Assembly (NCBI GenBank): GCA_965222225.1 | Contig: CBDCTK010000002.1 | Coordinates: 2,368,001 to 2,432,000 of the forward strand | Length of the DNA stretch: 64,000 nucleotides | Direction: 5' to 3' | DNA from: Candidatus Poribacteria bacterium | Lineage (GTDB): Bacteria > Poribacteria > WGA-4E > JAJDTR01 | Part shown: positions 1-64,000 of the stretch, in pieces | Numbering within the stretch: position 1 is the first letter of the stretch | How the letters are laid out: each line of letters opens with the position of its first letter | Notes under the pieces: generated by a model | Told to the model about the DNA's origin: nothing | Seen by the model: only the letters and a program-made list of their open reading frames with translations | Database searches by the model: none | Position numbers and translations under genes: made by a program

Positions 1-17
1 CTAGTCCCCCAGATAGG

Positions 18-386
18 ATGAACAAGACAGCCGAACTTCGCAAAGGAATCGAGGAATTCAATCGCGGCGACTATTTTGAGTGTCACGAAACCTTGGAAGA
101 CGTTTGGATGCTAGAGGCAGGCGAAAATAAGCGATTCTATCAGGGGCTAATCCAACTTAGCGTCGGTTTCTTCCACCTGCTCAATCACAACCTCCGCGGA
201 ACAGCAAGTCAATGGGAAAAGGGAATTGCGAAGCTAACCGATTATGACGATGAACACTTGGGCGTCAACCTGAAAACGCTCCTTGCCAAGATGCAGCGCT
301 GTCACGACATGTTGGAAGCCGTCCGAGAGGGTCGGCAGGCGGAGTTTGACTGGGCACTCGCGCCGCAAATCATCACAACTTGGTAG
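18..386 (+). CDS. DUF309 domain protein
   Basis: 122 aa; G..EFN.G.YFECHETLE..W and YQGLIQL.VG..H pattern typical of DUF309. Confidence 0.85.
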   Translation: MNKTAELRKGIEEFNRGDYFECHETLEDVWMLEAGENKRFYQGLIQLSVGFFHLLNHNLRGTASQWEKGIAKLTDYDDEHLGVNLKTLLAKMQRCHDMLEAVREGRQAEFDWALAPQIITTW

Positions 387-490
387 TAGCGCAATTCTTC
401 GCGCGTCTTCTGTAGGAGCGAGTTTTACTCGCGACTCGAAAGTTTTGCTCGCCACAGGAGGTCGCGACCGGCAGATCGCTCCTACAGTAG
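383..490. repeat. GTAG-type REP-like palindromes
   Basis: gtagtagcgcaattc..gcgcgt (also ~31482-31506); tgtaggagcga...tcgctcctaca inverted pair (half also at ~47315-47341 and ~49183-49209). Confidence 0.7.
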
Positions 491-550
491 GTCTGTAGTA
501 ATGATCTTCGTTTTTCGTGAAAACTCAATCTCTAAATACGGTACTACTTC

Positions 551-626
551 CCTACACCCCAAAGCGCCAGCGGCGCGAAAGGTGTATAGCCGTGAAAATA
601 ACAACGTAATAAAGCCCCAGCGGGGC
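551..626 (+). repeat. ~75-bp dispersed double-hairpin repeat (aaagcgccagcggcgcgaaaggtgtatagc...aaagccccagcggggc)
   Basis: Near-identical inverted copy at ~28480-28557; related copies near 5207-5277, 39159-39221, 49135-49162 and 53698-53770. Confidence 0.75.
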
Positions 627-803
627 TTACAAAATCTGGCGCAAGGGTTTCATCTTGATTTGACGATCGATATTAGTATGCCCCTACTGGATTGCGTAGG
701 CAAAACTCGGTTTCTCGCGTGAAAATTGAACAACCGTTAGAAAACGGGGCGTGCGGTGAGTTACAAAGATTAAGTCGCAAAAAAGAGAGGAGGTCGATCA
801 ACG

Positions 804-1235
804 GTGTCAAAGCAAACCGATAGTGAAGTGGTTTTGACGATACCAATGCACCCGAGTATGGAACTCGTGGCGGCACAGACCGGCTCTCTGATCGCCGAAG
901 CAAACGGTTTCGATGAGAAATGTATCGAAGAGATTCAACTCGCGATTATCGAAACGTGCATCAACGCCTTTGAGCACAGCAAGAGCGACGATCGGCGGGT
1001 GCACATCAAATTCATAATCAAGGATAACGAGTTGGTGCTTAAAATCACTGATCGCGGCGTCGGTTTTCAGCTTGATCCGGACAAATTGCCGCCGGAGGGC
1101 GAATCAAAGTCACAGGAACTACGTAAACGCGGGTGGGGGCTAGAGCTTATAAGAAACATGATGGACAATCTCTATGTCGATAGCAACGAGCACGAAACCA
1201 CAATTACATTGGTAAAAAAGAAACCTGATTATTGA
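804..1235 (+). CDS. rsbW: Anti-sigma factor Ser/Thr kinase (RsbW/SpoIIAB-like, HATPase_c_2)
   Basis: E..INAFEH, D.GVGF and RGWGLELI GHKL boxes; GAGGAGG SD upstream; first gene of the partner-switching cluster. Confidence 0.88.
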   Translation: MSKQTDSEVVLTIPMHPSMELVAAQTGSLIAEANGFDEKCIEEIQLAIIETCINAFEHSKSDDRRVHIKFIIKDNELVLKITDRGVGFQLDPDKLPPEGESKSQELRKRGWGLELIRNMMDNLYVDSNEHETTITLVKKKPDY

Positions 1236-1271
1236 TTGAGTTGTCTAACTTGAAAGGTTGAGGAGACCAAA

Positions 1272-1628
1272 GTGCTTAGCGGTAAATTTGACGTTCAGAT
1301 ACGGGAAGAGGATGGTTACGCCGTCATTCAAACGGAGGGTTATTTGAATGGTCCCAGGGGCGAGAGTCTTGCCGAAACGGCGAAAAACCTCATGCAGAAG
1401 GGATATACCAGATTTGTCATCAACCTCGCCGAGACAAAACTCATCAACAGCATCGGCATCTCCATCCTGATTGAAATTATCGAACTGCTCGAAGAGCGCG
1501 AGGGAATTCTAAACTTCTGCGGCTTGACGCCGACAATTGAGCACACATTCCAGCTGGTGGCGTTGGCGAGGTATGCTGGAATCTTCCCGGACGAAGATTC
1601 GGCAATCGCCGCCCTCAACAGCCCATAG
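1272..1628 (+). CDS. rsbV: STAS-domain anti-sigma factor antagonist (RsbV-like)
   Basis: 118 aa; INLAETKLINSIG phospho-Ser motif; AGGAG SD; lies between the kinase and the phosphatase. Confidence 0.88.
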   Translation: MLSGKFDVQIREEDGYAVIQTEGYLNGPRGESLAETAKNLMQKGYTRFVINLAETKLINSIGISILIEIIELLEEREGILNFCGLTPTIEHTFQLVALARYAGIFPDEDSAIAALNSP

Positions 1629-1731
1629 ATTTACCCTGAAACCAAGTTTTTTTCTTCCGAAATTGAGGAGAGGAAACCCTGTTCTCCACTCCACCCCATC
1701 AACAGATCTGCCTTGAAAAAGGGGTTAATCC

Positions 1732-3546
1732 ATGCAAGCGCCTTCCGCCGACGAAACCATACAACGACTGATTTTCGGTCTATCGGAGCTTGACGAACTC
1801 GGCGAAACCATCATCTCCGGACACGGCAACTTCAGTGTTTCAAGCAGCACCTATCTACGGATGATTCTGGGGACGCTGCAGGTGACGGGGGGCGCCATCC
1901 TGCTGTTCCGCCCGACCGAGAACACGCTCACCATCAAATCGTCGGTCAATGTGCGCGATGAGTCGCTGGTCATTCGGGTGCCGCCCGATCAGATTCCGGG
2001 GTTCTTGGCACATCCATTCATCGACCTGTCCAACCCTCCGGCGGTTCTCCAACCGTTCTTGGAGCAAATCCAATCCCATTTAGATTCGCTTGATGCCCGG
2101 ATTTGGTTCCCGTTAAGGATTCGCGATGAATTTCTGGGCGTAATTAGTCTTGGGGCATTCTTTGATGCGGACAAGATAGAGGATTGGAATCGGGAACTCC
2201 TAAACGTGTTCGCCAACCACACCTCTATTGCAATCGCCTACTCGCAACTGCTGATCAGGAGCCGTGCCGAACGGTTTCGGCTCTTCATGCTCTCCGATAC
2301 CGCGACCCAAATCTGCAAATCACTGGACACGGAGGCGGTGCAGGAGGAAGTGGTGACGCATGTAGTCTCGCTTTTGGACGCAAACGCCGGGGAACTGCTG
2401 CGCATCAATCCGACCACGCAGCGTCTGGAAATGAAATCCCTGTTCAGTCTTGAGTCCCAAGCCAATGCTGAACTCAGAAACCTGTCAATTCCGCTAAAGA
2501 CAGATGAGGAATCGCATCCGACGCTGTCGATGTTGTCTGAAGTTGCGACACAGGAGGGGAAACCGCTAATCTGGAACGATGAAGACAAGGCAGCAATCCT
2601 TGGACACAGAAACCTCATCGCGGTGCCGATGCGTGGACGCGAGGAAATACTCGGCGTCTTGGTCGTCGCCGACAAGGTAGGCAGGAGCGGCGTCACGCTC
2701 GATTTTACCGACGGGGACAGGATTCTGCTTGAAGCCTTCGCCAATCAGGCGGGGGTCGCCATTGAAAACGCCTACCTTTATCAAGAGGCGCTGGAGGCGC
2801 GCCAATTGCAAGCGGAGATGGCGGAGGCGGAGAAAATCCAGCAAAATCTGATTCCCGACACGCTACCCGAGATTCCCGGCTATGAGGCGACCGGGCTTTA
2901 TCAACCCCGCGGCGGCGTCGGAGGCGACTATTACGATTGCATTCCTGAATCAAACGGCATGTGGGGACTCGTCATCGCCGATGTCTCCGGCAAGGGGATG
3001 CAGGCGGCGCTGCTGATGGCAACCCTGCGAGCCGGGGTGCGTTCCGAGGCGACGCGGAAAACGGATTTGCCGAGCATGGCGTTAATCCTCAACTCACTGC
3101 TGAATGCCAGCGGCACCTTCGGCAAATTTGCGACCTTCTTCTATGCTCAGTTACAGACCGAAACCGATCAGGTGACCTCCATCAACGCCGGCCACAACGA
3201 CCCGATGGTCATTCGGAGCGATGGAAGTTGTGAATCGCTGAAAAAAGGCGGGGTGATGCTCGGGATATTCCCCGACGACATGATCGCAAAAATGCCGCCA
3301 TTCGAGCAGGAAACCACGCAACTCGCCAGTGGGGACATCATTCTGTTCTACACCGACGGAGTCACCGAAACCACGAATATCCACGACGAATTTTACGGAG
3401 AGACTCGGTTGCAAGCGACCGTGACACGCCTTCGAAATGAAAGCGCCGATACAATATGCCAATCCATATACAATGAGGTCATCGAATTTCAGGGCGAAGC
3501 CGAGCAGTACGACGACCTGACGCTAATGGTTCTCAAGAAAAAATAA
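1732..3546 (+). CDS. GAF-GAF-SpoIIE/PP2C phosphatase (RsbU-like)
   Basis: VGGDYYD, IADVSGKG, NAGH, YTDGVTE and DDLTL PP2C motifs; two GAF-like N-terminal segments. Confidence 0.92.
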   Translation: MQAPSADETIQRLIFGLSELDELGETIISGHGNFSVSSSTYLRMILGTLQVTGGAILLFRPTENTLTIKSSVNVRDESLVIRVPPDQIPGFLAHPFIDLSNPPAVLQPFLEQIQSHLDSLDARIWFPLRIRDEFLGVISLGAFFDADKIEDWNRELLNVFANHTSIAIAYSQLLIRSRAERFRLFMLSDTATQICKSLDTEAVQEEVVTHVVSLLDANAGELLRINPTTQRLEMKSLFSLESQANAELRNLSIPLKTDEESHPTLSMLSEVATQEGKPLIWNDEDKAAILGHRNLIAVPMRGREEILGVLVVADKVGRSGVTLDFTDGDRILLEAFANQAGVAIENAYLYQEALEARQLQAEMAEAEKIQQNLIPDTLPEIPGYEATGLYQPRGGVGGDYYDCIPESNGMWGLVIADVSGKGMQAALLMATLRAGVRSEATRKTDLPSMALILNSLLNASGTFGKFATFFYAQLQTETDQVTSINAGHNDPMVIRSDGSCESLKKGGVMLGIFPDDMIAKMPPFEQETTQLASGDIILFYTDGVTETTNIHDEFYGETRLQATVTRLRNESADTICQSIYNEVIEFQGEAEQYDDLTLMVLKKK

Positions 3547-3559
3547 TCTTGTAGGGTGC

Positions 3560-3774
3560 GATCAACCGAGCGATTAGTTGTAGGGTGGGCACTGCCCACC
3601 ATCTCCTTTTGAGCAGGTTGCTTGTTAGGTGAGATCTGCGATCGTCAAATCACCGATTCTCCCCCTTACCGCCCACCATTTCTCTTGTAGGGTGCGATCA
3701 ACCGACTGATTAAGGAGGGCGATAGAGATCCACTGCGATCAAAGGAATGAATAATGACTGCGATAGAAAATCCT
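3560..3774 (+). repeat. Cluster of ~37-nt GATCAA..GCGATAG..TCYY hairpin elements inserted in REP palindromes
   Basis: Partial copy at 3560; full copies 3696-3731 and 3737-3774 sit at the two GCGC sites of tgtagggtgcgcactgcgcaccagcc; related empty REP tgtagggtgggcactgcccacc at 3579-3600. Confidence 0.85.
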
Positions 3775-3842
3775 ACCAGCCTTTTATTGTAGGCTGGGTA
3801 TCGCCTTCCAATCGAACCTCGCAATATCAAAAACATAAATAT

Positions 3843-4769
3843 ATGAATACACCACACACAACCACCCCAAACAAAATCAAACCCTCCTTCTCCGGTCACG
3901 AAACCTTCCCGTTTCGCTACACCTGGCTGAAGAAAGGCGTCGACGCCGTGATGGACGACCCAGCCGTTTTCACTAGCGACCGATCAACAATCACCCTCGG
4001 CGTCGGGAAAAACATGGTGCGCTCCATCCGCCACTGGTGCAACACAGCCGGGCTCATTCAAGCGGGGGACGATCGCACCCGATTAGAGCCGACCAACCTC
4101 GGAAGAGCCATCTTTGCCGATGACGGATTCGACCCGTACCTTGAGGACAGTGCAACCCTGTGGCTCATCCACGCGCAGCTTGCGGCAAACGCCAACCGAG
4201 CGACCACATGGTACTGGGCGTTCGGGTTCTTCAATCAGAGCGAGTTTAGAAAGGAGAGATTCACCTCCGAATTGCTCAATTGGACTGAAAAAACCGGATT
4301 GAAGCGAACCTCGGACAATTCGATTAACCGGGATGTCGATTGTTTTCTTCGGACGTACGTCCCCTCCCGCATGACGAAGGGTACGATGATAGAGGATTCC
4401 TTCAACTGTCCGCTCGTGGAATTGGGCCTTATCTCCGATTCATCCGACGGATTCACCTACCAATTCCACCGTGGAGCCAAACCTTCACTGCCGACTCCGG
4501 TTTTCGCCGCCGCTCTGTCCCGATTTTGGGGGTCCCACAATTCATCAAGAAACTCACTCGCATTGGCGGAAATCGCTTATTCACTGGAAAGTCCGGGACA
4601 AATTTTTAAGCTAGACGAGGACTCCGTCGTCGGTTATCTTGAGGAGCTCGAAAATCTAACGGATGGCGCCCTACGCTACGACGAAACGACGGGACTCAAA
4701 CAAGTGTACCGGGATGGAGGCATTGACGAAATCGAGCTACTTCGCAACTATTATAGACAATCCTCGTGA
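3843..4769 (+). CDS. sspB: DUF4007 protein, SspB-like (phosphorothioation-associated)
   Basis: FSGHETFPFRYTWLKKG, LGVGKNMVRSIRHW, DPYLED..TLWLIH and CPLVELGL motifs; ATG 3843 preferred because the ORF extension from 3747 starts inside a repeat. Confidence 0.85.
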   Translation: MNTPHTTTPNKIKPSFSGHETFPFRYTWLKKGVDAVMDDPAVFTSDRSTITLGVGKNMVRSIRHWCNTAGLIQAGDDRTRLEPTNLGRAIFADDGFDPYLEDSATLWLIHAQLAANANRATTWYWAFGFFNQSEFRKERFTSELLNWTEKTGLKRTSDNSINRDVDCFLRTYVPSRMTKGTMIEDSFNCPLVELGLISDSSDGFTYQFHRGAKPSLPTPVFAAALSRFWGSHNSSRNSLALAEIAYSLESPGQIFKLDEDSVVGYLEELENLTDGALRYDETTGLKQVYRDGGIDEIELLRNYYRQSS

Positions 4770-4783
4770 CAGCTGTAGAGTGA

Positions 4784-4974
4784 GATCAGGCGACTGAATA
4801 AGGATCAAACGAGTGGATAGCGAGTGCGATAGCTAATCCCGCGCGATAGCGTTCCCATAGAAATCCCATAGAAATTCCGTGAATCCCAACACCTGTAGGA
4901 GCGATCAACCGACCGATCAACTGAGTGGATAACGAAGGATCAAGCGAATGAATAATGAGTGCGATAGAGATCTT
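4784..4974 (+). repeat. Nested GATCAA hairpin elements
   Basis: Copy 4803-4840 nested in copy starting 4784, then stacked 3' tails; stacked 5' starts at 4903-4937 and full copy 4938-4974. Confidence 0.85.
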
Positions 4975-5054
4975 CACAGGTTGCATAGCATCAGAAACCG
5001 CTGCCGACTTTTTTAATCGTCAACCAAAAAGCCCAGATGGTTACAATCTCTTCC

Positions 5055-5120
5055 CCTCTTCTTCAACGCTCGATCAACATCGTCTGTTATCCCGCTTAAA
5101 TGTACAAAGTCGAGCTCAGA
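5055..5120 (+). repeat. ~65-bp dispersed repeat (…ccgcttaaatgtRcaaagtcgagct…)
   Basis: Diverged direct copy at ~39370-39435. Confidence 0.6.
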
Positions 5121-5427
5121 ATCCGTTTGGAAAATAGGTGGCAAAAGTATCTTTGATTGTTTGAGGAAGCACTTTGTCGCGTTTCTGTCGTCACCCGTCA
5201 TATTTCTGTCGCCCCGCTGGGGCTTAAGTACATGGGAATTAGGCGTTACTATACATCTTTCGCACCGCTGGTGCTTTCAGTAGTAGGGCGGATCGGAAAT
5301 CATCAAATCCCCGATTTCCCCTCTTATTGCCCACCATCTCTCAACAACGCATTGGTAGTAGAGGGCAACAATCGTTGCCCCTGCTGTTGTACGTACGAAT
5401 CCAACGCCCGTCGGACTGGATCAACGG

Positions 5428-6561
5428 TTACGCCTCGCCGAAGTAGCCGTATCCGGGCATCAGATGTTCCCTCGCAACCTCTTCGTTCAGTTCAACCCCT
5501 AATCCCGGCTGGTCGGGCACCACAAAAGCGTTATCCTGAATGAGCGGTTCCTTGGAAACCGCCAAATCCCATCGCCACGCCACCTGATCCGCGTGATACG
5601 GGAGTTCCATGACGATGAAATTCCGTACCGCGGCACAAACGTGCGCCGACGCTGTCATCCCGATCGGCGATGTGATATTGTGTGCGGCAAACGGCATATA
5701 ATACAAATCCGCCAGATCCGCAATCCTCTTTGCCTCCAGTATCCCTCCCGTTCCGGACACATCGACGTGAAGCATGTCGCAAGCCTGTGTCTGGATCAGA
5801 TCTCTGAAACCGTCTCGACGAAACAAAAACTCACCGGTACAGATTGGGATAGAAGTCGCGGCGCTTACCTTCGCCATCGCTTCGACATTATCGTTCGGCA
5901 CAGGGTCCTCCAAAAACATCAAATTGAACGGCTCCAAACATTCGGCAAGTTTCATAGCCGCGTGCACGCTGAATAGACTATGACAGTCGATGCTGATATC
6001 GATCTCATCGCCGACCGCCTCTCGCGCGGCGGCAACTAACGATGTCATTTTTCTCAACTCCGCCGAACTCAATTCCCGATTGACCGCATCCTGCTTGAGT
6101 TCGTTTGCGGAGTTATCAATGTCAAACTTGATCGCTTGGTAGCCGTCTTGGACACCTTCTCGCGCTCGCTGCGCCCAACCCTCCGGCGTGTTTCCCTCTC
6201 CATGCCCAACATCGGCATAGAGTCGAATACGCTCCCGATACCTCCCGCCCAACAACTGATAGACCGGCACGCCGAGGCTTTTTCCAAGCAAATCCCACAA
6301 CGCGGTTTCTATCCCGCCGATAGCCGATAAACCCCTCCCATATCGGTTGTTCACGGAACCAATCAGCCGGTTGTACAACGGCTCTATATTTCTCGGATCC
6401 GTTCCAACGAGCGTATTCCTGAATTGCAGGATAATTTCGGCGATTCCCGCCCCGGGATGCGCCTCTCCCAACCCCGTCAATCCCTCGTCGGTCTCAATCC
6501 GAACGTAGTTCCACTGTTTGTACCCTTTTAACGTCAAAGCCTTCACATCGGTAATTTTCAC
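5428..6561 (-). CDS. Mandelate racemase/muconate lactonizing enzyme family (galactonate dehydratase-like)
   Basis: VRIETDEG..GLGE, ALWDL.GK..GVPVYQLLGG, K.D, D.H, EDP, TGE and HN motifs; GTG start at 6561 with AGGAGGAG SD. Confidence 0.9.
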   Translation of the reverse strand: MKITDVKALTLKGYKQWNYVRIETDEGLTGLGEAHPGAGIAEIILQFRNTLVGTDPRNIEPLYNRLIGSVNNRYGRGLSAIGGIETALWDLLGKSLGVPVYQLLGGRYRERIRLYADVGHGEGNTPEGWAQRAREGVQDGYQAIKFDIDNSANELKQDAVNRELSSAELRKMTSLVAAAREAVGDEIDISIDCHSLFSVHAAMKLAECLEPFNLMFLEDPVPNDNVEAMAKVSAATSIPICTGEFLFRRDGFRDLIQTQACDMLHVDVSGTGGILEAKRIADLADLYYMPFAAHNITSPIGMTASAHVCAAVRNFIVMELPYHADQVAWRWDLAVSKEPLIQDNAFVVPDQPGLGVELNEEVAREHLMPGYGYFGEA

Positions 6562-6668
6562 GCCTCTCCTCCTACAATATACTCGGTCAAAAAGTTCTGT
6601 TAGTGTTGCGTATGTCAAGGATTCATGATAGCATTTCTCCCTGAGATCATGCAACATATGTAACGTGG

Positions 6669-6989
6669 GATCAAGCGACTGAATAGGGAGCGCGATAGTC
6701 TTCCTGTAGGGTGGACACTGCCCACCAGCCTTTGAAAACGCCAGCGGCGATCAAGCGACCAAATAGCGAGTAGGATTTTCTATCGCCCTCCCTATCCGGT
6801 CAGTTAATCGATAGAGATCCCAAGGCGATAGTCCTCCTGTAGGGTGCGATCAAAGGAATGAATAATGACTGCGATAGAGATCCCCTGCGCACCATCCTTT
6901 GAAAACGCCAGCGGCGATCAAGCGAGAGAATAGCGAGTAGGATTTCCTATCGCCCTCCCTATCCGGTCGGTTGATCGATAGAGATTCCC
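6669..6989. repeat. Tandemly duplicated REP + GATCAA-element mosaic
   Basis: Units ~6704-6821 and ~6838-6989, each with a reverse-oriented element (6772-6809, 6939-6976) nested in a forward one; extra copies at 6669 and 6848. Confidence 0.85.
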
Positions 6990-7007
6990 TCAACCAAGGA
7001 ACAAGCT

Positions 7008-8069
7008 ATGACACAAGAGAAACGAAAATGGCGAGTGGCAATTGCCGGTTGTCACCGCATGGTCACACGAACCCCCGGCAGCCATAACTTTGCCGCCGCC
7101 TTCTATTCGGTGCCAGAAGTCCAAGTCGTCGGCGTTTTCGATTTCGGTGCAGAGACCCGCGCCGAGTTTGTGACGTGCTGGCGAGATGCGTGGGGCGAGG
7201 TGACAACCTACGACGATTACGAACGCATGCTGTCCGAGATTCGCCCCGATCTACTATGCATCGCCACCCGCCAAACCATGCACGCCGACCAGATTGAACT
7301 CGCAGTCCAATCAGGCGTCCGCGGAATCCTTTGCGACAAACCCCTCGCCACCAGCCTCGAAGAACTCGATCGAATCAGCGCCGTCTGCCAAGATGTGCCG
7401 CTGCTATTCGCCCTCGATCGACGCTGGTACGCCCGCTACCGCTTTTTGAGGGGGCAGTTGGCTGACGGAATCATCGGTCCCGTTACCAGCATTACCGCCT
7501 ACGGGTTGTCGAACTTGATTAACCACGGCTGCCACTGGTACGATACACTACTCGCGTTAGCCGGTGACGTCGCGCCCGAATGGGTGAGCGGATTCGTTGA
7601 GGACATATCCGGCGAGCCGACGGAATCACGCAAACGGTTAGACCCCTCCGGCAGAGCCCAGATCGGATTATCGAACGGCGTTGTCCTTTACATTACCGCA
7701 GATGGTCGGCATCAAGGCCCCGGCCTGCCCATGAGTTTTGAGGTCGTTGGAGAGAACGGACGCCTTTTCCTGCTAAACGATGCGACGGAAAGTTTCGTCT
7801 GGCACGAGAACGAACCCTCGAATATCCAGCGATTGGAGCTACCCCAAGAAACCGAGCCTTGGCCCGCGGGGCGTGCCATGGTAGAAGACCTAATCAACGC
7901 CGTACACAGCGGCGGGAGGACTGCCTGCGATATAAGAGAGGCGTTCCCAGCCACAGAGATTGGCTTTGCCATTCACCTCTCGGCGAAGCAACAGGGCGCC
8001 CAAATCCAACTCCCCGCAGAAACCAGATCCCTCCAAATCAAGTCGTTTGAGTGGGGATCAACCGAATGA
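7008..8069 (+). CDS. Gfo/Idh/MocA family oxidoreductase
   Basis: VAIAGC Rossmann start, PDLLCIAT..H, ILCDKPLA, HGCHWYD; stop codon lies inside a GATCAA element. Confidence 0.88.
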   Translation: MTQEKRKWRVAIAGCHRMVTRTPGSHNFAAAFYSVPEVQVVGVFDFGAETRAEFVTCWRDAWGEVTTYDDYERMLSEIRPDLLCIATRQTMHADQIELAVQSGVRGILCDKPLATSLEELDRISAVCQDVPLLFALDRRWYARYRFLRGQLADGIIGPVTSITAYGLSNLINHGCHWYDTLLALAGDVAPEWVSGFVEDISGEPTESRKRLDPSGRAQIGLSNGVVLYITADGRHQGPGLPMSFEVVGENGRLFLLNDATESFVWHENEPSNIQRLELPQETEPWPAGRAMVEDLINAVHSGGRTACDIREAFPATEIGFAIHLSAKQQGAQIQLPAETRSLQIKSFEWGSTE

Positions 8070-8255
8070 ATAATGAGGGCGATAGAAATCCCCTCAACTG
8101 AGTGAATAGCGACTGCGATAGAAATCCTGCACCGCTTCCTGTAGGGTGCGCACTGCGATCAAGCGAATGAATAATGAGCGCGATAGAGATCTTACCAGCC
8201 TTTGAGAGTCCCAGCGGGGATCAAGCGAATGAAGAATGAGTGCGATAGAAATCCT
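8056..8255 (+). repeat. Four GATCAA hairpin elements (two in tandem, two in REP-like repeats)
   Basis: Copies 8056-8092, 8094-8128, 8157-8193 and 8219-8255. Confidence 0.85.
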
Positions 8256-8386
8256 GCACCATTTCTTGTTAGGATGCGACCAACGATTATCAAATCCCCG
8301 ATTTCCCCTTTTATTGCCCACCATCTCTCGACTACACATTGACACCTGACCATTACGCGAGAATCCGCCCCCGATCGGAGAAAAAC

Positions 8387-9010
8387 ATGTTATACTACCT
8401 GCGCCGCTCCACGCCGTTCATCGTCCTATACACCCTTGGAGTTGCGCTGATCGGGCACACGACAGGCACCACCCCTGTGGTGAACATCCCCGACGCCAAT
8501 CTCCGGGTACTGCTTGAGATAGCGCTTGACAAGCCCGATGGCGCCGCGATCACAGCCGCCGACATGGCGACTTTGACGGACTTCTCAGCGGCTAGGGGGC
8601 GGATTCGCGATCTGACCGGTCTTGAGTTTGCTGTCAATCTCATAGACCTATCCCTTCGCGAAAACCAAATTTCCGACCTATTACCATTGGCGGGATTAAC
8701 GAATCTGAAAGCCCTTGACCTTGGCGACAACCCATTAGTTGACCTATCTCCCCTCGCGGGATTAACAAAACTTGAATTTCTGGATATCCCCAGATGCGGA
8801 ATATCCGACCTGTCGCCGTTGGGAGGGTTAATGAATCTGGAAAGACTAGGACTTGTGGACAACCGTGTATCTGACGTATCGCCCCTCGTCGAATTAACCG
8901 GTCTGAAAGAGCTGGATCTGCGATCGAACACCCTGAACCCGAAAACAGTCACTACAGACATCCCACGCCTTGAAGCCAATGGTGTGTATGTAGAGCATTC
9001 GAGTAGATGA
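8387..9010 (+). CDS. Secreted internalin-like leucine-rich repeat protein
   Basis: Hydrophobic N-terminus, IPDANLR cap, 22-aa repeats L.L..N.ISDL.PL..LT.L; ATG 8387 after GGAG. Confidence 0.88.
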   Translation: MLYYLRRSTPFIVLYTLGVALIGHTTGTTPVVNIPDANLRVLLEIALDKPDGAAITAADMATLTDFSAARGRIRDLTGLEFAVNLIDLSLRENQISDLLPLAGLTNLKALDLGDNPLVDLSPLAGLTKLEFLDIPRCGISDLSPLGGLMNLERLGLVDNRVSDVSPLVELTGLKELDLRSNTLNPKTVTTDIPRLEANGVYVEHSSR

Positions 9011-9086
9011 ATCCTGATGATTCGAAAATAACGTCAGCCCGTGAGGACGGCAATCTCTAGACATAGCTTGAAACGAGTTAGAATCC

Positions 9087-12000
9087 ATGACTAAAGAAAT
9101 CCCACTTTCCGCAATCTTCCACGTGAGTAGTCGCTTCCGCCGATCAGTTCATCTAGAACGCGATTTCTATGCGGAGAACTCGCTGGATGGCTATGTCGTA
9201 ACCGTCACCGCACGCGAAACGCTGCGGCGTCTGATTTCCGCACTTGAAAACCCCTCGGCGTCGAAGGCCTGGTCCCTCACCGGCCCCTACGGCTCTGGAA
9301 AATCTGCGTTCGCGCTTTTTGCCGCGAAACTCGTAGGAAATCCCGAATCGCCGGATACGAAGCAAGCTTTGAATCTACTGGAACGCGGGGATGAGGCCTT
9401 ATGGAATCAGTTTGTCGGCGTGTGTACTAGCCGGCCAAAGGAAAGAGGTTTCTGTCCCGTCCTCATCTCCGGAGAACGCGCACCAATTACCATCGCCTTA
9501 CTGCGTGGATTGGCAGGCGGTCTCACCGCTTTCGGTAGCGGCTCAGAGTTTGTTCCGCTCATCAAGGCAATCGAAAGACGATTGGGGAGCGCAACACCTG
9601 AAAGTCCTCCCTACGCTTCTGAAATCACAGGTTTTTTTGAAACCGCGACTCATCAGATTGGTGAAATTGGCGGCGCTGGGCTAATATTGGTCGTTGATGA
9701 GCTTGGGAAGTTCCTTGAATATGCCGCACAACACCCGTCGCAGGGGGACATGTTCGTCCTACAGAGCCTTGCGGAGTTTGCGGCAAGAAGCGAGGATACA
9801 CCTCTGTTTCTGCTGACGATTCTCCATCAAGCCTTTGAGCAGTACGCACAACGGCTGGGGAAATCCCAACGCGAGGAGTGGGCGAAGGTACAAGGGCGTT
9901 TCGAGGACGTTGCCTTCATGGAGCCGACGGAACAAGTGCTCCGCTTGATTGGGGATGCGATTGAGGCGGATCATCACGTCAATGCGTCAAAGGCTCTAGG
10001 TAAAGCACGAAGCTTTCTCGCCGTTTCGGTTGACCTCGATCTTAAACCGCGCCAACTTACTACGTATAATTTTCTTCAGCTTCTTGAAAACTGTTTACCC
10101 CTTCACCCAACAGTGGCGCTAATTGTGGGATCGCTTTTTCGCCGATTCGCACAAAATGAACGCTCTCTTTTCGCATTGCTCAATTCCGGCGAACCGCACG
10201 GGCTCCAAGATTTTCTTGCCAACAGTATCTGTAATGGGAATCGTCTACCGCTCTTTTCGCTCCCCGATTTATATGATTATATAAACACCGCATTCGGAAA
10301 TCGACTCTATGGGTCAAGCGATGGCAAAAAGTGGGCGGGAATTGAGTCCGCCATTGCGCGGTTGCCGAACCCGTCACCGATGATGGTGACACTTATCAAA
10401 ACCATCGGTCTGCTCGGCGTCGTCGGAGAGGTGAGCGCAAATCTGAAGGGCTCAACAAATCTACTCCGGTATGCGCTAGACAATGGGACAGAAAACTACT
10501 CTCAAGAATTTGAGAGTGCCCTGTCGGAATTGGAAAAGCGATCGATTGCAATTTACCGCCGCCACAACGGCGCCTACGCCCTTTGGGAGGGAAGCGATAT
10601 TGATATCGAATCGAGGCTGAGCGAGGCAACAGCCCAGCTTGACTCGAATCAGCGATTGGCGCCCACCATCTCGGAAGTGCTTCCACCCCAACCGCTTATT
10701 GCCCGCCGGCATCTCTTCGAGTCCGGCACGTTGCGATACTTCGTTATTCGATACACCGATGTTGAAAGATTTGATGCCGATCTCCAAGAGCCGTTAGGCA
10801 ATGCCGACGGTTTGGTACTCTACGCTCTTCCTGCCAGCGAATTTGAAACCGAGACGCTTGTGAAAAAAGCAACCGAGGTTGCCGATCGAACAGAGGTACT
10901 CATTGCGATTCCCCAATCTATCGATCTCCTACAAGATGCTGTCGCTGAACTCAGGCGTTTGCGGTGGGTTGAGGAAAACACACCTGAACTTGCTGGCGAT
11001 GCAACGGCGCGGCGCGAACTCTCAGCGCGAATTGCAGAGGCAGAACGAACCCTATCTAATCAGTTGTCATCCGTCTTTGGAGCAACTATCGCCGCGCAGG
11101 AAGAAGGAGGATGTACGTGGTACCATGGCAGTCAACCAAAGAAAATCGTCTCAAGACGAGAGCTGAATGAGTATCTTTCGAAAATATGTGATGATGTTTA
11201 CTACGAGACACCAATCCTTCGCAACGAACTCATCAACCAACGCCAGCTCTCTCACTCCGCCTCGCGAGCGCGAAGAATGCTGATTAAGGCAATGCTTGAA
11301 TGCGGGGTCCAAGAAAACCTTGGTATAACCGGCTATCCGCCGGAAAGGAGCGTATATCTCTCTTTACTATCGGATACCGGTATCCACCGTTACGTTTCTG
11401 GTGAATGGGGATTACACCCACCAAAATCCGATCGCAATAACATCTCCTATACTTGGTCAACTATTGAGGCATTTCTTGACGACTGTGAAGTGGAGCGTCA
11501 GCCAGTCTCAGAACTCTATAAACGTTTGGAAGAACCCCCGATTGGTCTGAGAAGTGGTCCCATGCCTATCCTCCTGTGCGCTGTCTTGCTGCATTACGAA
11601 GCGGAAATCGCACTGTACGAAGATGGTTCCTTTATTACGGATATCTCAATACCTGTTTTTGAGAGACTAATCAGGTCGCCGGAGAAATTTGAACTCAAGC
11701 GTTTCCGGATGAGCGGCATTCGATCAGAGGTATTCTCGCAATTCTTGACACTAATATCCAAACCGTCGCCGGAGACAGGGCAGCCAAACCTGCTCGCAGT
11801 CGTCAAACCCCTCGTGCGTTTTGTCACCAAACTGCCGCGTTATACGATGCTCACCCAAGAATTAACACAAGAAGCAATCGAATTTCGGAAAACTATTACC
11901 AGCGCGCGAGAACCCGACGCGCTCCTGTTCGTCCAATTGCCTCAAGCTCTCGGTTTTGATGCTTTTGGCCCCTACGAAGAAATGAATCCGACTACTGTGG

Positions 12001-12617
12001 GCCGATTTTTTAATACCTTGCAAAGAGTATTGTCTGAATTAAATCGGGCTTATGGTGACCTGCTGGATTTGGTTGCGGGTCTTCTGTCTTCGGCATTTTC
12101 ATTGAGAGGAAACGGCGAGGAGATTCGGGTAGAACTGTATAGACGGGCAGAATCACTGCTTGATTTGACGATTGAGACGAAACTCAAGGGATTTTTCCTT
12201 CGGGTCTGTGACGAAGAACTTGATTTTAGGGAATGGCTTGAGGCAATTGGTACCTACATCGTCCAGAAACCCCCGTCAGCTTGGAACGACACCGACAAAA
12301 CCCAGTTTCAGATGAACCTTGCCGAACTTGGGAAGAAGTTTCACCACTTCGAAGCTGTTTCATTTGATCGACGAAAGCAATCCGATGTGTTTTCTGATAG
12401 TGATGGGGAAGTGATGCGCGTCGGCATCACCACACTCAAGGCGGAGGAGCAGGCGCGAGTAATTACGTTGCATCCAATCGCTGAAACACAGGCAAAGGAA
12501 ATCGAGCATGAAATTGAGCAGATTTTTGAACTCGCTGGCGTTGCCGAGGATACTGAACTTCGTCTTGCTGTATTGGCGCGTCTATCCCGAAAGTTAATGG
12601 AGCAGCTTGAGGATTAA
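9087..12617 (+). CDS. sspC: Large P-loop ATPase, SspC-like
   Basis: 1176 aa; RSVHLERD, Walker A GPYGSGKS, Walker B LVVDELGKFLEY, EW.KVQGRF, PLHP and FAQNERSLF motifs; lies between the DUF4007 and PAPS reductase genes. Confidence 0.8.
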   Translation: MTKEIPLSAIFHVSSRFRRSVHLERDFYAENSLDGYVVTVTARETLRRLISALENPSASKAWSLTGPYGSGKSAFALFAAKLVGNPESPDTKQALNLLERGDEALWNQFVGVCTSRPKERGFCPVLISGERAPITIALLRGLAGGLTAFGSGSEFVPLIKAIERRLGSATPESPPYASEITGFFETATHQIGEIGGAGLILVVDELGKFLEYAAQHPSQGDMFVLQSLAEFAARSEDTPLFLLTILHQAFEQYAQRLGKSQREEWAKVQGRFEDVAFMEPTEQVLRLIGDAIEADHHVNASKALGKARSFLAVSVDLDLKPRQLTTYNFLQLLENCLPLHPTVALIVGSLFRRFAQNERSLFALLNSGEPHGLQDFLANSICNGNRLPLFSLPDLYDYINTAFGNRLYGSSDGKKWAGIESAIARLPNPSPMMVTLIKTIGLLGVVGEVSANLKGSTNLLRYALDNGTENYSQEFESALSELEKRSIAIYRRHNGAYALWEGSDIDIESRLSEATAQLDSNQRLAPTISEVLPPQPLIARRHLFESGTLRYFVIRYTDVERFDADLQEPLGNADGLVLYALPASEFETETLVKKATEVADRTEVLIAIPQSIDLLQDAVAELRRLRWVEENTPELAGDATARRELSARIAEAERTLSNQLSSVFGATIAAQEEGGCTWYHGSQPKKIVSRRELNEYLSKICDDVYYETPILRNELINQRQLSHSASRARRMLIKAMLECGVQENLGITGYPPERSVYLSLLSDTGIHRYVSGEWGLHPPKSDRNNISYTWSTIEAFLDDCEVERQPVSELYKRLEEPPIGLRSGPMPILLCAVLLHYEAEIALYEDGSFITDISIPVFERLIRSPEKFELKRFRMSGIRSEVFSQFLTLISKPSPETGQPNLLAVVKPLVRFVTKLPRYTMLTQELTQEAIEFRKTITSAREPDALLFVQLPQALGFDAFGPYEEMNPTTVGRFFNTLQRVLSELNRAYGDLLDLVAGLLSSAFSLRGNGEEIRVELYRRAESLLDLTIETKLKGFFLRVCDEELDFREWLEAIGTYIVQKPPSAWNDTDKTQFQMNLAELGKKFHHFEAVSFDRRKQSDVFSDSDGEVMRVGITTLKAEEQARVITLHPIAETQAKEIEHEIEQIFELAGVAEDTELRLAVLARLSRKLMEQLED

Positions 12618-12670
12618 ATGGAGCAACCTGAAAATAGGCAGGCGAATTGTGCTCCCAGCAGGCAGCACAG

Positions 12671-12699
12671 TTGACAAAATAGCGTTTACGGCTTATAAT
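12671..12699 (+). promoter_or_regulatory. Consensus sigma70 promoter
   Basis: TTGACA (12671-12676), 17-nt spacer, TATAAT (12694-12699). Confidence 0.8.
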
Positions 12700-12716
12700 A
12701 TCAGATTGTAGGGTGC

Positions 12717-12789
12717 GATCAACCGAGTGAACAACGATCAAAGGAACGGATAGTGACTGCGATAGAAGATCCCGTGCGATATAGATCCT
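12717..12789 (+). repeat. Nested GATCAA elements in a REP
   Basis: Inner copy 12736-12773 inside an outer copy; the same outer 5' part recurs at 31163. Confidence 0.85.
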
Positions 12790-12940
12790 ACAGGTATATA
12801 GCAGGCAACTACAAAAACATGAAAAACCTTTCTTCAAATCAGCAATAATGGCTTTGCTATCGATTATTTAAACGGGCTCTAAAGCGGAGGGGATTTCTGC
12901 CCTATCGAGATGAAGCAAGATGCGGTGGGATCAAAACGGG

Positions 12941-13132
12941 ATGAAAATCGTCTACGACAGTGAAGCCGATGTTCTGTACGTTACTCGTGGCACACTAGAA
13001 TACACAGAGTACATTGAGCACTCCGAAGATGTAATTCTCCGTCTCGACCCCGACACCAAACGGTTGGTCGGAATCACAGTCATCGATCTTTCGCAGCACT
13101 TCGGGAAAGCGGATTTCAGCTTATCCAACTGA
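12941..13132 (+). CDS. DUF2283 domain protein (orphan)
   Basis: MKIVYDSEADVLYV...VILRLD...LVGITVID. Confidence 0.78.
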   Translation: MKIVYDSEADVLYVTRGTLEYTEYIEHSEDVILRLDPDTKRLVGITVIDLSQHFGKADFSLSN

Positions 13133-13155
13133 AATCCGTCCATCAGGAGGTAGAC

Positions 13156-13974
13156 ATGATCGAAAATAGACGCCACATCCTTGGGCTTTCCGGCGGCAAA
13201 GATAGCTCGGCGCTCGCCATTTACATGCGGAGTAGGGTGCCGGAGATGGAGTACGCTTTCTGCGACACCGGGAAGGAACTGCCGGAGACGTATGAATTTC
13301 TCGATCGCTTGGAAGCCTTTCTAGGCAAGAAGATTGAACGGTTAAACGCCGATCGTGACTTTGACCACTGGCTCTCGGTCTTTGGTGGACTGCTCCCGTC
13401 ATCTCAAGTGCGTTGGTGCACGCGCTTGTTGAAAATTAAACCGTTTGAGGAATTCGTGGGTGATGACTTGGCTTACAACTACGTCGCCATACGCGCCGAT
13501 GAAAACCGCGTCGGTTACAAGCCGCTCAAGAACGTTGAGAACCGAAATATCGAACCCAAATATCCGTTTAAGGAAGATGGCATCACCGAGGCGGATGTCT
13601 ATCGGATTCTGGAGGAGAGCGGTCTAGGCTTGCCAGAGTACTACAAGTGGCGGACACGCTCAGGATGCTATTTCTGTTTCTATCAACGCAAAGCCGAATG
13701 GGTTGGATTGATGGAAAAGCACCCCGATCTCTTTGAACTCGCTAAGACTTACGAGAAATTCAACGATGAGACGGGCGAGAGGTATACCTGGAGCCAAAGT
13801 GAAAGTTTGGCAGAACTTTCGGATACCGAGCGGATTGAGCAGATTAAGGACAGTTACGCGAAAGCCATGACGCGGAAGAAAACCTCGCAACCGAATCGTT
13901 CCTTGGTAGAAATTTTCGACGACACGCTTGATGACGAGGATGATGAGGAACCTTGTCTGATTTGCGATTTGTGA
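13156..13974 (+). CDS. sspD: PAPS reductase family protein, SspD-like
   Basis: SGGKDS PP-loop, DTG.E.PETY, RWCT..LK..P, RSGCYFC and C-terminal acidic CLIC; AGGAGGT SD. Confidence 0.85.
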   Translation: MIENRRHILGLSGGKDSSALAIYMRSRVPEMEYAFCDTGKELPETYEFLDRLEAFLGKKIERLNADRDFDHWLSVFGGLLPSSQVRWCTRLLKIKPFEEFVGDDLAYNYVAIRADENRVGYKPLKNVENRNIEPKYPFKEDGITEADVYRILEESGLGLPEYYKWRTRSGCYFCFYQRKAEWVGLMEKHPDLFELAKTYEKFNDETGERYTWSQSESLAELSDTERIEQIKDSYAKAMTRKKTSQPNRSLVEIFDDTLDDEDDEEPCLICDL

Positions 13975-13987
13975 GGACCAAATCAGT

Positions 13988-14581
13988 ATGTTATCCAACC
14001 TACCAGTTAAGCTTGTTCGATACAAACAAATAGCAACATGGAAAGATTGTCAGAATGCGCTCCCGACAGATGAACCTGCTGTTTACGCATGGTTTCAAGA
14101 TTTGACTTTGTCTGAAACTGTTCTTCATTCAGAGGAGAAATTTGTTGATACTATCATGCAGTGGTTTATGAATCCTCAGTCCGAAAAACGAGAAGCTCAT
14201 ATTTCGCCATTCTATGAGGTTGGTATAACAATTAAGTCTAAAAACCTTTCATCAGATAAGGAAGAGGATTTGAGGCAATATGCACACAGAGAAAACACCC
14301 GAAGAGAAATAGGTAGAGTTCTTGAAGCGATGTCCGTTTTTCAATCGCCATTATATATCGGGAAGGCCGATAAACTAGCGGACCGTATATGGGACCATAT
14401 TGATCGCAAGAGTGGTCTGCGTGACCGACTTGAAACAGCTGGTTTGTCTCTTGATAATTGTTTATTAGCCTATGTGCAGATATCCAAAAGCGACGGAGAA
14501 ACTCAAACTTCCTTGGTCAGATTAGTTGAAGATATCATCACAAGACTGTCGCGACCAGGGTTTGTATTACGTATTGGTTAA
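13988..14581 (+). CDS. GIY-YIG-like nuclease
   Basis: PAVYAW...PLYIGKA..L.DRI..H...VEDII....RP motif order of the GIY-YIG superfamily. Confidence 0.65.
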   Translation: MLSNLPVKLVRYKQIATWKDCQNALPTDEPAVYAWFQDLTLSETVLHSEEKFVDTIMQWFMNPQSEKREAHISPFYEVGITIKSKNLSSDKEEDLRQYAHRENTRREIGRVLEAMSVFQSPLYIGKADKLADRIWDHIDRKSGLRDRLETAGLSLDNCLLAYVQISKSDGETQTSLVRLVEDIITRLSRPGFVLRIG

Positions 14582-14604
14582 ATCCAAGAATTAAGGACAG
14601 CATT

Positions 14605-16461
14605 ATGTCAAACAATATACTTGACACTTTCGAGGCGGAAACACAGAATAAATATACACAGGAATTAATCTTTGTTCCGGGTGAATATAGGCTTTCTCAA
14701 ATTGGCACAATACCATATTTTGCTGCAGTTATGCCCCTCCGAGATCTAGTTGATCAAATTTATCTTGTTGAAGACATACCTGAAGAGACAAGGTTTAATT
14801 GGTCCTTAGAAGAGTTGTTCCAACGGGATATCAGCTGGAAAAGAGTAAGAGAAGAACTAGTTGACGGATATCTCAAGAATCATAACAAACTCACCTTCTT
14901 CAACTCATTGACAATTGCGTTGTTACCTAGAAACGGATTAGTGATAGAAGACTCCTACGGCGAAGCAGAATTTTCACCTTCCGGTCGCGGCGAGGGCTGG
15001 AATAGAACTGACGTTGGGAACATCTGCGTTGAGTTTTTGAATTCCGGTGGCATAGGAGTACTTCGATGGAATAAGGACAGGATTTTCCCCGTCGCAATTG
15101 ATGGACAACATCGTTTAGCCGCTTTGAAGGAATATTACAACCAGAGGCGGGAGAATACAGCACCGAATTCCCCTGAATTTAACACGAAGATCCCGCTTAT
15201 CTTTTTGATTCTTGACCAACGACTTGGATTCGAAGGGAGGCCTGAAGACTCTCTAATACGAACACTCAGAGAAATCTTTATAGATTTGAACAAAAACGCC
15301 AAGGAAGTACCAAATTCTAGAGTTATACTTCTTGAAGACCAAGATATTCAATCCTTGTGTGTTCGTACCTTGCTTGCCAACAAGGCCAAAGATCTTTCCG
15401 CAGATGTCCTGCCATTATCCGTTGTAACATGGCGTCAAGATGAGGCTAAGTTTGATTCGGGTTACAGTTTTACCTCTGTCTTGAATCTTAATGATATTGT
15501 CAGTAATTGCTTTGATCGTGCCTCCCTTCAAGTGGCGGATTTGTTGGAAGAAAGGCGAATAAAACAGTACGTCGATAAAATTAAGGCAAAGCTTCAGTTG
15601 GAGTCTAGTGACCAAGAAAGTATTCAAGAGCTCGTACAATTATGTATTAGTAGACTAGATCCATTCGCTTTCAAGGAAGAGCACTTAAACGCTATTCGGG
15701 CGGCCTTTTGTCAACAATGGGCACCTCATATAGTCAAAGTATTTAAAGAGTTTGAACCTTATAGGAATTACCTTTCAACAGCGCAAGAAATTGGGGCTCT
15801 GGATGGGATGTTATCTGATTATTTACTGCTTCCAATCGAAAAACGCAATACGTTCGAAGATAGAAAGAAAATTGACGACGAAACATTCAATCCTGACATC
15901 GAAATTGAGGCTCCCCTCAAAAAATTGGAAAATTTGAAATTGAACGAGTGGGCGTTTCAAGTTGTATTTCAAAAGGCGCTTTTTATCAATCTCTTTGAGC
16001 TGGAGCCGCAAGCGTCATCTGTATTTCAGGTCAATGGGAGAGACAATATTGTTACTTGGTGGATTTCTCATCTAAACGAACTTCATCGACAAGGAGTTTT
16101 TCATCTTCATTGGAAGGCCGAAAAGGGAATGGCCGACTTATGGTTAGGGATTGCTAACAATCCTGGTTCGGGGACAATCCAATATTCTCAAGCGGCTGCT
16201 AACCGAATAAGTTCCTTCATTACGATTTGCATTTATTTTAAGCACAGCGATTTAACGCTGAATGTAGACGAGTTTGCGAATTCCCTGATGGATGATAGTG
16301 ACACACTTCCAGCGCTAGTAAAAAATGCTTTCAGTAGGGTCAAGGCAGGATTAGAATCCTTAGTAAAAGCGATGACGTCTTCTGATGAGATTGATGAGGA
16401 AACATTGGATCGAGATGTGAAATCGCACCTTGTAAAACGGCTCAATCCACTTCGAGGTTGA
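14605..16461 (+). CDS. DGQHR-domain (DndB-like, ParB/Srx fold) protein with long C-terminal extension
   Basis: LFQRDI, IDGQHRLAAL and REIFIDLNKNAK motifs; 618 aa; visibly AT-rich. Confidence 0.85.
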   Translation: MSNNILDTFEAETQNKYTQELIFVPGEYRLSQIGTIPYFAAVMPLRDLVDQIYLVEDIPEETRFNWSLEELFQRDISWKRVREELVDGYLKNHNKLTFFNSLTIALLPRNGLVIEDSYGEAEFSPSGRGEGWNRTDVGNICVEFLNSGGIGVLRWNKDRIFPVAIDGQHRLAALKEYYNQRRENTAPNSPEFNTKIPLIFLILDQRLGFEGRPEDSLIRTLREIFIDLNKNAKEVPNSRVILLEDQDIQSLCVRTLLANKAKDLSADVLPLSVVTWRQDEAKFDSGYSFTSVLNLNDIVSNCFDRASLQVADLLEERRIKQYVDKIKAKLQLESSDQESIQELVQLCISRLDPFAFKEEHLNAIRAAFCQQWAPHIVKVFKEFEPYRNYLSTAQEIGALDGMLSDYLLLPIEKRNTFEDRKKIDDETFNPDIEIEAPLKKLENLKLNEWAFQVVFQKALFINLFELEPQASSVFQVNGRDNIVTWWISHLNELHRQGVFHLHWKAEKGMADLWLGIANNPGSGTIQYSQAAANRISSFITICIYFKHSDLTLNVDEFANSLMDDSDTLPALVKNAFSRVKAGLESLVKAMTSSDEIDEETLDRDVKSHLVKRLNPLRG

Positions 16462-17011
16462 AGATTCCTCCTGTTTAAAGAGCCGTCAGAAAATTACTGA
16501 GATGGACCACCATAGATTTGATTCGCAAACCAATTTACGGAGGATATGTAGAGATAGTTAACCCAAGTTCCCTCCTTTGTCCGACAGGGGCACAGAAACC
16601 GAGCTAATTCCGACGTGAAAACACGAGATTGACGAAAATCAGGCCAATATACCTTTAATTTAGCGAACGTGGACCAAAAACTCGGTTTCTCTGTTATAGG
16701 TAGTAACTTGCGTTAAGTAATTTAAAGCCTACCTCTGTTCCTGTCCTTTGATACGAGCCATGGTGACACATTCTTTTTTGGGCAGCAGGACCTTACCTAG
16801 GAGAACAAAAGTTCCCCCACGGGCGTTGCGGCTCTATTTCAAACGCAGCACCGTAGACAAACACCTAGATTACTTTTGGGACTTAGTAGTTAACTGCTTT
16901 TTGGTCGATTTGCTTGCTTTTCTCTTCTTAATGTACAATAACTTTAGACAGTGTTCGGAATCTTGATTCACACTAAAATACATCTCTATAAGAGAGAAAT
17001 GGAGGCATATC

Positions 17012-17134
17012 ATGTTGACCAAGCGTTTGTACATGCTCGCGGGAGCATTGCGGGTTATCTGCGGGATTTTAATTTCCAACACTATGGGATTTTCAGCACA
17101 CCATGATGTTGTCGTTGACAGAATATACCGATAG
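17012..17134 (+). CDS. 40-aa hydrophobic mini-ORF inside the IS, convergent with the transposase
   Basis: MLTKRLYMLAGALRVICGILISNTMGFSAHHDVVVDRIYR; GGAGG 6 nt upstream; TTGCTT-18-TACAAT at 16910-16939; also open in copy 2 (42929-43051, -). Confidence 0.4.
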   Translation: MLTKRLYMLAGALRVICGILISNTMGFSAHHDVVVDRIYR

Positions 17135-17152
17135 CCAAACAATTCATGTGGC

Positions 17153-18007
17153 TCAGGTGAAGCATTCATCAAAAAATCTTATGAAAATCTCATCATCTTT
17201 TCTGCGATTATATTTCCAGCAAGACTCCATGATATACAGTGGCAGCCACTTCTTGCTGTAGTGATGATGCGTTCCGTAGAATGACCTCTTGACACAAGCC
17301 CAAAACGACTCGATGGTGTTGGTGTGAGTTACGCCGTCCTCAGAAACATATCTCTCTTGGTGATGGATAACATGTCTTTCGATATCTTCGTCCAGACTAT
17401 TGTAAGAGCGAAATTCATCAGTCATAAGAATAGACTCATCGGGTGAGACATTGCTAAGGATGAATTCTCTGATATTTTCACCAGATAGAACCTTCATGAA
17501 TTTAGCAACCACCCGACCGCCTCTCTCGACTACGCCGATGACGGGAGATTTATTTGTGCCTCTACCTCTCTTAGATTTTGCTCTGGGTTTGCCGCCGACA
17601 TAGGTTTCGTCCGCTTCAACTATCCCTTTCAGCAATTCATCACTATCACTCATTTTCTCACGGAGGCGCATTGCCATATACCAAGCGGACTTTTGATTCA
17701 TGTCCAAGTCACGAGCAAGCTGACAACTCGATATGCTTTTCTTGGCATTGGAAAGAATTGAGATAGCCAAAAACCATTTCTGGAGAGGTATCTTGGTACC
17801 ATGGAAGATGGTTCCTGCTGTAGCCGAAAAGCTAGATTCACAATCGTAGCAATTCCAACCAGTAGTAATGTCGTTTTTGTTCTTGCGTCCAACTTTTTCA
17901 CTGCCACAGTGGATACAGCAAACACCGTCCTTCCAACGTTTTTCCTCTATAAATCTGAGACAAGATTCTTGATTTGGAAACTCTTTCATAAGATTCAAAA
18001 TGTCCAT
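17153..18007 (-). CDS. IS1595 family transposase (Zn ribbon + DDE)
   Basis: C..C...C..C Zn ribbon, TIFH.TK.PL..WF, VEADETY, TDE and HTNTIES.W...KR motifs. Confidence 0.95.
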   Translation of the reverse strand: MDILNLMKEFPNQESCLRFIEEKRWKDGVCCIHCGSEKVGRKNKNDITTGWNCYDCESSFSATAGTIFHGTKIPLQKWFLAISILSNAKKSISSCQLARDLDMNQKSAWYMAMRLREKMSDSDELLKGIVEADETYVGGKPRAKSKRGRGTNKSPVIGVVERGGRVVAKFMKVLSGENIREFILSNVSPDESILMTDEFRSYNSLDEDIERHVIHHQERYVSEDGVTHTNTIESFWACVKRSFYGTHHHYSKKWLPLYIMESCWKYNRRKDDEIFIRFFDECFT

Positions 18008-18182
18008 AGCAAACTCCTACGAGAAGAATAGTCACTATGGACATCTACGTGTGACGAAAAGATTTACGACAGGGTACCAAGTTTTATGTTTGTCGTCAGT
18101 CTAAAAGCTACAAGCTACTAATTCCGTTACTTTTTCAATAACTGAAGCAAGATGTAGCATCTCCATACCTAGCAAATCAATT

Positions 18183-18758
18183 ATGAAAAACTTATTGATA
18201 AAAGACGCAAATGAGATACATTCATGCCCATCCAAGTATGAAACATACCGTCGTAATATAGAAAAAGTGGAATATAAGAGATTTTGCCTGACTGAAGCGC
18301 AGTTTAATCACTTAGTTTTCATGGAAGCTAATGACACCGTTTGGGACAAAAATCAGGCACTGGTTAATAAGCTAACTCCCGAAGGTCAGCCCCGCACGCT
18401 CAAAGCCGTAACGGAGAGAATTGTGAAGGAATATCCTCATGATTCGCCTATCAACGTCTTTAAGCATCTGTCTGAGGATGAGCCGTGGTTTGACGGATGT
18501 TTTATTGTGAGTGCTCGATTCGATCATCGTTTACTGGGGGAATTGAAGATTAGGCCCTTGACTCACTGGGAGAAAAAGCATTCCCCTGAAGATTCATTTT
18601 ATCTTGAGGACGGGAATCACAGGGCCTTGGTTTATTCTGTTTTCCTTCAATTAGGGGCCTCAAAAGAATATGAATCTGCGTACGCAGTTTGGAGCCTAGA
18701 TTGGGAGCATATTTATCCATGGGCACGGGTGTCCCAAAACAGTCAAAAGGAATACTAG
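18183..18758 (+). CDS. Hypothetical protein with ParB/Srx-like DGNHR motif
   Basis: 191 aa; FYLEDGNHRAL. Confidence 0.6.
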   Translation: MKNLLIKDANEIHSCPSKYETYRRNIEKVEYKRFCLTEAQFNHLVFMEANDTVWDKNQALVNKLTPEGQPRTLKAVTERIVKEYPHDSPINVFKHLSEDEPWFDGCFIVSARFDHRLLGELKIRPLTHWEKKHSPEDSFYLEDGNHRALVYSVFLQLGASKEYESAYAVWSLDWEHIYPWARVSQNSQKEY

Positions 18759-19848
18759 TGGACACAATCACTGGTTTCATTCGCCATCGTTCCCTACAAT
18801 GCCGATTATCAAGAAAATAACAGTGCGCGAGAGCTAGCTTTACACTCCTCAGTTGATCGCACTAGCTTCCCACCCAATCCCGCGAGCCGACGCTAACCCA
18901 TCCTAGAAGAACACCCGAGAAGATATAGGCTTGCCAATGGCATGAACTGTGTCTTGTTCGCAGGACGTGTCAACCCATACCAGCAGCCCTAGCCGTTAAT
19001 CTCTGTATTATTGCATTAGACATCTTTCCAAAATATCTCTTTGTAGGTACGGTAATCTTGCTGATTAGAATAGCTATACTGTTTGCCGCCTTGTCGAGGA
19101 ATGTCTCACGTTAACAATTATGGCAATCACATTCCATGTTTTCTCATAGTTGCGAGTTTGCCTCGATAGATGTCTTTGGTGATGCGAGACATCTTACACC
19201 GTCTGACAATATGCTCAATGGCAACCACTTCGTGTTGTCAACTTTCGGTGGCATGGCTTCGCCCGCTGAGTCAAGCGCTTGCTCCGATATTCCTTGATGG
19301 GCGTCGAACTGTTGGCATACAGTTTGGCTATGCCCTGATAACCACTGAAAGAAAACTTCCCTTGCCTCCCGCAACTCGTTACTTTTAGATTGAAAACTTA
19401 ACAGTTGTGGAGTATATTGTAACAGACCATGACAAACCGTCATGGCGACGGAACTTTTTTTCTGTTAGCATTACGATTCCTGAGAACCCGCTCCAGCAAA
19501 AGAATTCTCCATTTCAGAAAATGCTAACGCGCCGCATAAATCAATGCTCGGTTAGCATCTCTTTTCACCGTATCGGTTCAATGAGAAAAAGCGGCACGTC
19601 GCGCAGCAAGCGGAGATCCGAGCGTTCATTGAGGCAGACTCGCAAATCGCCGCAGCCTTGCAAGAGATGACCGATGTCTATTACACCTAAGAGTCGCGCA
19701 TATAGGTCTTACGCAGTTGAATTCGCGTAAAATCGTCAAATTTCGTCAAATTTCGTCAAGTATATACTTGACGTCGGCTGAGATTGCGCTATTTCTCGGC
19801 CAAAATTTGGGCTAATTTGAATGAGTGGCTTTTGAGCATTTCCCCTCT

Positions 19849-20075
19849 GACAAGCGAACGGATAGTGAGTGCGATAGTAAATCCCTCAAGCGAACGGATA
19901 GTGAGTGCGATAGAAAGTCCTGTGCGATAGTAAATCCCTCAAGCGACTGAACAAGGATCAAGCGAACGGATAAGGAGTGATCAACTGACTGGACAAGGAA
20001 GGCGATAGTAATTCCTGATAGCGAATCCCGTGCGATAGAAGATCCTGATAGAGATCCCTCAACTGACTGCATAAT
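19849..20075 (+). repeat. Large tandem/nested array of GATCAA hairpin elements
   Basis: Tandem copies from 19849 and 19886; triple nest 19939-20046 (middle starts 19956, inner 19979-20016). Confidence 0.85.
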
Positions 20076-20245
20076 GACCGGCAAATTCAAGATATCTCAC
20101 GAAGATCATACCGAGCGCATCCGTCGGCGAGTCTACGATGGCTGGACAACCTCGCAAATCGTCGATTCACGCATAGAAAAATACCCGATGTGGAAACATA
20201 TTGACCGCAGCAAATTTATAGACGCATCATTACTTTCTAACCCGC

Positions 20246-20551
20246 GTAACTGTTTAGTGGCTAGTGATTAGTGACTAGCAAAAACCTTAAAGCCGTAAGA
20301 CGTGCAAGGAATTGCATTACTACGAACCTGCAAGCGGAGATTTCGTAGCGCAAAGATCTCTATGGGAGCTCTATCGCACTCACTGTTCGTTCGCTTGATT
20401 ACTCGCTATTCACTCGCTTGATCTGTCAGATTGTGCTTGTGATGCGCAAACTGACAGTTTGCGGTACGGGAGACTTATTCCACAACACTGTAGGACAGGA
20501 CATGAATCTCACTAGTCACTGACCACAAGCCACTGGCCACTAAACACTTAC
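20246..20551. mobile_element. MITE (306 bp)
   Basis: TIRs GTAACTGTTTAGTGGCTAGTG / GTAAGTGTTTAGTGGCCAGTG (19/21); 8-bp TSD TAACCCGC at 20238-20245 and 20552-20559; no ORF; contains nested GATCAA elements at 20352-20423 (-). Confidence 0.85.
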
Positions 20552-21029
20552 TAACCCGCTATCCAAGTGCTCCCCAAAAAAGTGGGGTGAAATATACGAG
20601 CGAACTTTAGCGAACTTTAACGAAGCGCGTCGCGCATGGCTTCAAGCCACGCCCGGCAAGGCTTCAAGCGCAATTTCAGAGCTTGTCGAAAAAGTTCGCT
20701 CTAATCTCGACAACGTCACTGTAAACGACACACGCGATCTGCTTGCCGTAGCGCGCTCCATCAACTCCATCGGTGGCTTTTGAGCATGTCATCATGCGAA
20801 TGGACAAGAAGTGCGATAGAGCTCCCCATAGGGTGGGCTGAAGTGAAGACCTTGAAACTTAAAAAGCGCAATTTCTAACCGCGTGAGGTATAACTCAATG
20901 AGCGCACAGAACTCGGGTACCATCGGAGTTCTGACCATTGATGTCATTTCCAAGCCAATTAGAACAAACGTAGATGCCATCAGGCTCCAGGGTTATTTTG
21001 GAAAGATGTCTATTGGAGGTGATACGCGG

Positions 21030-21833
21030 ATGAGCGAAACGTCGGAAGATGCTCACGAAGAATCGCCCTCACGACAAAGTAGATTCAAACGCACTGTGCC
21101 ATGGAATTACCTTCGGCACATCGTGGTCGCTGTCGCACTTGTCTTCGGGTTTATGCGTCCCTTTGTCGTCGAGCCGTTCCAAATCCCCTCCGGCTCTATG
21201 GAAGACACCCTGCTCGTGGGAGATCGCATCCTCGTCTTCAAGTTTATCTACGGGGTCGGCATCCCGGGAACGGGCATTAAACTTTTCGACTTCCATGAAC
21301 CCGCGAGAGGGGATGTGTTTGTGTTCGTTCCGCTTCACGAGAAATCCCAGCACTTCATCAAACGCATCGTCGCGGTCGGTGGCGACACCGTCGAAACGAA
21401 GGGTGGCGCGCTCTACGTCAACGGCGTCGCGGTCAAAGATGACGCATACACAAAACGTGTGTCCCGCCGCCTCCGCTCCCGCTACGATTTTCCCCCCTTT
21501 CGCGCCTCCTACCTCCTGCCCGATGACGACGCTTTTGCGGATTACAAGCTCCCGCCTAAGCAGTTCCGGGCAAAGTTCCCGGACGGGGTACCGTTCAAGG
21601 TCCCGGAAGGACACGTCTTCGCTATGGGCGATAATCGCGATCAGAGCAGCGACAGCCGTACCTGGGGCACCGTGCCCGTGAGCCAAATCAAAGGGGGTGC
21701 CTTCATGGTTTTCTGGTCATACGACTTGCTCAACCGGAAAAAACCTTGGCAGATCTGGAAGATAATCGACGACATCCGATTCACCAGAATCGGGCGGTTG
21801 ATTCGGTCAGAGTACCATGAGCGCCAGAGTTGA
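21030..21833 (+). CDS. lepB: Signal peptidase I
   Basis: TM segment, IPSGSMEDTL, FIKRIVA..GD and GDNRDQSSDSR.WG; ATG 21030 after GGAGGT. Confidence 0.95.
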   Translation: MSETSEDAHEESPSRQSRFKRTVPWNYLRHIVVAVALVFGFMRPFVVEPFQIPSGSMEDTLLVGDRILVFKFIYGVGIPGTGIKLFDFHEPARGDVFVFVPLHEKSQHFIKRIVAVGGDTVETKGGALYVNGVAVKDDAYTKRVSRRLRSRYDFPPFRASYLLPDDDAFADYKLPPKQFRAKFPDGVPFKVPEGHVFAMGDNRDQSSDSRTWGTVPVSQIKGGAFMVFWSYDLLNRKKPWQIWKIIDDIRFTRIGRLIRSEYHERQS

Positions 21834-21878
21834 CCGAAATGTCCTTGACCTTTCTACCCCTTCTCCTTGAAATTTTTC

Positions 21879-21936
21879 TTGACAAACTGGCTTCGCGGGG
21901 TTTACAATTATTCAGAAATGTGGCGTATTTGTAAAC
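21879..21936 (+). promoter_or_regulatory. Sigma70 promoter with overlapping operator-like inverted repeat
   Basis: TTGACA-18-TACAAT (21879-21908); GTTTACAA (21900-21907) ... TTGTAAAC (21929-21936), upstream of the XRE gene. Confidence 0.6.
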
Positions 21937-21971
21937 TCAAATCCTTTTTGAATACCATATAGGAGGCTACA

Positions 21972-22061
21972 ATGCCAACCAAACATGACACCATCGCCCG
22001 ACACATCGCCGATGCAAAAAGCACTGAATATAATCGTGGACGGGGACCGCAATCGTGCTAG
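21972..22061 (+). pseudogene. Short, probably truncated ORF (MPTKHDTIARHIADAKSTEYNRGRGPQSC)
   Basis: Strong AGGAGG SD; only 29 aa; overlaps the start of the XRE gene. Confidence 0.4.
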
Positions 22062-23239
22062 GAGAACGACTGAGGAGATTTAGACTTGCTCGCGGCATGT
22101 CTCTTGATGACCTACAAGCTGCTATTGGTGGGATAGTTAGCAAGCAGGCGCTTTCAAAGTATGAGCGCGGGAAGATGTGCCCAAAAGCCGCGACACTCAA
22201 TCGCATTGCTTACGCACTAGGGGTGAAGTCTGCCCAGTTATGGGGCGAACCGGCTTGTCAGGTTGAATGCGTAGCCTTTCGGAAGCGCTCCAGCTTGAGC
22301 AAAAAGGAACAGGAGCGCATACAGAGTTTTGTCACCGAAGCGGTGGAAAAACGTGTCTGGTTGCTAGATCGAATTGGTGTTCGTAACAGTTTAGAACTCC
22401 CGATTCAAAAAGCCCCTGTCAACAACCCGGACGACGCCGAGGATGTTGCTGACGCACTTCGTCAGAGGTGGAACTTGGGCACCGATCCGATTCCAAACCT
22501 CCTGGACGTGCTTGAAGCTCAGCACATCCACATCATTGAGGTTGACGCGGGCGAGAAGTTTGATGGCATTTCCACCGTAGCGCGTGATGCCGAGGGAAAG
22601 GTACTGGCGGCAGCCATTGCAACGCGCCGGGGCACATCGGGAGACCGTCATCGCCTTAACGTTGCTCACGAACTCGGTCATCTGACGCTAAACCCAAGTG
22701 AGAATGTTGACACGGAAAAAGCCGCTTTCCGATTCGGAGCCGCTTTTCTCGCGCCCGCTGAGCAGTTGTGCCGTGAAGTAGGTGAGAAGCGAAGTCTTAT
22801 TCATTTAGAGGAGCTGCGGTACCTCAAGCGACGCTACGGAATGAGTATGCAGGCACTTTTGTATCGTCTCAGGGATTTGGAAGTTATTACCGAATCTCAT
22901 TGTACACGGTGGTACATGGACATCAGTAAATTGGGTTGGAGGAAGCAGGAACCCATTGAAATGCCCCTTGAGAGACCGGAGCGATTTCATCAGCAAGTGT
23001 TCCGTGCACTATCCGAAGGGTTAATAGCGAAACAGGAGGCCGAGCAACTGCTTGGCGACACCCTTGAGGCAACTCCGCCGACCTCGCTAATTGAACGTCA
23101 CGCTTTTTTGCAACTGCCAACGGATTCGAGACGCAATCTGCTGAGAGAGCAGGCGAAGCAGATGGCAGATTACTACGAGCACGATTCCGAATGGCGCGAA
23201 CTTGAAGGGGTTGACCTTGTCGAAGAAAATCCCACCTAG
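22055..23239 (+). CDS. XRE HTH + ImmA/IrrE metallopeptidase fusion with C-terminal extension
   Basis: GERLRRFRLARGMSL...SKYERG HTH; AHELGH zinc motif; A..F.AAFL.P; extra ~50-aa tail. Confidence 0.9.
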   Translation: MLGERLRRFRLARGMSLDDLQAAIGGIVSKQALSKYERGKMCPKAATLNRIAYALGVKSAQLWGEPACQVECVAFRKRSSLSKKEQERIQSFVTEAVEKRVWLLDRIGVRNSLELPIQKAPVNNPDDAEDVADALRQRWNLGTDPIPNLLDVLEAQHIHIIEVDAGEKFDGISTVARDAEGKVLAAAIATRRGTSGDRHRLNVAHELGHLTLNPSENVDTEKAAFRFGAAFLAPAEQLCREVGEKRSLIHLEELRYLKRRYGMSMQALLYRLRDLEVITESHCTRWYMDISKLGWRKQEPIEMPLERPERFHQQVFRALSEGLIAKQEAEQLLGDTLEATPPTSLIERHAFLQLPTDSRRNLLREQAKQMADYYEHDSEWRELEGVDLVEENPT

Positions 23240-23562
23240 TCCGCGTCGAGGGGAAGTTTGGAATGTGAATTTCGATCCAACGATTGGATCGGAGATCCGT
23301 AAAATTCGCCCAGCGGTAGTTATCAGTTCCGATGGCGTTGGACGCCCCAATAACGGGATGGAAAGACAGTTTTTCGGGACACATCTGGTACGTTTCTATC
23401 AAGCCCAATGCTACCAACGGCTTGACAAAAAACTCAGCCGTTGACGTTTTGCAAATCCGGGGAGTGGATGAGAAACGCTTCATTGCAAAGTTAGGCAGAC
23501 TAAACGCGACACGTATGGAGGAGATTTCCGCGGCAATCGTAGCCGTTATTGAATATGAGTAG
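23211..23562 (+). pseudogene. mazF: PemK/MazF toxin with frameshifting internal deletion
   Basis: Frame 1 RRGEVW.VNFDPTIGSEI.K.RPAVVIS; frame 2 PIT...NGL.K.S..D..QIR.VD..R; frame break at ~23345. Confidence 0.85.
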
Positions 23563-23653
23563 ATGAATACGAGACGCCAAGCGAAGCATTGGGGAGACTC
23601 GCTTGTATCCGTTTGTTCTTTCAAGTTCCTACGAAATGAAACACGGAGGTGTC

Positions 23654-24433
23654 ATGCTGGGCGCAATTATCGGTGACATTGTCGGTTCCATTTACGAATG
23701 GGATGGCATCAAAACCAAGGATTTTGACTTCTTCAACGAACGCTGCCAATTCACGGATGATACGGTGTGCACTGCGGCAGTTGCTGATATTCTGCTGCAC
23801 AATCTCCCGCCCGCGGCGGCGATGCAGGAGTGGTGCCGACGCTATCCGGGGCGCAGTTACGGCGGATTTTTTCGCCAGTGGATCTACTTCGACGTGCCCG
23901 CACCCTATGAAAGTTACGGCAACGGCGCGGCGATGCGCGTCTCGCCCGCGGCGTTCCTGAACCGCGACGATCTGGACGCTGCCCTCACCGCGTCTGACAA
24001 AGTAACTGCCATCACCCACGACCACCCCGAAGGCATGAAAGGCGCACGGGCAACCACACACACTATCTGGCTCGCGTATCAAGGTGAGAACCCGGCGAAG
24101 ATCCGCAAGACGATTTCCGCCACATACGGCTACGACTTGGTGCGGACTGTCGACCAAATCCGCCCCGACTACCATTTTAACGAAACCTGCCAAGGCACCG
24201 TGCCGGAAGCGATTACGTGCGCCCTCGAATCAGAAAGTTTTGAAGATGCGGTGCGCAATGCCATATCTCTCGGTGGCGACGCTGACACGCTTGCCGCCAT
24301 CGCCGGTCCTATCGCCGAGGCAATGCACGGTATCCCTAACGAGTTCAAAGAACGGGCGGAAAGTCAATACCTCGCCGATGCGCCAGACATTCGTGAGATA
24401 ATGCGAGAAATGTATCACGCCGTCGCCGAATAG
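23654..24433 (+). CDS. ADP-ribosylglycohydrolase family protein
   Basis: GAIIGDIVGS, FTDDT, SYGNGAAMR, TH.HP and GGDADT; GGAGGT SD. Confidence 0.93.
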   Translation: MLGAIIGDIVGSIYEWDGIKTKDFDFFNERCQFTDDTVCTAAVADILLHNLPPAAAMQEWCRRYPGRSYGGFFRQWIYFDVPAPYESYGNGAAMRVSPAAFLNRDDLDAALTASDKVTAITHDHPEGMKGARATTHTIWLAYQGENPAKIRKTISATYGYDLVRTVDQIRPDYHFNETCQGTVPEAITCALESESFEDAVRNAISLGGDADTLAAIAGPIAEAMHGIPNEFKERAESQYLADAPDIREIMREMYHAVAE

Positions 24434-24748
24434 AGCCGCTGTTCAAATAACACACGTCCGCGCAAACCTTTATTGTCAAATCCCTGATCTCCCCTCTTTT
24501 CATAGCCCATTCGGTATCAGCAAGCCAACCCCACGCCACCCCTACATCGGGCGAAACGCATCTGAATTCTGGACTTGACATACGAGGAAATCGGGATACG
24601 CGGGTGGAAAATCTTCTAAGGAGGAACACACGTCTAATCTCCCGAATTCCTCAATATAAGGAATACAAAGGCAAACCTAACTGTTGATTAAAGAGCAACG
24701 ATCCCATTTTGGCTCAGAGCCTGGTTGAAAAGTACATTTGTAGTGTGC

Positions 24749-24835
24749 GATCAAAGGAATGAATAATGACTGCGATAGAAAGTCTTGATAGAACTCCCAT
24801 AGTTAATCCCGTGCGATAGAGCTCCCATAGAGACC
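24749..24835 (+). repeat. GATCAA element followed by stacked 3' tails
   Basis: Full copy 24749-24786, then gatagaactccc / atagttaatccc / gtgcgatagagctccc / atagagacc. Confidence 0.8.
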
Positions 24836-25178
24836 ATTCAGACAATTACTAAAATCCGCAAGCCATATACAATAAATACTTAGCGAATAGACCATTAAAC
24901 GGCAACTCCGGTTTCATACCAAAATTTCATACCAACACCTTCTTGACTTTAATGCCGAAACCGCCCATAATCCAGTCATAGCAAGGGTTCACGCCCTCTC
25001 CTTGCCTCTACTGAAAACCCCCATTTGGTATGAAACGTATGAAATTTCCTACCCCAAACTTTTCCCTGTAGGAATCAACAATCGCTGTCACCTACATCAC
25101 CCTCCCTTCATGCCTCGCCGATACACAGACTTCATACTCATAACAGCCCAATTCGCCACTGACCACTGTTTTCCCCTC

Positions 25179-25207
25179 TTGACAACGACAGCCGATCTTG
25201 ATAGAAT
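25179..25207 (+). promoter_or_regulatory. Sigma70 promoter of the DegT-glpD operon
   Basis: TTGACA-17-TAGAAT with TGn extension. Confidence 0.7.
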
Positions 25208-25243
25208 ACGCGCATTAAGTTTGTCGAAGGTAAAACACAGCCC

Positions 25244-26626
25244 ATGCCGAATACCGACCTGCACGACTTGCCCGCCGCCTTGGGCGGAACCCCTACTTTC
25301 GAATCAACTTCCGACACCTCCTATCCGAAACTTGAACGGTGGCGCCAAATCTCGGAAGCCGAAGCGAAGATTGCCTATGAGATGACCCTGCGCAACGAAC
25401 TTTCGGGTGCATCACCCGTGGTGCAAGCGTTTGAGCAGATGTGGCGCGACCGGCACGATACCAAGTTTGCGATAACGCTCAATAACGGCACGGCGGCGAT
25501 ACACAGCGCCATGTTCGGACTCGGCGTGGGCCCCGGTGATGAGGTCATCTGCCCCACCTACACTTGGATATGTTCGATTACCCCCGCGCTGATGCTGATG
25601 GCGAAACCCGTCTTTTGCGAGATTGACCCGCGAACCCTGCTAATCGACGTGGAGGATGTGCGGCGGCGGATCACCGAGCGCACGAAAGCCATTGTCGCTG
25701 TCCATCTGTGGGGCAATGTCTGTGATATGGATGCGCTGATGGCGTTGAGCGATGAGACCGGTGTTCCCGTTATTGAGGATTGCTCGCACGCTCACGGCGC
25801 CAGCTACAAAGGGGTGCCGTGCGGCAGTATCGGACACGTCGCCGCCTGGAGTTTGCAGGGCAGCAAGCCGGTCAGCGCGGGCGAAGGCGGCGTGCTGGCG
25901 ACGGACGACGCCGAAATCTTTGAACGCGCCTGTTTGCTCGGACAGGTGAACCGCTCCGCCAAGATTGAGGGAGGCAATCCGCGGTACAAGCACCTTCCCC
26001 CGATGGGGCTTGGGGTCAAATACCGGGCGCACCCCGTGGCTATCGGCATCGCATCGGTGCAGATGGAGAAACTCGAGGCGTTGAACGCCAAGCGAAGCTC
26101 CTTCATTCGAGAGGTGTCGGACGGCTTGCGTACCATACCCGGAGTCAACCCGGTTGAAACGCATCCCGGCACACAGCCTGCGGGTTTCTTCGGATTCCCT
26201 ATCCACTACTCCCCGGAAGAGTTGTGCGGTCTGCCGGCGCCCCTGTTTGCCGATGCGCTCCGAAAGGAGGGCGTGCTCGCAAACAACAACCCGTATCCGC
26301 TCCTCGTCGGTGACGGCGTGCCGCTATTTTCGGGTAGCGCCCCGTCGAACGACAACCCGTATCCGCTTCTCCACACCCTGCCACTGTTTACGGAGGGGAT
26401 GGACATCTATACCGAAGGACGGGGCCCCCTCTGTACGCCCGAAATGGGGGGAGATTACGCAGGCTACGCCCAAGGCGACCTGCCCGTCAGTGAAAAAGCC
26501 TGTTCACGCCTCGTGTTCCTGCCTGTCCTGACAGATCCGATTCCCCATGCCGCAGGTCGCGTCCTCGCCGCAATCGACAAAATAGCCCGTCACGCCGAAA
26601 TGCTCGTCAAGAGTGATGCCGTTTGA
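25244..26626 (+). CDS. DegT/DnrJ/EryC1/StrS PLP-dependent aminotransferase
   Basis: NNGTAA, GVGPGDEVI.P, AVHLWG, IEDCSHAHGA and SLQGSK...AGEGG. Confidence 0.92.
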   Translation: MPNTDLHDLPAALGGTPTFESTSDTSYPKLERWRQISEAEAKIAYEMTLRNELSGASPVVQAFEQMWRDRHDTKFAITLNNGTAAIHSAMFGLGVGPGDEVICPTYTWICSITPALMLMAKPVFCEIDPRTLLIDVEDVRRRITERTKAIVAVHLWGNVCDMDALMALSDETGVPVIEDCSHAHGASYKGVPCGSIGHVAAWSLQGSKPVSAGEGGVLATDDAEIFERACLLGQVNRSAKIEGGNPRYKHLPPMGLGVKYRAHPVAIGIASVQMEKLEALNAKRSSFIREVSDGLRTIPGVNPVETHPGTQPAGFFGFPIHYSPEELCGLPAPLFADALRKEGVLANNNPYPLLVGDGVPLFSGSAPSNDNPYPLLHTLPLFTEGMDIYTEGRGPLCTPEMGGDYAGYAQGDLPVSEKACSRLVFLPVLTDPIPHAAGRVLAAIDKIARHAEMLVKSDAV

Positions 26627-28298
26627 CATGCCGGTCGAATTCTCTTCCCGCACCCGGGCACAGAACATCCAAAACCTAAAGCGCGAGCCGTTGGACGTGC
26701 TGGTCATCGGCGGCGGCATCGTGGGCACCGGGCTAATTCGTGATCTCGCCCTAAACGGCGGGATCCGAGCCGGGTTGGTTGAGAAGGGCGACTTCGCCAA
26801 CGGCACCAGCAGCGCCACCTCCCAACTCATCCACGGCGGTTTTCGGTATCTCATCAAACGCGATTTCGCGCTCATTAAAGAGGCGCGGCGCGAACGCGAA
26901 ATCCTGCTGCGCATTGCGCCGAACCTCGTCAAACCGGCGCCGCTCGCCATCCTCAATTACAAGGGGGATCCCTATCCGCTCTCCGGAATGAGCATCGCGG
27001 CACAGTATTACAATCACCTCTCGAAAGCTGACAAGGCGGAGAAAGCTCGCACGATACGCGATCCGGCGCAGATACGGGATCTGGTCGGTCCCATTGAGAC
27101 ACAGTCGTTGAAAGGCTGCGTTGTGGTTTGGGATAGCAGGGTCGACGATGCGCGATTGACCCTACTGACGCTGAAGGATGCGTACCGGCACGGCGCTGTG
27201 GTAGCAAACTACGTCCGCTTCGTCGAATTCATCGCCCAGCCAAGTAAAGCCAACCGGGCGTACACAGTTCGTGTTGAAGATGTCCTCTCCGGCGAACAGT
27301 TTGAGATAGTTACACACAAGATTGTGTCGGCAGCCGGTCCTTGGACAGATCGGCTCTGGGAGAAGGACCCCGCCTACGATGGCGTGCCGCGATTGACAAC
27401 CCGAAAGGCTAAAGGAATTCACCTTATCTTGCCCCGGTTGAACCGGAGCGACTGCGGCATAGCGACGTTCACCCGCGCGGAAAAACGTCAGAACGAAAAA
27501 CCTCGCATCATTTTCACTCTTACCTTCAACGATTCGCTTTCTGCGATTGGCACCACCGAAACCGATCCCGAGGCGGATCCCGATTGTGTGCGCCCCTCTG
27601 CCGCCGAGGTGGATTACCTGCTTTCGGAAGTCGCGCGAATTTTCCCGACGGCAGCAGCCGTCAATCGGGTGAGCATCGTGTCCGCGTATGCGGGCGTGCG
27701 CCCCCTCATCGCCCCCAAGGGCGATGGCTTTGTCTCCCGCGAACACCTTATCACCGAGAGCAAAAGTGGAGTGCTCTACATCTACGGCGGCAAGTTGACC
27801 ACGCACCGAAAGATTGCCGAGGAGGCTGTCGATTGCATCGCGGAGGGACTGGGGCGTCCGCGTTCCTGCAAAACCGCAGCGCACCCACTGGGAGACAACG
27901 CCGAGCACGTGTTGGATGGAGACGCCAAACTGATTCCGCCTGCGTACAGAGAACGGATTATTGGACGCTACGGTGGAGACGCAGCCGTCATCGGAAAGTT
28001 AATCGCCGAAGATCGGACGCTGGCAGAGCCGATGTCGGAATCGTCCGCCTACTTGAAAGCGGAGGTGCTCTATGCCTTTTGGGGTGAAATGGCGATGACG
28101 CTCGACGACCTGCTCTGGCGGCGTTTTCGAATCGGCTTCAAACGAGGTCAAGGCATTGACCTGGCGCCGAAAATCGCGCGCTTCCTCGGTGAAAGAGGAC
28201 ACTGGAACGAAACTAGAATGGCATCCGAAGTAGAAGCCTACACGCAACGAATCGCCCAACTGAATGCGGAATTCAAGAACGATCAACCGAGTGAATAA
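26613..28298 (+). CDS. glpD: FAD-dependent glycerol-3-phosphate dehydrogenase/oxidase
   Basis: DVLVIGGGIVG, GTSS.TS.LIHGG.RY, DDARL, GVRPL, SREH and GGKLTT.R; last codons and stop come from a GATCAA element. Confidence 0.88.
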   Translation: MMPFDMPVEFSSRTRAQNIQNLKREPLDVLVIGGGIVGTGLIRDLALNGGIRAGLVEKGDFANGTSSATSQLIHGGFRYLIKRDFALIKEARREREILLRIAPNLVKPAPLAILNYKGDPYPLSGMSIAAQYYNHLSKADKAEKARTIRDPAQIRDLVGPIETQSLKGCVVVWDSRVDDARLTLLTLKDAYRHGAVVANYVRFVEFIAQPSKANRAYTVRVEDVLSGEQFEIVTHKIVSAAGPWTDRLWEKDPAYDGVPRLTTRKAKGIHLILPRLNRSDCGIATFTRAEKRQNEKPRIIFTLTFNDSLSAIGTTETDPEADPDCVRPSAAEVDYLLSEVARIFPTAAAVNRVSIVSAYAGVRPLIAPKGDGFVSREHLITESKSGVLYIYGGKLTTHRKIAEEAVDCIAEGLGRPRSCKTAAHPLGDNAEHVLDGDAKLIPPAYRERIIGRYGGDAAVIGKLIAEDRTLAEPMSESSAYLKAEVLYAFWGEMAMTLDDLLWRRFRIGFKRGQGIDLAPKIARFLGERGHWNETRMASEVEAYTQRIAQLNAEFKNDQPSE

Positions 28299-28334
28299 CG
28301 AGGGCGATAGCAAATCCCGTGCGATAGAGATCCT
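28281..28334 (+). repeat. GATCAA element overlapping the glpD stop
   Basis: Full copy 28281-28318 plus a 3' tail. Confidence 0.85.
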
Positions 28335-28615
28335 ACAGGTGTATAGCGCGTGACGACAAATACACGACAGCGCTTCTCCTCAAACGATCAAACATGATTT
28401 TTCCACCTATTATTCAAACAGGCTCTTAATTACCGCAAAGCGCTTGAGGTAATTTTTCCAAAGCAATCTACAAACCTTTCGCCCCGCTGGGCTTTTATTA
28501 CGTTGCTGTTTTCGCGGCTATACACCTGTCGCGCCTCTGGCGCTTTGGGGTGTAGGAGGCCGGTTACCCTATTTAGGAACCGCGTCTTCAAGAAAAAACC
28601 GGGGTTCTTCGCAAG

Positions 28616-29518
28616 ATGAAAAAACGCTACATGACCGTGCCAAAGCGTAGCGCATGGCTATTTATCCCTCTTTGCTTTCTCGCGGCGTGTTCGGGGCAGG
28701 ATGACTTCCGTATTCCCGAAACTGTTGTCTCAATAGACCGGGAGATTCCTAGAGTTCGTTTGGCGACGTGGAATATCCGTATCTTCAGTGACAACAGCCG
28801 AGATGACCACGAGCTGAAACTAATCGCCAACGTGTTAATCGACTACGACTTCATCGCCATCGTTGAGTTGAGAGACGAAAGGGTATTGAGGCGAACAGAA
28901 AGCATGCTGGCGTTGATGGGCAGGGACTACGACTACCTGATGAGTCGTCCGGTTGGCGAGAACGTCAAGGAACGTTACGCCTTTCTGTTCGATCAGAAGC
29001 TAGTCAATGTTTTGGAAGACGGGATGGTGTTCCCCGATCCAAACGACGCCTTCCTGCGTGAGCCGTATTTCGCATCGTTCAGGGCGGGGAAATTTGACTT
29101 CACCGCAATTACGGCGCACGTGATTTGGGGGGATTCGGTGCCTCCACGTCAGCGCGAGGTGGGTGAACTAGCCAACGTGTATCAGACGGTTCAGGCGATG
29201 AACGGTGCGGAACAGGACGTGATACTGCTTGGCGATTTCAATCGCAATCCCGACGACCTGTCCGCTTATCAGCCGCTGATGTCGATCCCGACAATGTCAC
29301 ACCTGTTGAACCTGCCGCAGAAATCGCACATCAGGGATACCAGCCTATACGACAACATCTTCTTCCAATCGTTCTATGTAACCGAATACACCGGGAATAG
29401 CGGCATTGATCGGTTCGACGAGACAGATTTCGGCAACGATGACAAAGCTGCTTCACTCGCCGTGAGCGATCACCGTCCCGTGTGGGGCGAGTTTCGGATT
29501 GATAACGATGACGACTAG
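28616..29518 (+). CDS. DNase I-like endonuclease/exonuclease/phosphatase lipoprotein
   Basis: LAAC lipobox; ATWNI, E, REP, H, GDFN, YDNI and SDHRPV motifs. Confidence 0.9.
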   Translation: MKKRYMTVPKRSAWLFIPLCFLAACSGQDDFRIPETVVSIDREIPRVRLATWNIRIFSDNSRDDHELKLIANVLIDYDFIAIVELRDERVLRRTESMLALMGRDYDYLMSRPVGENVKERYAFLFDQKLVNVLEDGMVFPDPNDAFLREPYFASFRAGKFDFTAITAHVIWGDSVPPRQREVGELANVYQTVQAMNGAEQDVILLGDFNRNPDDLSAYQPLMSIPTMSHLLNLPQKSHIRDTSLYDNIFFQSFYVTEYTGNSGIDRFDETDFGNDDKAASLAVSDHRPVWGEFRIDNDDD

Positions 29519-29521
29519 CGG

Positions 29522-29608
29522 GATCAAGCGACCGAATAGGTAGGGAGCGATTAACTGAGTGGATAACGAAGGATCAAGCGAATGGCTAATGAGTGCGATA
29601 GAGATCCC
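29522..29608 (+). repeat. GATCAA element mosaic
   Basis: ~60-bp compound nearly identical to 4915-4972; full copy 29572-29608. Confidence 0.8.
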
Positions 29609-29709
29609 ATCACGCATTACGAGGCATTGACCATTCAACTGATTAAGCCCTAATTCAATTACCTCATGCGCACCTGCCCCGGCAGTGGCCCCTGGAGGTT
29701 CGAATAATT

Positions 29710-30339
29710 GTGGAAGAGCGACGCATACTTTCCGATATGGCACAACGCACACTTTTCGACCTGACACAAGATGGCTTGGTCATTGGACGAAAACTTGAGC
29801 GCATCTATCCCGACTTCGACACGCACACCTTCGTTAAGGACGTTCGGACGGAGATGGAGGGGCAAACGATTTACAACGTGACGAAAGCCGTCGGGCGCAT
29901 ATTGCGCCATCATCTGCCCAAAGACTATTCCGATGCGCTGGCTATTCTGATGACGTACGTCGACACTGAAATCCCCGCTGAACCCAGCCCGTCACCCAGT
30001 GAAGAACTTCAGACCAGCTTGAGACCCATCTCCCACTTCGTCAGCCTGCAGAGCGAAGCCGATAAGCCACAAACGATTCTCACGCACTACGTAGTTTCCT
30101 ATAAGCGCCCCACGGGCCACGTCACGCGTAAACGCTACCGCGTCAGCCAACGAAAGTTAAAACCGAAACAGAAGGTCAGTTACGATAAATCTCTTTTCCC
30201 GTTGCCATCTCTCAAGCAGTACCACGACGGAAAAGCGTGTCTGGGCTGGCACCGCTTTGAACTTGAAGTGAATGGCGACGCGATCGGAAGTTTCGATTTT
30301 GAAACAATCGCGGAAACACATCGTAGAGAATCACATTGA
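29710..30339 (+). pseudogene. DNA alkylation repair (AlkC-like) protein with apparent in-frame internal deletion
   Basis: N-terminal YPDFD..F...LP.DY..A..IL joined at PISHFV|SLQS (~30040) to the C-terminal Ig-like part (Y.V.Y.R..G, G.H.FELEVNG); central helical repeats appear absent. Confidence 0.55.
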
Positions 30340-30415
30340 TTGCGTCTGCGATGTCTTAACTTACAAATCACGAGGTAGAAACAGGCTGGAATTGTAGAAG
30401 GAAGGAGCTACTACC

Positions 30416-31150
30416 ATGACAGATGAGGAAAAATTTACCGTCGATCTTCAGGGGTACCTGGTGATAAAGGACGTGTTGACCGACGATGAAGTGAATGAGA
30501 TGAACGCCATCATTGATAAAGGAAACCTTGAAGGACCGCCAAGCCTTTGGGGATCGCCGTTTAAGCGGCTTATCGACCACCCCAAAATCCTCCCCTATCT
30601 TATCGAGCTTTTGGGTCCCTATGTTCGTCTCGACCATGATTACGCCCTGTTTATGAACGAGGGAGACAGGCGCGGCGGATTGCACGGCGGCGAGGATGGC
30701 GGGCGTCCCGGCGGTCCCGAAGGCGACCATTGGTACAGGTACAGGGATGGCGTGATGCGAAACGGTCTATGTGTGATGACATACAACTTAACCGATGCGC
30801 CCGAAGGCGCGGGCGGGTTCGCCTGCATTCCCGGGAGTCACAAGAGCAATTTCCCGACCCATGTGCCGCAGGAGGTTCGACGGTTCGAGCGGCCGGCGCA
30901 CTATGTCGTCCAACCCGCGCTTGACGCGGGTGATGTCCTGTTTTTCACCGAAGCCGTCATTCACGGAACCATGCCGTGGCAGGCGGAACACCAGCGCCGT
31001 TCCGTACTCTACAAATACAGCCCCGGGCATTCGGCGTGGTCGGGAGGTTATTACGACATCGGCAAATACGGCGAGTTGACCGAGCAACAGAAACGGATGC
31101 TCCTGCCGCCATCAATCGGCAGCCGTCCCCGCGTCGTGGATGAGAGCTGA
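30416..31150 (+). CDS. Phytanoyl-CoA dioxygenase (PhyH) family protein
   Basis: DLQGYLVI, LHGG, GGF.CIPGSHK, AGDVLFFTEA..HGT and RR...YKY. Confidence 0.9.
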   Translation: MTDEEKFTVDLQGYLVIKDVLTDDEVNEMNAIIDKGNLEGPPSLWGSPFKRLIDHPKILPYLIELLGPYVRLDHDYALFMNEGDRRGGLHGGEDGGRPGGPEGDHWYRYRDGVMRNGLCVMTYNLTDAPEGAGGFACIPGSHKSNFPTHVPQEVRRFERPAHYVVQPALDAGDVLFFTEAVIHGTMPWQAEHQRRSVLYKYSPGHSAWSGGYYDIGKYGELTEQQKRMLLPPSIGSRPRVVDES

Positions 31151-31162
31151 GTTGTAGGGTGC

Positions 31163-31393
31163 GATCAACCGAGTGAACAACGATCAAGCGACTGAATAAG
31201 GAGCGCGATAGAAATCCCGTGCGATAGAGTTCCCCTTGCCCCGCCGCCTTTGCGCGGAGACAAGGCTGCTTATTCCGCTCCACACGAGTTCCTTTACTCG
31301 ATCCACGTAATCAATGCACTTGAATTTTAGAGAAATGGTATAAATCTTGATAGAGGTCCTAGGGCGATAGAAAATCCCGTGTGATAGAGATTC
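31163..31393 (+). repeat. Nested GATCAA elements plus stacked tails
   Basis: Inner copy 31182-31218 inside outer 31163-31234; 3' tails at ~31349-31393. Confidence 0.8.
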
Positions 31394-31639
31394 TCTCCCG
31401 GTCGTAACCTCTTCTAGCGAGTTGTAGGATGGACTCTACCCGCCGTTCCCATCCAGCCGCATTCCGAGTAAACGAAGGTTTGTAGTAGCGCAATTCATTG
31501 CGCGTTCAGATTCTGGTTACGCACCTGCCATTTTCTCAACATAACTAAAAGTTCAACAAAGAACTTCAACTTCGTAAAGCCTTCTTGTAGGTTTGAAGGA
31601 TGCACTACGTAGATTAGAATTGGGGTTTTACACGCCGGT

Positions 31640-32911
31640 TTACTTTTTCTGAGTCGGCTTCCCCGTAAAGCCGTCCTTTTCAATGATAGCCATGCGTGCC
31701 ATCCGCCACTCTATGCTTTCAGGACCAGCGTCAGACCATTCCCCGGAATGCTCGATCAAAACAAAATCTTCGTCTCCCCAATCGTTATCCTTTGGCTCAT
31801 AAGGAGCCCAGTTCGTGAAGGTCACCGGCTCACCGCTTGCCCAAACCCATTCCCCCTCGTTCGCATAATCGGTTAGCCCAATCCAACAATGTTGAGGTTT
31901 GAGAGTCTTCAACAACCACTCTTGTTCAGCCGCATCGGTGATTGAGACCAGATACGCATCTTCGGCGACAGCTTGGGTGTTTGCATCATCCCAACTCTCG
32001 CAACGAATTCGCTTGTAGGCGTGTCCGTTTGCCGGATTCACCACCCACGCTCCCATATCACCCGGCAACGATGCTGTAGACGATTTCGCAGAGACTTCGA
32101 CTCGACCAGCCGCCACATCCGCGAGAGTCGGTCGCCTTTCAAGCGTGAAAATCAAATCCTCTTTGTTCTCTCCTTTTCTTAGCAGGAACGGCTCCGCTGT
32201 CGGAGTAAATCCCTGATAGTTCACCGTCACCGTGTAGAACGCCGTCTCATCCAGATGGTACACGAAGTAGCCCTCGGCGTCCGTCTCATTGGAGGAACTT
32301 GAGCTACCGCTGCCCCTCCCGTCCGGAGAGCGATGGCGCTCGCTGATGTCAATTCTCGCGCTGGAAAGGGGAGTTCCGTCGGCGAACACTATTCTCCCCC
32401 GAATGTACTGCCGAGACTTCACTCTGACTTCAACGTTCTCAATGTGCGCGTCCGGTTTGATAGCAAACACAATTCCGCCAAACGCCGATGGTTGATGATG
32501 ATACACGGTCAACGCCCCGACTTTCATGGATAGAATGTCGTGGCTAGTCCCGGAATCGTGGTCAGACTTGGAGACAAGTGCTAATCGGAGCTTCAGCGGA
32601 ACGATGTTGTGGATGGAGAAACGCCCCATTTTGTCCGTGCGTGATTCTAAGCCCGCGATGTCTCCTTGATATTGATACTCCCTACCACTAACGATCTCAA
32701 CGGATTGAAGGGGAATCGGTTCAAGGGTTAACCCCAATCCGGGGACCGGGTTGCCCATCAAATCAAGGACACGACCGGATAGTGAAGAAGTGGCTTTCAG
32801 AGCGATACTTTGTGCCGATGCCACGAGCAACAATGCCACAATGCCCGAGAATAGCCACAGGTTTTCTCGCATCGGCAGTGGGAACCAATTCTTGAAATGT
32901 GAACAGTTCAT
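31640..32911 (-). CDS. Secreted carboxypeptidase-regulatory-like + C-type lectin domain protein
   Basis: Signal-like hydrophobic segment; GRV.D..G.P and T...G.F repeats; NGHAYK..WDDA..LVSI.D.AEQ.WL..WIGL.D...EG.W.W..GE...TNW...EP. Confidence 0.85.
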   Translation of the reverse strand: MNCSHFKNWFPLPMRENLWLFSGIVALLLVASAQSIALKATSSLSGRVLDLMGNPVPGLGLTLEPIPLQSVEIVSGREYQYQGDIAGLESRTDKMGRFSIHNIVPLKLRLALVSKSDHDSGTSHDILSMKVGALTVYHHQPSAFGGIVFAIKPDAHIENVEVRVKSRQYIRGRIVFADGTPLSSARIDISERHRSPDGRGSGSSSSSNETDAEGYFVYHLDETAFYTVTVNYQGFTPTAEPFLLRKGENKEDLIFTLERRPTLADVAAGRVEVSAKSSTASLPGDMGAWVVNPANGHAYKRIRCESWDDANTQAVAEDAYLVSITDAAEQEWLLKTLKPQHCWIGLTDYANEGEWVWASGEPVTFTNWAPYEPKDNDWGDEDFVLIEHSGEWSDAGPESIEWRMARMAIIEKDGFTGKPTQKK

Positions 32912-32989
32912 GACAGATGCCCCCCTTTGGGTAGTTGGTCGTGAACGGTGCTTAAGGTTCATGTAGTTGAACAACGTGAACTTGGCGGT

Positions 32990-35221
32990 TCACCGACTCG
33001 TGGTTGGCGTCGGGGACGGACCGTCCTTTTCGATGATAGCCATTTGCGTCAGCTGCCACTCTGGGGTTTCGGAGCCAACGTCGTACCATTTCCCGTCCGA
33101 GGTGAGCCCCATGAAGACATGATCTTCTTTGCCCCAGTCGGTGTCCTTCGGCTCATTCGGAGCCCAGTTAGTGTAGGTAATCGGCTCGCCGTTTGCCCAT
33201 CGCCATTCGCCCTTTTTCTCCACATCGGTTAGTCCGATCCAATAGGGCGCGGTCCCAAAGATTTTCACAAGCCATTCCTGCTCCGCGGCATCGTTAATCG
33301 AGACCAAATGCGCCTCTTCGTTAATCGCTTGCGCTTGGGCATCTTCCCAACGCTCGCATTGAACGCTCTTATAGGCGTGTCCATTTGCAGGATTCATCAC
33401 CCATGCACCGTCACGGTTCGGCTCAACCTGATTGGGAATTGGCTTGATAGGAGTTGGCTCAATGGGAATCGGTTGGCTGTCAAGCGTGATGATCAAGTCA
33501 TCGCGCCGTTGATTAGCTCCGAGCGCAAACCGCTCCGAGCTTGCCGAAAGCCCTTGAAATTCGACCGCAACCATGTAAAACGCAGGCTTCTCCACATAGC
33601 GCACAAAGTAACCTTGATCGTCTGTTCGAGGCGCTCCTCCTCTACTCCCCGTACCCGTGCCATCAAAATCTCGATATCTTACTCTGATCTGAACTTTGGC
33701 GTTGGCAAGCGGCGTGCCATCGGCGAAAACGATTTGACCTCGAATTCGCATTCGAGGCCTCACTGTGATTTCAACATTTTCGAGATGCGTCCCCGGCTCG
33801 ATGGTAAATGTAATTCCGCCAAAAGGAGCACGTTCCGGGCTGAAGGGATAGAAAGTCATCACCCCGATGTCAATCGATAAAACTTCGGCATCGGCAAGAT
33901 TGTCTTCATTAAAATCATATGGCGGGATGTCGCCGCCATCAATATAGTTAGGTAGTGGAATGAATTGAATAGGGCCGGGTTTAACGCCAGAGATTGAAAA
34001 ACGTCCCTCTTCATCCGTATCCGATTTGAGCGTTGCCGCTTGCGCGTTTCCATTGAACTCCCCAAACATGAAGAATGGCTGAATTTCCTCATCAATGGAC
34101 ATAAGTGGTCCAACAGCTATCGGGAACCCAGCCATCGGATTTCCATCGGTGTCAACAACGCGGCCGGAAAAGGCAAGTTTATCGGAATCACTCTCCAATA
34201 CAGCCGCCGCGAATTGCGGATTAGCGCGTTTCGTGCCGCTAGCTCTGGATGTGCTCCCTCGGTCAATTGACTGACGGCTTTGCTCCGCGGAGGCGCGGCT
34301 GGAAACACCCAGCGGACGCTTCCCCGTCGGTTCCGGAATACCCGGGATTGATGCGCGCGTCGAATAAGAAACTGGCTCAAGAAGTGCGAACTCGATTGGT
34401 AATCGGCTCGTGTTTGATGTAGACAACCCGATCTGGATTGCTGACAACGCTTCCGGCAAATCGTCCCGCGATCCAATAAGTCCAATCAAGATGCACAATG
34501 CCGTAATCAGCGAAAATACGGTCTTGTCAACGGTTGCGCTGCTCCACGCAAACCCCATCGTTAGTACCGGTATATGGCGAATCTGCTCCATTATCTGCAT
34601 GAGAAAACCTCCTCTAAGTTTGTGACTCTTCAACAGTCTACCGTACTGTTCAGACAGCGCTCTACCAAGTTGCTGACGCGCGCGATGTAACTTGCCCCTC
34701 ACGGTGTTAACGGAGACGCCGAGAAACTCGGAGATTTCTTTTAGTGAACAGTCCCCCATGTAGAACATCAACACGGCGACCCGATTTTCGTCGGAAAGCG
34801 CCGCGATTGCCTGCTCAAGGTCTGCACGCCAGTCCTCAGCGGGAACGGTCTGTGCGGGTTCAACCCGTGGTTCATCGTCCGCCGCGTCCGCCAGAAGTAC
34901 TTCGCGCTGACGTGTTTTCGCAGCCCGTGCCAACCAGCGGTTGCATTCGTTGGACACGATTGTATACAGCCAGCTTCGGAACCGATGCGGGTGGCGTAGT
35001 GCATAGAGATTGCGATAGGCGCGTAGGAAAACCTCTTGCATAACATCCTGCGCATCAGCCTCGTTTCTCACCTTCTGAAAGGCGTACGCGAAGACCATCT
35101 CCTGATACCTGTGCACGAGGATACCGAAGGCATCTCGATCTCCCGCAAGTGTTCGGGAGACTATCTGTTCGTCGGCTGGATACATAACATGCACCCCATC
35201 GAAAAACGAATCCATAGCCAC
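32990..35221 (-). CDS. ECF sigma factor fused to TM + carboxypeptidase-regulatory-like + C-type lectin domains
   Basis: Sigma region 2 (DAQDVMQEVFL, FRSWLYTI) and region 4 (SLKEISEFLG..VNTV...LHRAR); TM segment; C-terminal lectin paralogous to the downstream gene; true start may be 35185. Confidence 0.88.
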   Translation of the reverse strand: MAMDSFFDGVHVMYPADEQIVSRTLAGDRDAFGILVHRYQEMVFAYAFQKVRNEADAQDVMQEVFLRAYRNLYALRHPHRFRSWLYTIVSNECNRWLARAAKTRQREVLLADAADDEPRVEPAQTVPAEDWRADLEQAIAALSDENRVAVLMFYMGDCSLKEISEFLGVSVNTVRGKLHRARQQLGRALSEQYGRLLKSHKLRGGFLMQIMEQIRHIPVLTMGFAWSSATVDKTVFSLITALCILIGLIGSRDDLPEALSAIQIGLSTSNTSRLPIEFALLEPVSYSTRASIPGIPEPTGKRPLGVSSRASAEQSRQSIDRGSTSRASGTKRANPQFAAAVLESDSDKLAFSGRVVDTDGNPMAGFPIAVGPLMSIDEEIQPFFMFGEFNGNAQAATLKSDTDEEGRFSISGVKPGPIQFIPLPNYIDGGDIPPYDFNEDNLADAEVLSIDIGVMTFYPFSPERAPFGGITFTIEPGTHLENVEITVRPRMRIRGQIVFADGTPLANAKVQIRVRYRDFDGTGTGSRGGAPRTDDQGYFVRYVEKPAFYMVAVEFQGLSASSERFALGANQRRDDLIITLDSQPIPIEPTPIKPIPNQVEPNRDGAWVMNPANGHAYKSVQCERWEDAQAQAINEEAHLVSINDAAEQEWLVKIFGTAPYWIGLTDVEKKGEWRWANGEPITYTNWAPNEPKDTDWGKEDHVFMGLTSDGKWYDVGSETPEWQLTQMAIIEKDGPSPTPTTSR

Positions 35222-35441
35222 CGCAATGGATTGAACAAAATCGTTAATTAGACCCTCGGAACGACCAAAATGTTATGCCGTAACAGAAAAAAGATTTAAG
35301 TGTCCCCCTCTGACTGAAGTTAAGCCATATCTGACAGATATGTGGGGGCGTATGGACGCTCCTTCCTAAACATGTGCACAATGCGGTGTCAGATGAATCC
35401 GTCATGACGCAAAATCACATGCACTGCGCTGTAATTTTATC

Positions 35442-35469
35442 GTAGGGAACGCAGATTTGCGTTCCCTAC
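35442..35469. repeat. REP-like palindrome gtagggaacgcagatttgcgttccctac
   Basis: Near-perfect hairpin; second copy at ~61902-61929. Confidence 0.75.
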
Positions 35470-35667
35470 TACGGCAGGAGATATAATATTGTCTTGAAGG
35501 ACTAATCCGGTAGATATTATAATACGGATTCCGCGTGTGTTTGTAATCGAATCGAATATCACTCGGTTTGAATTAGCCAATCAGAAGGAGGGACACGGGT
35601 GGCTCGAACCTAACGTCACCCACGGTGGAAGAAGGAACCAGAAAAGGCTGAAGGGAGAAAGACAACC

Positions 35668-36509
35668 ATGGGACATCCACTGCTAGAAGTTGACCGCATC
35701 GACCAAGAACCCAATCGCTATCTCCACACCATCGGCGATGTATTCGCGGTTTTTGACGAAGCAATACAGGACTCCGGGAACATCTCCTACGGTATACGGG
35801 ATGAGGGGGGACGTTATTTCGTAAAAACAGCCGGACGCCCGGATAATCCGGACCCCTATCTGAGTCACACCGAACGGGTATCCATGCTCCGCAACGCTGT
35901 CCACCTGTGGCGGGGTTGTAGGTACCATACGCTGCCGGCGCTCCATCAGGTCGTCGAGCCGCCTACTGGTCCGCTGCTAGTCTATCAATGGGTGAACGGC
36001 GAACTTGTCCGTACCGACGCTGCAACACGCGACCATCCGCAATCAACCTTTCAACGTTTTAGACAACTCCCGACCTAAGAGATTTTACACGTCCTTGACC
36101 AAGTTTACGAATTACACTATCAACTTGCACAAGTGGGTTGGATTGCGGTCGATTTCTACGACGGTTGCATGATCTACGACTTTAACCATCAGGAATTTCA
36201 CGTTGTAGACTTGGACCTTTACCGTGAGGCACCGTTTGTAAATGAGATGGGAAGGATGTTCGGCTCAACCCGCTTTTGGCACCCGAAGAGCTTGAGTTGG
36301 GTGCATCAATCGACGAACGTACCAATGTGTTCACCATGGGGCGAACCGCAGCCGTGTTTCTGTCGGATGGGACGCTAAATCGCGGACCGTTTCGCGGCAG
36401 TGATGCGCAGTACGAGGTTATACGTCGTGCCTGCCGGGACAATCGGAATGAACGCTTTGATTTGATGGGGGCATTCTATCGCGCGTGGGGGCAGGCGCGT
36501 CGCGAATAA
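35668..36509 (+). pseudogene. Ser/Thr protein kinase-like pseudogene
   Basis: FVKT, then in-frame TAA at 36076-36078; continues ...DFYDG..Y...VDLD..GSTRF; frameshift at ~36275 into APEE...TNVFTMG. Confidence 0.8.
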
Positions 36510-36537
36510 TCTCGCATGAATTGGAAGGTCCGGCAGT

Positions 36538-38894
36538 TCAATCCGCGAGGAGAGCCTGAACCCGCTCTTGAAGATTTAAGGGATAAGCGATGTCCGCGAC
36601 CTCGCCTTTCCGGTCAATGAGAATAACCGGATCGCCCCAGCCGACAGCGTAGCGGTCAAAGGTTTCGCCTCTTGCATAGATAGTCTTTGTCCTGCTGTCC
36701 AGAGCGCAACGGGGTAGATGAGCGACTTTTCTCTGATAAGACGTTTGGCAACCTCGACTTCTGCCGCGGCGGGACAAACGGCGATGCAGACAAGCCCTTT
36801 CTTCCGATAGGCTTTCTGTAAGAAATTCAACACGTCTATGCAGAGTAGGTTGTCCGAGTCTCCCAGATCCCAGAAATATAGGGCGATTGTCTTTCCCTTC
36901 AAATCTCCGATGGATACGGGGAAACCCGACAACCACTCTGCAACCTTCAACTCCGGTTCAGGCTTGCCTATCAAGGATTTGATTCGTTCCTCTGCCTCCT
37001 CCGTGTACACCTGCTGCGCTTGATGCGTTGCTCTCTGCTGCCGTGCCGACCCGCCCGGTTGCCCGGGTAGCAAGGTGATATCCGCAATTTGGGACATCTC
37101 CTTTGTCGCGGTGAACCTGCCGGTTGCCGCACCAAAATTCTCCTCCGTGTATGGGTGACCGTGAATGATGTACTCTTCGCCTATCATAAGCCTGACTTCA
37201 CGGTATCGACCATCGTTGTCCGTCACGGCAACGTTTGTGCCGACCGTTGATCTTCCCTGATTATCCCACTGGGATAGAACGATGATCACACCGGGAATCG
37301 GTTTTCCGTTTTGGTCGACCACTCGTCCGGAGACCTCAATCTGCTCGTACCGTTCCATCCGAATTTCAACCGCCCTTCCAGGCTGGACCTCCGCCTCTGC
37401 CATGCCGTGCAATCCACGTTCAACATGTTCCGCTTTGAGGAGCAGTAGCTGCCCCGCTCGAAGCCCGCGAACAATGTATTCTCCCTTTTCGTCAGATTTC
37501 ATGCCATGCAACTTGTCCATTCCCCATTGGTCAGTAATCCACGCATCCGCTACCGGCTCGCCAGCCACCGTTAATGTGCGAATAACCAACTCAATGCCCG
37601 TAGAGAATTGAAAATCAACGGTGACAGTTTCGCCCTCAATGACATCCGCACTTCTCGATACTTCGCCGATGTCTTCATAATCCCGCGGTGCACTGGCAAA
37701 TACGAGCGCCCGTCCCGGAGCGGCGTGGATTTGATAGGCGCCGGTTTCGTCCGTAGCGGCACTGTAACGCCTCCCCAGAGATTCGGGATGGGCGGCGTCG
37801 TGAAGAAAGACATTGTGGTTGGCAATCGGCTCGCCGGTGTCCGGCTCGGTCACTCGACCGGTGATAACGCCGCACCGAATTAAACTGAGGTTTACATCGG
37901 ATACGGTCTGCCCCTCAACGACCAAAATACGTCCCTTGGGTACAGCCGTCCAACCTTCGGGCGCTACGCCAAGATAGAGGTTGTACAAGCCGGGAGGCAG
38001 GTTTTTCACGACGAAAACTCCGTTTTCATCAACATTTGCGTCCTCTCTCCCATGGAACAAATCGATCCCATTGGCCATAACGGTCGCGTTTTTTACCGGC
38101 GCGCCGATATCGGCGTAACTGAGACGTCCCTTGATTCTGCCTTCGCGCTTTAGCAGTATCTCAAGCCCTTTAGCACCAACCGGCACCCCGATGCGTTCAG
38201 CCTTTGCGTACCCGGGCGCCCGGATATAGAGCATTGTCATAGCGCTTTGAGGTAGATTACGGAAAACAAACTCCCCCCTCTCATCGGTTTCGGCAGGCGG
38301 CATATGATGAAAAATGTTCAGCATGGAATAATCCACGCGATGAGGCGATGTCCGGTCTCCACTCATCAAGAGTTGAATCCTTACCTCCGAACTCAGTATG
38401 GGTTCGCTGGAGGAGTCCAGGACCCGCCCGGAGATTGTACCCGGCGCGTTGAGTTGAATCTCAATATCCGTCGTGTCGTCGAGAGGCAATTTCCGCCAAT
38501 GGTTAGCGAAATCGGCGTGTGTAATGAGGATTTTCAAGCGCCCATCCAACTTCCCAGGATCGGGACGCGGCATCTCAAAGCTGAACGTCCCATCCGTTGC
38601 TGTGCGAGTGACGAGTTGAGTGGCCTCCCAATTCACCGCGTATCGAATCTCCACATCTTCTATCGGCTCCCCCTTGTTGTTAACGACGCGACCCGAGAAG
38701 GTTAATTTTTCCGAGGCATTCTCCGCGGCTGTGGCTAAGGATTGTAGACCGAGGTTCGTTCCACCACCGCTAAGTAGTGTAAGCAAAACATAGGCACTTG
38801 CGATTAGCGGGAATAGAGTTTTGCGGACAGATGAACGCCCCACGGATGTCATCGCCGATCCCCATGTTAGCCGAATCTGCTCCGTTATCTGCAT
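36538..38894 (-). pseudogene. Carboxypeptidase-regulatory-like repeat protein with C-terminal thioredoxin-like domain; frameshifted and lacking its ECF sigma part
   Basis: Several GRV.D..G.P / TD..G.F repeats; G.P.PEL....W...LKGK...LYFW; 2-nt frameshift at ~36702 before LDSR...YAV...P.ILIDR.G; upstream remnant matches the ECF gene's sigma-TM junction. Confidence 0.75.
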
Positions 38895-39221
38895 GAGAAT
38901 ACCTCCTCTGAGATTGTGGCTCTCAACAGTCTTCCGTAGTGTTGGGACACGGCACTCCCAAGTTTGCCCTTGAAGACGAATTAGCGTGTACATAGGTTGA
39001 ATTCATGAAAGTGTGAGAAGGTGGGAAATCAGGGGAAAAACTGAAATAGGAAAAAAACTACGGGGCAATCGCGGGCAAGTGTTCTACGCATCGACCTACA
39101 ATTCTGGCAGAATCGAAATCTGATGGTTTTCAATGAAGTCAGGCATAATTCCAATTTGAAAGCGCCAGTGGCGCCGCAGGTGTAGAGAACGCTGAGTCGC
39201 CTCACATCAAAGCCCAGCGGG

Positions 39222-39291
39222 GATCAGGCGAGTGGATAGATCAAAGAAGTGAATAGCGACCGCCAAAGAGATCCCGTGCGATTGAAATCCT
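39222..39291 (+). repeat. Degenerate nested GATCAA elements
   Basis: Inner copy 39239-39275 inside an outer copy, inserted in an aaagcccagcgggg repeat. Confidence 0.7.
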
Positions 39292-39648
39292 ACAGATTGC
39301 ACTATATCGGACACCACTGACGCCTCTATCAATAGTCAAACAAATAGACCGGCGGCTGAATCTCCCGCGCTTTTCTCCAACGCTTGATTGACACCGTCTG
39401 CTATACCGCTTAAATGTGCAAAGTCGAGCTAAGAAATCTAATTCGTGAAACAAAGCGAATAACAGCATCAATCAAAAATACCCGACCACGGGACAAAAGG
39501 CAATCGGGCATTCAGAGATGACAGGTGGAGATTTACCAGTTAACCTGCTATTACACTTGACACATCTCGCAATGAACGTATAAAAGTCGTTTATACGTTT
39601 TACCCCCTTTCAAGGAATTGGCGTGAGTGTTTGTGCGCACTCGCGCCT

Positions 39649-40623
39649 TTATTGTTTAACGCCTACCTTTAACCTTCCCCAAGTTGTAATCAGCCTATCA
39701 ACTGAATTAACAGATCGCGGCATAGGCTGGTACCACTCCGGCTGATAACTTGAATCTTCGTGGAGTTGTAGGAACGGTTTGGTTATTCCACTTGTAATAT
39801 CTACCATATAGGTTCTAAGTTGTAAATCATCCCTAGTGGAGTGAAATAGAACCTTATCACTATCTGGTGACCATGTAGGGTGTCCATCTATATCTGAGAG
39901 ATGGTCACGTGGCTTGATACCAGTCAATTTCCTCTGATTCCCGCTTTCGATATTTATCATCCAAATCCTAGCAGTAGATACATAGGCAATCTTCTCACCG
40001 TCCGGTGACCATGTCGGGGAACGTTTATATCCAGAGTCAAATGTTAACTGCTTTGGATTCTGTCCGTTACTATCCATTATGAAAATCTGATCAGTATTTG
40101 TTCTACCAGAAACAAACGCTATCTTCGAGCCCCCAGGTGACCAACAGGGTTGCATGTTACCTGCCCCAGTGAGGCTTTGTCTGTTATTTCCGTTAATATC
40201 TATCACACAGATTTGAAAGCGTTGAATTTCAGACTTAGCATTGACAGATTCTTTGTGTTTAGAGTGATACGCAATTCTGTTTCCATCTGGTGACCAAGCT
40301 GGGCTGTCTGCACTAATTTCATCTGTTAATTTGGTTCTATTCCTACGATTAGTATCAATGAGCCAGATTTGAGATGTGCCATTTCTACTAGATTTAAATG
40401 CTATCCTTTTACCGTCGGGTGACCAAGTAGGATTCGTATCAGTTGATGGGTGTATTGTTAATTGCCTTACATCACGGCCATCACCATTTGAAAAGTAAAT
40501 ATCTGGTTTTTCATCAGCTACAGTGCTAGTAAAAGCAACCATTGATTTAGGAACAGCATAACTATTGTCTGCAATCTGAAATACTAGCAAAACTAGAATG
40601 GTGGCAGTGAATTGCTTATTCAT
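39649..40623 (-). CDS. TolB-like PD40 beta-propeller secreted protein
   Basis: Signal peptide; five P.WSP.G/S..I repeats; C-terminal VNSVDRLITTWGRLK; AT-rich. Confidence 0.88.
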   Translation of the reverse strand: MNKQFTATILVLLVFQIADNSYAVPKSMVAFTSTVADEKPDIYFSNGDGRDVRQLTIHPSTDTNPTWSPDGKRIAFKSSRNGTSQIWLIDTNRRNRTKLTDEISADSPAWSPDGNRIAYHSKHKESVNAKSEIQRFQICVIDINGNNRQSLTGAGNMQPCWSPGGSKIAFVSGRTNTDQIFIMDSNGQNPKQLTFDSGYKRSPTWSPDGEKIAYVSTARIWMINIESGNQRKLTGIKPRDHLSDIDGHPTWSPDSDKVLFHSTRDDLQLRTYMVDITSGITKPFLQLHEDSSYQPEWYQPMPRSVNSVDRLITTWGRLKVGVKQ

Positions 40624-40835
40624 TTTTCCCTCCCTTGTCATCTTTACGGGTAATCTCACACAGAAGCGAAAGTAGAATATCCTCTATACGCTCAAACCCT
40701 TTTTCGAGGGTGCGCTGTATTCCGTAAGTGGCTATTGCTATGATAATAGTATTAGGATTAATTCATACATAATATCTCTAAATGAAAAAGGGCAACGCAC
40801 CAAAGCACGCTGCCCTCATGTTTTGCCTTCCATAC

Positions 40836-41291
40836 CTACTCATCACGATACACCATTGAGTAAGAACCTTCTACCCGAGGAAGTTTGTGAAACCATTGGG
40901 CAGTTTCATAAGCCTCAGTATTCTTTGGGCTTGGAAAGAACAGCGCCAATAGTCTGTGAAACTCCAAACTGTCATCAGGTGTCAAGGGTATGTGATGCCT
41001 CACTTTATCTACCAACGTGAAAAATTCATTGATTTCAGAGATGTCACCGTGTTTTTCTATAAGACTCACTCTTAGCTGACTATCCTCTAAGTGCTCGTCT
41101 TCGGGGCAACAGTTCTGACCATCAAGACTTTTAGCCAGTTCCTTATTATGCTCTGAAACTGCGAAAGATTCTAAAGTTGACAAATCGTTGCTCACGCTTG
41201 TTTCACTGTTTTGGTAGTCAACATAAATCACTGAGCCCACCACAGACAAACATGAAACAGTTATTAGAGCAACGAATGTTGAGGTACGCAT
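40836..41291 (-). CDS. Hypothetical membrane-anchored protein
   Basis: 151 aa; GGAGGT SD; N-terminal TM segment. Confidence 0.65.
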   Translation of the reverse strand: MRTSTFVALITVSCLSVVGSVIYVDYQNSETSVSNDLSTLESFAVSEHNKELAKSLDGQNCCPEDEHLEDSQLRVSLIEKHGDISEINEFFTLVDKVRHHIPLTPDDSLEFHRLLALFFPSPKNTEAYETAQWFHKLPRVEGSYSMVYRDE

Positions 41292-41321
41292 GATGTTTCA
41301 CCTCCCGTTGAGAGTTTAAAT

Positions 41322-41648
41322 TCAACAGTCACAGTTCGGGATAATGACCGTATCCACTACCTGTTCGTTGTACTCAACAGTAGTACCGTGAGGGTGATCA
41401 TCATCGCAATCTTCATCAGCATTACGATTATGGCACTTCCTACGATGAGGTGAATCAAGTGGCACAAGATTAGTTTGTTCAGTTTGAAAACAGAACTCAC
41501 CTTGCGGGGTTTCATAGTGGATAATCCAAGTCACTCGCTTATACCTGTCATATCCAGCATCTGCGTCCTCGGTTAACAGATTAACGAACGTTAGAATCCC
41601 CAGTGTGAAAAGCAAGCATGTAATCACTGCTGAAACTTTCCTTAACAT
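41322..41648 (-). CDS. Hypothetical secreted His/Cys/Asp-rich protein
   Basis: 108 aa; AAGGAG SD; signal peptide ending ADA; ends NCDC. Confidence 0.65.
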   Translation of the reverse strand: MLRKVSAVITCLLFTLGILTFVNLLTEDADAGYDRYKRVTWIIHYETPQGEFCFQTEQTNLVPLDSPHRRKCHNRNADEDCDDDHPHGTTVEYNEQVVDTVIIPNCDC

Positions 41649-41936
41649 GATGATTCTCCTTTTCGGTTGTTAGTTAATGCTGCTAATCGTTGCACCCTAT
41701 ATGCAACGTCCTATCAGTTCGTCTCAATGATACTGGTTATAGGTTAAATCGCGGAGAAAGCCGAATGCTCCCCTCGCTTGCGATAACCTTTCGCCTATCG
41801 CGGAACGGCTATCGATTTAAGTTTCACTGATGTACACGTGCATGTCTCATGCCAAAGATCAAAAACACGCCTCGATTCGGTGTCAGTGAAGCCCTTGCGC
41901 TTAGGCGTGATGCGGGTTCAGCGATGTAAATTTTTT

Positions 41937-43185
41937 CGGAATTAGTAGCTTGTAGCTTTTAGACTGACGACAAACATAAAACTTGGTACCCTGTCGTAAA
42001 TCTTTTCGTCACACGTAGATGTCCATAGTGACTATTCTTCTCGTAGGAGTTTGCTATGGACATTTTGAATCTTATGAAAGAGTTTCCAAATCAAGAATCT
42101 TGTCTCAGATTTATAGAGGAAAAACGTTGGAAGGACGGTGTTTGCTGTATCCACTGTGGCAGTGAAAAAGTTGGACGCAAGAACAGAAACGACATTACTA
42201 CTGGTTGGAATTGCTACGATTGTGAATCTAGCTTTTCGGCTACAGCAGGAACCATCTTCCATGGTACCAAGATACCTCTCCAGAAATGGTTTTTGGCTAT
42301 CTCAATCCTTTCCAATGCCAAGAAAAACATATCGAGTTGTCAGCTTGCTCGTGACTTGGACATGAATCAAAAGTCCGCTTGGTATATGGCAATGCGCCTC
42401 CGTGAGAAAATGAGTGATAGTGATGAATTGCTGAAAGGGATAGTTGAAGCAGACGAAACCTATGTCGGCGGCAAACCCAGAGCAAAATCTAAGAGAGGTA
42501 GAGGCACAAATAAATCTCCCGTCATCGGCGTAGTCGAGAGAGGCGGTCGGGTGGTTGCTAAATTCATGAAGGTTCTATCTGGTGAAAATATCAGAGAATT
42601 CATCCTTAGCAATGTCTCACCCGATGAGTCTATTCTTATGACTGATGAATTTCGCTCTTACAATAGTCTGGACGAAGATATCGAAAGACATGTTATCCAT
42701 CACCAAGAGAGATATGTTTCTGAGGACGGCGTAACTCACACCAATACCATCGAGTCGGTTTGGGCTTGTGTCAAGAGGTCATTCTACGGAACGCATCATC
42801 ACTACAGCAAGAAGTGGCTGCCACTGTATATCATGGAGTCTTGCTGGAAATATAATCGCAGAAAAGATGATGAGATTTTCATAAGATTTTTTGATGAATG
42901 CTTCACCTGAGCCACATGAATTGTTTGGCTATCGGTATATTCTGTCAACGACAACATCATGGTATGATGTAAATCCCATAGTGTTGGAAATTAAAATCCC
43001 GCAGATAACCCGCAATGCTCCCGCGAGCATGTACAAACGCTTGGTCAACATGATATGCCTCCATTTCTCTCTTATAGAGATGTATTTTAGTGTGAATCAA
43101 GATTCCGAACACTGTCTAAAGTTATTGTACATTAAGAAAAGAAAAGCAAGCAAATCAACCAAAAAGCAGTTAACTACTAAGTCCC
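41937..43185 (+). mobile_element. IS1595-family insertion sequence, copy 2 (1249 bp, inverted relative to copy 1)
   Basis: Near-identical to 16878-18126; flanks AATTTTTT and TTTTATAA do not form a TSD. Confidence 0.93.
42056..42910 (+). CDS. IS1595 family transposase
   Basis: Differs from copy 1 by K>R, S>N and F>V (IESFW>IESVW). Confidence 0.95.
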   Translation: MDILNLMKEFPNQESCLRFIEEKRWKDGVCCIHCGSEKVGRKNRNDITTGWNCYDCESSFSATAGTIFHGTKIPLQKWFLAISILSNAKKNISSCQLARDLDMNQKSAWYMAMRLREKMSDSDELLKGIVEADETYVGGKPRAKSKRGRGTNKSPVIGVVERGGRVVAKFMKVLSGENIREFILSNVSPDESILMTDEFRSYNSLDEDIERHVIHHQERYVSEDGVTHTNTIESVWACVKRSFYGTHHHYSKKWLPLYIMESCWKYNRRKDDEIFIRFFDECFT

Positions 43186-43238
43186 TTTTATAATAAGGTG
43201 AGGGGGTCAAGTAATGCGTGATGCGTAAAATCGGTTAC

Positions 43239-43323
43239 GATCAAGCGAACGATCAACTGAGTGGATAGCGAAGGCGATAGTAAATCCCACAGTGAGTGCG
43301 ATAGAGCTCCCATAGTAAATCCT
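43239..43323 (+). repeat. Nested GATCAA elements
   Basis: Inner copy 43251-43288 in the loop of outer 43239-43311, plus a tail. Confidence 0.85.
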
Positions 43324-43388
43324 GCTCGCCAATCGCTCACTTGATTGTTATTCCCCACAACTCGACTTCTGATACCAATCGCACACCT

Positions 43389-44768
43389 CTATTTGGGGTT
43401 GAAGGATTCGGCTTTGGCGCGCAACCGCTTCAAGTCGTCCGCGTATGTCTCATCATCAATCAAATTGTGGTTCTCGTCGGGATCGGCTGCCAAATCAAAG
43501 AGTTGCTCGGGCCAACCTTTATCCTCAAAACGGAAATATTTCAGATTGTCGTGCCTGACCATCACCGAAGGTCCGTGTTGATGCGTATGGAGTTCGGAAT
43601 ACGCCTCATTGTGCCAGCTATCCGTCCGCCCCTCCATGAGCGGAACGAGAGAGCGCCCGTCCAACCCCTCCGGGGCGGGCACATTCGCTAGATCGCAGAG
43701 AGTCGGGAAGAGATCTACCAGCGAGACATTCTGTTGAACGATTTGCCCGGGTGGAACGGAATTCCATCTTTCAGCGGCGATTGAAGATCCCTCCGGACAC
43801 GAGAGGAAGAACGGCACGCGCGCCGATGCCTCGAAGTACTGCTGTTTCTCCCACAGCCCCTTTTGTCCCAACATCTCCCCGTGATCGCTCATAAAAGCGA
43901 CGATAAAGTCGTCAAGCACGTTCAACTCCTCAAGCCTCGAGATGACGCGGGCGTACTGCATATCCACCCACTCAATCATGCCGTAGTACGCCGCTGTCGC
44001 CCGATGCGCTTCGCGATAGGTGACATCCTCCCCAATCTTCACCTTGAAGAAATCGTGGCAAGCGAACTTTTCGGGCAAATCCTCAACGTAGGGCTCCACG
44101 CGGCGCATGTAGTAGTTGAATAGGTCTTCGGGGCACTGGTACGGATAGTGCGGACACCACAAGCTGACGGCGAGCAGCAACGGACGGTTGCCCGGTCTGT
44201 CATACGCCTCGTTGACAAAGTATTCCTCAAGGAACATCAAAGCGCCGTCGACGCAATACTTGTCGTGCGACATCCAGTAGCCCTTGCCGACGCGGGCGTT
44301 CGTAACCTCCTTGGCGGACGACCATTTGCCGGTGCCAGGTTCGGTGACGGTCTCGGCGCTGTGCTCGCGATCCTTCGCCGATTCATAGCCGTTCCGTCCC
44401 CGGATGTCTCTGCCGATGCGCTCGTGCCAGCCGTGCATCTGATCGGGACCCGGAAAGTGCATCTTGCCCGCGCCGACCGCTTGATAGCCGTAGCGCGAGA
44501 GGTGTCCGGGGATGGTGACCACTTCGCTCGGCATTTCGTTATTGTTTTCGAGGGCGCCGGTGTTGTGGGGGTACAGACCGGAAAGAAAACTTTGACGCGC
44601 CGGCACGCAGATCGGCGACGGGGTGTAGGCGTTGCGGAAGTATGTGCCTTGGTTGATAAACCGATCGAGGGTGGGCGTGCGAATGTGCGGATTCCCTTCA
44701 ATCGGCATAACATCGGGGCGATGTTCATCGTTGATAAGCAGCAGGATATGGGGCTTTTTTTCGGGCAT
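43389..44768 (-). CDS. Sulfatase (choline-sulfatase-like)
   Basis: C.P.R motif (ICVPARQS), GKMH, PH.P, SDHG and DLFPT. Confidence 0.92.
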   Translation of the reverse strand: MPEKKPHILLLINDEHRPDVMPIEGNPHIRTPTLDRFINQGTYFRNAYTPSPICVPARQSFLSGLYPHNTGALENNNEMPSEVVTIPGHLSRYGYQAVGAGKMHFPGPDQMHGWHERIGRDIRGRNGYESAKDREHSAETVTEPGTGKWSSAKEVTNARVGKGYWMSHDKYCVDGALMFLEEYFVNEAYDRPGNRPLLLAVSLWCPHYPYQCPEDLFNYYMRRVEPYVEDLPEKFACHDFFKVKIGEDVTYREAHRATAAYYGMIEWVDMQYARVISRLEELNVLDDFIVAFMSDHGEMLGQKGLWEKQQYFEASARVPFFLSCPEGSSIAAERWNSVPPGQIVQQNVSLVDLFPTLCDLANVPAPEGLDGRSLVPLMEGRTDSWHNEAYSELHTHQHGPSVMVRHDNLKYFRFEDKGWPEQLFDLAADPDENHNLIDDETYADDLKRLRAKAESFNPK

Positions 44769-44844
44769 GATTTGTCCTTTGAGAAACGGCGGTCAATGGC
44801 AGAAGAGCAGATTTTGCAAATGGTACTACATTTAGAATAGAAGG

Positions 44845-44874
44845 AACCGAGTTTTGAGGAAAAAACTCGGTTTC
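44845..44874. repeat. Palindrome aaccgagttttgaggaaaaaactcggtt
   Basis: Identical copy at ~53989-54016; half-sites near 702 and 16596-16690. Confidence 0.75.
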
Positions 44875-45257
44875 ATTGCACGGTATGGCAACGGTGGAAC
44901 TTTAATCGTACCTACTATCGGTTTTGGCGAGGTTACGTTGGTTACGGCCTCCGGTTTAAGAATGCAATTCTGCGTTACCTAAGTGCCTGTTTTCCAGTTC
45001 ATTAGTCTTCACCCAAACTATCTGCCATATCGACCAAGTCTTGGGCCTCAGAACCTACGGACTCCAACGCATCTCTTAACAATTCCTGAGCACACTCGTT
45101 AAGAGCGTTATCGAATTCGTTTCTTGCGGCGCGGCAAGTCTTCAATAGGGATTCTACTGCTTCAATTACTCTATCTAACTAAATTGGCGGAAGCAGCTTC
45201 TCGATCCATCACAGTGTATCGCCTCCTTTCATTGGCTTAGATGTTAGGGTTTCGTCG

Positions 45258-46115
45258 TTAGGAGACATCCCGAAGTTGAAATGAGAATTTGTTTTTGCTG
45301 TACCCACCATGATGGTGCGCAAAATATACCGCAAACGTTCTTATCTGGTCTGCATTCAATTCCATCTTATCATTTGGATTTGAACATTTCAGTGTTTGGC
45401 ACAATCTGGCCAACAGCCCTTTCCAACTAGATACTTCATATCGTTTCTCTCCAAGTTTGAACGCTACGGGCTTTGTAAATGTCACGGAACGCTCGTCCGA
45501 ACCTTTCATCCAAAAGGTGTCTTTTTTAATGGATTTTCTCTCAGCGTTATCTGCTGTGGGAAGAAACGCTGCCTTTAGCTGTTTTTCAACTGTGTCATGA
45601 TTCTTAAGGTTCTTCTGTTTGACGCTCGTAGACTGTGCCCACGACATCGTGTCCTTGTCCCAGTATACACGAATAGTCACATCAAGGTTCTCTGGCACAC
45701 TGAACTGTCTCTCTGACATCCGGCTTACGATATTCTTCGCGGATTCTTCAGCCAATGATTGCGCTGAGTGTATGGCATTTTGCATCGCCTCGCGGAGCCG
45801 CTCTTCTTCTGCGAGCCGTTGCAACGCATCAAACACAGTTTCACCCTCATTGAGATTTATGTTTGACGTGCCGCTTTTTTCGAATAGCGATGCCAACGTT
45901 TGTAACTGATCTCGATTCAAATTTCCTGGGTTAATCTCAAGCCCTTCCGAGCCAGCCGCATGACAATGGTGTTTAGGCCACGGAGTCCCCAACCTATCGA
46001 ATAAAACTGCCGACTCGCAATCGCACTGAAAGACATAAATCGTGTTGTCACAATGACGACACGTCGTTCTGTAAGTTCTGGCGTTGCACGAGGGGCCATG
46101 GGGTGCGGGTATCAT
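45258..46115 (-). CDS. Hypothetical protein with N-terminal Cys/His zinc-binding motif
   Basis: C..C...C.C...WPKHHC; AAGGAGGT SD. Confidence 0.7.
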   Translation of the reverse strand: MIPAPHGPSCNARTYRTTCRHCDNTIYVFQCDCESAVLFDRLGTPWPKHHCHAAGSEGLEINPGNLNRDQLQTLASLFEKSGTSNINLNEGETVFDALQRLAEEERLREAMQNAIHSAQSLAEESAKNIVSRMSERQFSVPENLDVTIRVYWDKDTMSWAQSTSVKQKNLKNHDTVEKQLKAAFLPTADNAERKSIKKDTFWMKGSDERSVTFTKPVAFKLGEKRYEVSSWKGLLARLCQTLKCSNPNDKMELNADQIRTFAVYFAHHHGGYSKNKFSFQLRDVS

Positions 46116-46782
46116 TGAATTACCTCCTTAAAGGAACAGCCTAGTGAGTAGATTGGGGCGTTCTGGGAGATCTTAGTCATTGCTTCTTGTTCACGGTCAT
46201 ACTACACGCTCAATGCGAATTGGTGCCATATGCAGTCGCAGTTTGTGGGATTAGCGTCACCGTTTTTCAACGTGTTGGAGTAGAACTAGCGCTGTTTCCT
46301 AGGATTGGCAACCGTGCGCCCCTGTGCCGAACGTGATGTCGGCATGATAGCAGATTGGGAGTGTCCAATCAAGAGCAAAGTGAGGCGCAGTGTTTCAGGA
46401 TCTCGGAGAGGGGTTGGTTGAAGGCGTGCGTCGGAATGAGGGGTATTGGCAGGCAAGGAGTGACGCTAAGTATATGAATAAGACGAGAGGGATGACTGCG
46501 ATTATGGCGATGACTACGGTAAATTCCAATCGGGTGGTTTCATCGTTAAGACCTTGTTAGCGCTTATCGACAACTTCGTCTCCGGACTTTGGACGGTGAT
46601 TGTCGTTAAGAGGCTGGCGGTTACCGTGCCGATGAACATGATGGCAATGTCGACGGTGGTGTAGCAGTATTTTTGGGGAAGGGCATGGAGTGGTCTCCTT
46701 ATGGCGCTTTCCTCCCTCCCTTGAGAGATTTCAATTCTTCTCGAATTGCTCTGAGTTCGCTATTGTAATTACCCCGAAAGAT

Positions 46783-47136
46783 TCAGTTGGCTTGGGACTG
46801 GAGCGCCGAGACCGCTTCATTTTCACTCTCGAAATGTTCAAAAGTGTTAATTAGGCGACTTCTAACAATGAGGCTTTTGATGTGTTTACTGACGTTAATG
46901 ACGGCAATTCGCCCTCCTTTCTTTGTGACTGATATATGGGCTTCCATTAAGGCTCCAAGCGACGAACTATCTACCAATGAAACGTCGGCAAAATCGATGA
47001 GAAATTTTGGTCCCTCCTCGCTGTCGGATAGAAAGTTATAGATTTTTCGTCTGAGTTCAGCAGAAGCGCTTCCAATCAACTTGCCATTGGGTTTCACATA
47101 GATGATGTCGTTTCTTTTATAAATGTCGATTTCCAT
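46783..47136 (-). CDS. STAS-domain anti-sigma factor antagonist
   Basis: IDFADVSLVDSSSLGAL; GGAGG SD. Confidence 0.88.
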   Translation of the reverse strand: MEIDIYKRNDIIYVKPNGKLIGSASAELRRKIYNFLSDSEEGPKFLIDFADVSLVDSSSLGALMEAHISVTKKGGRIAVINVSKHIKSLIVRSRLINTFEHFESENEAVSALQSQAN

Positions 47137-47455
47137 TTTCGGCCTCCCGGTAGATTTCTCGGGTGAAGAACGTGTAAGTGTGTGGAGATTAGAGGTCGGT
47201 AAAAAATCGTCCAGTCATAGAGCGAACGATGAAGAAGCGTCCAGCCGCGATGTAATGATCTGAACCCCTTATACAACTTCCCGAAAATGTAAGTGCATAA
47301 ATCGCGTGAATTAAAGTCGCAATTCGGAGATCGCTCCTACAATCCTCCGGATGCTTCACTGCGCAAGTCCTAAGTTGATTTCATTTTCCACACTTAACTC
47401 TGAAGAGTCTAATCTGTTTGCGCTGTCGGACTAGATCTATGCTTTGCAAATATTC

Positions 47456-49060
47456 CTACTCATCAGCATATCCGAACTGGAAGGCGTAGAGGCTTGCCTG
47501 ATGCAGATGGAAAACGACGCGCACCGGCTTATTCCACAACGACCGGACATCGCTGCTGCCGTTCCACCGAACCGTGTGCCAGATCTGCGCGGGGTCGTCG
47601 GAATACACCGGATCGCAATCTTCCGCTGAGAAGCCCTCATACGGCTTGAATTGCGGGTCGAGCACCTCAACCCTGATGTATCCGCCGTAGGCTTCGGCGT
47701 TGAGTCTGAGCGTGTCCCCCTCGAATACGAACTGCCGCGTGGTTGCCTTTCCCTGTTCGTAGGACGGTTTCAGCTCTGCCCAGCCATCCTCTCGCAGGAA
47801 CAGGATGCCGACGGAGCAGGCGTTCATCCTAGGATAGGTTCCCAGCGCGTCGACGAGCTCCCCCCGATTCGCACTCGCTTGTCGATAATTCTCCTCCGGC
47901 GCCATCGTGTTATTGGGACGCTGTTTCTCGGGGCGCGCGCCGTAGACGATGAAAGTCTTGCCGTCGTGAACGAGTTGACCGGCTACGCTATCGTTCAGGA
48001 AGCCGTAATCGTAGCTGCCGGGCCTGCCTCTGTCCGCCCAAGGTCCATCGTCGCCCGCACGACGCCAGTGTTTCCCGTCTCGGCTGGCGTAAAGCGAGAG
48101 GTGGGCGTAGGCGTGGTCGTGCCAATTCCAGTCTCCGGGGGCGCACAGGATAGGCTCCGCCATGAACTCCGTCGCAACCCCGATGTATTGACCGCCGACC
48201 TTGCGCACCGACATGTCGTGAAACTCAAGGTGCGGGGGGAGGTTCGGCTCCCAATCCACGGAGAGCACCACCTCTTTCGGCGACCAGTGCATGAAGTCCG
48301 GGCTTTCCTGCCGTCCAATTTGGCGTTTGCGGTGCAGCATGTTCCAGTGGTGGGAATACTGGCTGTAGGATATCCATTTCTGAATGGACTCGTCCCAGAT
48401 AGGGCGCTGGTAGTGGTGATGTTGGTAGGGCGTGTTCTCGTTGACCGTCGTCCATTGCAGACCGTCGGCAGAGACGCGAAATACGGTTTTCTTTTCAGGT
48501 CCCCTGCTCACGTCCCCCGGATTGTTTATCATGAGGAACTTGCGTTCCTTGTCGCTCTGGTCGTAATTCAGCGCCAACGCGACGTGGTGACCGGAGTTGT
48601 CGAGGACGATATTCGTGGCTTTGTGATCCTCGAAAGGGAGGCACTTTTCGCTGAGCGGCTTTTCCCAATGCAGGGGGTCGTCCGCCTCCGCATAGCATAG
48701 CGCTCGGGTGCGATCCTTCACGTACCAGAGTTTGAACTTGTTGTCGTCGGGGTCTTGCACCGCCGACACCGGAAAAATGCCGCCGCGCAACTCCCACGGG
48801 AGTTCCATTGTCTTGATGATGGGTTCGTCGGGACGGTCGGGTTTGGAAAAGACGCGGGTCACACCGTCAAGCCGATCGAGGATGTGGTTGTCGAGGAACA
48901 GTTGCTTTTCCGTGCCGATGTGCAGGAAGGGCACTTTGTAATCGGGCGGTATGTAGGGATACAGAACATCGACGGGGCGCTTCCCGCTTACGATGTCTTC
49001 GGTCTTGCGTTGGATGTCGAGTTGTTCGGTGGGGCTTTTTCGTTCGGGTTTTTCAATCAT
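47456..49060 (-). CDS. Glycoside-hydrolase-like beta-propeller hypothetical protein
   Basis: QLFLD, YAE.DD...W.KP, S.DG..W repeats; C-terminal EGF...DCDP...D...V.W.G..D domain shared with 60370-61869. Confidence 0.7.
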   Translation of the reverse strand: MIEKPERKSPTEQLDIQRKTEDIVSGKRPVDVLYPYIPPDYKVPFLHIGTEKQLFLDNHILDRLDGVTRVFSKPDRPDEPIIKTMELPWELRGGIFPVSAVQDPDDNKFKLWYVKDRTRALCYAEADDPLHWEKPLSEKCLPFEDHKATNIVLDNSGHHVALALNYDQSDKERKFLMINNPGDVSRGPEKKTVFRVSADGLQWTTVNENTPYQHHHYQRPIWDESIQKWISYSQYSHHWNMLHRKRQIGRQESPDFMHWSPKEVVLSVDWEPNLPPHLEFHDMSVRKVGGQYIGVATEFMAEPILCAPGDWNWHDHAYAHLSLYASRDGKHWRRAGDDGPWADRGRPGSYDYGFLNDSVAGQLVHDGKTFIVYGARPEKQRPNNTMAPEENYRQASANRGELVDALGTYPRMNACSVGILFLREDGWAELKPSYEQGKATTRQFVFEGDTLRLNAEAYGGYIRVEVLDPQFKPYEGFSAEDCDPVYSDDPAQIWHTVRWNGSSDVRSLWNKPVRVVFHLHQASLYAFQFGYADE

Positions 49061-49227
49061 AAATTGTCCTTCCTAGTATTATGTCCCTCAGAGTTACAAG
49101 GGGAGTGCCTCATCGTGATTTTATCGTCATCTGCTATACACCTGTCGCCCCTCTGGGGCTATTAGAAATTGGGCAATCAACAGGTCGCGATTCGGAGATC
49201 GCTCCTACAGAAGTAACACAATAAATC

Positions 49228-49308
49228 AATCTCTATCGTGGTCGCTGTGGGATCTACTATCGCCTTCCCTAATCAGGCAGTTGGTCTCCTTTGATCGGTC
49301 AGTTGCTC
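49228..49308 (-). repeat. Reverse-oriented GATCAA elements
   Basis: Copy 49249-49286 plus stacked 5' parts. Confidence 0.7.
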
Positions 49309-49547
49309 CTTCGCCAACCACTTAGATTATCACGTTGGGTTTCACTAGGTTTCCGAGATTTCAACCGACATCAAACCTCGAAAACCAAGTGGAATATTTT
49401 GTGTTTTCGGTTGATGCCGTTCAACCCAACCTACGTGCTGAAGGAGCGATTTCTGGATCACGATAAGTCGGGAATCGGAATTCCCTCCTACAGGCGACAC
49501 ACGTAGAGCGTATATTCCACGTACGTTCTTCGGAGAATGCGCTCAGA

Positions 49548-50378
49548 CTATAAACCGCTTTTCAATTTCGCCCACGTCGTCGAGAGCTTGCCTCCCGGCT
49601 CGACAGCTAGGAACACGCCACGCGCGTTGCTCATAACCTCGACGGGGGTCAGCGCCTTGTCGTAAACACGGACGATAGAGAACGACCCGTTGAAGGTGCG
49701 GCGCCGTTCATCAAAGGAATTCGCGCCGATGGAAATGTCGTTTAGCGGCAGTCGGTTGTCGAAATCCACGCCGGGTCCCTTAGCGACTTCCTTTCCGTCT
49801 TGCTAGGCTACAATCGATTTCTTGTCCGTGCCGACAATGGTCACCCACGTCCACACGTCCTGCTCCAAAGCAACCTTCAGCGCTTGTCCGGTTTTGGTGC
49901 CCTTGGCATGGATGGACATATCAAGATTCCCGTCGCCTCCCAACAGCCAAAGGCGGAGTCCCTGCCGTCCCTCCCTTGGACTGTTCTGAAAACCGGCGAA
50001 GTGATGTTCCTCAACAAAAAGTCCGCCGTTGCGTTTACAGAGGAACTCGATAGTCCAATCCTCAACAAACAACTTAGGATTCCTCGTCACCGGTCCGCCA
50101 AAGGTCTCCTTCGATTTCCTTGCCGTGTAATACATCGCTTTTTGCTCGTCAATCCCAAGCGCAGGGATTCTGATTTTTCCCTCTTCAAGCTTTGGAGCCT
50201 GGTCGGCGACGAGTAGTGATCCACCAGCCTCGCCAAGGTTTTTCCAAGCCTTCGGATAATCGGGGTTGTCCGAGGCATCAAGGTAGAGCAGGGCGCCGGG
50301 GATGGCGTCGGCAAGCGCGACGGTGCAAGCGCTCGCCAAGAAAAACAGTATTGTCAAGGTCAAAGCAACTTTTTTCAT
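49548..50378 (-). pseudogene. LamG-like secreted protein with in-frame amber stop
   Basis: Paralog of 52480-53313; VA*QDG (TAG at 49803-49805) versus VAYQDG; frame continues to AVEPGGKLSTTWAKLK. Confidence 0.85.
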
Positions 50379-50499
50379 TTTGGTATCTCCCCTTAGGTTT
50401 ATGGGTACTTTAAGGGTATTTCTACCAATTTGGTAGATTCAGTTTGAAACTGCGCTGTCTGCAAACAGCCACTGCAAATTAGGCGGTAAACTTCTCACT

Positions 50500-52404
50500 T
50501 CATTCACTCAGATAATTACGAAACCAACGTAACTTCCGTTCGAGGCGGTCTTTGTACCCGCGTTTATTTTGGAATAGGTCGTGCCCTTCGTCTTTGTACA
50601 GGACATACTCAACCGTTTTGCCGGCACCCGCAAGGCGGTTTGCGTACATTTGAGCCTCGATGGGCTCATCATGCTCCCCCTGAAAGAGTAAGACGGGGGT
50701 TTCAACCTGTTCAACGTAGCAGATACCGCTCGTCAAAAACCAATCTGGGATGTCTAGAGTGGCTTTCCATTTGTCATCCTCACGGACGGCGTTCCGTCCT
50801 ACATGAAAACCAAGCTCGAACAGATCCGTGTAGCCGTAGCTTCCTCCAGAAAGCACGGCTGCCCGGAATCGATTTGTCTGCCCGATAATGTAGGCACCGA
50901 GAACTGCGCCGTAACCGTGACCACTAAGCACAATCCTTGACGGATCGCATTTCCCGCTTGGGGCAAGCCACTCAATGCCGCTCATGACATCTCTGTAGTT
51001 CATGTCTTCAGTGGGTGGCTTAACATATCGATACTGCTGGCTACCGCGAAAGTCCGGCGCAAAGATTTGAAAGCCCTGTGTGGTCAACCAATTCCACTCG
51101 AGATCGCTAATCGCCTGGGCTGCCCCGACGGGACCGCCATGTAGAAAAACGATGGTTGGACGTTCCAGGCTCATTGGCTGACCGCAGGGGGAAACAACCA
51201 CGCCTTCTAGGACCAAGCCATCATACGATTGCCACTCGACAACTTCCGACATCGGTAGTTGGTATTCATCAAGTTCGTCTGAATAGTGAGTGACTGCCTT
51301 TGATTGCCCCGAATCGAGCGAGATCGCATAGACATCTCGAAGGTTATTTAGACCCTCCCAATGGATTAGAAGTGTTTTTCCGTCTTGACTAATACCCCCA
51401 AGATAGGTCCAACCAGTCCAGTCTACAACCTCTTCGGTACGTTTCGTAGCGGTATCGACACAGACCACCCGATGGCTCAATCCCTTGAGGCCGTTGAAGT
51501 ACAGTTTCCGGCTATCGTGACTCCAATATGCGACTTGGTCACACCAATATTCTTCGCTCAATATCTGTATCTGGTCTGAATCCTGCTCCATCATGGCGCA
51601 CACAAGCCGGACTTCAACCGGGTATGGCGAATACCCAAAAGCCAGTTTCTTCCCGTCAGGAGACCATTTCACCAACACCATCTCGCCAGCGCCGGGGCCA
51701 ACGCGACTCTTTGTCTTGCTGTCTCTGAGGTCAATATCAAAGAGATGATAATCGAAAACCCAATGTCCCGTTTCAACAGAGAACTTCTCGGTGATTTCGA
51801 CCTCAGTCGATGGACGGTCGGAAAGAACAGTCAGCCAGTCGCCGGACGGATGCCAAGCGACGCACTCGTAAGTTTCCTTGGGGTCTGACGATGCCTCAAA
51901 GGTGACGGCTCCTGTCGAAACTTCAAGAACCACAAGAGCATCGGCGCTCGTAGGGGACGACAAATTCACGGCCTCAATGCCTTCCGCGTCCTCATTTGAA
52001 CCGGAGCCTGTCTCTTCCGAATCCCGTTCGACAACCGCAGCCAAGGACTTTCCGTCAAAAGACCACTCAAGGGTATGACCGCCATACGTCCACTCTCCGG
52101 TTTTCACCGAGCCTATGCTCTCACCCAAATGCCGCTCGGCGCCATTCACGCGTCGAATGAAGACACCGGAGTGGTTTGATTTCAGATAAGCGAGCACATC
52201 GGGATCGGTAGGCGACCACCTAGGGCAATCTCCAACAAAAGAGGTCTCGAGGCACCATTTTTCCAGATTGAAAATGGTGATGTTTCCCCCATACCTGTAC
52301 GCTGCCCGCTTTGCATCCGGCGAGAGATGGCATCTACCGCGGGTAACCCCTGAAAACGGAAAGGATAGCACGTCATCAATAGTAAATGATTTGCGCATTC
52401 CCAA
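50500..52404 (-). CDS. S9 (prolyl oligopeptidase/DAP-like) family protein, nucleophile Ser replaced
   Basis: WS.DG propeller repeats, HGGP, P.FRGS, G.D and EGH; GHGYG where G.SYG is expected. Confidence 0.82.
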   Translation of the reverse strand: MGMRKSFTIDDVLSFPFSGVTRGRCHLSPDAKRAAYRYGGNITIFNLEKWCLETSFVGDCPRWSPTDPDVLAYLKSNHSGVFIRRVNGAERHLGESIGSVKTGEWTYGGHTLEWSFDGKSLAAVVERDSEETGSGSNEDAEGIEAVNLSSPTSADALVVLEVSTGAVTFEASSDPKETYECVAWHPSGDWLTVLSDRPSTEVEITEKFSVETGHWVFDYHLFDIDLRDSKTKSRVGPGAGEMVLVKWSPDGKKLAFGYSPYPVEVRLVCAMMEQDSDQIQILSEEYWCDQVAYWSHDSRKLYFNGLKGLSHRVVCVDTATKRTEEVVDWTGWTYLGGISQDGKTLLIHWEGLNNLRDVYAISLDSGQSKAVTHYSDELDEYQLPMSEVVEWQSYDGLVLEGVVVSPCGQPMSLERPTIVFLHGGPVGAAQAISDLEWNWLTTQGFQIFAPDFRGSQQYRYVKPPTEDMNYRDVMSGIEWLAPSGKCDPSRIVLSGHGYGAVLGAYIIGQTNRFRAAVLSGGSYGYTDLFELGFHVGRNAVREDDKWKATLDIPDWFLTSGICYVEQVETPVLLFQGEHDEPIEAQMYANRLAGAGKTVEYVLYKDEGHDLFQNKRGYKDRLERKLRWFRNYLSE

Positions 52405-52479
52405 ATTCTTTACAGTGTTGAACGCATAGGGTGACTAACTAGTGTGTTTGCTCGTGGAGAAAAGGTTTGTAAACTCCAA

Positions 52480-53311
52480 CTAAAAACCGTTCTTCAGTTT
52501 CCCCCACGTCGTTGAGAGCTTGTCCCCCGGTTCGACGGCTAGGAATACACCTCGGGCGTTTTGCACGACCTGAGCCGGAGTCAGCGCCTTATCATAAACG
52601 CGCACTAGGGAGAACGAACCGTTGAACGTCCGACGCCGTTCACTATGAGAATTCGCGCCGATGGATATTTCATTGATAGGCAATTTTTCATTCCAATCGA
52701 ATCCTCCTTGGTTGCTAATCTGCTTACCGTCTTGATACGCCACAATCGACTTTTTGTTCTCGCCGACAAGCGTGATCCACGTCCACACATCTTGCTCCAA
52801 CTGAATCTTGATCGCTTCCGGGGCTTGTTTGGTGCCCTTAGCGTGGATCGAGATGCCAAGTTCATCTCCACCGCCGAGTAACCAAAAGCGAATCCCTTGA
52901 GCGCCTTCTGCCGGGCTGTTTTGGAAACCGGCGAAGTGATGTTCCTCCACAAAAAGATTGCCGTTTCGCTTGCAGAGGAACTCAAAAGTCCAGTCCGCCA
53001 GAAACAGTTTAGGATTCTTGTTGACGGGACCGCCGAAGGTTTGTTTTGATGCCTCCGCCGTGTAATACATCGCCTTCCGCTCATTGATGCCGAGGCGTGC
53101 TATTTTGATTGTACCTTCTTCGAGTTTGGGCGCCTTGTCGGCGGCAGACAGCGAACCGCCAGCTTCGCCCAGGTTTTTCCAAGCCTTGGGGTGATCGGAG
53201 TTGTCGGAGGCGTCGAGGAAGAGCACGGCGCCCGGGACAGCGTCGGCGAATGCAATGGTGCACGCCGCTGCCATGATAAGCATTGCGGTGAAGGTTGAAA
53301 TAACGCTTCTC
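52480..53311 (-). CDS. LamG/concanavalin A-like secreted protein
   Basis: Signal peptide; W....LV...Y.DG...IGA...F.GS...VRVYDKALT; C-terminal AVEPGDKLSTTWGKLK. Confidence 0.85.
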
Positions 53312-54082
53312 ATTTTAATTTTCTCCTATGTTAGGTGTTTCGTGTCAAGATTTTGTATATCAGAATCAGTAGGCTTACGGAGCCTAGTACAAATTGATGC
53401 AGATTCTCAATAGTCGGGATTTGGCTACTTCTTCTCTTGAATGACGAACCCGATTACAGCTAAACTCTAATTATAACAAACGAATAACTGTATCATCAAT
53501 GTTTTCAGCGTTGTGTTCAGGGGAATCGCGTCTGGTTCTAAAGATATAGAGATTTTCAATCATCAAATCACAATGCGTAGGTTGGGTTGAATGCGAATCG
53601 CTATCAAGGACAATATAGGATCTGTTTTCCCATGACACAGCCTTGTGCGGAGACAGATGAAACCCAACACCACAATTCAACGCACGTGTTGATTATCTGT
53701 CGCCCCTCTGGGGCTATTGATGTGAAGTGAATTGGTGTTTCTACACACCTTTCGCCCTTCCAGGGCTTTTGTCGCGAGTACAACGCGCTCCTTCAGAGGA
53801 CATGTTGTGGATGAAGAGTCCATCTTCGATTTGATGGCTGTCGATTCTCCATATCGGATGGGATTGGCATAACGTAAGAATCCGGCGTTGGTTTCTTGAT
53901 GTCAGTTGGGCGGTTTTCTGTTAGAATAGGACATATCCATTGGCTCCGGTCAGGAGGAAATGTAAAGTTGGCTAGATAAACCGAAGAAACCGAGTTTTGA
54001 GGAAAAAACTCGGTTTCTACCCACGATTTCCGCTATTTCTTTGGCAGTCCCTCACTTAACGGTAAAACTAGGAACGTAACGC

Positions 54083-55063
54083 ATGTCGTCATCATTAAAT
54101 CTGCAATTCTCGTCGGCAGCCATACTTGAAGAACCGTTTGACACTCACAAGCCTCGGCTCTCCTTTGACGGGGCGACAGTTGATGAGTGGAGGACGTGGC
54201 GCGAACGGCTACTACCGGAGCTGTGGGAGCGATTCGGTCCCTTCCCCGACAAAGCCGCACCGCTCAAGCCGAAGATTGTCTCAACACAGGCGTTCGACGA
54301 ATTTACACACCACAAGGTGATTTATTCATCCAGAGCGGATGTGCCAATCCCGGCGCACCTGCTAATTCCGCACGGAATCACGGGAAAAACCGCCGCTGTC
54401 CTCTGCATCCACGGTCACGGGCGGGGCGGCAAAGAGGATGTCGCGTTCGGTTCCGGGGAGTACGGCGTTTCGTATGGAAGAGCGCTTGCGGAACGCGGTT
54501 TCATCACGTTATGCCCGGATAACGCGGGAATGGGCGAACGAGCGCACCCTAGCGGAGGCTGTGATTTCCTGTGGCGCCGTCTCAACCTGCTCGGTTACGA
54601 CCTCACGGGATACCGAGTCTACGACCTGATGCGCGGCGTCGATTATCTTCGTAGTTTGTCAGAGGTTGACGGCGATCGAATCGGAAGCGCGGGATTGTCC
54701 GGCGGTTGTTGGCTCGGCATGGTTCACGCCGCGTTGGACGAGCGCGTCAAGGCGGCGGTGCTGAGCGGTTTTTTCACCACGTTCGCACAGACCTCGTGGG
54801 TGGGTCACTGCATCTGCCATCATCCCAAGGGCATCGGCGACGTATGCGAGATGCCGGATATTGCCGGGCTGATTGCGCCGCGTCCAATCTTCGTTGAATG
54901 GGGAACCGAGGACACAAGCCGTCCTGTCCACCCCGCGTTTGAAATGGCGCGAAAGATTTATCGAGCTGCTGGCGCCGCGGAAAGCATCGCGCTCCATGAA
55001 TTTGACGGGGGGCATCTTTTCTCGGGCGAAAAGTCGTTGCCGTGGTTGGTTCGGAAGCTGTAG
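54083..55063 (+). CDS. Alpha/beta hydrolase (dienelactone hydrolase/acetyl xylan esterase-like)
   Basis: HGHG, GLSGG nucleophile, LIAPRP, D and GGH. Confidence 0.88.
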   Translation: MSSSLNLQFSSAAILEEPFDTHKPRLSFDGATVDEWRTWRERLLPELWERFGPFPDKAAPLKPKIVSTQAFDEFTHHKVIYSSRADVPIPAHLLIPHGITGKTAAVLCIHGHGRGGKEDVAFGSGEYGVSYGRALAERGFITLCPDNAGMGERAHPSGGCDFLWRRLNLLGYDLTGYRVYDLMRGVDYLRSLSEVDGDRIGSAGLSGGCWLGMVHAALDERVKAAVLSGFFTTFAQTSWVGHCICHHPKGIGDVCEMPDIAGLIAPRPIFVEWGTEDTSRPVHPAFEMARKIYRAAGAAESIALHEFDGGHLFSGEKSLPWLVRKL

Positions 55064-55288
55064 AGCGAATGAGGAATTGGTTGGGCATAGTTACAACGAT
55101 CTGAAATCTTTCTCAGTAATGAGGTAGCGCAGCTATTACCGGTCATTTGAACCGGGCTTTTCGAGTTTTTGTTGTCACCTGCTAAATACTTGTCGCCGGG
55201 CTGACACTTTCAAAGGCTGGTGCGCCGTGCGCACCCTACAAGAATTGGCACTCTCACAGATTGAATAGCGATTGAGAAGGAGGAATCG

Positions 55289-56314
55289 ATGAAAACACAT
55301 CAAATCACCTTTACCGAAAAGAATAGAGCCGAACTGCTTGAAGCCGAAATAGACGACCAACTCGCGCCAAACCAAGCCTTGGTCAAGGGGGAACATTCGG
55401 TCGTGAGCGCGGGAACGGAGGGAGCCGGTTACACGGGACTGGTGCAACAGATGCCGTTCGGAGGAGGCGGCGCCTATCCGATGACCACGGGCTACGGACA
55501 TCTCGGCGAGGTGCTTGAGGTCGGATCCGCTGTCACCATGTGCAAACCGGGCGACCGGGTGCTGAGTTTCTCGAATCACGCTTCTCTGGTGAAAGCGGAC
55601 GCCGCGCGATTCGCGTTACCGACGCCGAAGGACGCCGCCGGGGAGAAGATTGTCTACGCCCGTATGGCGGGCGTTAGCATCACGGCGCTCCGATCGTCTT
55701 CGGTTCAGCCCGGCGACACGGTTCTCGTGATTGGCTTGGGGCTGGTCGGGAATTTCGCGGCACAGCTTTTCCAGATGGCGGGGGCGGAGGTGCTTGCATC
55801 GGAGATTAGTCCGCTCCGAATTGAAATGGCGAAAGCGTGCAACATCAAGCGGATCGTGAATCCAAATGAGGTTGACTTGCACGAGTACGTCATGGACTGG
55901 ACGAAGGGTCAAGGGGTTCATATCGCGGTGGAAGCCATCGGCGTCAGCGAACTCGTGGCTGAGGCAGTGATGTTGACGCGGCGTTACGGTGAAACCATTC
56001 TGCTCGGTAGTCCGCGAGCAAAGGCGGTCTTCGACGCGACACCGATGCTATTGCGAATTCACCTCGAAGCCATCCGTATGATTGGCTCGCTGGAATGGCG
56101 GTGGCCCCCGCACGAAGTGGAACGGTCTAAATACAACATCGTCGACAACTACAGGCAACTGGTCGATTGGATCGCCGCCGACCGAATCGTCGTGGAACCG
56201 TTGCGAACACATACGGCGTCCCCGGCGGATTGCCAGGAGATCTACACCGGTTTGACTACGAAGCGAGATAAATATCTTTCGGCGGTGTTTGATTGGAGCC
56301 GTTTGGATACGTAG
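55289..56314 (+). CDS. Zinc-binding alcohol dehydrogenase-like (MDR) protein
   Basis: S.VSAGTE, GY...G.V.EVG, GDRV and GLGLVG; AGGAGG SD. Confidence 0.88.
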   Translation: MKTHQITFTEKNRAELLEAEIDDQLAPNQALVKGEHSVVSAGTEGAGYTGLVQQMPFGGGGAYPMTTGYGHLGEVLEVGSAVTMCKPGDRVLSFSNHASLVKADAARFALPTPKDAAGEKIVYARMAGVSITALRSSSVQPGDTVLVIGLGLVGNFAAQLFQMAGAEVLASEISPLRIEMAKACNIKRIVNPNEVDLHEYVMDWTKGQGVHIAVEAIGVSELVAEAVMLTRRYGETILLGSPRAKAVFDATPMLLRIHLEAIRMIGSLEWRWPPHEVERSKYNIVDNYRQLVDWIAADRIVVEPLRTHTASPADCQEIYTGLTTKRDKYLSAVFDWSRLDT

Positions 56315-56467
56315 GCAGTAGGGACTAACGATCTACCGAGCGAACAACTGAAGCGGGGAATGGTAGTAGGCACGCTCCGTCGTGCCGTAATCTGCACAAG
56401 GGATACGGAATGTGCCTACTACTGGCAACTTGGGCTAATTAAAATCCCATTGAAGACGGACCTCTAA

Positions 56468-58789
56468 ATGTCCATACCCTCCCTTATCACAACCTTAGTA
56501 ACCGCACTTGTCGTCGCAGCTGCCCCCGCTGAGGGATTCATCACGGCACGCGATCTGCTTGCGCCGGAGATGTTCCCCGAAGCGAGTTTCGGAATGGCGG
56601 TTGAGACGGTCAAAGACGGAGCCGTAGCACGGGTAACCACGACCGGGGGTATGTTCCGTATCCGCAAAGAGCTAAACGCGATCGAATGTGAGGGACGAAT
56701 TCCTGCGCCGCGTCAGGTCGCCACACTGAAGTTGCCTGCGGGCAGTTTGCAAGGCATCAAACTTGCTCATCACAGCTCGGGCGCGGCTGTTTTTGAGGGA
56801 GAGGGAACAACGCTACGAATTAACGGCGACTCGACCTTGATGGTTGCACCGGGTCAACACGGCGATATCAGGGCAGAACTCTCATTCCCGCCGGATTGCC
56901 ATTTTGGGGCAGGCGGCAACCACAACTTTTTTGATCCCAACGGCGGCATCAGTTTCTTTGACAATGGGGACAGCCCCGACCCGCAATTGGAATTGGAAAG
57001 CACACCCATCACTATAACTTGGGGTTGGCGTGCCGGGTCGGTCTTCTGGAGCGTGGTAAGCCCGCCCAAACCGTTCGACTGGGACGCTAGTTTCCAACAC
57101 TACGCGGGACAGGGATCCAGCCACTTGCGGTACGTTTATCCCTCCGACGGTGAGATTGACGGGGCGTCCAAACAGGCGAGTATTCTATTTTTGCATTCCG
57201 AAATGCTGTTGTGGAAGGCGTGGCAGACAAATCTGACGCCGCGCGACCCCGAAAAGTTGGCGCACGTCATCAAAACCGCCCATGATCGCGGAATGAAGGT
57301 AATTGTTTACACGACGCCGGTGTGGTTTCTAAAGAACACGCCCCGCGAGCGTGAGCAGCAGATTGATCCGACGCCCGGACCGATGGGCACGGTGCCTCAC
57401 TGGGGAAGACCGGACAACGCGGATCTGTTCTTCCAACAAATCTCCCGTGTATTCAAAGAGATGTCGCTCGACGGGTTCTATTTTGATGGAATCTACGGCA
57501 ATCCCGAACATCTCGCGGCGAGTTATCACCTGACCCGTGCGACGCGAGAACTGGTGGGCGACCACGGTATACTGATTTACCACGGAACGGGCGACACACC
57601 CAGCATTGGCGGCAGTCGAACCTACTGTCCTTCGCTGAACGCCTACTACAACTACATCTTGCGTGGCGAGGGCGAAGAGAAAAGGGCGGATCCGGAATAC
57701 GTACGTTATTTCCTGTCCTCGTATAACCTGAGCAACAGCGTCTGTTTATCGCTCTACAAAACCGACGAAATCCCCTCGGCGGATCAGATTGATTTAACGC
57801 TTCGCGCAAATGTGCGTTATCCGATGCCACTTGGTCTGCTGGTTGGGGACAGCCCCGAGAGGGCGCATTTTCAGGAGCACTACTTTTCGCGGCTGACGCC
57901 ATCACTTAAAGCGGAAATCGCGGGAGATCTCGCCCAGCGCACAGGCGCTCTGGAACGCAAACAGACTCGTGCACGAGCGCTCCGACGGCGGCTTGCGGAA
58001 GAACGCGAACTGGGCAAGCATCTTAAGCCGGAAGACTTCGTTGCGCCGAATATGCCGCTCCGGGGCGGATATTGGCGGTTCGGGGAACCGTACGGGCTGG
58101 GAGTGTTCGACAGCAGCGTTCCACAAATCAACGGGATCTTTGACGGCGGAGTCGTCAGGGATAAACCGACCCCTGCGCCATCCGTGCCGCGACTTGGACA
58201 CGTTAACGAGAATTCCATGGAGTTCGACGGCGTCAAGGGTTCATACGTCCGCATAGGTCGAGAGGAAGATCTTAACGTAGGCACGGAGGATTTTACGCTC
58301 GAAGCCTGGATTTATCCGCGAATCGTGAAGAGCGTAGGAAGTATGATGATCGCCGGGAAAAACGTCTCGGGCATAACCGATCCGCCGGATGTCGGTTATG
58401 TGCTAGGGCTATTCCCGCAATTCGGTCACCACAACCCCACGTATAAAGTCCACTTTGAGGGGAGGGACAGCCGCGATCTCACGCGGGTCGGATCCGAGAA
58501 ATCATTTCTTGTCGAAAGCCACGAGTTGGGTTTTGAGGAGTGGCATCACATCGCCGGAGTGCGCGACGATGAGGAAGTCAAACTCTACATTGACGGGATT
58601 CTGGTGGGGACAGCGCCCATCCCTAGACACTGGGACCTCTCCAGTAATCAGTTGTTCACTATCGGAGCGGGCCAAGCCAGCGCTCACGGCACGTTCGTTA
58701 CCAATTTTGACGGTTTAATTGACGAAGTGCGTTTGACAATCGGCGAGGCGCTGTCCCCATCACAATTCCTCAATGCGAAGACGGAGTAA
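56468..58789 (+). CDS. Secreted glycoside-hydrolase-like TIM barrel + LamG domain protein
   Basis: Signal peptide; AHDRGMKVIVY and DGFYFDG; C-terminal FTLEAWI...WHHIAGV...LYIDG...FDGLIDEVR. Confidence 0.72.
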   Translation: MSIPSLITTLVTALVVAAAPAEGFITARDLLAPEMFPEASFGMAVETVKDGAVARVTTTGGMFRIRKELNAIECEGRIPAPRQVATLKLPAGSLQGIKLAHHSSGAAVFEGEGTTLRINGDSTLMVAPGQHGDIRAELSFPPDCHFGAGGNHNFFDPNGGISFFDNGDSPDPQLELESTPITITWGWRAGSVFWSVVSPPKPFDWDASFQHYAGQGSSHLRYVYPSDGEIDGASKQASILFLHSEMLLWKAWQTNLTPRDPEKLAHVIKTAHDRGMKVIVYTTPVWFLKNTPREREQQIDPTPGPMGTVPHWGRPDNADLFFQQISRVFKEMSLDGFYFDGIYGNPEHLAASYHLTRATRELVGDHGILIYHGTGDTPSIGGSRTYCPSLNAYYNYILRGEGEEKRADPEYVRYFLSSYNLSNSVCLSLYKTDEIPSADQIDLTLRANVRYPMPLGLLVGDSPERAHFQEHYFSRLTPSLKAEIAGDLAQRTGALERKQTRARALRRRLAEERELGKHLKPEDFVAPNMPLRGGYWRFGEPYGLGVFDSSVPQINGIFDGGVVRDKPTPAPSVPRLGHVNENSMEFDGVKGSYVRIGREEDLNVGTEDFTLEAWIYPRIVKSVGSMMIAGKNVSGITDPPDVGYVLGLFPQFGHHNPTYKVHFEGRDSRDLTRVGSEKSFLVESHELGFEEWHHIAGVRDDEEVKLYIDGILVGTAPIPRHWDLSSNQLFTIGAGQASAHGTFVTNFDGLIDEVRLTIGEALSPSQFLNAKTE

Positions 58790-58813
58790 TCGGAGATGGA
58801 GGGCGTGTAGACG

Positions 58814-60253
58814 ATGGACGAGTTGATGCAAAAAGCCCTAGCTGCGGTTGGTGCGGAGGTGCCGAGAGCGGCGCGGGATTCGACGCGCCCCGTCTTTCAC
58901 TTTCGACCGGCGGCGCAGTGGATGAACGATGTCTGCGCGGCGTTTTTCCACGAGGGTTGGTACCACATCTTCTTCCAGTTCAATCCGTGGTCGGATGAGT
59001 GCCGAGGCTGCGGTTGGGGACATGCGCGCAGCAGAGATTTGCTGTATTGGGAATTCCTTCCCCCTGCCCTGCTGCCGTCGGAGGCCACTGGAGACAAGGG
59101 CAACGCTTCGGGAAGCGCCACCTTCAACGCCAACGGCACGCCCATGTTGTTCTTCGGGCGGACGCCAATCGAATATCCCGAACGACCGCGCGAACAGTGG
59201 GCGGCAATGCCGATGGACGACGAACTGATTCGCTGGCGCCGCATTGACATCGGTCTGGCGCCCGGAAAAAGTGGCGTTCCGATAGAGATTGATCCCATCT
59301 GGACGGACATGTTTGTGTTTCGCGCCGAGAAGCGGTGCTTTGCGGTTTTTAAGTCGAGCGACGGCCTCCTCTGCGAGGCGCAGAATGCGGAGCTCACTAC
59401 GTGGAAGGCGGTGGGAAGGATTGACGGTGTCGAGGGGGAGTGTCCGAATCTGTTTCCGCTTGAGGATCGTTACGTGCTCCTCCGTTCGACCTACCCCATC
59501 AGCTATCAGGTTGGCGATTTTGACCCCGAAACCGGGAAGTTCCGCGCCAAGAACGGGAAGACACACATACTGGACTACGCCTACGGCAGCGAACCTCCCG
59601 GTCAGTGGATGCTGAACCATCACAGACCTCGGTCTAAGGGATTCCACCGGGGGCTATACGGCACCACGGCGTTCAACGACCCCGAGGGGCGCTGCATACT
59701 GCTGGGCTGGGTGAGCGGGTTCAAGACCGGGCGCGGCTGGAACGGGTGTATGTCTCTGCCGCGCGTGCTGTCCCTGACGGATGAGGACAGGTTGGTTGGC
59801 GCGCCGTTGCCCGAACTGGCGGAACTACGTGTGGACGACGGAATATCTGTCGAAAACCTAGTCCTCCGCAATGAGACGAAGCGCATTGACGGGGTACAGG
59901 GCGACACGCTTGAAGTGTTCGCTGAAATCGCGCCGCAGGACGCGCACACTTGGGGATTGAAGTTTGCGGAGCCTTCAAGCGCCGACGAATCGCTCGTGAT
60001 TCGCGGGGAGGGCGATTGGTTGAATGTCGCTGGCACCGAGGTGCCGGGAATACGGTTCGGTGAGGGCGGGGCAGTAAAACTCCACATCTTCTTTGACCGA
60101 TCGGTGTTGGAAGTTTTCATCAACGATGGTATCCAAAGCGTGACGCGTGTGGTCTATCCCGATGAAGGGGAGTTGGGGGTGCATCTTTTCGCCGAAGGCG
60201 GCACCGTTATCGTGAAGTCCATGGGGATTTGGGAGATCAATAGTGTCTGGTAG
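58814..60253 (+). CDS. Glycoside hydrolase family 32 protein
   Basis: HF.P...WMND, YH.F.Q.NP, WGHA.S.DL, SGS, ECP, SLPR.L and D.SV.EVF. Confidence 0.9.
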   Translation: MDELMQKALAAVGAEVPRAARDSTRPVFHFRPAAQWMNDVCAAFFHEGWYHIFFQFNPWSDECRGCGWGHARSRDLLYWEFLPPALLPSEATGDKGNASGSATFNANGTPMLFFGRTPIEYPERPREQWAAMPMDDELIRWRRIDIGLAPGKSGVPIEIDPIWTDMFVFRAEKRCFAVFKSSDGLLCEAQNAELTTWKAVGRIDGVEGECPNLFPLEDRYVLLRSTYPISYQVGDFDPETGKFRAKNGKTHILDYAYGSEPPGQWMLNHHRPRSKGFHRGLYGTTAFNDPEGRCILLGWVSGFKTGRGWNGCMSLPRVLSLTDEDRLVGAPLPELAELRVDDGISVENLVLRNETKRIDGVQGDTLEVFAEIAPQDAHTWGLKFAEPSSADESLVIRGEGDWLNVAGTEVPGIRFGEGGAVKLHIFFDRSVLEVFINDGIQSVTRVVYPDEGELGVHLFAEGGTVIVKSMGIWEINSVW

Positions 60254-60369
60254 GATCGCCATCATTGTAGGGACAACCTCCTGTGGCTGTCCTAGTGAAT
60301 TGCACAGCACTGGTGCTTTCAAAGGCTGGTGGGCAATGCCCACCCTACATCTCAAGGAAAATATACGCC

Positions 60370-61869
60370 ATGAAGAATGAAAATACGCTAATACCTCAAC
60401 CGTTTCTGGATTGGTACGACATCTGGCCCGGGCAAGCCGGACGCGACGAGCATGGTCGAAGTTGGCTGGAAGCCCCGCCCCAAGGTGTACGTCTGCGGGT
60501 GCAACCGGCGCGGATGTCGGACATCTTTTTTCAGTCCGAACGTCCTTGGGAAGCGGGAGGTTTGGGTCCTAAGGTCATCCTTTTCGACGAGGGTCGCTAC
60601 CGCATGTGGTATGGAGTCGCCGCCTCTCCGGATTTCCACGAGAACTTCGTGTGTTACGCGGAGAGCGATGACGGGTTCGATTGGGTGCGCCCCGAACTGG
60701 GGATTTACGAATTTCACGGGAGCACGGCGAATAACATCGTCTGCGACCAAAACACATTCACTCTGAATGCCGTGTTCGTGGACCCGTCCGCGCCCGCGGC
60801 GGAACGCTACAAGGCAATCAACCCCGACTCGCAATACTATCTGCGCGGCGCGTTGGCGCCCGATACGGGACAAACCAAGCTGAAGATTCGGGAAATCCGG
60901 CGGCGGATGGAGTTGGAAGGGCATACCCCGGCGGAGATTGACGCCGAAGCGGATATTCGCCGAACGATGCGCGGGGCGGTCTCCCCGGACGGACTTCGTT
61001 GGAACGTGCTCGACGAGCCTTTGCTTGACGTGGGTAAAACCATGCTCGACACCCAGAACATCGCCGCTTACGATGAGGATGCGGGCGAGTATGTCGCTTA
61101 CCTTCGCGGGCACTTGGGACGCCGCCGCTGCGTCCGGCGGACGGGCGGCAGAGATTTTGGGGACTGGCATGAACCGCGGATGGTGATGATGCTGGATCCG
61201 CAGGATGAGCCGGACGAGGACATCTACACATCGGCATACTGCCGCTGTCCCGGAAGCAGGAGGCGCCTGATGTTCCCGTCGATTTTTCACCGCCTGGCGG
61301 CGACGCTCGATGTCCATCTCGCAACGAGCCGGGACGGATGGAATTGGAGCCGTCCGGAGCGGAAGCCTATCATTGGCTGCGAAATAGGGGATGAGGTGTA
61401 CGGCTGCGTCTTTGCCCGACCAAATCTGTTGGCGTTGAGAGACACATGGGGGTTGCCCTGTTTCTGCATCGACCAGCGTCACGACACATGGGGTGCCGGA
61501 CCCTACAATCAACAGGATTACCGCTGGGCGTTCTGGAAGCCGGATCGGCTGGTAGCGCTGGCGGCGACGGCAGAGGGTCAATTCACCACCATCAATCGGG
61601 CTTGCGAAGGCGAACAGATGTCTCTTAACTTCCAAACCCGGATCGGGGGATGGGTGAAAGTTGCGCTGGTGCATCCGCCATCCACGCCGCCGACGCCGGT
61701 GACCGAATTGGAAGGATTCGGCATGGATGACTGTGATCCACTGGAAGGGGATGAGGTCTCGAAGGCGGTGACTTGGAATGGGAGTGGCGATCTGTCGTCG
61801 CTGAAGGGACGGGACATCTGCGTGCAGATCCGCATGTCGCGCGCCAAGTTGTTTTCGATTGCGTTTTAA
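60370..61869 (+). CDS. Glycoside-hydrolase-like beta-propeller hypothetical protein
   Basis: YAESDDG..W.RP.LG, S.DG..W repeats; same C-terminal domain as 47456-49060; ATG 60370 preferred because upstream codons lie in a REP. Confidence 0.72.
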   Translation: MKNENTLIPQPFLDWYDIWPGQAGRDEHGRSWLEAPPQGVRLRVQPARMSDIFFQSERPWEAGGLGPKVILFDEGRYRMWYGVAASPDFHENFVCYAESDDGFDWVRPELGIYEFHGSTANNIVCDQNTFTLNAVFVDPSAPAAERYKAINPDSQYYLRGALAPDTGQTKLKIREIRRRMELEGHTPAEIDAEADIRRTMRGAVSPDGLRWNVLDEPLLDVGKTMLDTQNIAAYDEDAGEYVAYLRGHLGRRRCVRRTGGRDFGDWHEPRMVMMLDPQDEPDEDIYTSAYCRCPGSRRRLMFPSIFHRLAATLDVHLATSRDGWNWSRPERKPIIGCEIGDEVYGCVFARPNLLALRDTWGLPCFCIDQRHDTWGAGPYNQQDYRWAFWKPDRLVALAATAEGQFTTINRACEGEQMSLNFQTRIGGWVKVALVHPPSTPPTPVTELEGFGMDDCDPLEGDEVSKAVTWNGSGDLSSLKGRDICVQIRMSRAKLFSIAF

Positions 61870-61984
61870 TTCCTACGTCTATTTTTCTGCCATCGGACAA
61901 TTAGGGAACGCAGATCTGCGTTCCCTACAATCTGAATTGTGCAAATCCTAAATGACCAAAACACCCTAAAAGGGAGATAACGAA

Positions 61985-63274
61985 ATGGCTGATTCCGATG
62001 TCCTCGCCGAGCGAGCCGCTTGTTACCATGATCAGGTTATGGACGTTGCCTGCGGTCCGGGTGGGATACTCATCGCCTTCCCGCGTTTCGATACGCGCAA
62101 GCCGTTCCACGAAGGCGTGACATACCCGGGGCACTGGAACGTGGCGGAAACCATCAAGGGCGCCTGGAGCGCTTACGGACCGAAACCCACCGTCGCCGAA
62201 TTCCTCTACGGCGAGAACACGCTGTGGGCAACCGGCTGGTTCCTGTGGTCGCAGATTTTACGCCACCGCGCAACTGGGCAGCCGGAAGCCCTCGAGACAG
62301 CGCGCAAATGTTTTCGGGATCTGAACTACCTCTTTAAACTATGCGGAGAGTTGGAACCCGGCTTGCTGGGCAAACCGCACGGAGGCCGCGCAGGACCCAA
62401 CACCAGCTTTGACCAATCGGCGTGCCCGGTCGCCTTCTACGCCACCTACGCCCAAGAACTGGCGACACCGGAGGAAAAGGCACAAGCCACCGAAAACTTG
62501 CGGGCGCACGGACATTACTATCTGCGCCGCAACTGGGTGATGAACCTTTTCGGCATTTTGCACCGGATTGTCGAGCCGGTGGCGACGGTGAGTGTCATGA
62601 AATATCTGGCGTGCATGTACGCGGCTTACGAACTCACGGGCGAGACCGAATTTCGGGACGAGGTTTTCAAGCACCTCCGCGAGATTATCCCGATGCTGCC
62701 CTTTCCCACCAACCCGTATCCCACATGCCACAACCTCTATTATTGGGCACTGCTGTGTGATTTCTGGAGCCGCACGGAGATAGGCGACGAGGCTGACTGG
62801 ATTGGTTACATCGGAGAATACTGGAAGGCTGCCCGCACCGCGCGGGACAGCGAGGGGCTAAGCCTCGCCGGTTACTACGACACGGAGGATGGTTCTTTTA
62901 CACCCTATCCCGACCAATGGCTGACGCACGAAGATTCCAAGTCCAACGCGCCGTGGGGCGGTAAGTGGGGCCACGCCCCGGAGAAAGAGGGCGTAAGAAC
63001 GTGGGTATCATCCACCAACATGAACAATCGGGCGCTTTGTTCGGCGATGTTCGCCGCGCTCGGTCTTCTCGCGCGTTCGCACGGCTTTGACGACAATGCG
63101 CACGAACTCGCCCGCCAAACCCTGCTGCGTATGGATGCCGACTCGCTGCGCTGGTGGTGGGATGACGGGAACCTGCCCGACGAACTGAAGGGGCTCCACA
63201 ATATCTTCGCCCCCGAGGTCGCCGGTGTGTGGCAGGTTGCCTACTGGATGGGGGTGTCGCAGGGCGTATGGTAG
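61985..63274 (+). CDS. Hypothetical protein (possibly alpha/alpha-barrel glycan enzyme)
   Basis: 429-aa ORF with host-like codon usage, GGAG SD, aromatic-rich helical pattern; in a glycan cluster. Confidence 0.6.
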   Translation: MADSDVLAERAACYHDQVMDVACGPGGILIAFPRFDTRKPFHEGVTYPGHWNVAETIKGAWSAYGPKPTVAEFLYGENTLWATGWFLWSQILRHRATGQPEALETARKCFRDLNYLFKLCGELEPGLLGKPHGGRAGPNTSFDQSACPVAFYATYAQELATPEEKAQATENLRAHGHYYLRRNWVMNLFGILHRIVEPVATVSVMKYLACMYAAYELTGETEFRDEVFKHLREIIPMLPFPTNPYPTCHNLYYWALLCDFWSRTEIGDEADWIGYIGEYWKAARTARDSEGLSLAGYYDTEDGSFTPYPDQWLTHEDSKSNAPWGGKWGHAPEKEGVRTWVSSTNMNNRALCSAMFAALGLLARSHGFDDNAHELARQTLLRMDADSLRWWWDDGNLPDELKGLHNIFAPEVAGVWQVAYWMGVSQGVW

Positions 63275-63502
63275 CCTCAGCCAATCAGCAGAGTTACCCA
63301 CGAAGGGGAAAGAAAGGGTTGCGAGGAAAACGTATGAACCACGCGCCTTTTCAGGTGTTGGTCTGCCCTATAGAATCACGCCGGATAATGCGGTTCTTTA
63401 CGCGCTTTTTATAGTAAAACCAATTTGTTATGTATACACTGCGGTAGGTTCGGTTTCCTAACCGAACTGGTGTTTATTCAGTCTCGTAGGTGCGGTTGGA
63501 AA

Positions 63503-63556
63503 GGGATTTCTATCGCGCGGGATTAGCTATCGCCTTCGCTAATCGCTCAGTTGATC
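63503..63556 (-). repeat. GATCAA element supplying the stop codon of the last gene
   Basis: Copy 63519-63556 (-) plus a tail. Confidence 0.85.
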
Positions 63557-64000
63557 CCCTGTTTCACGCGTGCCCACGTCGTGACCGCCTTGCCATGCGG
63601 TTGAACCGTTAGGCTAGTGCAATAGATGCCGTTCTCCACGGTTCCCGCGTATAGTATGGAATCGTACGATAGGAGGGTATTAACCGAAAGCCCTCCTAAG
63701 CCGGCGGACGACCATGTTTCCGTGTCGAGATCAAAGTGACAAACGCCATGCTCCCGCAACCCAGCAAAGAGGCGACCTTCAACAACAGCCACGCTGTATA
63801 TCCAGCTGAGCGTTGGAAGCCCTTCCATTGGATACTCCCACGCTCGTGTTTTCTCGTTCCATCGTCCAATGCCCTGTTGCCCAGCGACGTACAACCGATT
63901 ATAAAGGACAGTCCAGTCAGTGACACGGGCAGCAGGCTCGAAGGTAGGTAGCCTTTCCCAGGTTCGTCCGTTGTCAGGTGAACGAGCCATCCAATACGAC
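63547..64000 (-). CDS. 3' part of a beta-propeller (BNR-like) protein, runs off the window
   Basis: RSPDNGRTW Asp-box; LYVAG/LFAG/LYAGT blades; C-terminal VQPHGKAVTTWARVK. Confidence 0.8.
   Translation of the reverse strand, partial: SYWMARSPDNGRTWERLPTFEPAARVTDWTVLYNRLYVAGQQGIGRWNEKTRAWEYPMEGLPTLSWIYSVAVVEGRLFAGLREHGVCHFDLDTETWSSAGLGGLSVNTLLSYDSILYAGTVENGIYCTSLTVQPHGKAVTTWARVKQGIN

Follow-up and report, generated by a model that had tools for sequence, protein, structure and literature searches.

How does a repeat of about 37 nt come to interrupt the same REP palindrome twice, and by what route could such a repeat multiply in a bacterial genome? The window analysed here, a 64,000-nt stretch of a Candidatus Poribacteria contig, contains at 3686-3781 a GTAG-headed palindrome (REP1) that carries one 36-nt and one 38-nt copy of a micro-element. 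How repeats of 20 to 40 nt multiply in bacteria has been an open question since the SDR elements of Nostoc, and the micro-element provides a second, apparently unrelated case.

The original prediction, made from the letters of the window, described a REP with two elements at 3687-3780, related empty forms at 3579, 6705, 55219 and 60327, and a second site that is independently filled at 8157. These readings hold: the empty relatives, at 3579, 6705, 55219 (reverse) and about 60328 (reverse), are forms of the same palindrome, whose empty form TGTAGGGTGCGCACTGCGCACC has 55 exact copies in the genome, and the copy at 8157 has a stem haplotype that differs from that of the copy at 3737. The nested copies at 4803, 12736, 19956/19979, 31182 and 43251, and the inverted one at 6772, also read as they had been described (Table 1).

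Table 1. REP1 palindromes and micro-element copies in the window
Positions	Strand	Feature	Remark
3550..3578	+	REP1 head joined to truncated element, GATCAACCGA then GCGATTAGT	Lacks the hairpin interior
3579..3601	+	Empty REP1, GGGC/GCCC stem variant	Compensated relative to GCGC form
3686..3695	+	REP1 GTAG head and first 5 nt of 5' arm, TGTAGGGTGC	Head followed by intact palindrome at 3579 and 6705
3696..3731	+	Micro-element copy 1, 36 nt, REP1 site 1	Stem bases CC/GG and CT/AG
3732..3736	+	REP1 loop and start of 3' arm, ACTGC, between two copies	Empty REP1 has TGTAGGGTGCGCACTGCGCACC
3737..3774	+	Micro-element copy 2, 38 nt, REP1 site 2	Stem bases AG/CT and AT/AT
3775..3781	+	End of REP1 3' arm and flank, ACCAGCC	
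4784..4855	+	Nested pair: outer positions 1-19, inner 4803-4839, outer remainder	
6705..6730	+	Empty REP1	
6749..6821	+	Outer 1-23, inverted inner copy (6772-6809), then GATAGAGATCCC	Inner copy replaces GC
6838..6897	+	REP1 with only site 1 filled: GGTGC, 37-nt copy (6848-6884), CTGCGCACC	Host GCA absent
8140..8201	+	REP1 with only site 2 filled: ACTGC, 38-nt copy (8157-8194), ACCAGCC	
12717..12788	+	REP1 head, then outer copy split after position 19 by inner copy 12736-12772	
19848..20045	+	Mosaic: tandem pair followed by nesting three copies deep, remainders GATAG/ATAG	Tandem junction ATCC-CT-CAA
31163..31234	+	Outer copy as at 12717	Other inner haplotype (31182-31218)
43239..43310	+	Copy interrupted in loop: outer 1-12, inner 43251-43288, outer from ACAGTGAGTGCGATAG	Host GG absent
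55219..55240	-	Empty REP1, reverse orientation	
60328..60349	-	Empty REP1, GGGC type, reverse orientation	

Structure of the micro-element

The consensus of the family is about 37 nt long, GATCAA-NN-GA-NN-GRATA-NN-GA-NN-GCGATAG-A(1-3)RATCC, with an A-rich tail that ends in RATCC in its own genus. The own genome contains 1079 anchored copies, and the exact 30-nt pattern occurs 486 times in G000, compared to no occurrence of the same pattern read backwards, which together place the family far above chance. The copies comprise 660 distinct 30-mers, the biggest identical class having 45 members, and their left edge is sharp (G1 in 88% of the 1079) and their right edge variable. The GATC start and the RATC tail form only a pseudo-inverted repeat, as had been proposed, with no covariation between positions 1-4 and 32-35 (mutual information 0.00-0.01).

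Positions 2-4 pair with 26-28, 7-8 with 22-23 and 11-12 with 18-19 around the loop GRATA, and a conserved tandem G.A/A.G joins positions 9-10 and 20-21. Across the 1079 copies the unpaired positions are 95-99% conserved and the paired positions vary with compensation, all four stem pairs being kept in 879 copies. Watson-Crick combinations are found at pairs 7-23, 8-22, 11-19 and 12-18 in 748, 963, 988 and 891 copies, where independence predicts 322, 416, 381 and 521. Mismatches in the stem are of the G.T/T.G type in 469 cases versus 85 of the A.C/C.A type, and T4.G26 occurs in 49 copies versus C4.A26 in 8. Among the window copies, 95.2% of cells are paired versus 63.6% in shuffles, and none of 500 shuffles reaches the observed value. 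The covariation of the four pairs and the excess of G.T over A.C indicate that one strand is selected as a single-stranded hairpin, and the GATCAA...GCGATAG strand may well be the active single-stranded form.

The RNA minimum free energy fold is identical in five of five plus-strand window copies, copy 1 (3696..3731) giving.(((..((..((.....))..))..))). The RNA-parameter z-scores are insignificant (-1.15 to +0.45), and DNA energy parameters predict no folding of the isolated hairpin (0 to -1.5 kcal/mol, no better than shuffles), so that it is the covariation that argues for the structure. Of the structured single-stranded DNA in the original prediction, the hairpin of one polarity is retained, but not a hairpin that is stable by itself under DNA parameters.

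Distribution in the phylum

In a comparison set of 176 genomes of the phylum, the element is restricted to two genera as a high-copy repeat. Copy numbers are 123-855 in all 10 genomes of the own genus and in all 4 of a genus from another family, and the other 162 genomes contain 0-13 copies, almost all of them none, with the 13 copies sitting on four small contigs. The genomes with low-copy occurrences outside the two genera (G066, G146, G010, G125 and G060) were rejected as carriers, the matches lying on a few small contigs or being single copies, and these occurrences are read as bin contamination or strays. A scan of public genomes gave at least 101 stretches, and all listed matches come from Candidatus Poribacteria. 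The whole window has no Rfam 15 match at the gathering score, and between 3500 and 8400 there is one irrelevant hit at E values up to 5. The literature on Poribacteria REPs, intergenic DNA, repeats and mobile elements yielded nothing on such repeats.

Copies are intergenic in 951 of 1076 cases. The element content of orthologous spacers differs wildly even between the closest species, with one spacer ranging from 27 to 791 nt, indicating an extremely rapid turnover of intergenic sequence in these sponge symbionts.

Insertion junctions

We compared 217 filled sites with empty paralogs, a set that is ascertained only in repeated hosts. No repeat of at least 2 nt is present at the junctions of 197 pairs. 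The others comprise 2-nt matches in 12 pairs, versus about 14 (13.6) expected by chance, 8-nt matches in 6 pairs, all in tandem arrays, and single matches of 5 nt and of 4 nt that are unexplained. The proposed lack of a target-site duplication is thus supported, the remaining matches being at chance level or mostly in tandem arrays.

The element had also been proposed to replace a GN dinucleotide of the host. The host stretch that is absent at filled sites begins with G in 201 of 208 non-empty cases, which supports the first half of this rule, but its length is 0 nt in 9 pairs, 1 nt in 21, 2 nt in 57, 3 nt in 80, 4 nt in 34 and at least 5 nt in 16, so that a loss of exactly 2 nt is only one case within a range of mostly 1-4 nt. 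Furthermore, the G (or GA) of the absent stretch is identical to the first base or bases of the element itself. Once these shared bases are discounted, 0 host bases are missing in 54 pairs, 1 in 44, 2 in 69, 3 in 32 and at least 4 in 18, and host bases are thus lost in 163 of the 217 pairs. The left junction is exact and the right junction ragged. Among 472 distinct non-nested contexts, the left flank has G at position -1 in 67% and C or G at position 0 in 87%; the junction falls before G and after G-S, with no fixed tetranucleotide 5' of the element. A GATC-cutting activity that inserts the element into GATC sites was considered and rejected because GATC is missing from the empty sites.

Orthologous loci were read in six syntenic regions, covering about 64-80 kb in five of the ten own-genus genomes. 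Here, 7 of 132 elements have an orthologous empty site with element-free flanks, two of the seven being messy, and none of the seven pairs has a target duplication. The empty sites include GTAGGTGC|GG|TTTCC, found at two separate loci, GTAG|GA|GCGATCTCC and GGGTGCG|CAC|TGCGCACC. In one orthologous difference only the 23-nt 5' hairpin module has been gained, replacing GACT. Empty REPs keep perfect stems, indicating that the filled state is the derived one. Public sequencing runs contain the window sequence or part of it in 20 of 24 listed cases; in three DNA runs and one RNA run the k-mer contigs break at the repeats and their joints link only different copies, so these contigs offer no readable empty alleles.

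The original prediction explained insertion by a nick next to G followed by single-strand transfer. The junction does lie next to G, before G and after G-S. The nick and the transfer are hypothetical steps, and the ragged right junction weakens a clean transfer. This raggedness, together with the gain of a 5' module only, fits a polar copy-in better.

Target sites and strand bias

The hosts of the element are at least six hairpin repeat families, including five GTAG-headed REP families. A start at most 14 nt 3' of a GTAG is found for 271 of the 1079 copies, compared to 4.9-5.4% of intergenic positions. Flanks of the 5'-arm type occur in 60 of 472 contexts versus 128 of 5000 controls, corresponding to an about 5-fold enrichment in REP arms; the corresponding test for 3'-arm-type hairpins shows no enrichment (41 of 472 versus 370-396 of 5000). 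By a crude test, 384 of the 472 non-nested contexts are without a hairpin. The idea that the element targets REP palindromes therefore describes a preference but not a rule, as 13-25% of the copies lie in recognisable REP arms and about half abut or interrupt other copies. For 316 of the 1079 copies, it is the 5' half of another copy that is abutted or interrupted, and 465 have contexts that are neither REP-like nor element-like.

REP1 is hit 79 times on the GTAG strand versus 8 times on the other strand. Its site 1 holds one haplotype in 26 of 60 copies, plus more than 20 other haplotypes, and the 23 copies at the site in REP2 represent about 20 haplotypes. The doubly filled REP is seen about 10 times, and it recurs at 84-93% identity in G000 and G001. 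Some filled REPs are thus copied as composite units, and copy counts overstate the number of independent events.

Such units raise the possibility that there is no insertion at all: composite REP families would be propagated whole and rearranged by slippage and gene conversion, with filled and empty forms as their variants and the element as a shared module. The recurrence of the doubly filled REP and the association of haplotypes with sites fit this picture, as do the bare 5' module before 99 copies and mosaics in which 5' and 3' modules differ in number, such as 24749-24830, where one 5' module is followed by five 3' pieces. However, at orthologous loci with unique flanks some species have a filled site and others an empty one whose stem is intact, many different haplotypes occupy one site, and the contexts that are neither REP-like nor element-like are numerous. 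Additionally, pairing between the two separated parts of the outer copy is preserved in 45 of 66 nested cases, versus 25.6 +/- 3.0 in shuffles. We regard reshuffling without insertion as very improbable.

In 596 copies versus 252 (70%), or 377 versus 159 clusters (p = 2e-21), the GATCAA strand coincides with the C-rich strand, and the bias is seen in all three context classes. It is opposite to the report for IS608-type elements if the G-rich strand is the leading one, with the skew map of this assembly being patchy. Relative to the direction of the neighbouring genes there is no bias (356 same/same versus 297 opposite/opposite).

A conserved hairpin may also be kept by selection as a binding site at the protein or RNA level, a view compatible with any insertion mechanism, in which the abundance of the element would stem from its function and not from selfish spread. 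The conservation of the unpaired positions and the number of copies that keep all four pairs would fit such a role, as would one orthologous REP in G003, G004 and G006, where the copies share the rare A1 and differ by compensated stem changes. The wildly varying element content of orthologous spacers, the lack of a gene-direction bias and the absence of the element from most of the phylum speak against it, making a host-useful motif quite improbable.

Candidate enzymes

Among RAYT, a tyrosine recombinase family, IS110 and reverse transcriptase (RVT_1), no enzyme has a distribution that matches that of the element. The RAYT gene at C2:3080258-3080728 was inspected in 13 orthologous copies from carriers and non-carriers, of which 11 are flanked by the GCCCCAGCGGGGCGACAGGTG repeat, the exceptions being the G008 and G015 loci. 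This repeat is itself filled by the micro-element in some g1 genomes. Two Y1 genes are flanked by inverted micro-elements. We rejected the RAYT as the cognate enzyme, since its orthologues show that the conserved flanks belong to another REP family that is merely filled in the own genus, and since the gene is widespread, being found in 102 of 176 genomes, including genera without the element, compared to high element copy numbers in 14.

A related possibility is that an HUH/Y1 enzyme of the RAYT or IS200 type acts in trans, cutting single-stranded DNA 5' of G1 and at the tail and pasting the element into a cleaved REP arm. Five Y1_Tnp matches are present in G000. Such chemistry would agree with the missing target duplication, with a hairpin that has conserved single-stranded flanks and a preference for one strand, and with hosts that are GTAG-headed REPs, known substrates of RAYTs, in which the distances from GTAG to the insertion peak at 4-5 and 12 nt. 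IS200-type chemistry is, however, exact at both ends, whereas here host bases are lost and the right junction is ragged. The 5' side offers G-S in place of a fixed tetranucleotide, the best RAYT has its own cognate REP in carriers and non-carriers, and the strand bias runs against the IS608-type expectation if the G-rich strand is the leading one. Transfer by such an enzyme is thus rather unlikely.

A five-copy tyrosine recombinase beside a doubly filled REP was rejected as well, since 70 of 176 genomes have it, among them non-carriers whose versions are 74-77% identical. Mobilisation by IS110 does not agree with the DEDD_Tnp_IS110 matches, which number 11 in G001 and 0 in both G000 and G012 (a g4 genome), as the latter two carry hundreds of copies. 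We also inspected eight multi-copy families of 0.8-1.3 kb from a self-BLAST for element-like ends. Six look like ISs by their proteins, among them IS1595-like (47 copies), IS4/IS701-like (24), IS5-like and IS1-like families. Of the other two, one is the IS1595-like family again and one is a region of tyrosine-recombinase paralogs. In none of the eight do the ends resemble the micro-element, and the idea that it represents the two ends of an IS was dropped. Without a target-site duplication, terminal inverted repeats or a parent IS, a DDE cut-and-paste MITE is unlikely, in agreement with the original view that this is not DDE transposition.

The RVT_1 profile, the only reverse transcriptase profile searched, has one 27.5-bit match in G000, one 25.1-bit match in G001 and none in G012, and RVT_1 was rejected as the enzyme because it does not track the element. 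This bears on an RNA intermediate, in which a hairpin RNA would be reverse-transcribed into nicked DNA, as has reportedly been proposed for the Nostoc SDR elements. Beyond this precedent, the tolerance of G.U-type pairs and a common fold in five of five copies with RNA but not with DNA parameters would suit an RNA. The element sequence is also present in the contigs of one RNA library, which is not proof of transcription. Against it stand the carrier G012 without an RVT_1 match, the two low scores elsewhere, and a bias that follows the replication strand but not the orientation of the flanking genes. Furthermore, target-primed reverse transcription leaves an exact 3' junction and a ragged 5' junction, the reverse of what is seen here. 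An RNA intermediate therefore seems improbable.

Proposed mechanism

The best explanation, to which we give an even chance, is that the micro-element is a non-autonomous micro mobile element, made of a 30-nt imperfect hairpin and a short tail, that inserts by polar copy-in into single-strand-prone DNA. New copies would be written into the DNA with the left junction always just before G1, usually after G-C or G-G, at a host position that carried G. The right junction would be resolved loosely, resulting in the loss of 0-3 further host bases and no target duplication. The preferred sites would be DNA that is prone to be single-stranded, namely, REP hairpin arms and copies of the element already in place, and insertion into these would give rise to the nested, modular mosaics. 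At the replication fork, template switching or primed copying may write the element into single-stranded DNA, possibly guided by a putative hairpin-binding protein. The two-genus distribution should let phyletic profiling find the responsible gene.

A more specific version is a tentative one. Here, the element would be a hyperparasite of REP hairpins, a 37-nt structure-coded sequence copied at the replication fork by a putative hairpin-binding enzyme, and not by DDE, HUH peel-and-paste, IS110 or reverse transcriptase chemistry, with the variable stem bases defining co-existing lineages of different site preferences. If true, this would be a second independent "smallest mobile element" of the SDR type, with a junction rule from which the chemistry may be deduced. 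REP palindromes, which are themselves thought to be mobile, serve as substrates for a still smaller element, and the micro-element is among the smallest apparently mobile elements seen in bacteria.

Comparison with known systems

The closest precedent is the SDR (small dispersed repeat) elements of Nostocaceae (Elhai et al. 2008, Genome Res 18:1484). These are said to have a predicted hairpin with compensatory changes and no known enzyme, and to occur in one lineage. Both are very small dispersed repeats that are nested in themselves, take a precise position in a short palindromic host sequence and form a hairpin with compensatory changes. The micro-element differs in its length (37 nt versus 21-27 nt) and its lineage (Poribacteria versus Nostocaceae). 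According to PMC4390886 and PMC5861425, SDR5 inserts between the third and fourth bases of HIP1, whereas the hosts here are REP hairpins, and GCGATCGC is rare, with 120 occurrences in 5.7 Mb. The statistics of the micro-element are richer, with about 1000 copies per genome, a covarying hairpin with conserved G.A pairs, an exact 5' and a ragged 3' junction, a loss of host bases with no duplication, and a strand bias.

REP and REPIN-RAYT systems, as presented in PMC8266576, PMC3733652 and PMC3116915, share with the element high-copy intergenic hairpins that are read as single-stranded DNA, strand-specific recognition and no target duplication. The first of these sources describes cleavage of single-stranded DNA by RAYT, a Tyr-5'P link and strand transfer. 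The REPs that host the element are of the typical, GTAG-tagged kind, and inverted REPs lie on both sides of one RAYT gene. The element itself has no GTAG tag but starts with GATCAA; a GTAG lies immediately before only 20 of the 1079 copies. Conserved G.A pairs break up its stem, it is found within REPs that belong to several families, and its two-genus distribution does not follow RAYT.

Elements of the IS200/IS605 family (IS608, ISDra2) are similar in being hairpin dependent, specific for single strands, read on one strand, free of target duplications and replication coupled; the coupling to replication and the strand bias of IS608-type elements are described in PMC6006769. The micro-element differs in having no tnpA inside or specifically linked, no fixed target tetranucleotide, a loss of host bases and a bias toward the C-rich strand.

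Insertion hot spots in REP palindromes are known for ISs, as indicated by PMC1525189, PMC12288879 and PMC11208160. These REP-targeting ISs (ISPpu9, ISPpu10, ISPa11 and ISRm19/22, of the IS110 family and others) are, unlike the micro-element, autonomous, longer than 1 kb and provided with their own recombinase. MITEs (Nezha, Correia, Chunjie and others) are likewise non-autonomous, intergenic and high copy, with filled and empty sites between relatives, as reported in PMC3184786. They measure 100-400 bp, have a parent IS and terminal inverted repeats, and are flanked by direct-repeat target duplications; the micro-element lacks all three of these features.

Such elements break assemblies and can also mislead annotation. 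Copies of the micro-element create false start codons, for example an ATG at 3747.

Insertion sites and junctions

The sequence at 3687-3780 reads as the original prediction described it: a GTAG-headed REP palindrome (REP1) is filled at two sites by copies of a micro-element, a hairpin repeat of about 37 nt running from GATCAA to GCGATAG and an A-rich tail. Taking both units out of 3686-3781 and putting GC back twice yields TGTAGGGTGCGCACTGCGCACCAGCC, a palindrome headed by GTAG whose 7-bp stem closes a 3-nt loop. The predicted empty relatives are present at 3579, 6705, 55219 (reverse strand) and about 60328 (reverse strand). REP1 is filled only at site 1 in the copy at 6838 and only at site 2 in that at 8140. 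Genome-wide, the exact 22-nt form of REP1 occurs 55 times and a compensated GGGC/GCCC form 44 times. The first window copy can also be parsed as a clean 34-nt insertion (GGTGCG + ATCAAC...GATC + CACTGC), and CA is missing from the commoner site-1 form (GATCCC + CTGC; example at 6848), so that this junction is ambiguous.

The longest ORF of the downstream gene (3747-4769) starts with an ATG inside the second micro-element; since the orthologous alignment begins near 3830-3846, the predicted start at 3747 is a false one supplied by the micro-element. The spacer at 3547-3832 and its orthologues (L001-L010, ten species of the genus) vary in length between 27 nt in G008 and 791 nt in G004 and combine at least four families of small repeats in differing mixtures.

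Features of the doubly filled REP1, orthologous junctions (slashes enclose host bases; G001 to G009, phylum genomes), host hairpins and other repeats, in window coordinates
Feature	Position	Sequence	Remark
REP1 start	3686-3695	TGTAGGGTGC	
Micro-element copy, 36 nt	3696-3731	GATCAACCGACTGATTAAGGAGGGCGATAGAGATCC	
Between the two copies	3732-3736	ACTGC	
Micro-element copy, 38 nt	3737-3774	GATCAAAGGAATGAATAATGACTGCGATAGAAAATCCT	followed by ACCAGCC
Orthologous junction		GTAGGTGC/GG/TTTCCAACCGCAC	filled at two separate loci (G005; G001), differing haplotypes; empty in G001/G009 and G009/G008
Orthologous junction		GTAG/GA/GCGATCTCC	filled in G009, empty in G008
Orthologous junction		GGGTGCG/CAC/TGCGCACC	filled in G002, empty in G005; host G retained too
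Orthologous pair		TCGATCC-AGA-GGATCGA hairpin	3' arm lost
Host hairpin family		REP1	
Host hairpin family		GTAGGAGCGATCTCC...	
Host hairpin family		GTAGGCGGGGCA...GCCCCGC	
Host hairpin family		GTAGGTGCGGTTTCCAACCGCAC	
Host hairpin family		GTAGGTTGGGT...ACCCAAC	
Host hairpin family		GCCCCAGCGGGGCGACAGGTG	RAYT-linked
Repeat copies	5197-5275, 28517-28544, 49133-49160, 53688-53767	CTATACACCTGTCGCSCCNCTGGSGC	
1.27-kb insertion sequence	16866-18136, 41927-43193		47 genome copies
Dispersed repeat, ~56 nt	3641-3696, 5299-5354, 8286-8341	ATCATCAAATCCCCGATTTCCCC..TTGCCCACCATCTCTC	copies 70-91% identical
Segment pair, 71-77% identical	49542-50192, 52474-53127		2.9 kb apart
Segment pair, 71-77% identical	31750-32053, 33106-33409		1.36 kb apart

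An empty paralog, defined as the 11-nt left and 11-nt right flanks of a copy lying at most 8 nt apart elsewhere in the genome, was found for 217 copies. In 201 of the 208 pairs with any host bases between the flanks, this stretch has G first; the most frequent forms are GCA (28), GCG (26), GC (24), GA (22), G (19) and GG (10). Of the proposed replacement of a GN dinucleotide, the leading G thus stands and the fixed length does not, the stretch measuring 2 nt in only 57 of the 217 pairs (0 nt in 9, 1 nt in 21, 3 nt in 80, 4 nt in 34, longer in 16). Because the micro-element itself begins with G (A), some of these bases can be counted as common to both; host bases without this explanation number 0 in 54, 1 in 44, 2 in 69, 3 in 32 and at least 4 in 18. 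Target duplication is absent, as predicted, from 197 of the 217 filled/empty pairs, the exceptions being 12 2-nt matches (the number expected by chance), six 8-nt matches in tandem arrays, one of 5 nt and one of 4 nt. The absence of duplication and of inverted ends supports the earlier argument against DDE transposition. The left-flank logo of 472 distinct non-nested contexts has G at -1 in 67% and C or G at 0 in 87%.

Comparing filled and empty alleles across strains had been proposed, and we aligned the window to syntenic regions of five same-genus genomes, 83-93% identical in aligned, largely genic blocks. For 7 of the 132 elements in the six regions, another genome has a junction-spanning match with element-free flanks; these are the only readable orthologous pairs, and two are degenerate or messy. 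Perfect stems in the empty forms indicate that the filled state is derived. One orthologous difference (e62) is the gain of the 23-nt 5' module alone, replacing GACT inside an older copy, which together with the variable tail indicates an exact left junction and a loosely settled right one.

Family and distribution

A profile built from 16 window copies gave 1035 matches at E < 0.01 in the source genome (G000; 5.70 Mb, two contigs, 50% G+C; window at G000:C2:2368001-2432000), and an anchored pattern (positions 5-30, at most 2 mismatches) gave 1079 copies, with 344 stem haplotypes (sets of variable stem bases) and 660 distinct 30-mers; the copies do not represent independent events. In the logo, conservation sets in sharply at position 1 (G 88%) and fades past positions 35-37 (Y-C-Y). 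GATCAA, G9 A10, G13, A15 T16 A17, G20 A21 and GCGATAG are conserved, and positions 7, 8, 11, 12, 14, 18, 19, 22, 23 and the tail are variable. Rfam contains no corresponding family.

G000 contains the exact pattern 486 times, and the reversed pattern is found 0 times in each of 41 genomes. Across 176 phylum genomes, high copy numbers are limited to two groups, namely the same genus (340-855 matches in 10 of 10 genomes) and one genus of another family (123-144 in 4 of 4). Six further genomes have 1-13 matches each; the 13 in G066 lie on four small contigs, and we read them as bin contamination. In a scan of one genome per species, the matches listed include at least 101 stretches, all from Candidatus Poribacteria. 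Four chromosomes of 4.7-4.9 Mb, tentatively assigned to the second genus, keep the 30-nt core with TCTT-type tails; in these carriers (L045-L109) the micro-element often lies in the loop of the GTAGGTTGGGT...ACCCAAC REP or in convergent inverted pairs.

Hairpin structure

Watson-Crick pairs at 7-23, 8-22, 11-19 and 12-18 are present in 748, 963, 988 and 891 of the 1079 copies, against 322, 416, 381 and 521 expected under independence, and all four are kept in 879. G.A at 9-21 is found in 1002 copies and A.G at 10-20 in 1033. G.T/T.G pairs exceed A.C/C.A pairs (469 versus 85), which indicates selection for pairing in single-stranded form, confined to the GATCAA strand. In 21 window copies, 95.2% of cells are paired, compared with 63.6% after shuffling (0 of 500 shuffles reach the observed value) and 19-56% in slid controls. 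Folded with RNA parameters, 5 of 5 window copies on the plus strand adopt one and the same MFE structure, which adds a third helix (2-4 with 26-28); the counts of T4.G26 (49) and C4.A26 (8) agree with that helix. The RNA-parameter folds are weakly stable (-2.7 to -6.9 kcal/mol; z -1.15 to +0.45), and DNA-parameter folding of the micro-element predicts no stable structure. Given these energies, the proposed structure rests on covariation, and the hairpin probably needs a protein.

Target sites, nesting and strand bias

By context, the copies divide into 316 nested, 271 at most 14 nt 3' of GTAG, 27 tandem and 465 other. Distances from GTAG peak at 5, 4, 12 and 0 nt, and 4.9-5.4% of intergenic non-element control positions are equally near. 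After a chromosomal REP1 head comes an empty palindrome in 157 cases, a site-1 junction in 66, site 2 only in 27, both in about 11 and other sequence in 105, and insertions lie on the GTAG strand in 79 cases versus 8 on the other, despite the palindromic stem. Our hairpin-flank test, with random intergenic N/G junctions as controls, is free of paralog ascertainment bias. Among the 472 distinct non-nested contexts, 60 have a left flank whose terminal 5 nt are complementary to the flank on the right, versus 128-145 of 5000 controls, and hairpins of the 3'-arm type show no enrichment (41 of 472 versus 370-396 of 5000 random intergenic junctions).

At REP1 site 1, a single haplotype accounts for 26 of 60 copies and over 20 others are present besides; at the REP2 site, 23 copies show about 20 haplotypes. 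Such sites have therefore been hit more than once. The 316 nested copies lie inside or directly beside the 5' half of a second copy, the outer one ending at position 17 (26 cases), 18 (18), 19 (32) or 23 (99). In 66 cases the outer copy is interrupted ahead of position 20; in 45 of them its positions 7-8 still pair with the two bases preceding the next GCGATAG, above the shuffled expectation of 25.6 +/- 3.0 (maximum 36 in 1000), and these are therefore genuine insertions into formerly intact copies. Composite filled-REP units have been copied whole as well, and mosaics with surplus 3' pieces (e.g., 24749-24830) are not accounted for by nesting alone; pure repeat reshuffling is the least probable of the readings weighed. 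The low-G+C stretch at 13972-21012 (40-44%) breaks synteny with all five compared relatives. It carries one copy of an IS as well as a dense mosaic of micro-elements (19848-20045), and we regard it as a likely variable island.

Outside the gene set (crude ORF-based calls covering 81% of the DNA) lie 951 of 1076 chromosomal copies, with a nearly even orientation to flanking genes (356 same/same, 297 opposite/opposite, 163 and 135 mixed). That the micro-element is a selected host motif seems to us highly doubtful. With GC skew taken locally (100 kb), GATCAA reads along the C-rich strand in 596 copies and along the G-rich one in 252; at the cluster level the split is 377 versus 159 (p = 2e-21). 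The C-rich/G-rich counts are 177/56 after GTAG, 200/70 in nested and 219/126 in other contexts; empty REP1 shares the bias (95/32), and genes favour the G-rich strand (1732 versus 1328). As a general rule, the G-rich strand is the leading strand. If this applies here, where the skew is patchy and the origin unmapped, the active strand would lie mostly on the leading-strand template and equal nascent lagging-strand sequence.

Mechanism and candidate enzymes

No enzyme candidate among Y1/RAYT, tyrosine recombinase, IS families, IS110 and RVT_1 fits the micro-element. G000 has five Y1_Tnp matches, the best one flanked by inverted micro-elements. HUH peel-and-paste, which is expected to be exact, is hard to reconcile with the loss of host bases, the raggedness on the right and the gain of a module alone; we therefore regard HUH strand transfer as unlikely and favour polar copy-in on single-stranded DNA, which we infer with about even confidence. 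In polar copy-in, a 3' end would stop after G-S, often within a REP arm or an older copy, and this end would be extended on an element template starting at G1, before synthesis re-joined host sequence a few bases further downstream. We postulate that a protein binding the hairpin would be required, because the unpaired bases are conserved. For RVT_1, the one match in G000 scored 27.5 bits and G012 had none, and an RNA/RT route appears improbable, slightly less so than a selected host motif.

The gene of this best Y1_Tnp match, the RAYT (Y1-type, REP-associated), was rejected as the mover, its orthologues in carriers and non-carriers being flanked by GCCCCAGCGGGGCGACAGGTG and the gene occurring in 102 of 176 genomes. 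The repeat GCCCCAGCGGGGCGACAGGTGTATAG, the reverse complement of CTATACACCTGTCGCSCCNCTGGSGC, flanks the RAYT at C2:3080258-3080728 and orthologues across several genera, and is probably its cognate REP. A five-copy tyrosine recombinase adjoining a doubly filled REP was rejected as well, being present in 70 of 176 genomes. This 312-aa protein (Phage_integrase domain) is encoded at G000:C2:1313887-1314822, with paralogs at 460231, 3335598, 3989323 and 4161171; the copies are 84-90% identical and come with a neighbouring gene, and in three of the five the spacer to that neighbour has acquired composites of REP1 and micro-element. Multi-copy IS families were rejected as the parent, their ends being unrelated to the micro-element. 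DEDD/IS110 searches gave no match in G000 or G012. G001 has 11 IS110-family (DEDD) transposase genes and G000, G012, G018 and G151 none, which appears to reflect recent expansion of this IS family in a single species.

Comparison with known systems and other repeats

The features of the micro-element do not agree with those that define MITEs, REP/REPIN, IS200/IS605 or IS110, and searches of the Poribacteria literature on REP or on intergenic, repeat or mobile sequences found nothing relevant. The nearest precedent is the small dispersed repeats (SDR) of Nostocaceae, likewise very small and nested, which reportedly form a hairpin with compensatory changes and are not known to have an assigned enzyme. 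Judged by size and taxon, the micro-element is no SDR member. SDR, like the micro-element, occupy a precise position within a short palindrome (PMC4390886, PMC5861425).

The 1.27-kb insertion sequence encodes a 284-aa product with an N-terminal zinc-ribbon-like motif; from its sequence we read it as putatively IS1595/ISXO2-like. The 71-77% identical segment pairs are probably tandem paralogous genes, and the ~56-nt dispersed repeat is unrelated to the micro-element.

Follow-up and report, generated by a model that had tools for sequence, protein, structure and literature searches.

A 34-37-base hairpin cassette that behaves as a non-autonomous mobile insertion module in sponge-symbiont Candidatus Poribacteria

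Small mobile repeats and the cassette of the window

Elements such as IS608 and ISDra2 recognize a hairpin on one strand, insert 3' of a short sequence without duplicating it, and display a replication-related strand bias, and the junctions left by IS200/IS605 transposition are exact. The small dispersed repeats SDR4-6 of Nostocaceae, reportedly described by Elhai et al. in 2008, are 21-27 nt long, and repeats of this kind nest and contain hairpins. In published accounts, SDR5 is said to enter HIP1 between its third and fourth bases, GCG^ATCGC (PMC4390886), SDR-like repeats are absent outside the Nostocaceae among the cyanobacterial genomes examined (PMC5861425), and REPINs keep conserved blocks with stem bases that change in a compensatory way (PMC3116915).

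We describe a cassette that behaves as a non-autonomous mobile DNA insertion module, present at about 1000 copies in a sponge-symbiont Candidatus Poribacteria. The window is the whole stretch of 64,000 nucleotides analysed here, from a 5.7-Mb genome. A genome-wide pattern search, as proposed in the first-pass annotation, with the motif GATCAA-NN-GA-NN-GNANA-NN-GA-NN-GCGATAG recovered 1005 copies, comprising 586 distinct 30-mers, the commonest of which occurs 45 times. The core of 30 nt is followed by a pyrimidine-rich tail of 4-7 nt, giving a net insertion of 34-36 nt and a module of 34-37 bases. The GATCAA and GCGATAG blocks that flank the hairpin are invariant. The tail, described earlier as an invariant TAG..TCYY, turned out to be heterogeneous (AGATCC, AAATCC, TAAATCC, and, in another genus, TCTT).

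The initial observation was confirmed. In the window, 22 copies were found at <=2 mismatches (0 in 100 shuffles; 0 expected). With a covariance model derived from 59 distinct copies, 24 matches were obtained at E<1e-4 (19 on the plus strand and 5 on the minus strand) and 33 at E<=1. The copies and their surroundings are as follows, with bit scores from the covariance model.

3560..3603, plus: 18-nt 5' partial cassette GATCAACCGAGCGATTAG adjoining an empty REP-B hairpin GTAGGGTGGGCACTGCCCACC; of the empty REP-A/B class by sequence reading
3687..3781, plus: REP-A composite, host repeat GTAGGGTGC..ACTGC..ACCAGCC with both G^CAC sites cassette-filled; cores 3696-3725 and 3737-3766 (48.3 and 48.2 bits), an A(G/A)ATCC-type tail after each; layout matching the 79-81-nt REP-A class
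4803..4832, plus: full core (48.2 bits) preceded by a 19-nt 5' partial; 3' of it, tail remainders GCGCGATAG.. and CATAGAAATCC (twice), stacked to ~4885, are nested insertions
4915..4967, plus: 23-nt 5' unit 4915-4937 adjoining full core 4938-4967 (21.6 and 51.5 bits), within a REP-C head CTGTAGGAGC that starts at ~4895
6669..6698, plus: full core (50.3 bits)
6749..6809, both strands: plus 5' unit 6749-6773 split by minus cassette 6780-6809 (14.8 and 42.4 bits), which entered the outer plus copy at its complementary CTATCG^CAC
6848..6877, plus: full core of the commonest genome variant in REP-A site 1 (48.2 bits)
6916..6976, both strands: plus 5' unit 6916-6940 with minus cassette 6947-6976 (16.9 and 49.9 bits), repeating the arrangement at 6749..6809
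8056..8248, plus: four-core cluster, 8056-8085, 8092-8121, 8157-8186, and 8219-8248 (51.9, 34.7, 52.2, and 46.5 bits); core 8157 lies in REP-A site 2 and core 8219 follows a REP-Y-like hairpin GTCCCAGCGGG
12736..12765, plus: full core (46.7 bits); before it, a GTAGGGTGC head containing a 19-nt 5' partial, and after it a GTGCGATA.. remainder
19849..20008, plus: cores 19849-19877, 19884-19913, and 19979-20008 (35.8, 42.7, and 47.0 bits) and a weak copy 19937-19962 (13.1 bits)
20371..20423, minus: full core 20371-20400 adjoined by 23-nt 5' unit 20401-20423 (45.0 and 21.2 bits)
20790..20819, plus: degenerate copy (23.9 bits, E 0.003)
24749..24778, plus: full core, commonest variant (48.2 bits)
28281..28310, plus: full core (51.7 bits) overlapping the final codons of crude ORF 26613-28298
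29549..29601, plus: 23-nt 5' unit 29549-29571 adjoining full core 29572-29601 (17.4 and 45.8 bits)
31182..31211, plus: full core (51.7 bits)
39239..39268, plus: degenerate copy (21.0 bits, E 0.014)
43251..43280, plus: full core (48.5 bits)
49257..49286, minus: diverged full copy that escaped the 2-mismatch pattern (31.0 bits, E 6e-5)
63527..63556, minus: full core (46.9 bits), tail down to ~63519

Several details of the initial description were borne out. All of the X/W base pairs that it listed are as given, its coordinate 63519 marks where the last minus-strand copy, counted with its tail, ends on the low side, and the copies that it flagged as degenerate (8092, 39239, and ~19937) do score low (34.7, 21.0, and 13.1 bits). 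Its statement that copies lie in most intergenic spaces was too generous, as they occupy 13 of ~40 such spaces in the window. The window also holds IS1595 copies, to which the cassette is unrelated. A CRISPR array was ruled out, as the 1005 copies comprise 586 different sequences, are scattered over both strands, and adjoin or nest irregularly.

The cassette shares with REP/REPIN-RAYT systems the character of a short, extragenic, imperfectly palindromic hairpin in hundreds of copies (here 1005, with 923 of 1002, or 92%, outside crude ORFs), compensatory stem changes, and presumed single-strand recognition. It differs in that the repeat itself does not begin with a GT[AG]G head, starting instead with GATCAA and carrying GATAG 3' of the hairpin, and in a stem built on tandem G.A pairs, whereas REPs are GC-rich palindromes. 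It is also a discrete insertion with a defined target that enters REPs and itself, and it does not appear to be the native flanking repeat of any RAYT gene family. With SDR4-6, as those accounts describe them, it has in common very small size and the habit of inserting precisely at one set position within a short motif of the host; both are found nested, and no mobilizing enzyme is assigned to either. The host here is a Candidatus Poribacteria metagenome-assembled genome rather than a cyanobacterium, and, going by SDR descriptions, the cassette is set apart by its length, an apparently different sequence, and its G.A hairpin.

Taken as a whole, the evidence below makes it probable, with appreciable doubt, that this is a miniature non-autonomous DNA cassette that folds as a hairpin, is targeted to G^C, and is mobilized in trans.

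The hairpin fold

The written strand would fold into 2 bp, a tandem G.A/A.G, a further 2 bp, and then a G...A-closed loop. Four pairs of positions, 7-23, 8-22, 11-19, and 12-18, top the mutual-information list, one tail-register pair excepted, with values among them of 1.06, 0.73, 0.68, and 0.31 bits over the 1005 copies. Standard pairs (Watson-Crick plus G:T) are present in 94.7% of copies at 7-23, 93.6% at 8-22, 96.1% at 11-19, and 96.5% at 12-18. The compensatory changes reported earlier were also seen in the 59 distinct copies, drawn from 9 genomes, in which 93.6% of cells were paired, compared with 61.0% in shuffles. Their covariation score of 1.001 (0.354 when shuffled) was reached by 0 of 500 shuffles, and slid controls scored <=0.23. 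Two parts of the fold described earlier, the outer stem (ATC/GAT) and the internal loop (AA/GC), consist of invariant columns, on which covariation is silent.

Wobble is one-sided. At 7-23, G7:T23 occurs 237 times and T7:G23 once; at 12-18, T12:G18 occurs 135 times and G12:T18 never, which indicates that the folding strand is the strand as written. Pyrimidines predominate on the 5' side of all three G.A pairs, with C/T at position 12 in 99% of copies and at positions 8 and 19 in ~75-78%, where A never occurs. The covarying pairs, the one-sided wobble, and the pyrimidines 5' of G.A pairs together support the earlier proposal that the hairpin is selected for structure. Copies that retain the fold and the invariant blocks would remain copy-competent, which would account for covariation of the variable bases over hundreds of copies.

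Nearest-neighbour folding energies are weak, with means of -0.9 kcal/mol under DNA parameters and -2.6 under RNA parameters. Among 518 distinct segments, the minimum-free-energy structure contains the proposed pairs in only 26 (DNA) and 251 (RNA), figures that depend on the uncertain credit these parameter sets give to sheared G.A pairs. This weak folding counts against the hairpin cassette account given above. The better folding with RNA parameters and the G:U-type wobble allowed on one strand only would fit another mechanism, which we regard as distinctly unlikely, in which a G.A-hairpin transcript is reverse-transcribed at a nicked G^C in a target-primed manner.

Insertion sites, nesting, and genomic placement

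The REP-A family provides a direct comparison of empty and filled sites. Of 166 matches to the search pattern GTAGGGTG...ACCA[GT]CC, 98 are empty (10 nt between), 16 carry an additional 34 nt at GTGCG^CA, and 18 carry an additional 35 nt at CTGCG^CA. A long class, with seven members at 79 nt and single cases at 77-81 nt, mostly holds two cassettes. The left junction of filled REP-A sites reads GCG-ATC, and in all inserts listed (inner lengths 38-91) every cassette is in the GTAG orientation. REP-Y hairpins are likewise found in two states, 38 filled at GG(G/C/A)G^C versus 66 native (~104 genome-wide). The GTAG found upstream of ~45% of cassettes is part of a host REP-A, -B, -C, or -E.

These comparisons define the target as 5'-(C/G)G^C(A/G)-3', with insertion directly 3' of G in a single orientation. 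The step is used at two sites of REP-A, in REP-B, REP-E, and REP-Y, and within the cassette, and the G^CA rule is also kept in another genus. Between empty and filled sites, 0-2 target bases are replaced and target duplication is absent; junctions are exact on the left and imprecise on the right, where the tail is ATC plus 1-3 pyrimidines. Insertion 3' of a short target, in one orientation and without duplication, is a likeness to IS200/IS605 elements and their miniature derivatives (PATEs), as are the hairpin on one strand and a strand bias, from which the cassette differs in its imprecise right junction, in having one hairpin versus two different ends, and in that no full-length element with cassette ends was found. 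After 914 well-formed 23-nt units, the continuation was the GCGATAG tail or a one-base variant in ~750 cases and a cassette start in ~85, and no recurrent long continuation was seen. Classical MITEs (Correia/NEMIS, ERIC, and Nezha; DDE derivatives) are similarly non-autonomous, intergenic, and of high copy number, but the cassette is 3-10 times smaller and lacks terminal inverted repeats (GATCAA versus GATAG..ATCC) and target-site duplication; empty REP sites hold no GATC.

Cassettes also invade one another, on both strands, at the G^C(A/G) step. A 5' partial adjoins 282 of 1030 full copies and stops just before G (lengths of 10, 12, 17-19, and 23). Where a ..GCGATAG remainder follows, the outer halves are complementary in 40 of 61 cases (shuffle mean, 21.8; maximum, 32), and an ATAG remainder follows 77 of 116 of the 23-nt partials, compared with 122 of 748 controls. 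These 117 nested cases with a matching remainder are what insertion predicts. They speak against the reverse-transcription alternative, in which template jumps would yield 5' partial stacks and a ragged 3' junction. That alternative does draw some support from the contrast between an exact left and an imprecise right junction, from about half of the 282 5' partials having no recognizable remainder behind the inner copy, and from every partial stopping before G, the starting base of a new copy. The view, already put forward in the first-pass annotation, that the cassette is non-autonomous and mobile is supported by host sites found both empty and filled, by nesting, and by the constancy of the target.

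Under the hairpin cassette account, it would spread at the DNA level, in one orientation, into (C/G)G^C(A/G), and its favoured targets are the genome's own GTAG-headed REP hairpins (REP-A, -B, and -E), entered in their apical part, along with REP-Y at its foot and other cassettes at their G24^C25 step. Such targeting of REPs and cassettes would produce nested stacks and would cause cassettes to be carried along when a host REP is copied. Hitch-hiking of this kind accounts for part of the copy number, as the commonest genome variant occupies 11 of 16 site-1 REP-A composites. Taken further, the same figure, together with longer composites of REP-Y, cassette, and a common flank ending ..GCAGCCAACAATGAAAACATG that recur at least six times, could mean that the cassette went into a handful of ancient REP founders and has since spread only with REP-A/B/C/E/Y through RAYT activity and gene conversion. 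We consider this unlikely. At least 12 different cassette sequences occupy REP-A site 2, at least four host repeats have been entered at the same G^C(A/G) step, mutual entry of cassettes occurs on both strands, and the nested stacks go beyond what gene conversion can make.

Placement bears on these alternatives as well. In 624 of 901 copies (p ~1e-31), the strand that carries the written sequence is the locally C-rich one. REP families are biased in the same sense, as spread with REPs alone would have it. On the other hand, 391 of the 901 are solo copies, with 25 nt of upstream sequence free of any REP head, cassette, or REP-Y, which argues against that reading, and 255 of these 391 show the same preference. 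The GC-skew bias points to a DNA process rather than to reverse transcription. Between same-strand genes, 322 cassettes are co-oriented and 292 anti-oriented, so that a steady supply of sense transcript is not evident, a further point against an RNA route. A structured RNA of Rfam type was rejected on this lack of orientation and on Rfam searches, in which no match reached the gathering threshold anywhere in the window and none had E<=1 within positions 3500-8400.

Enterobacterial REP elements are known to have gained functions as protein-binding DNA or RNA hairpins, mRNA stabilizers, terminators, or nucleoid organizers, and the maintained structure, along with strong conservation at 20 positions across two genera of different families, might suggest that the motif is kept at each locus by selection for such a role. 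This seems very improbable, as cassettes are unoriented relative to genes, are equally dense in convergent, divergent, and tandem spacers (0.75-0.81 per kb in each of the four intergenic classes), break into one another and into other repeats, and match no Rfam family.

Distribution, turnover, and candidate mobilizers

Among 176 Poribacteria genomes from 31 genera, high copy number is confined to 2 of the 31 genera: the window's own genus (580-1270 copies in 10 of 10 genomes) and a second one (~200 copies in 4 of 4). Elsewhere there are at most 19 copies per genome, and 155 of the 176 genomes have none. Gene order is conserved in 8 congeners (78-93% identity), and the cassettes are not orthologous in the five intergenic regions compared, which shows that turnover between species is rapid. 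Neither the absence from most genomes nor the lack of orthology is what selection for a function at each locus would lead one to expect.

Since the genome is metagenome-assembled, an assembly or library artefact was also considered, and the check called for at the outset was run. A further 13 assemblies from the two genera contain the motif hundreds of times, and cassette stretches recur in contigs from other studies' runs, some of which run from unique genes into cassettes; an artefact is thus extremely improbable, and we treat it as ruled out. Reads were also inspected for the excised circles suggested earlier, and no excision product, circle, or present/absent allele of the cassette was seen. 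In RNA-library contigs, the cassette repeat-to-unique depth ratio was about twice that of DNA-like runs, a weak point for reverse transcription, as DNA carry-over is possible.

The genome has five Y1_Tnp matches, including an IS200-like Y1 gene (NF033573, 65.8 bits), a further likeness to IS200/IS605 systems, along with RAYT-like genes and several GTAG-headed REP families. A Y1 or reverse transcriptase gene flanked by copies had been suggested as something to look for, and an intact Y1 gene (L001) and a remnant (L005) do have inverted cassettes on both flanks. These flanks can be explained by cassette insertion into REP-Y: the left-flank cassette of L001 sits within a REP-Y, as in 38 other REP-Y copies, and L001 homologues in other Poribacteria are flanked by REP-Y arrays (40+ loci). 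REP-Y and L001-type Y1 genes share the same 5 of 10 genera, and the native flank of this Y1 gene, unlike that of an IS200/IS605 element, appears to be REP-Y and not the cassette. In the second genus, cassettes lie within 300-1300 nt of three other Y1 loci.

The suggestion that a Y1 or reverse transcriptase gene is the mover fared less well, as neither kind of gene tracks the cassette across genomes. Compared over 41 genomes, none of four Y1 lineages matches the cassette distribution, a departure from REP/REPIN-RAYT systems. The L001 type is found in all 9 congeners (3 with a stop or split) but, in the second cassette genus, in only 2 of 4 genomes; two genera that are cassette-free among those sampled have it too, in 7 of 7 and 5 of 10 genomes. 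Of the 9 congeners, 2 have the L002 type, 2 the L004 type, and 6 the L003 type, which also occurs in cassette-free genera. The single, weak RT-like gene (26.8 bits, under the Pfam cut-off) is present in only 5 of the 9 congeners, interrupted by stops in 4 of these, and in 1 of 4 genomes from the second cassette genus and 1 of 7 from a genus without cassettes among those sampled, a patchy record that weighs against reverse transcription. High cassette copy number occurs only in genomes that also have Y1 genes and REPs, as spread with REPs alone would predict.

This lack of tracking, the imprecise right junction, and the polarity of the C-rich-strand preference, apparently opposite to that known for IS608-type elements, also count against the hairpin cassette account, as do the REP-Y explanation of the L001 and L005 flanks, the share of copies owed to hitch-hiking, and the absence of excision products, circles, and present/absent alleles from the reads. 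Under that account, the intermediate would be single-stranded DNA, with the hairpin recognized by a host enzyme acting in trans, and the most likely candidate would be an HUH/Y1 (IS200-like or RAYT-like) protein that also serves the REP families.

The first-pass annotation did not recognize the repeat as a described family. At the sequence level this stands, with no Rfam match, although its kind is already known, and REP/REPIN elements and the small dispersed repeats of Elhai are near analogues. The cassette ranks among the smallest well-supported mobile DNA units seen outside cyanobacteria.

Abundance and fold of the cassette

The claim of the first-pass annotation that this DNA abounds in a small structured element was borne out. 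The element, here called the cassette, is a hairpin module of 34 to 37 nt with a 30-nt core and a short pyrimidine-rich tail. The core pattern GATCAA-NN-GA-NN-GNANA-NN-GA-NN-GCGATAG gave 22 matches in the window at up to two mismatches, versus 0 in 100 dinucleotide-preserving shuffles. The same search of the assembly (5.70 Mb in contigs of 5.64 Mb and 63 kb, 50% G+C) returned 1005 copies, including 576 exact matches, 295 with one mismatch, and 134 with two, with 556 on the plus and 449 on the minus strand; by an 11-mer census, the cassette is the most abundant repeat of the genome. A covariance model built on 59 distinct copies found 24 cassettes in the window at E<1e-4 and 33 at E<=1, and the degenerate copies flagged by the annotation were recovered among the latter. 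The statement that copies occupy most intergenic spaces was too strong, as the 24 window copies fall in 13 of about 40. Contigs from runs of other studies extend from unique genes into cassettes, so the repeat is not an assembly artifact. The read material (Logan unitigs, which are broken at the repeats, and one raw Hi-C run at a depth of only 0-20x) shows that the cassette exists in other runs and is not evidence on transcription; no alleles, circles, excision products, or transcript ends were seen in it. A plasmid-collection search with contig C1 gave no match.

Twenty of the 30 core positions are conserved at 90-99%, and the variable ones are 7, 8, 11, 12, 14, 16, 18, 19, 22, and 23. Among all column pairs of a 90-column window, mutual information was highest for 11-19, 8-22, and 7-23 (1.06, 0.73, and 0.68 bits), and 12-18 ranked fifth (0.31 bits). 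These four pairs are Watson-Crick or G:T in 93.6-96.5% of the 1005 copies, and the result also held for the 586 distinct cassette sequences. A second test drew 59 distinct copies from the window and from eight loci syntenic to it in other species. Paired cells made up 93.6% versus 61.0% when shuffled, and the covariation score of 1.001 (0.354 shuffled) was reached by none of 500 shuffles. Control structures slid by 1-3 columns scored at most 0.23. Wobble was one-sided, with 237 G7:T23 versus a single T7:G23 and 135 T12:G18 versus no G12:T18, which identifies the strand as written as the constrained strand. Pyrimidines prevail immediately 5' of G9, G13, and G20 (C or T at position 12 in 99% of copies, and no A at 8 or 19), and sheared G.A pairs are stable in a pyrimidine-G...A-purine context. 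Together with the covarying pairs and the one-sided wobble, this context makes the core fold proposed from the sequence alone (2 bp, tandem G.A, 2 bp, and then a G..A-closed loop) well supported.

The columns of the outer ATC/GAT stem proposed in the same annotation, and those of a GATC/GATC closing stem, are invariant and hence carry no covariation information. Nearest-neighbor energies of the cassette are weak, and the method is uninformative for a G.A motif of this kind. Of 518 distinct segments, 431 fold better as the written strand than as its complement with RNA parameters, and 404 do so with DNA parameters. Ten outer and eight inner stem types are common and occur in many combinations, with moderate linkage between outer and inner stems (1.08 bits versus 0.51 in shuffles).

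Insertion into host repeats and into other cassettes

The genome carries several ordinary GTAG-headed REP families. At least five short repeat families other than the cassette occur genome-wide, with examples in the window at 3579-3603, 6700-6725, and 8122-8156.

Short repeat families of the genome
REP-A, GTAG-headed: GTAGGGTGCGCACTGCGCACCAGCC
REP-B, GTAG-headed, 120 copies: GTAGGGTGGGCACTGCCCACC
REP-C, GTAG-headed: CTGTAGGAGCGATCTCC..TCGCGAC
REP-E, GTAG-headed: GTAGGCGGGG..CCCCGCC
Further short repeat, about 135 copies: AAAACTCGGTTTC

REP-A (GTAGGGTG, then CGCACTGCGC or GGCACTGCCC, then ACCAGCC) has 166 matches genome-wide, of which 98 are empty, that is, without a cassette. With the insertion step marked as ^, the filled copies include 16 with an additional 34 nt at GTGCG^CA and 18 with an additional 35 nt at CTGCG^CA; two cassettes are present in most of the seven copies of 79 nt and the single cases at 77-81 nt. 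All listed REP-A insertions are oriented as the GTAG strand, although G^CA is available on both strands of palindromic REP-A. The second REP-A site holds at least 12 different cassette sequences, so the insertions there are independent events. REP-Y (GCCCCAGCGGGGCGACAGGTGTATAG), a host repeat unrelated to REP-A, carries a cassette at GG(G/C/A)G^C in 38 of its copies and is native in 66 others. Two hairpin types harbor cassettes in another genus, namely, GTAGGCGGGG..CCCCGCC, where the insertion point is G^CA, and GTAGGTTGGGTT..AACCCAAC.

The left junction is exact, the initial G of GATCAA being a target G; the right junction is inexact, and the tail there reads ATC followed by 1-3 pyrimidines, or TCTT in the other genus. 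At filled sites, 0-2 target bases are missing or changed and there is no target duplication. We rejected the reading of GATC...GATC as a target-site duplication, since empty REP-A, REP-B, and REP-Y sites lack GATC. Some cassette variants have been amplified as composites together with their host REP.

Composite and nested cassettes in the window
3687-3781: double-filled REP-A composite, one of the 77-81-nt class
6749-6809 and 6916-6976: minus-strand cassettes inside plus-strand ones, inserted into the outer copy at its complementary CTATCG^CAC step

Cassettes also enter cassettes. A 5' partial copy directly precedes 282 of 1030 full cassettes, with lengths of 10 (17 cases), 12 (46), 17 (34), 18 (19), 19 (44), 21-22 (4), and 23 nt (116), and every partial stops just before a G of the outer cassette. 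A ..GCGATAG remainder follows the inner copy in 61 cases; the outer halves are complementary in 40 of these, against 21.8 expected and a maximum of 32 in 2000 shuffles. A (C)ATAG remainder follows the inner copy after 77 of 116 partials of 23 nt, versus 122 of 748 copies without a partial, and such remainders account for the stacks of CATAG-AAATCC tails at 4833-4885. About half of the 5' partials have no recognizable remainder, which leaves room for deletion or an abortive copying process. Empty and filled sites, the fixed target, and nesting thus lend independent support to the central part of the earlier proposal, namely, that this is a mobile unit.

Genomic placement and the search for an enzyme

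Most chromosomal cassettes (923 of 1002) lie outside crude ORF calls. Their density is 0.75-0.81 per kb, alike in tandem, convergent, and divergent spacers, and between same-strand genes 322 are co-oriented and 292 anti-oriented; these figures argue against a function in transcripts. For 624 of 901 cassettes (p about 1e-31), the written strand is the one that is locally C-rich, and the same bias holds for 255 of 391 without another repeat just upstream. The GTAG strand follows the same skew sense in REP-A/B (98/129) and REP-C (55/87), as does REP-Y (34/52). A replication-linked process acting on single-stranded DNA would produce a bias of this kind; the strand-bias polarity reported for IS608 appears opposite to that of the cassette. 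The GC skew of the 5.6-Mb contig (G000:C2) flips sign many times, and two arms are not seen. Either rearrangements have been numerous or the assembly was joined at repeats, and the contig merits checking before replication-related statistics are drawn from it.

The annotation had suggested movement by an HUH/Y1 enzyme or a reverse transcriptase (RT), possibly from a gene flanked by copies. The genome holds five Y1_Tnp matches (L001 to L005, the last a remnant) and one weak RT-like gene (L006). L001 is IS200-like (NF033573 match, 65.8 bits), and its motif signature, DHIH / WQ / YIKNQEAHH, is that of subclass 1.2 of the IS200-like Y1 proteins as defined by Quentin et al. 2018 (PMC6006769). Both L001 and L005 do have inverted cassettes on both flanks. 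More than 40 homologous L001-type loci in other Poribacteria, however, are flanked by inverted REP-Y arrays, and the cassette on the left flank of L001, like those of three close orthologues, occupies the REP-Y insertion step beside the gene, so that these are insertions like those in the 38 other filled REP-Y copies. The L001-type lineage and REP-Y also coincide exactly in distribution, at 5 of 10 genera; the REP of this lineage is therefore REP-Y and not the cassette, and we rejected L001 with its flanking cassettes as specific evidence of a master element. Some genera in which no cassette was detected have the L001 type, and a search of the four genomes of the second cassette genus found it in only two; the two without a hit are both single-contig assemblies.

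REP-Y is itself a 26-nt hairpin repeat, GCCCCAG[CA]GGGGCGA[CA]AGGTGTATAG, with a covarying stem (GCCCC/GGGGC, GCGCC/GGCGC, GCACC/GGTGC, and GCTCC/GGAGC). Its inverted arrays bracket the subclass 1.2 genes L001 (G000:C2:3078872-3082216), L008-L053, L096, and L097. As a by-product of the cassette analysis, IS200-like subclass 1.2 Y1 genes are thus seen to have a REP of their own in Poribacteria. The defining survey (PMC6006769) lists the subclass as without typical terminal structures and REPs, and the association may be new.

The remaining genes were rejected as drivers on their phyletic patterns. Among nine congeners, the L002 and L004 types each occur in two, the RT-like gene in five, mostly with stops, and the L003 type in six, plus cassette-free genera. 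L003 (G000:C2:3087437-3090769) and its homologues in G001, G027, G030, G035, and G037 form one RAYT-like lineage whose members repeatedly show one in-frame TAG at much the same position (6 places, 6 genomes), which could be decay or a recoded or read-through stop. In the second cassette genus, three other Y1 loci have cassettes within 300-1300 nt despite the low cassette density. No single Y1 lineage among those tested was common to all cassette genomes, and a search for a long autonomous element with cassette halves as ends found none. The two DDE elements of the window were rejected as relatives.

IS1595-family insertion sequences in the window (DDE_Tnp_IS1595 plus zinc ribbon)
16870-18135: ORF 17153-18007, minus strand
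41780-43050: ORF 42056-42910, plus strand

More than 30 copies of this family are among the genomic matches listed, and their 99-100% identity indicates very recent activity. For the cassette, mobility stood and the enzyme did not, in that neither a Y1 lineage nor the RT tracks it; a link to an HUH/Y1 enzyme is plausible.

Turnover, known relatives, and significance

Eight other species of the genus, at 78-93% identity, share the gene order of window positions 1-14000. Each genome has its own version of the five intergenic regions compared, and the cassettes there are non-orthologous. The gene cluster at 3747-16461, syntenic across the genus, encodes DUF4007, a 1176-aa protein without a Pfam match, and PAPS-reductase-like (DndC-like) and DndB-like proteins, and looks like a DNA-sulfur-modification or related defense island. 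A repeat of about 345 bp (19014-19359) recurs many times, at 84-88% identity, in congeneric species, with dozens of copies each in G005, G006, and G009, and may be a separate MITE-like family. Among 176 Poribacteria genomes searched at up to one mismatch, the cassette is present at 580-1270 copies in 10 of 10 genomes of the window's genus, at about 200 in 4 of 4 of one genus of another family, and at 1-19 in seven others, and it was not found in the remaining 155. The picture is of a long-lived family that is still copying and is filtered for its fold and invariant blocks.

It is important to point out that the general kind of element is already known. Compensatory change in a mobile hairpin is described for REP/REPIN elements (PMC3116915), and precise insertion into a short host motif for Elhai's small dispersed repeats (PMC4390886). 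The cassette is a clear new variant: it occurs in a different phylum, builds its hairpin on G.A pairs, is a discrete 34-36-nt insertion at G^C(A/G), and habitually invades the genome's own REPs and itself. A cyanobacterial HIP1/STRR/SDR context was rejected, as GCGATCGC occurs at only 120 copies in the genome and the closest homologues of one of its Y1 genes are all in Candidatus Poribacteria MAGs; Candidatus Poribacteria are sponge symbionts. The annotation did not recognize a described family, and this agrees with our searches: no Rfam covariance model matched, and literature on Poribacteria REP-like repeats and on sheared pairs in REP/RAYT contained no description that we found, the status of "not described" resting on those topics and Rfam only.

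It is possible, though we think it unlikely, that the cassette lives as a hyperparasite on the REP/RAYT system. In that case, an enzyme whose usual task is to process REP hairpins would recognize the tandem-G.A hairpin of a 34-nt module of single-stranded DNA. It would paste the module, by cut-and-replace, into the G^CA step beside the loop of the REP strand it is acting on, and the filled REP would stay mobile and carry the cassette onward. If true, mobile DNA would gain a new, minimal class, one hairpin without its own ends or a dedicated gene, and the cassette would be a natural substrate defining what a Y1/HUH enzyme needs for cutting and joining DNA.

To our knowledge, the multiplication of repeats of a few dozen bases is an open problem: the REP/RAYT mechanism has still not been reconstituted as transposition, and the enzyme of Elhai's repeats is unknown. 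The cassette offers an unusually clean case, with an exact left junction, a G^C(A/G) target, strict strand choice, natural empty and filled sites, and covariation that resolves the fold to single base pairs, with three G.A pairs in a sheared-type context. Direct tests with oligonucleotides and a handful of candidate Y1 proteins are thus possible. For annotators and assemblers, it is a warning that Poribacteria MAG contigs break at cassettes. Taken together, there are about 10,000 copies across 14 genomes, and cassette activity explains how intergenic regions turn over fast while gene order is kept in these sponge symbionts.
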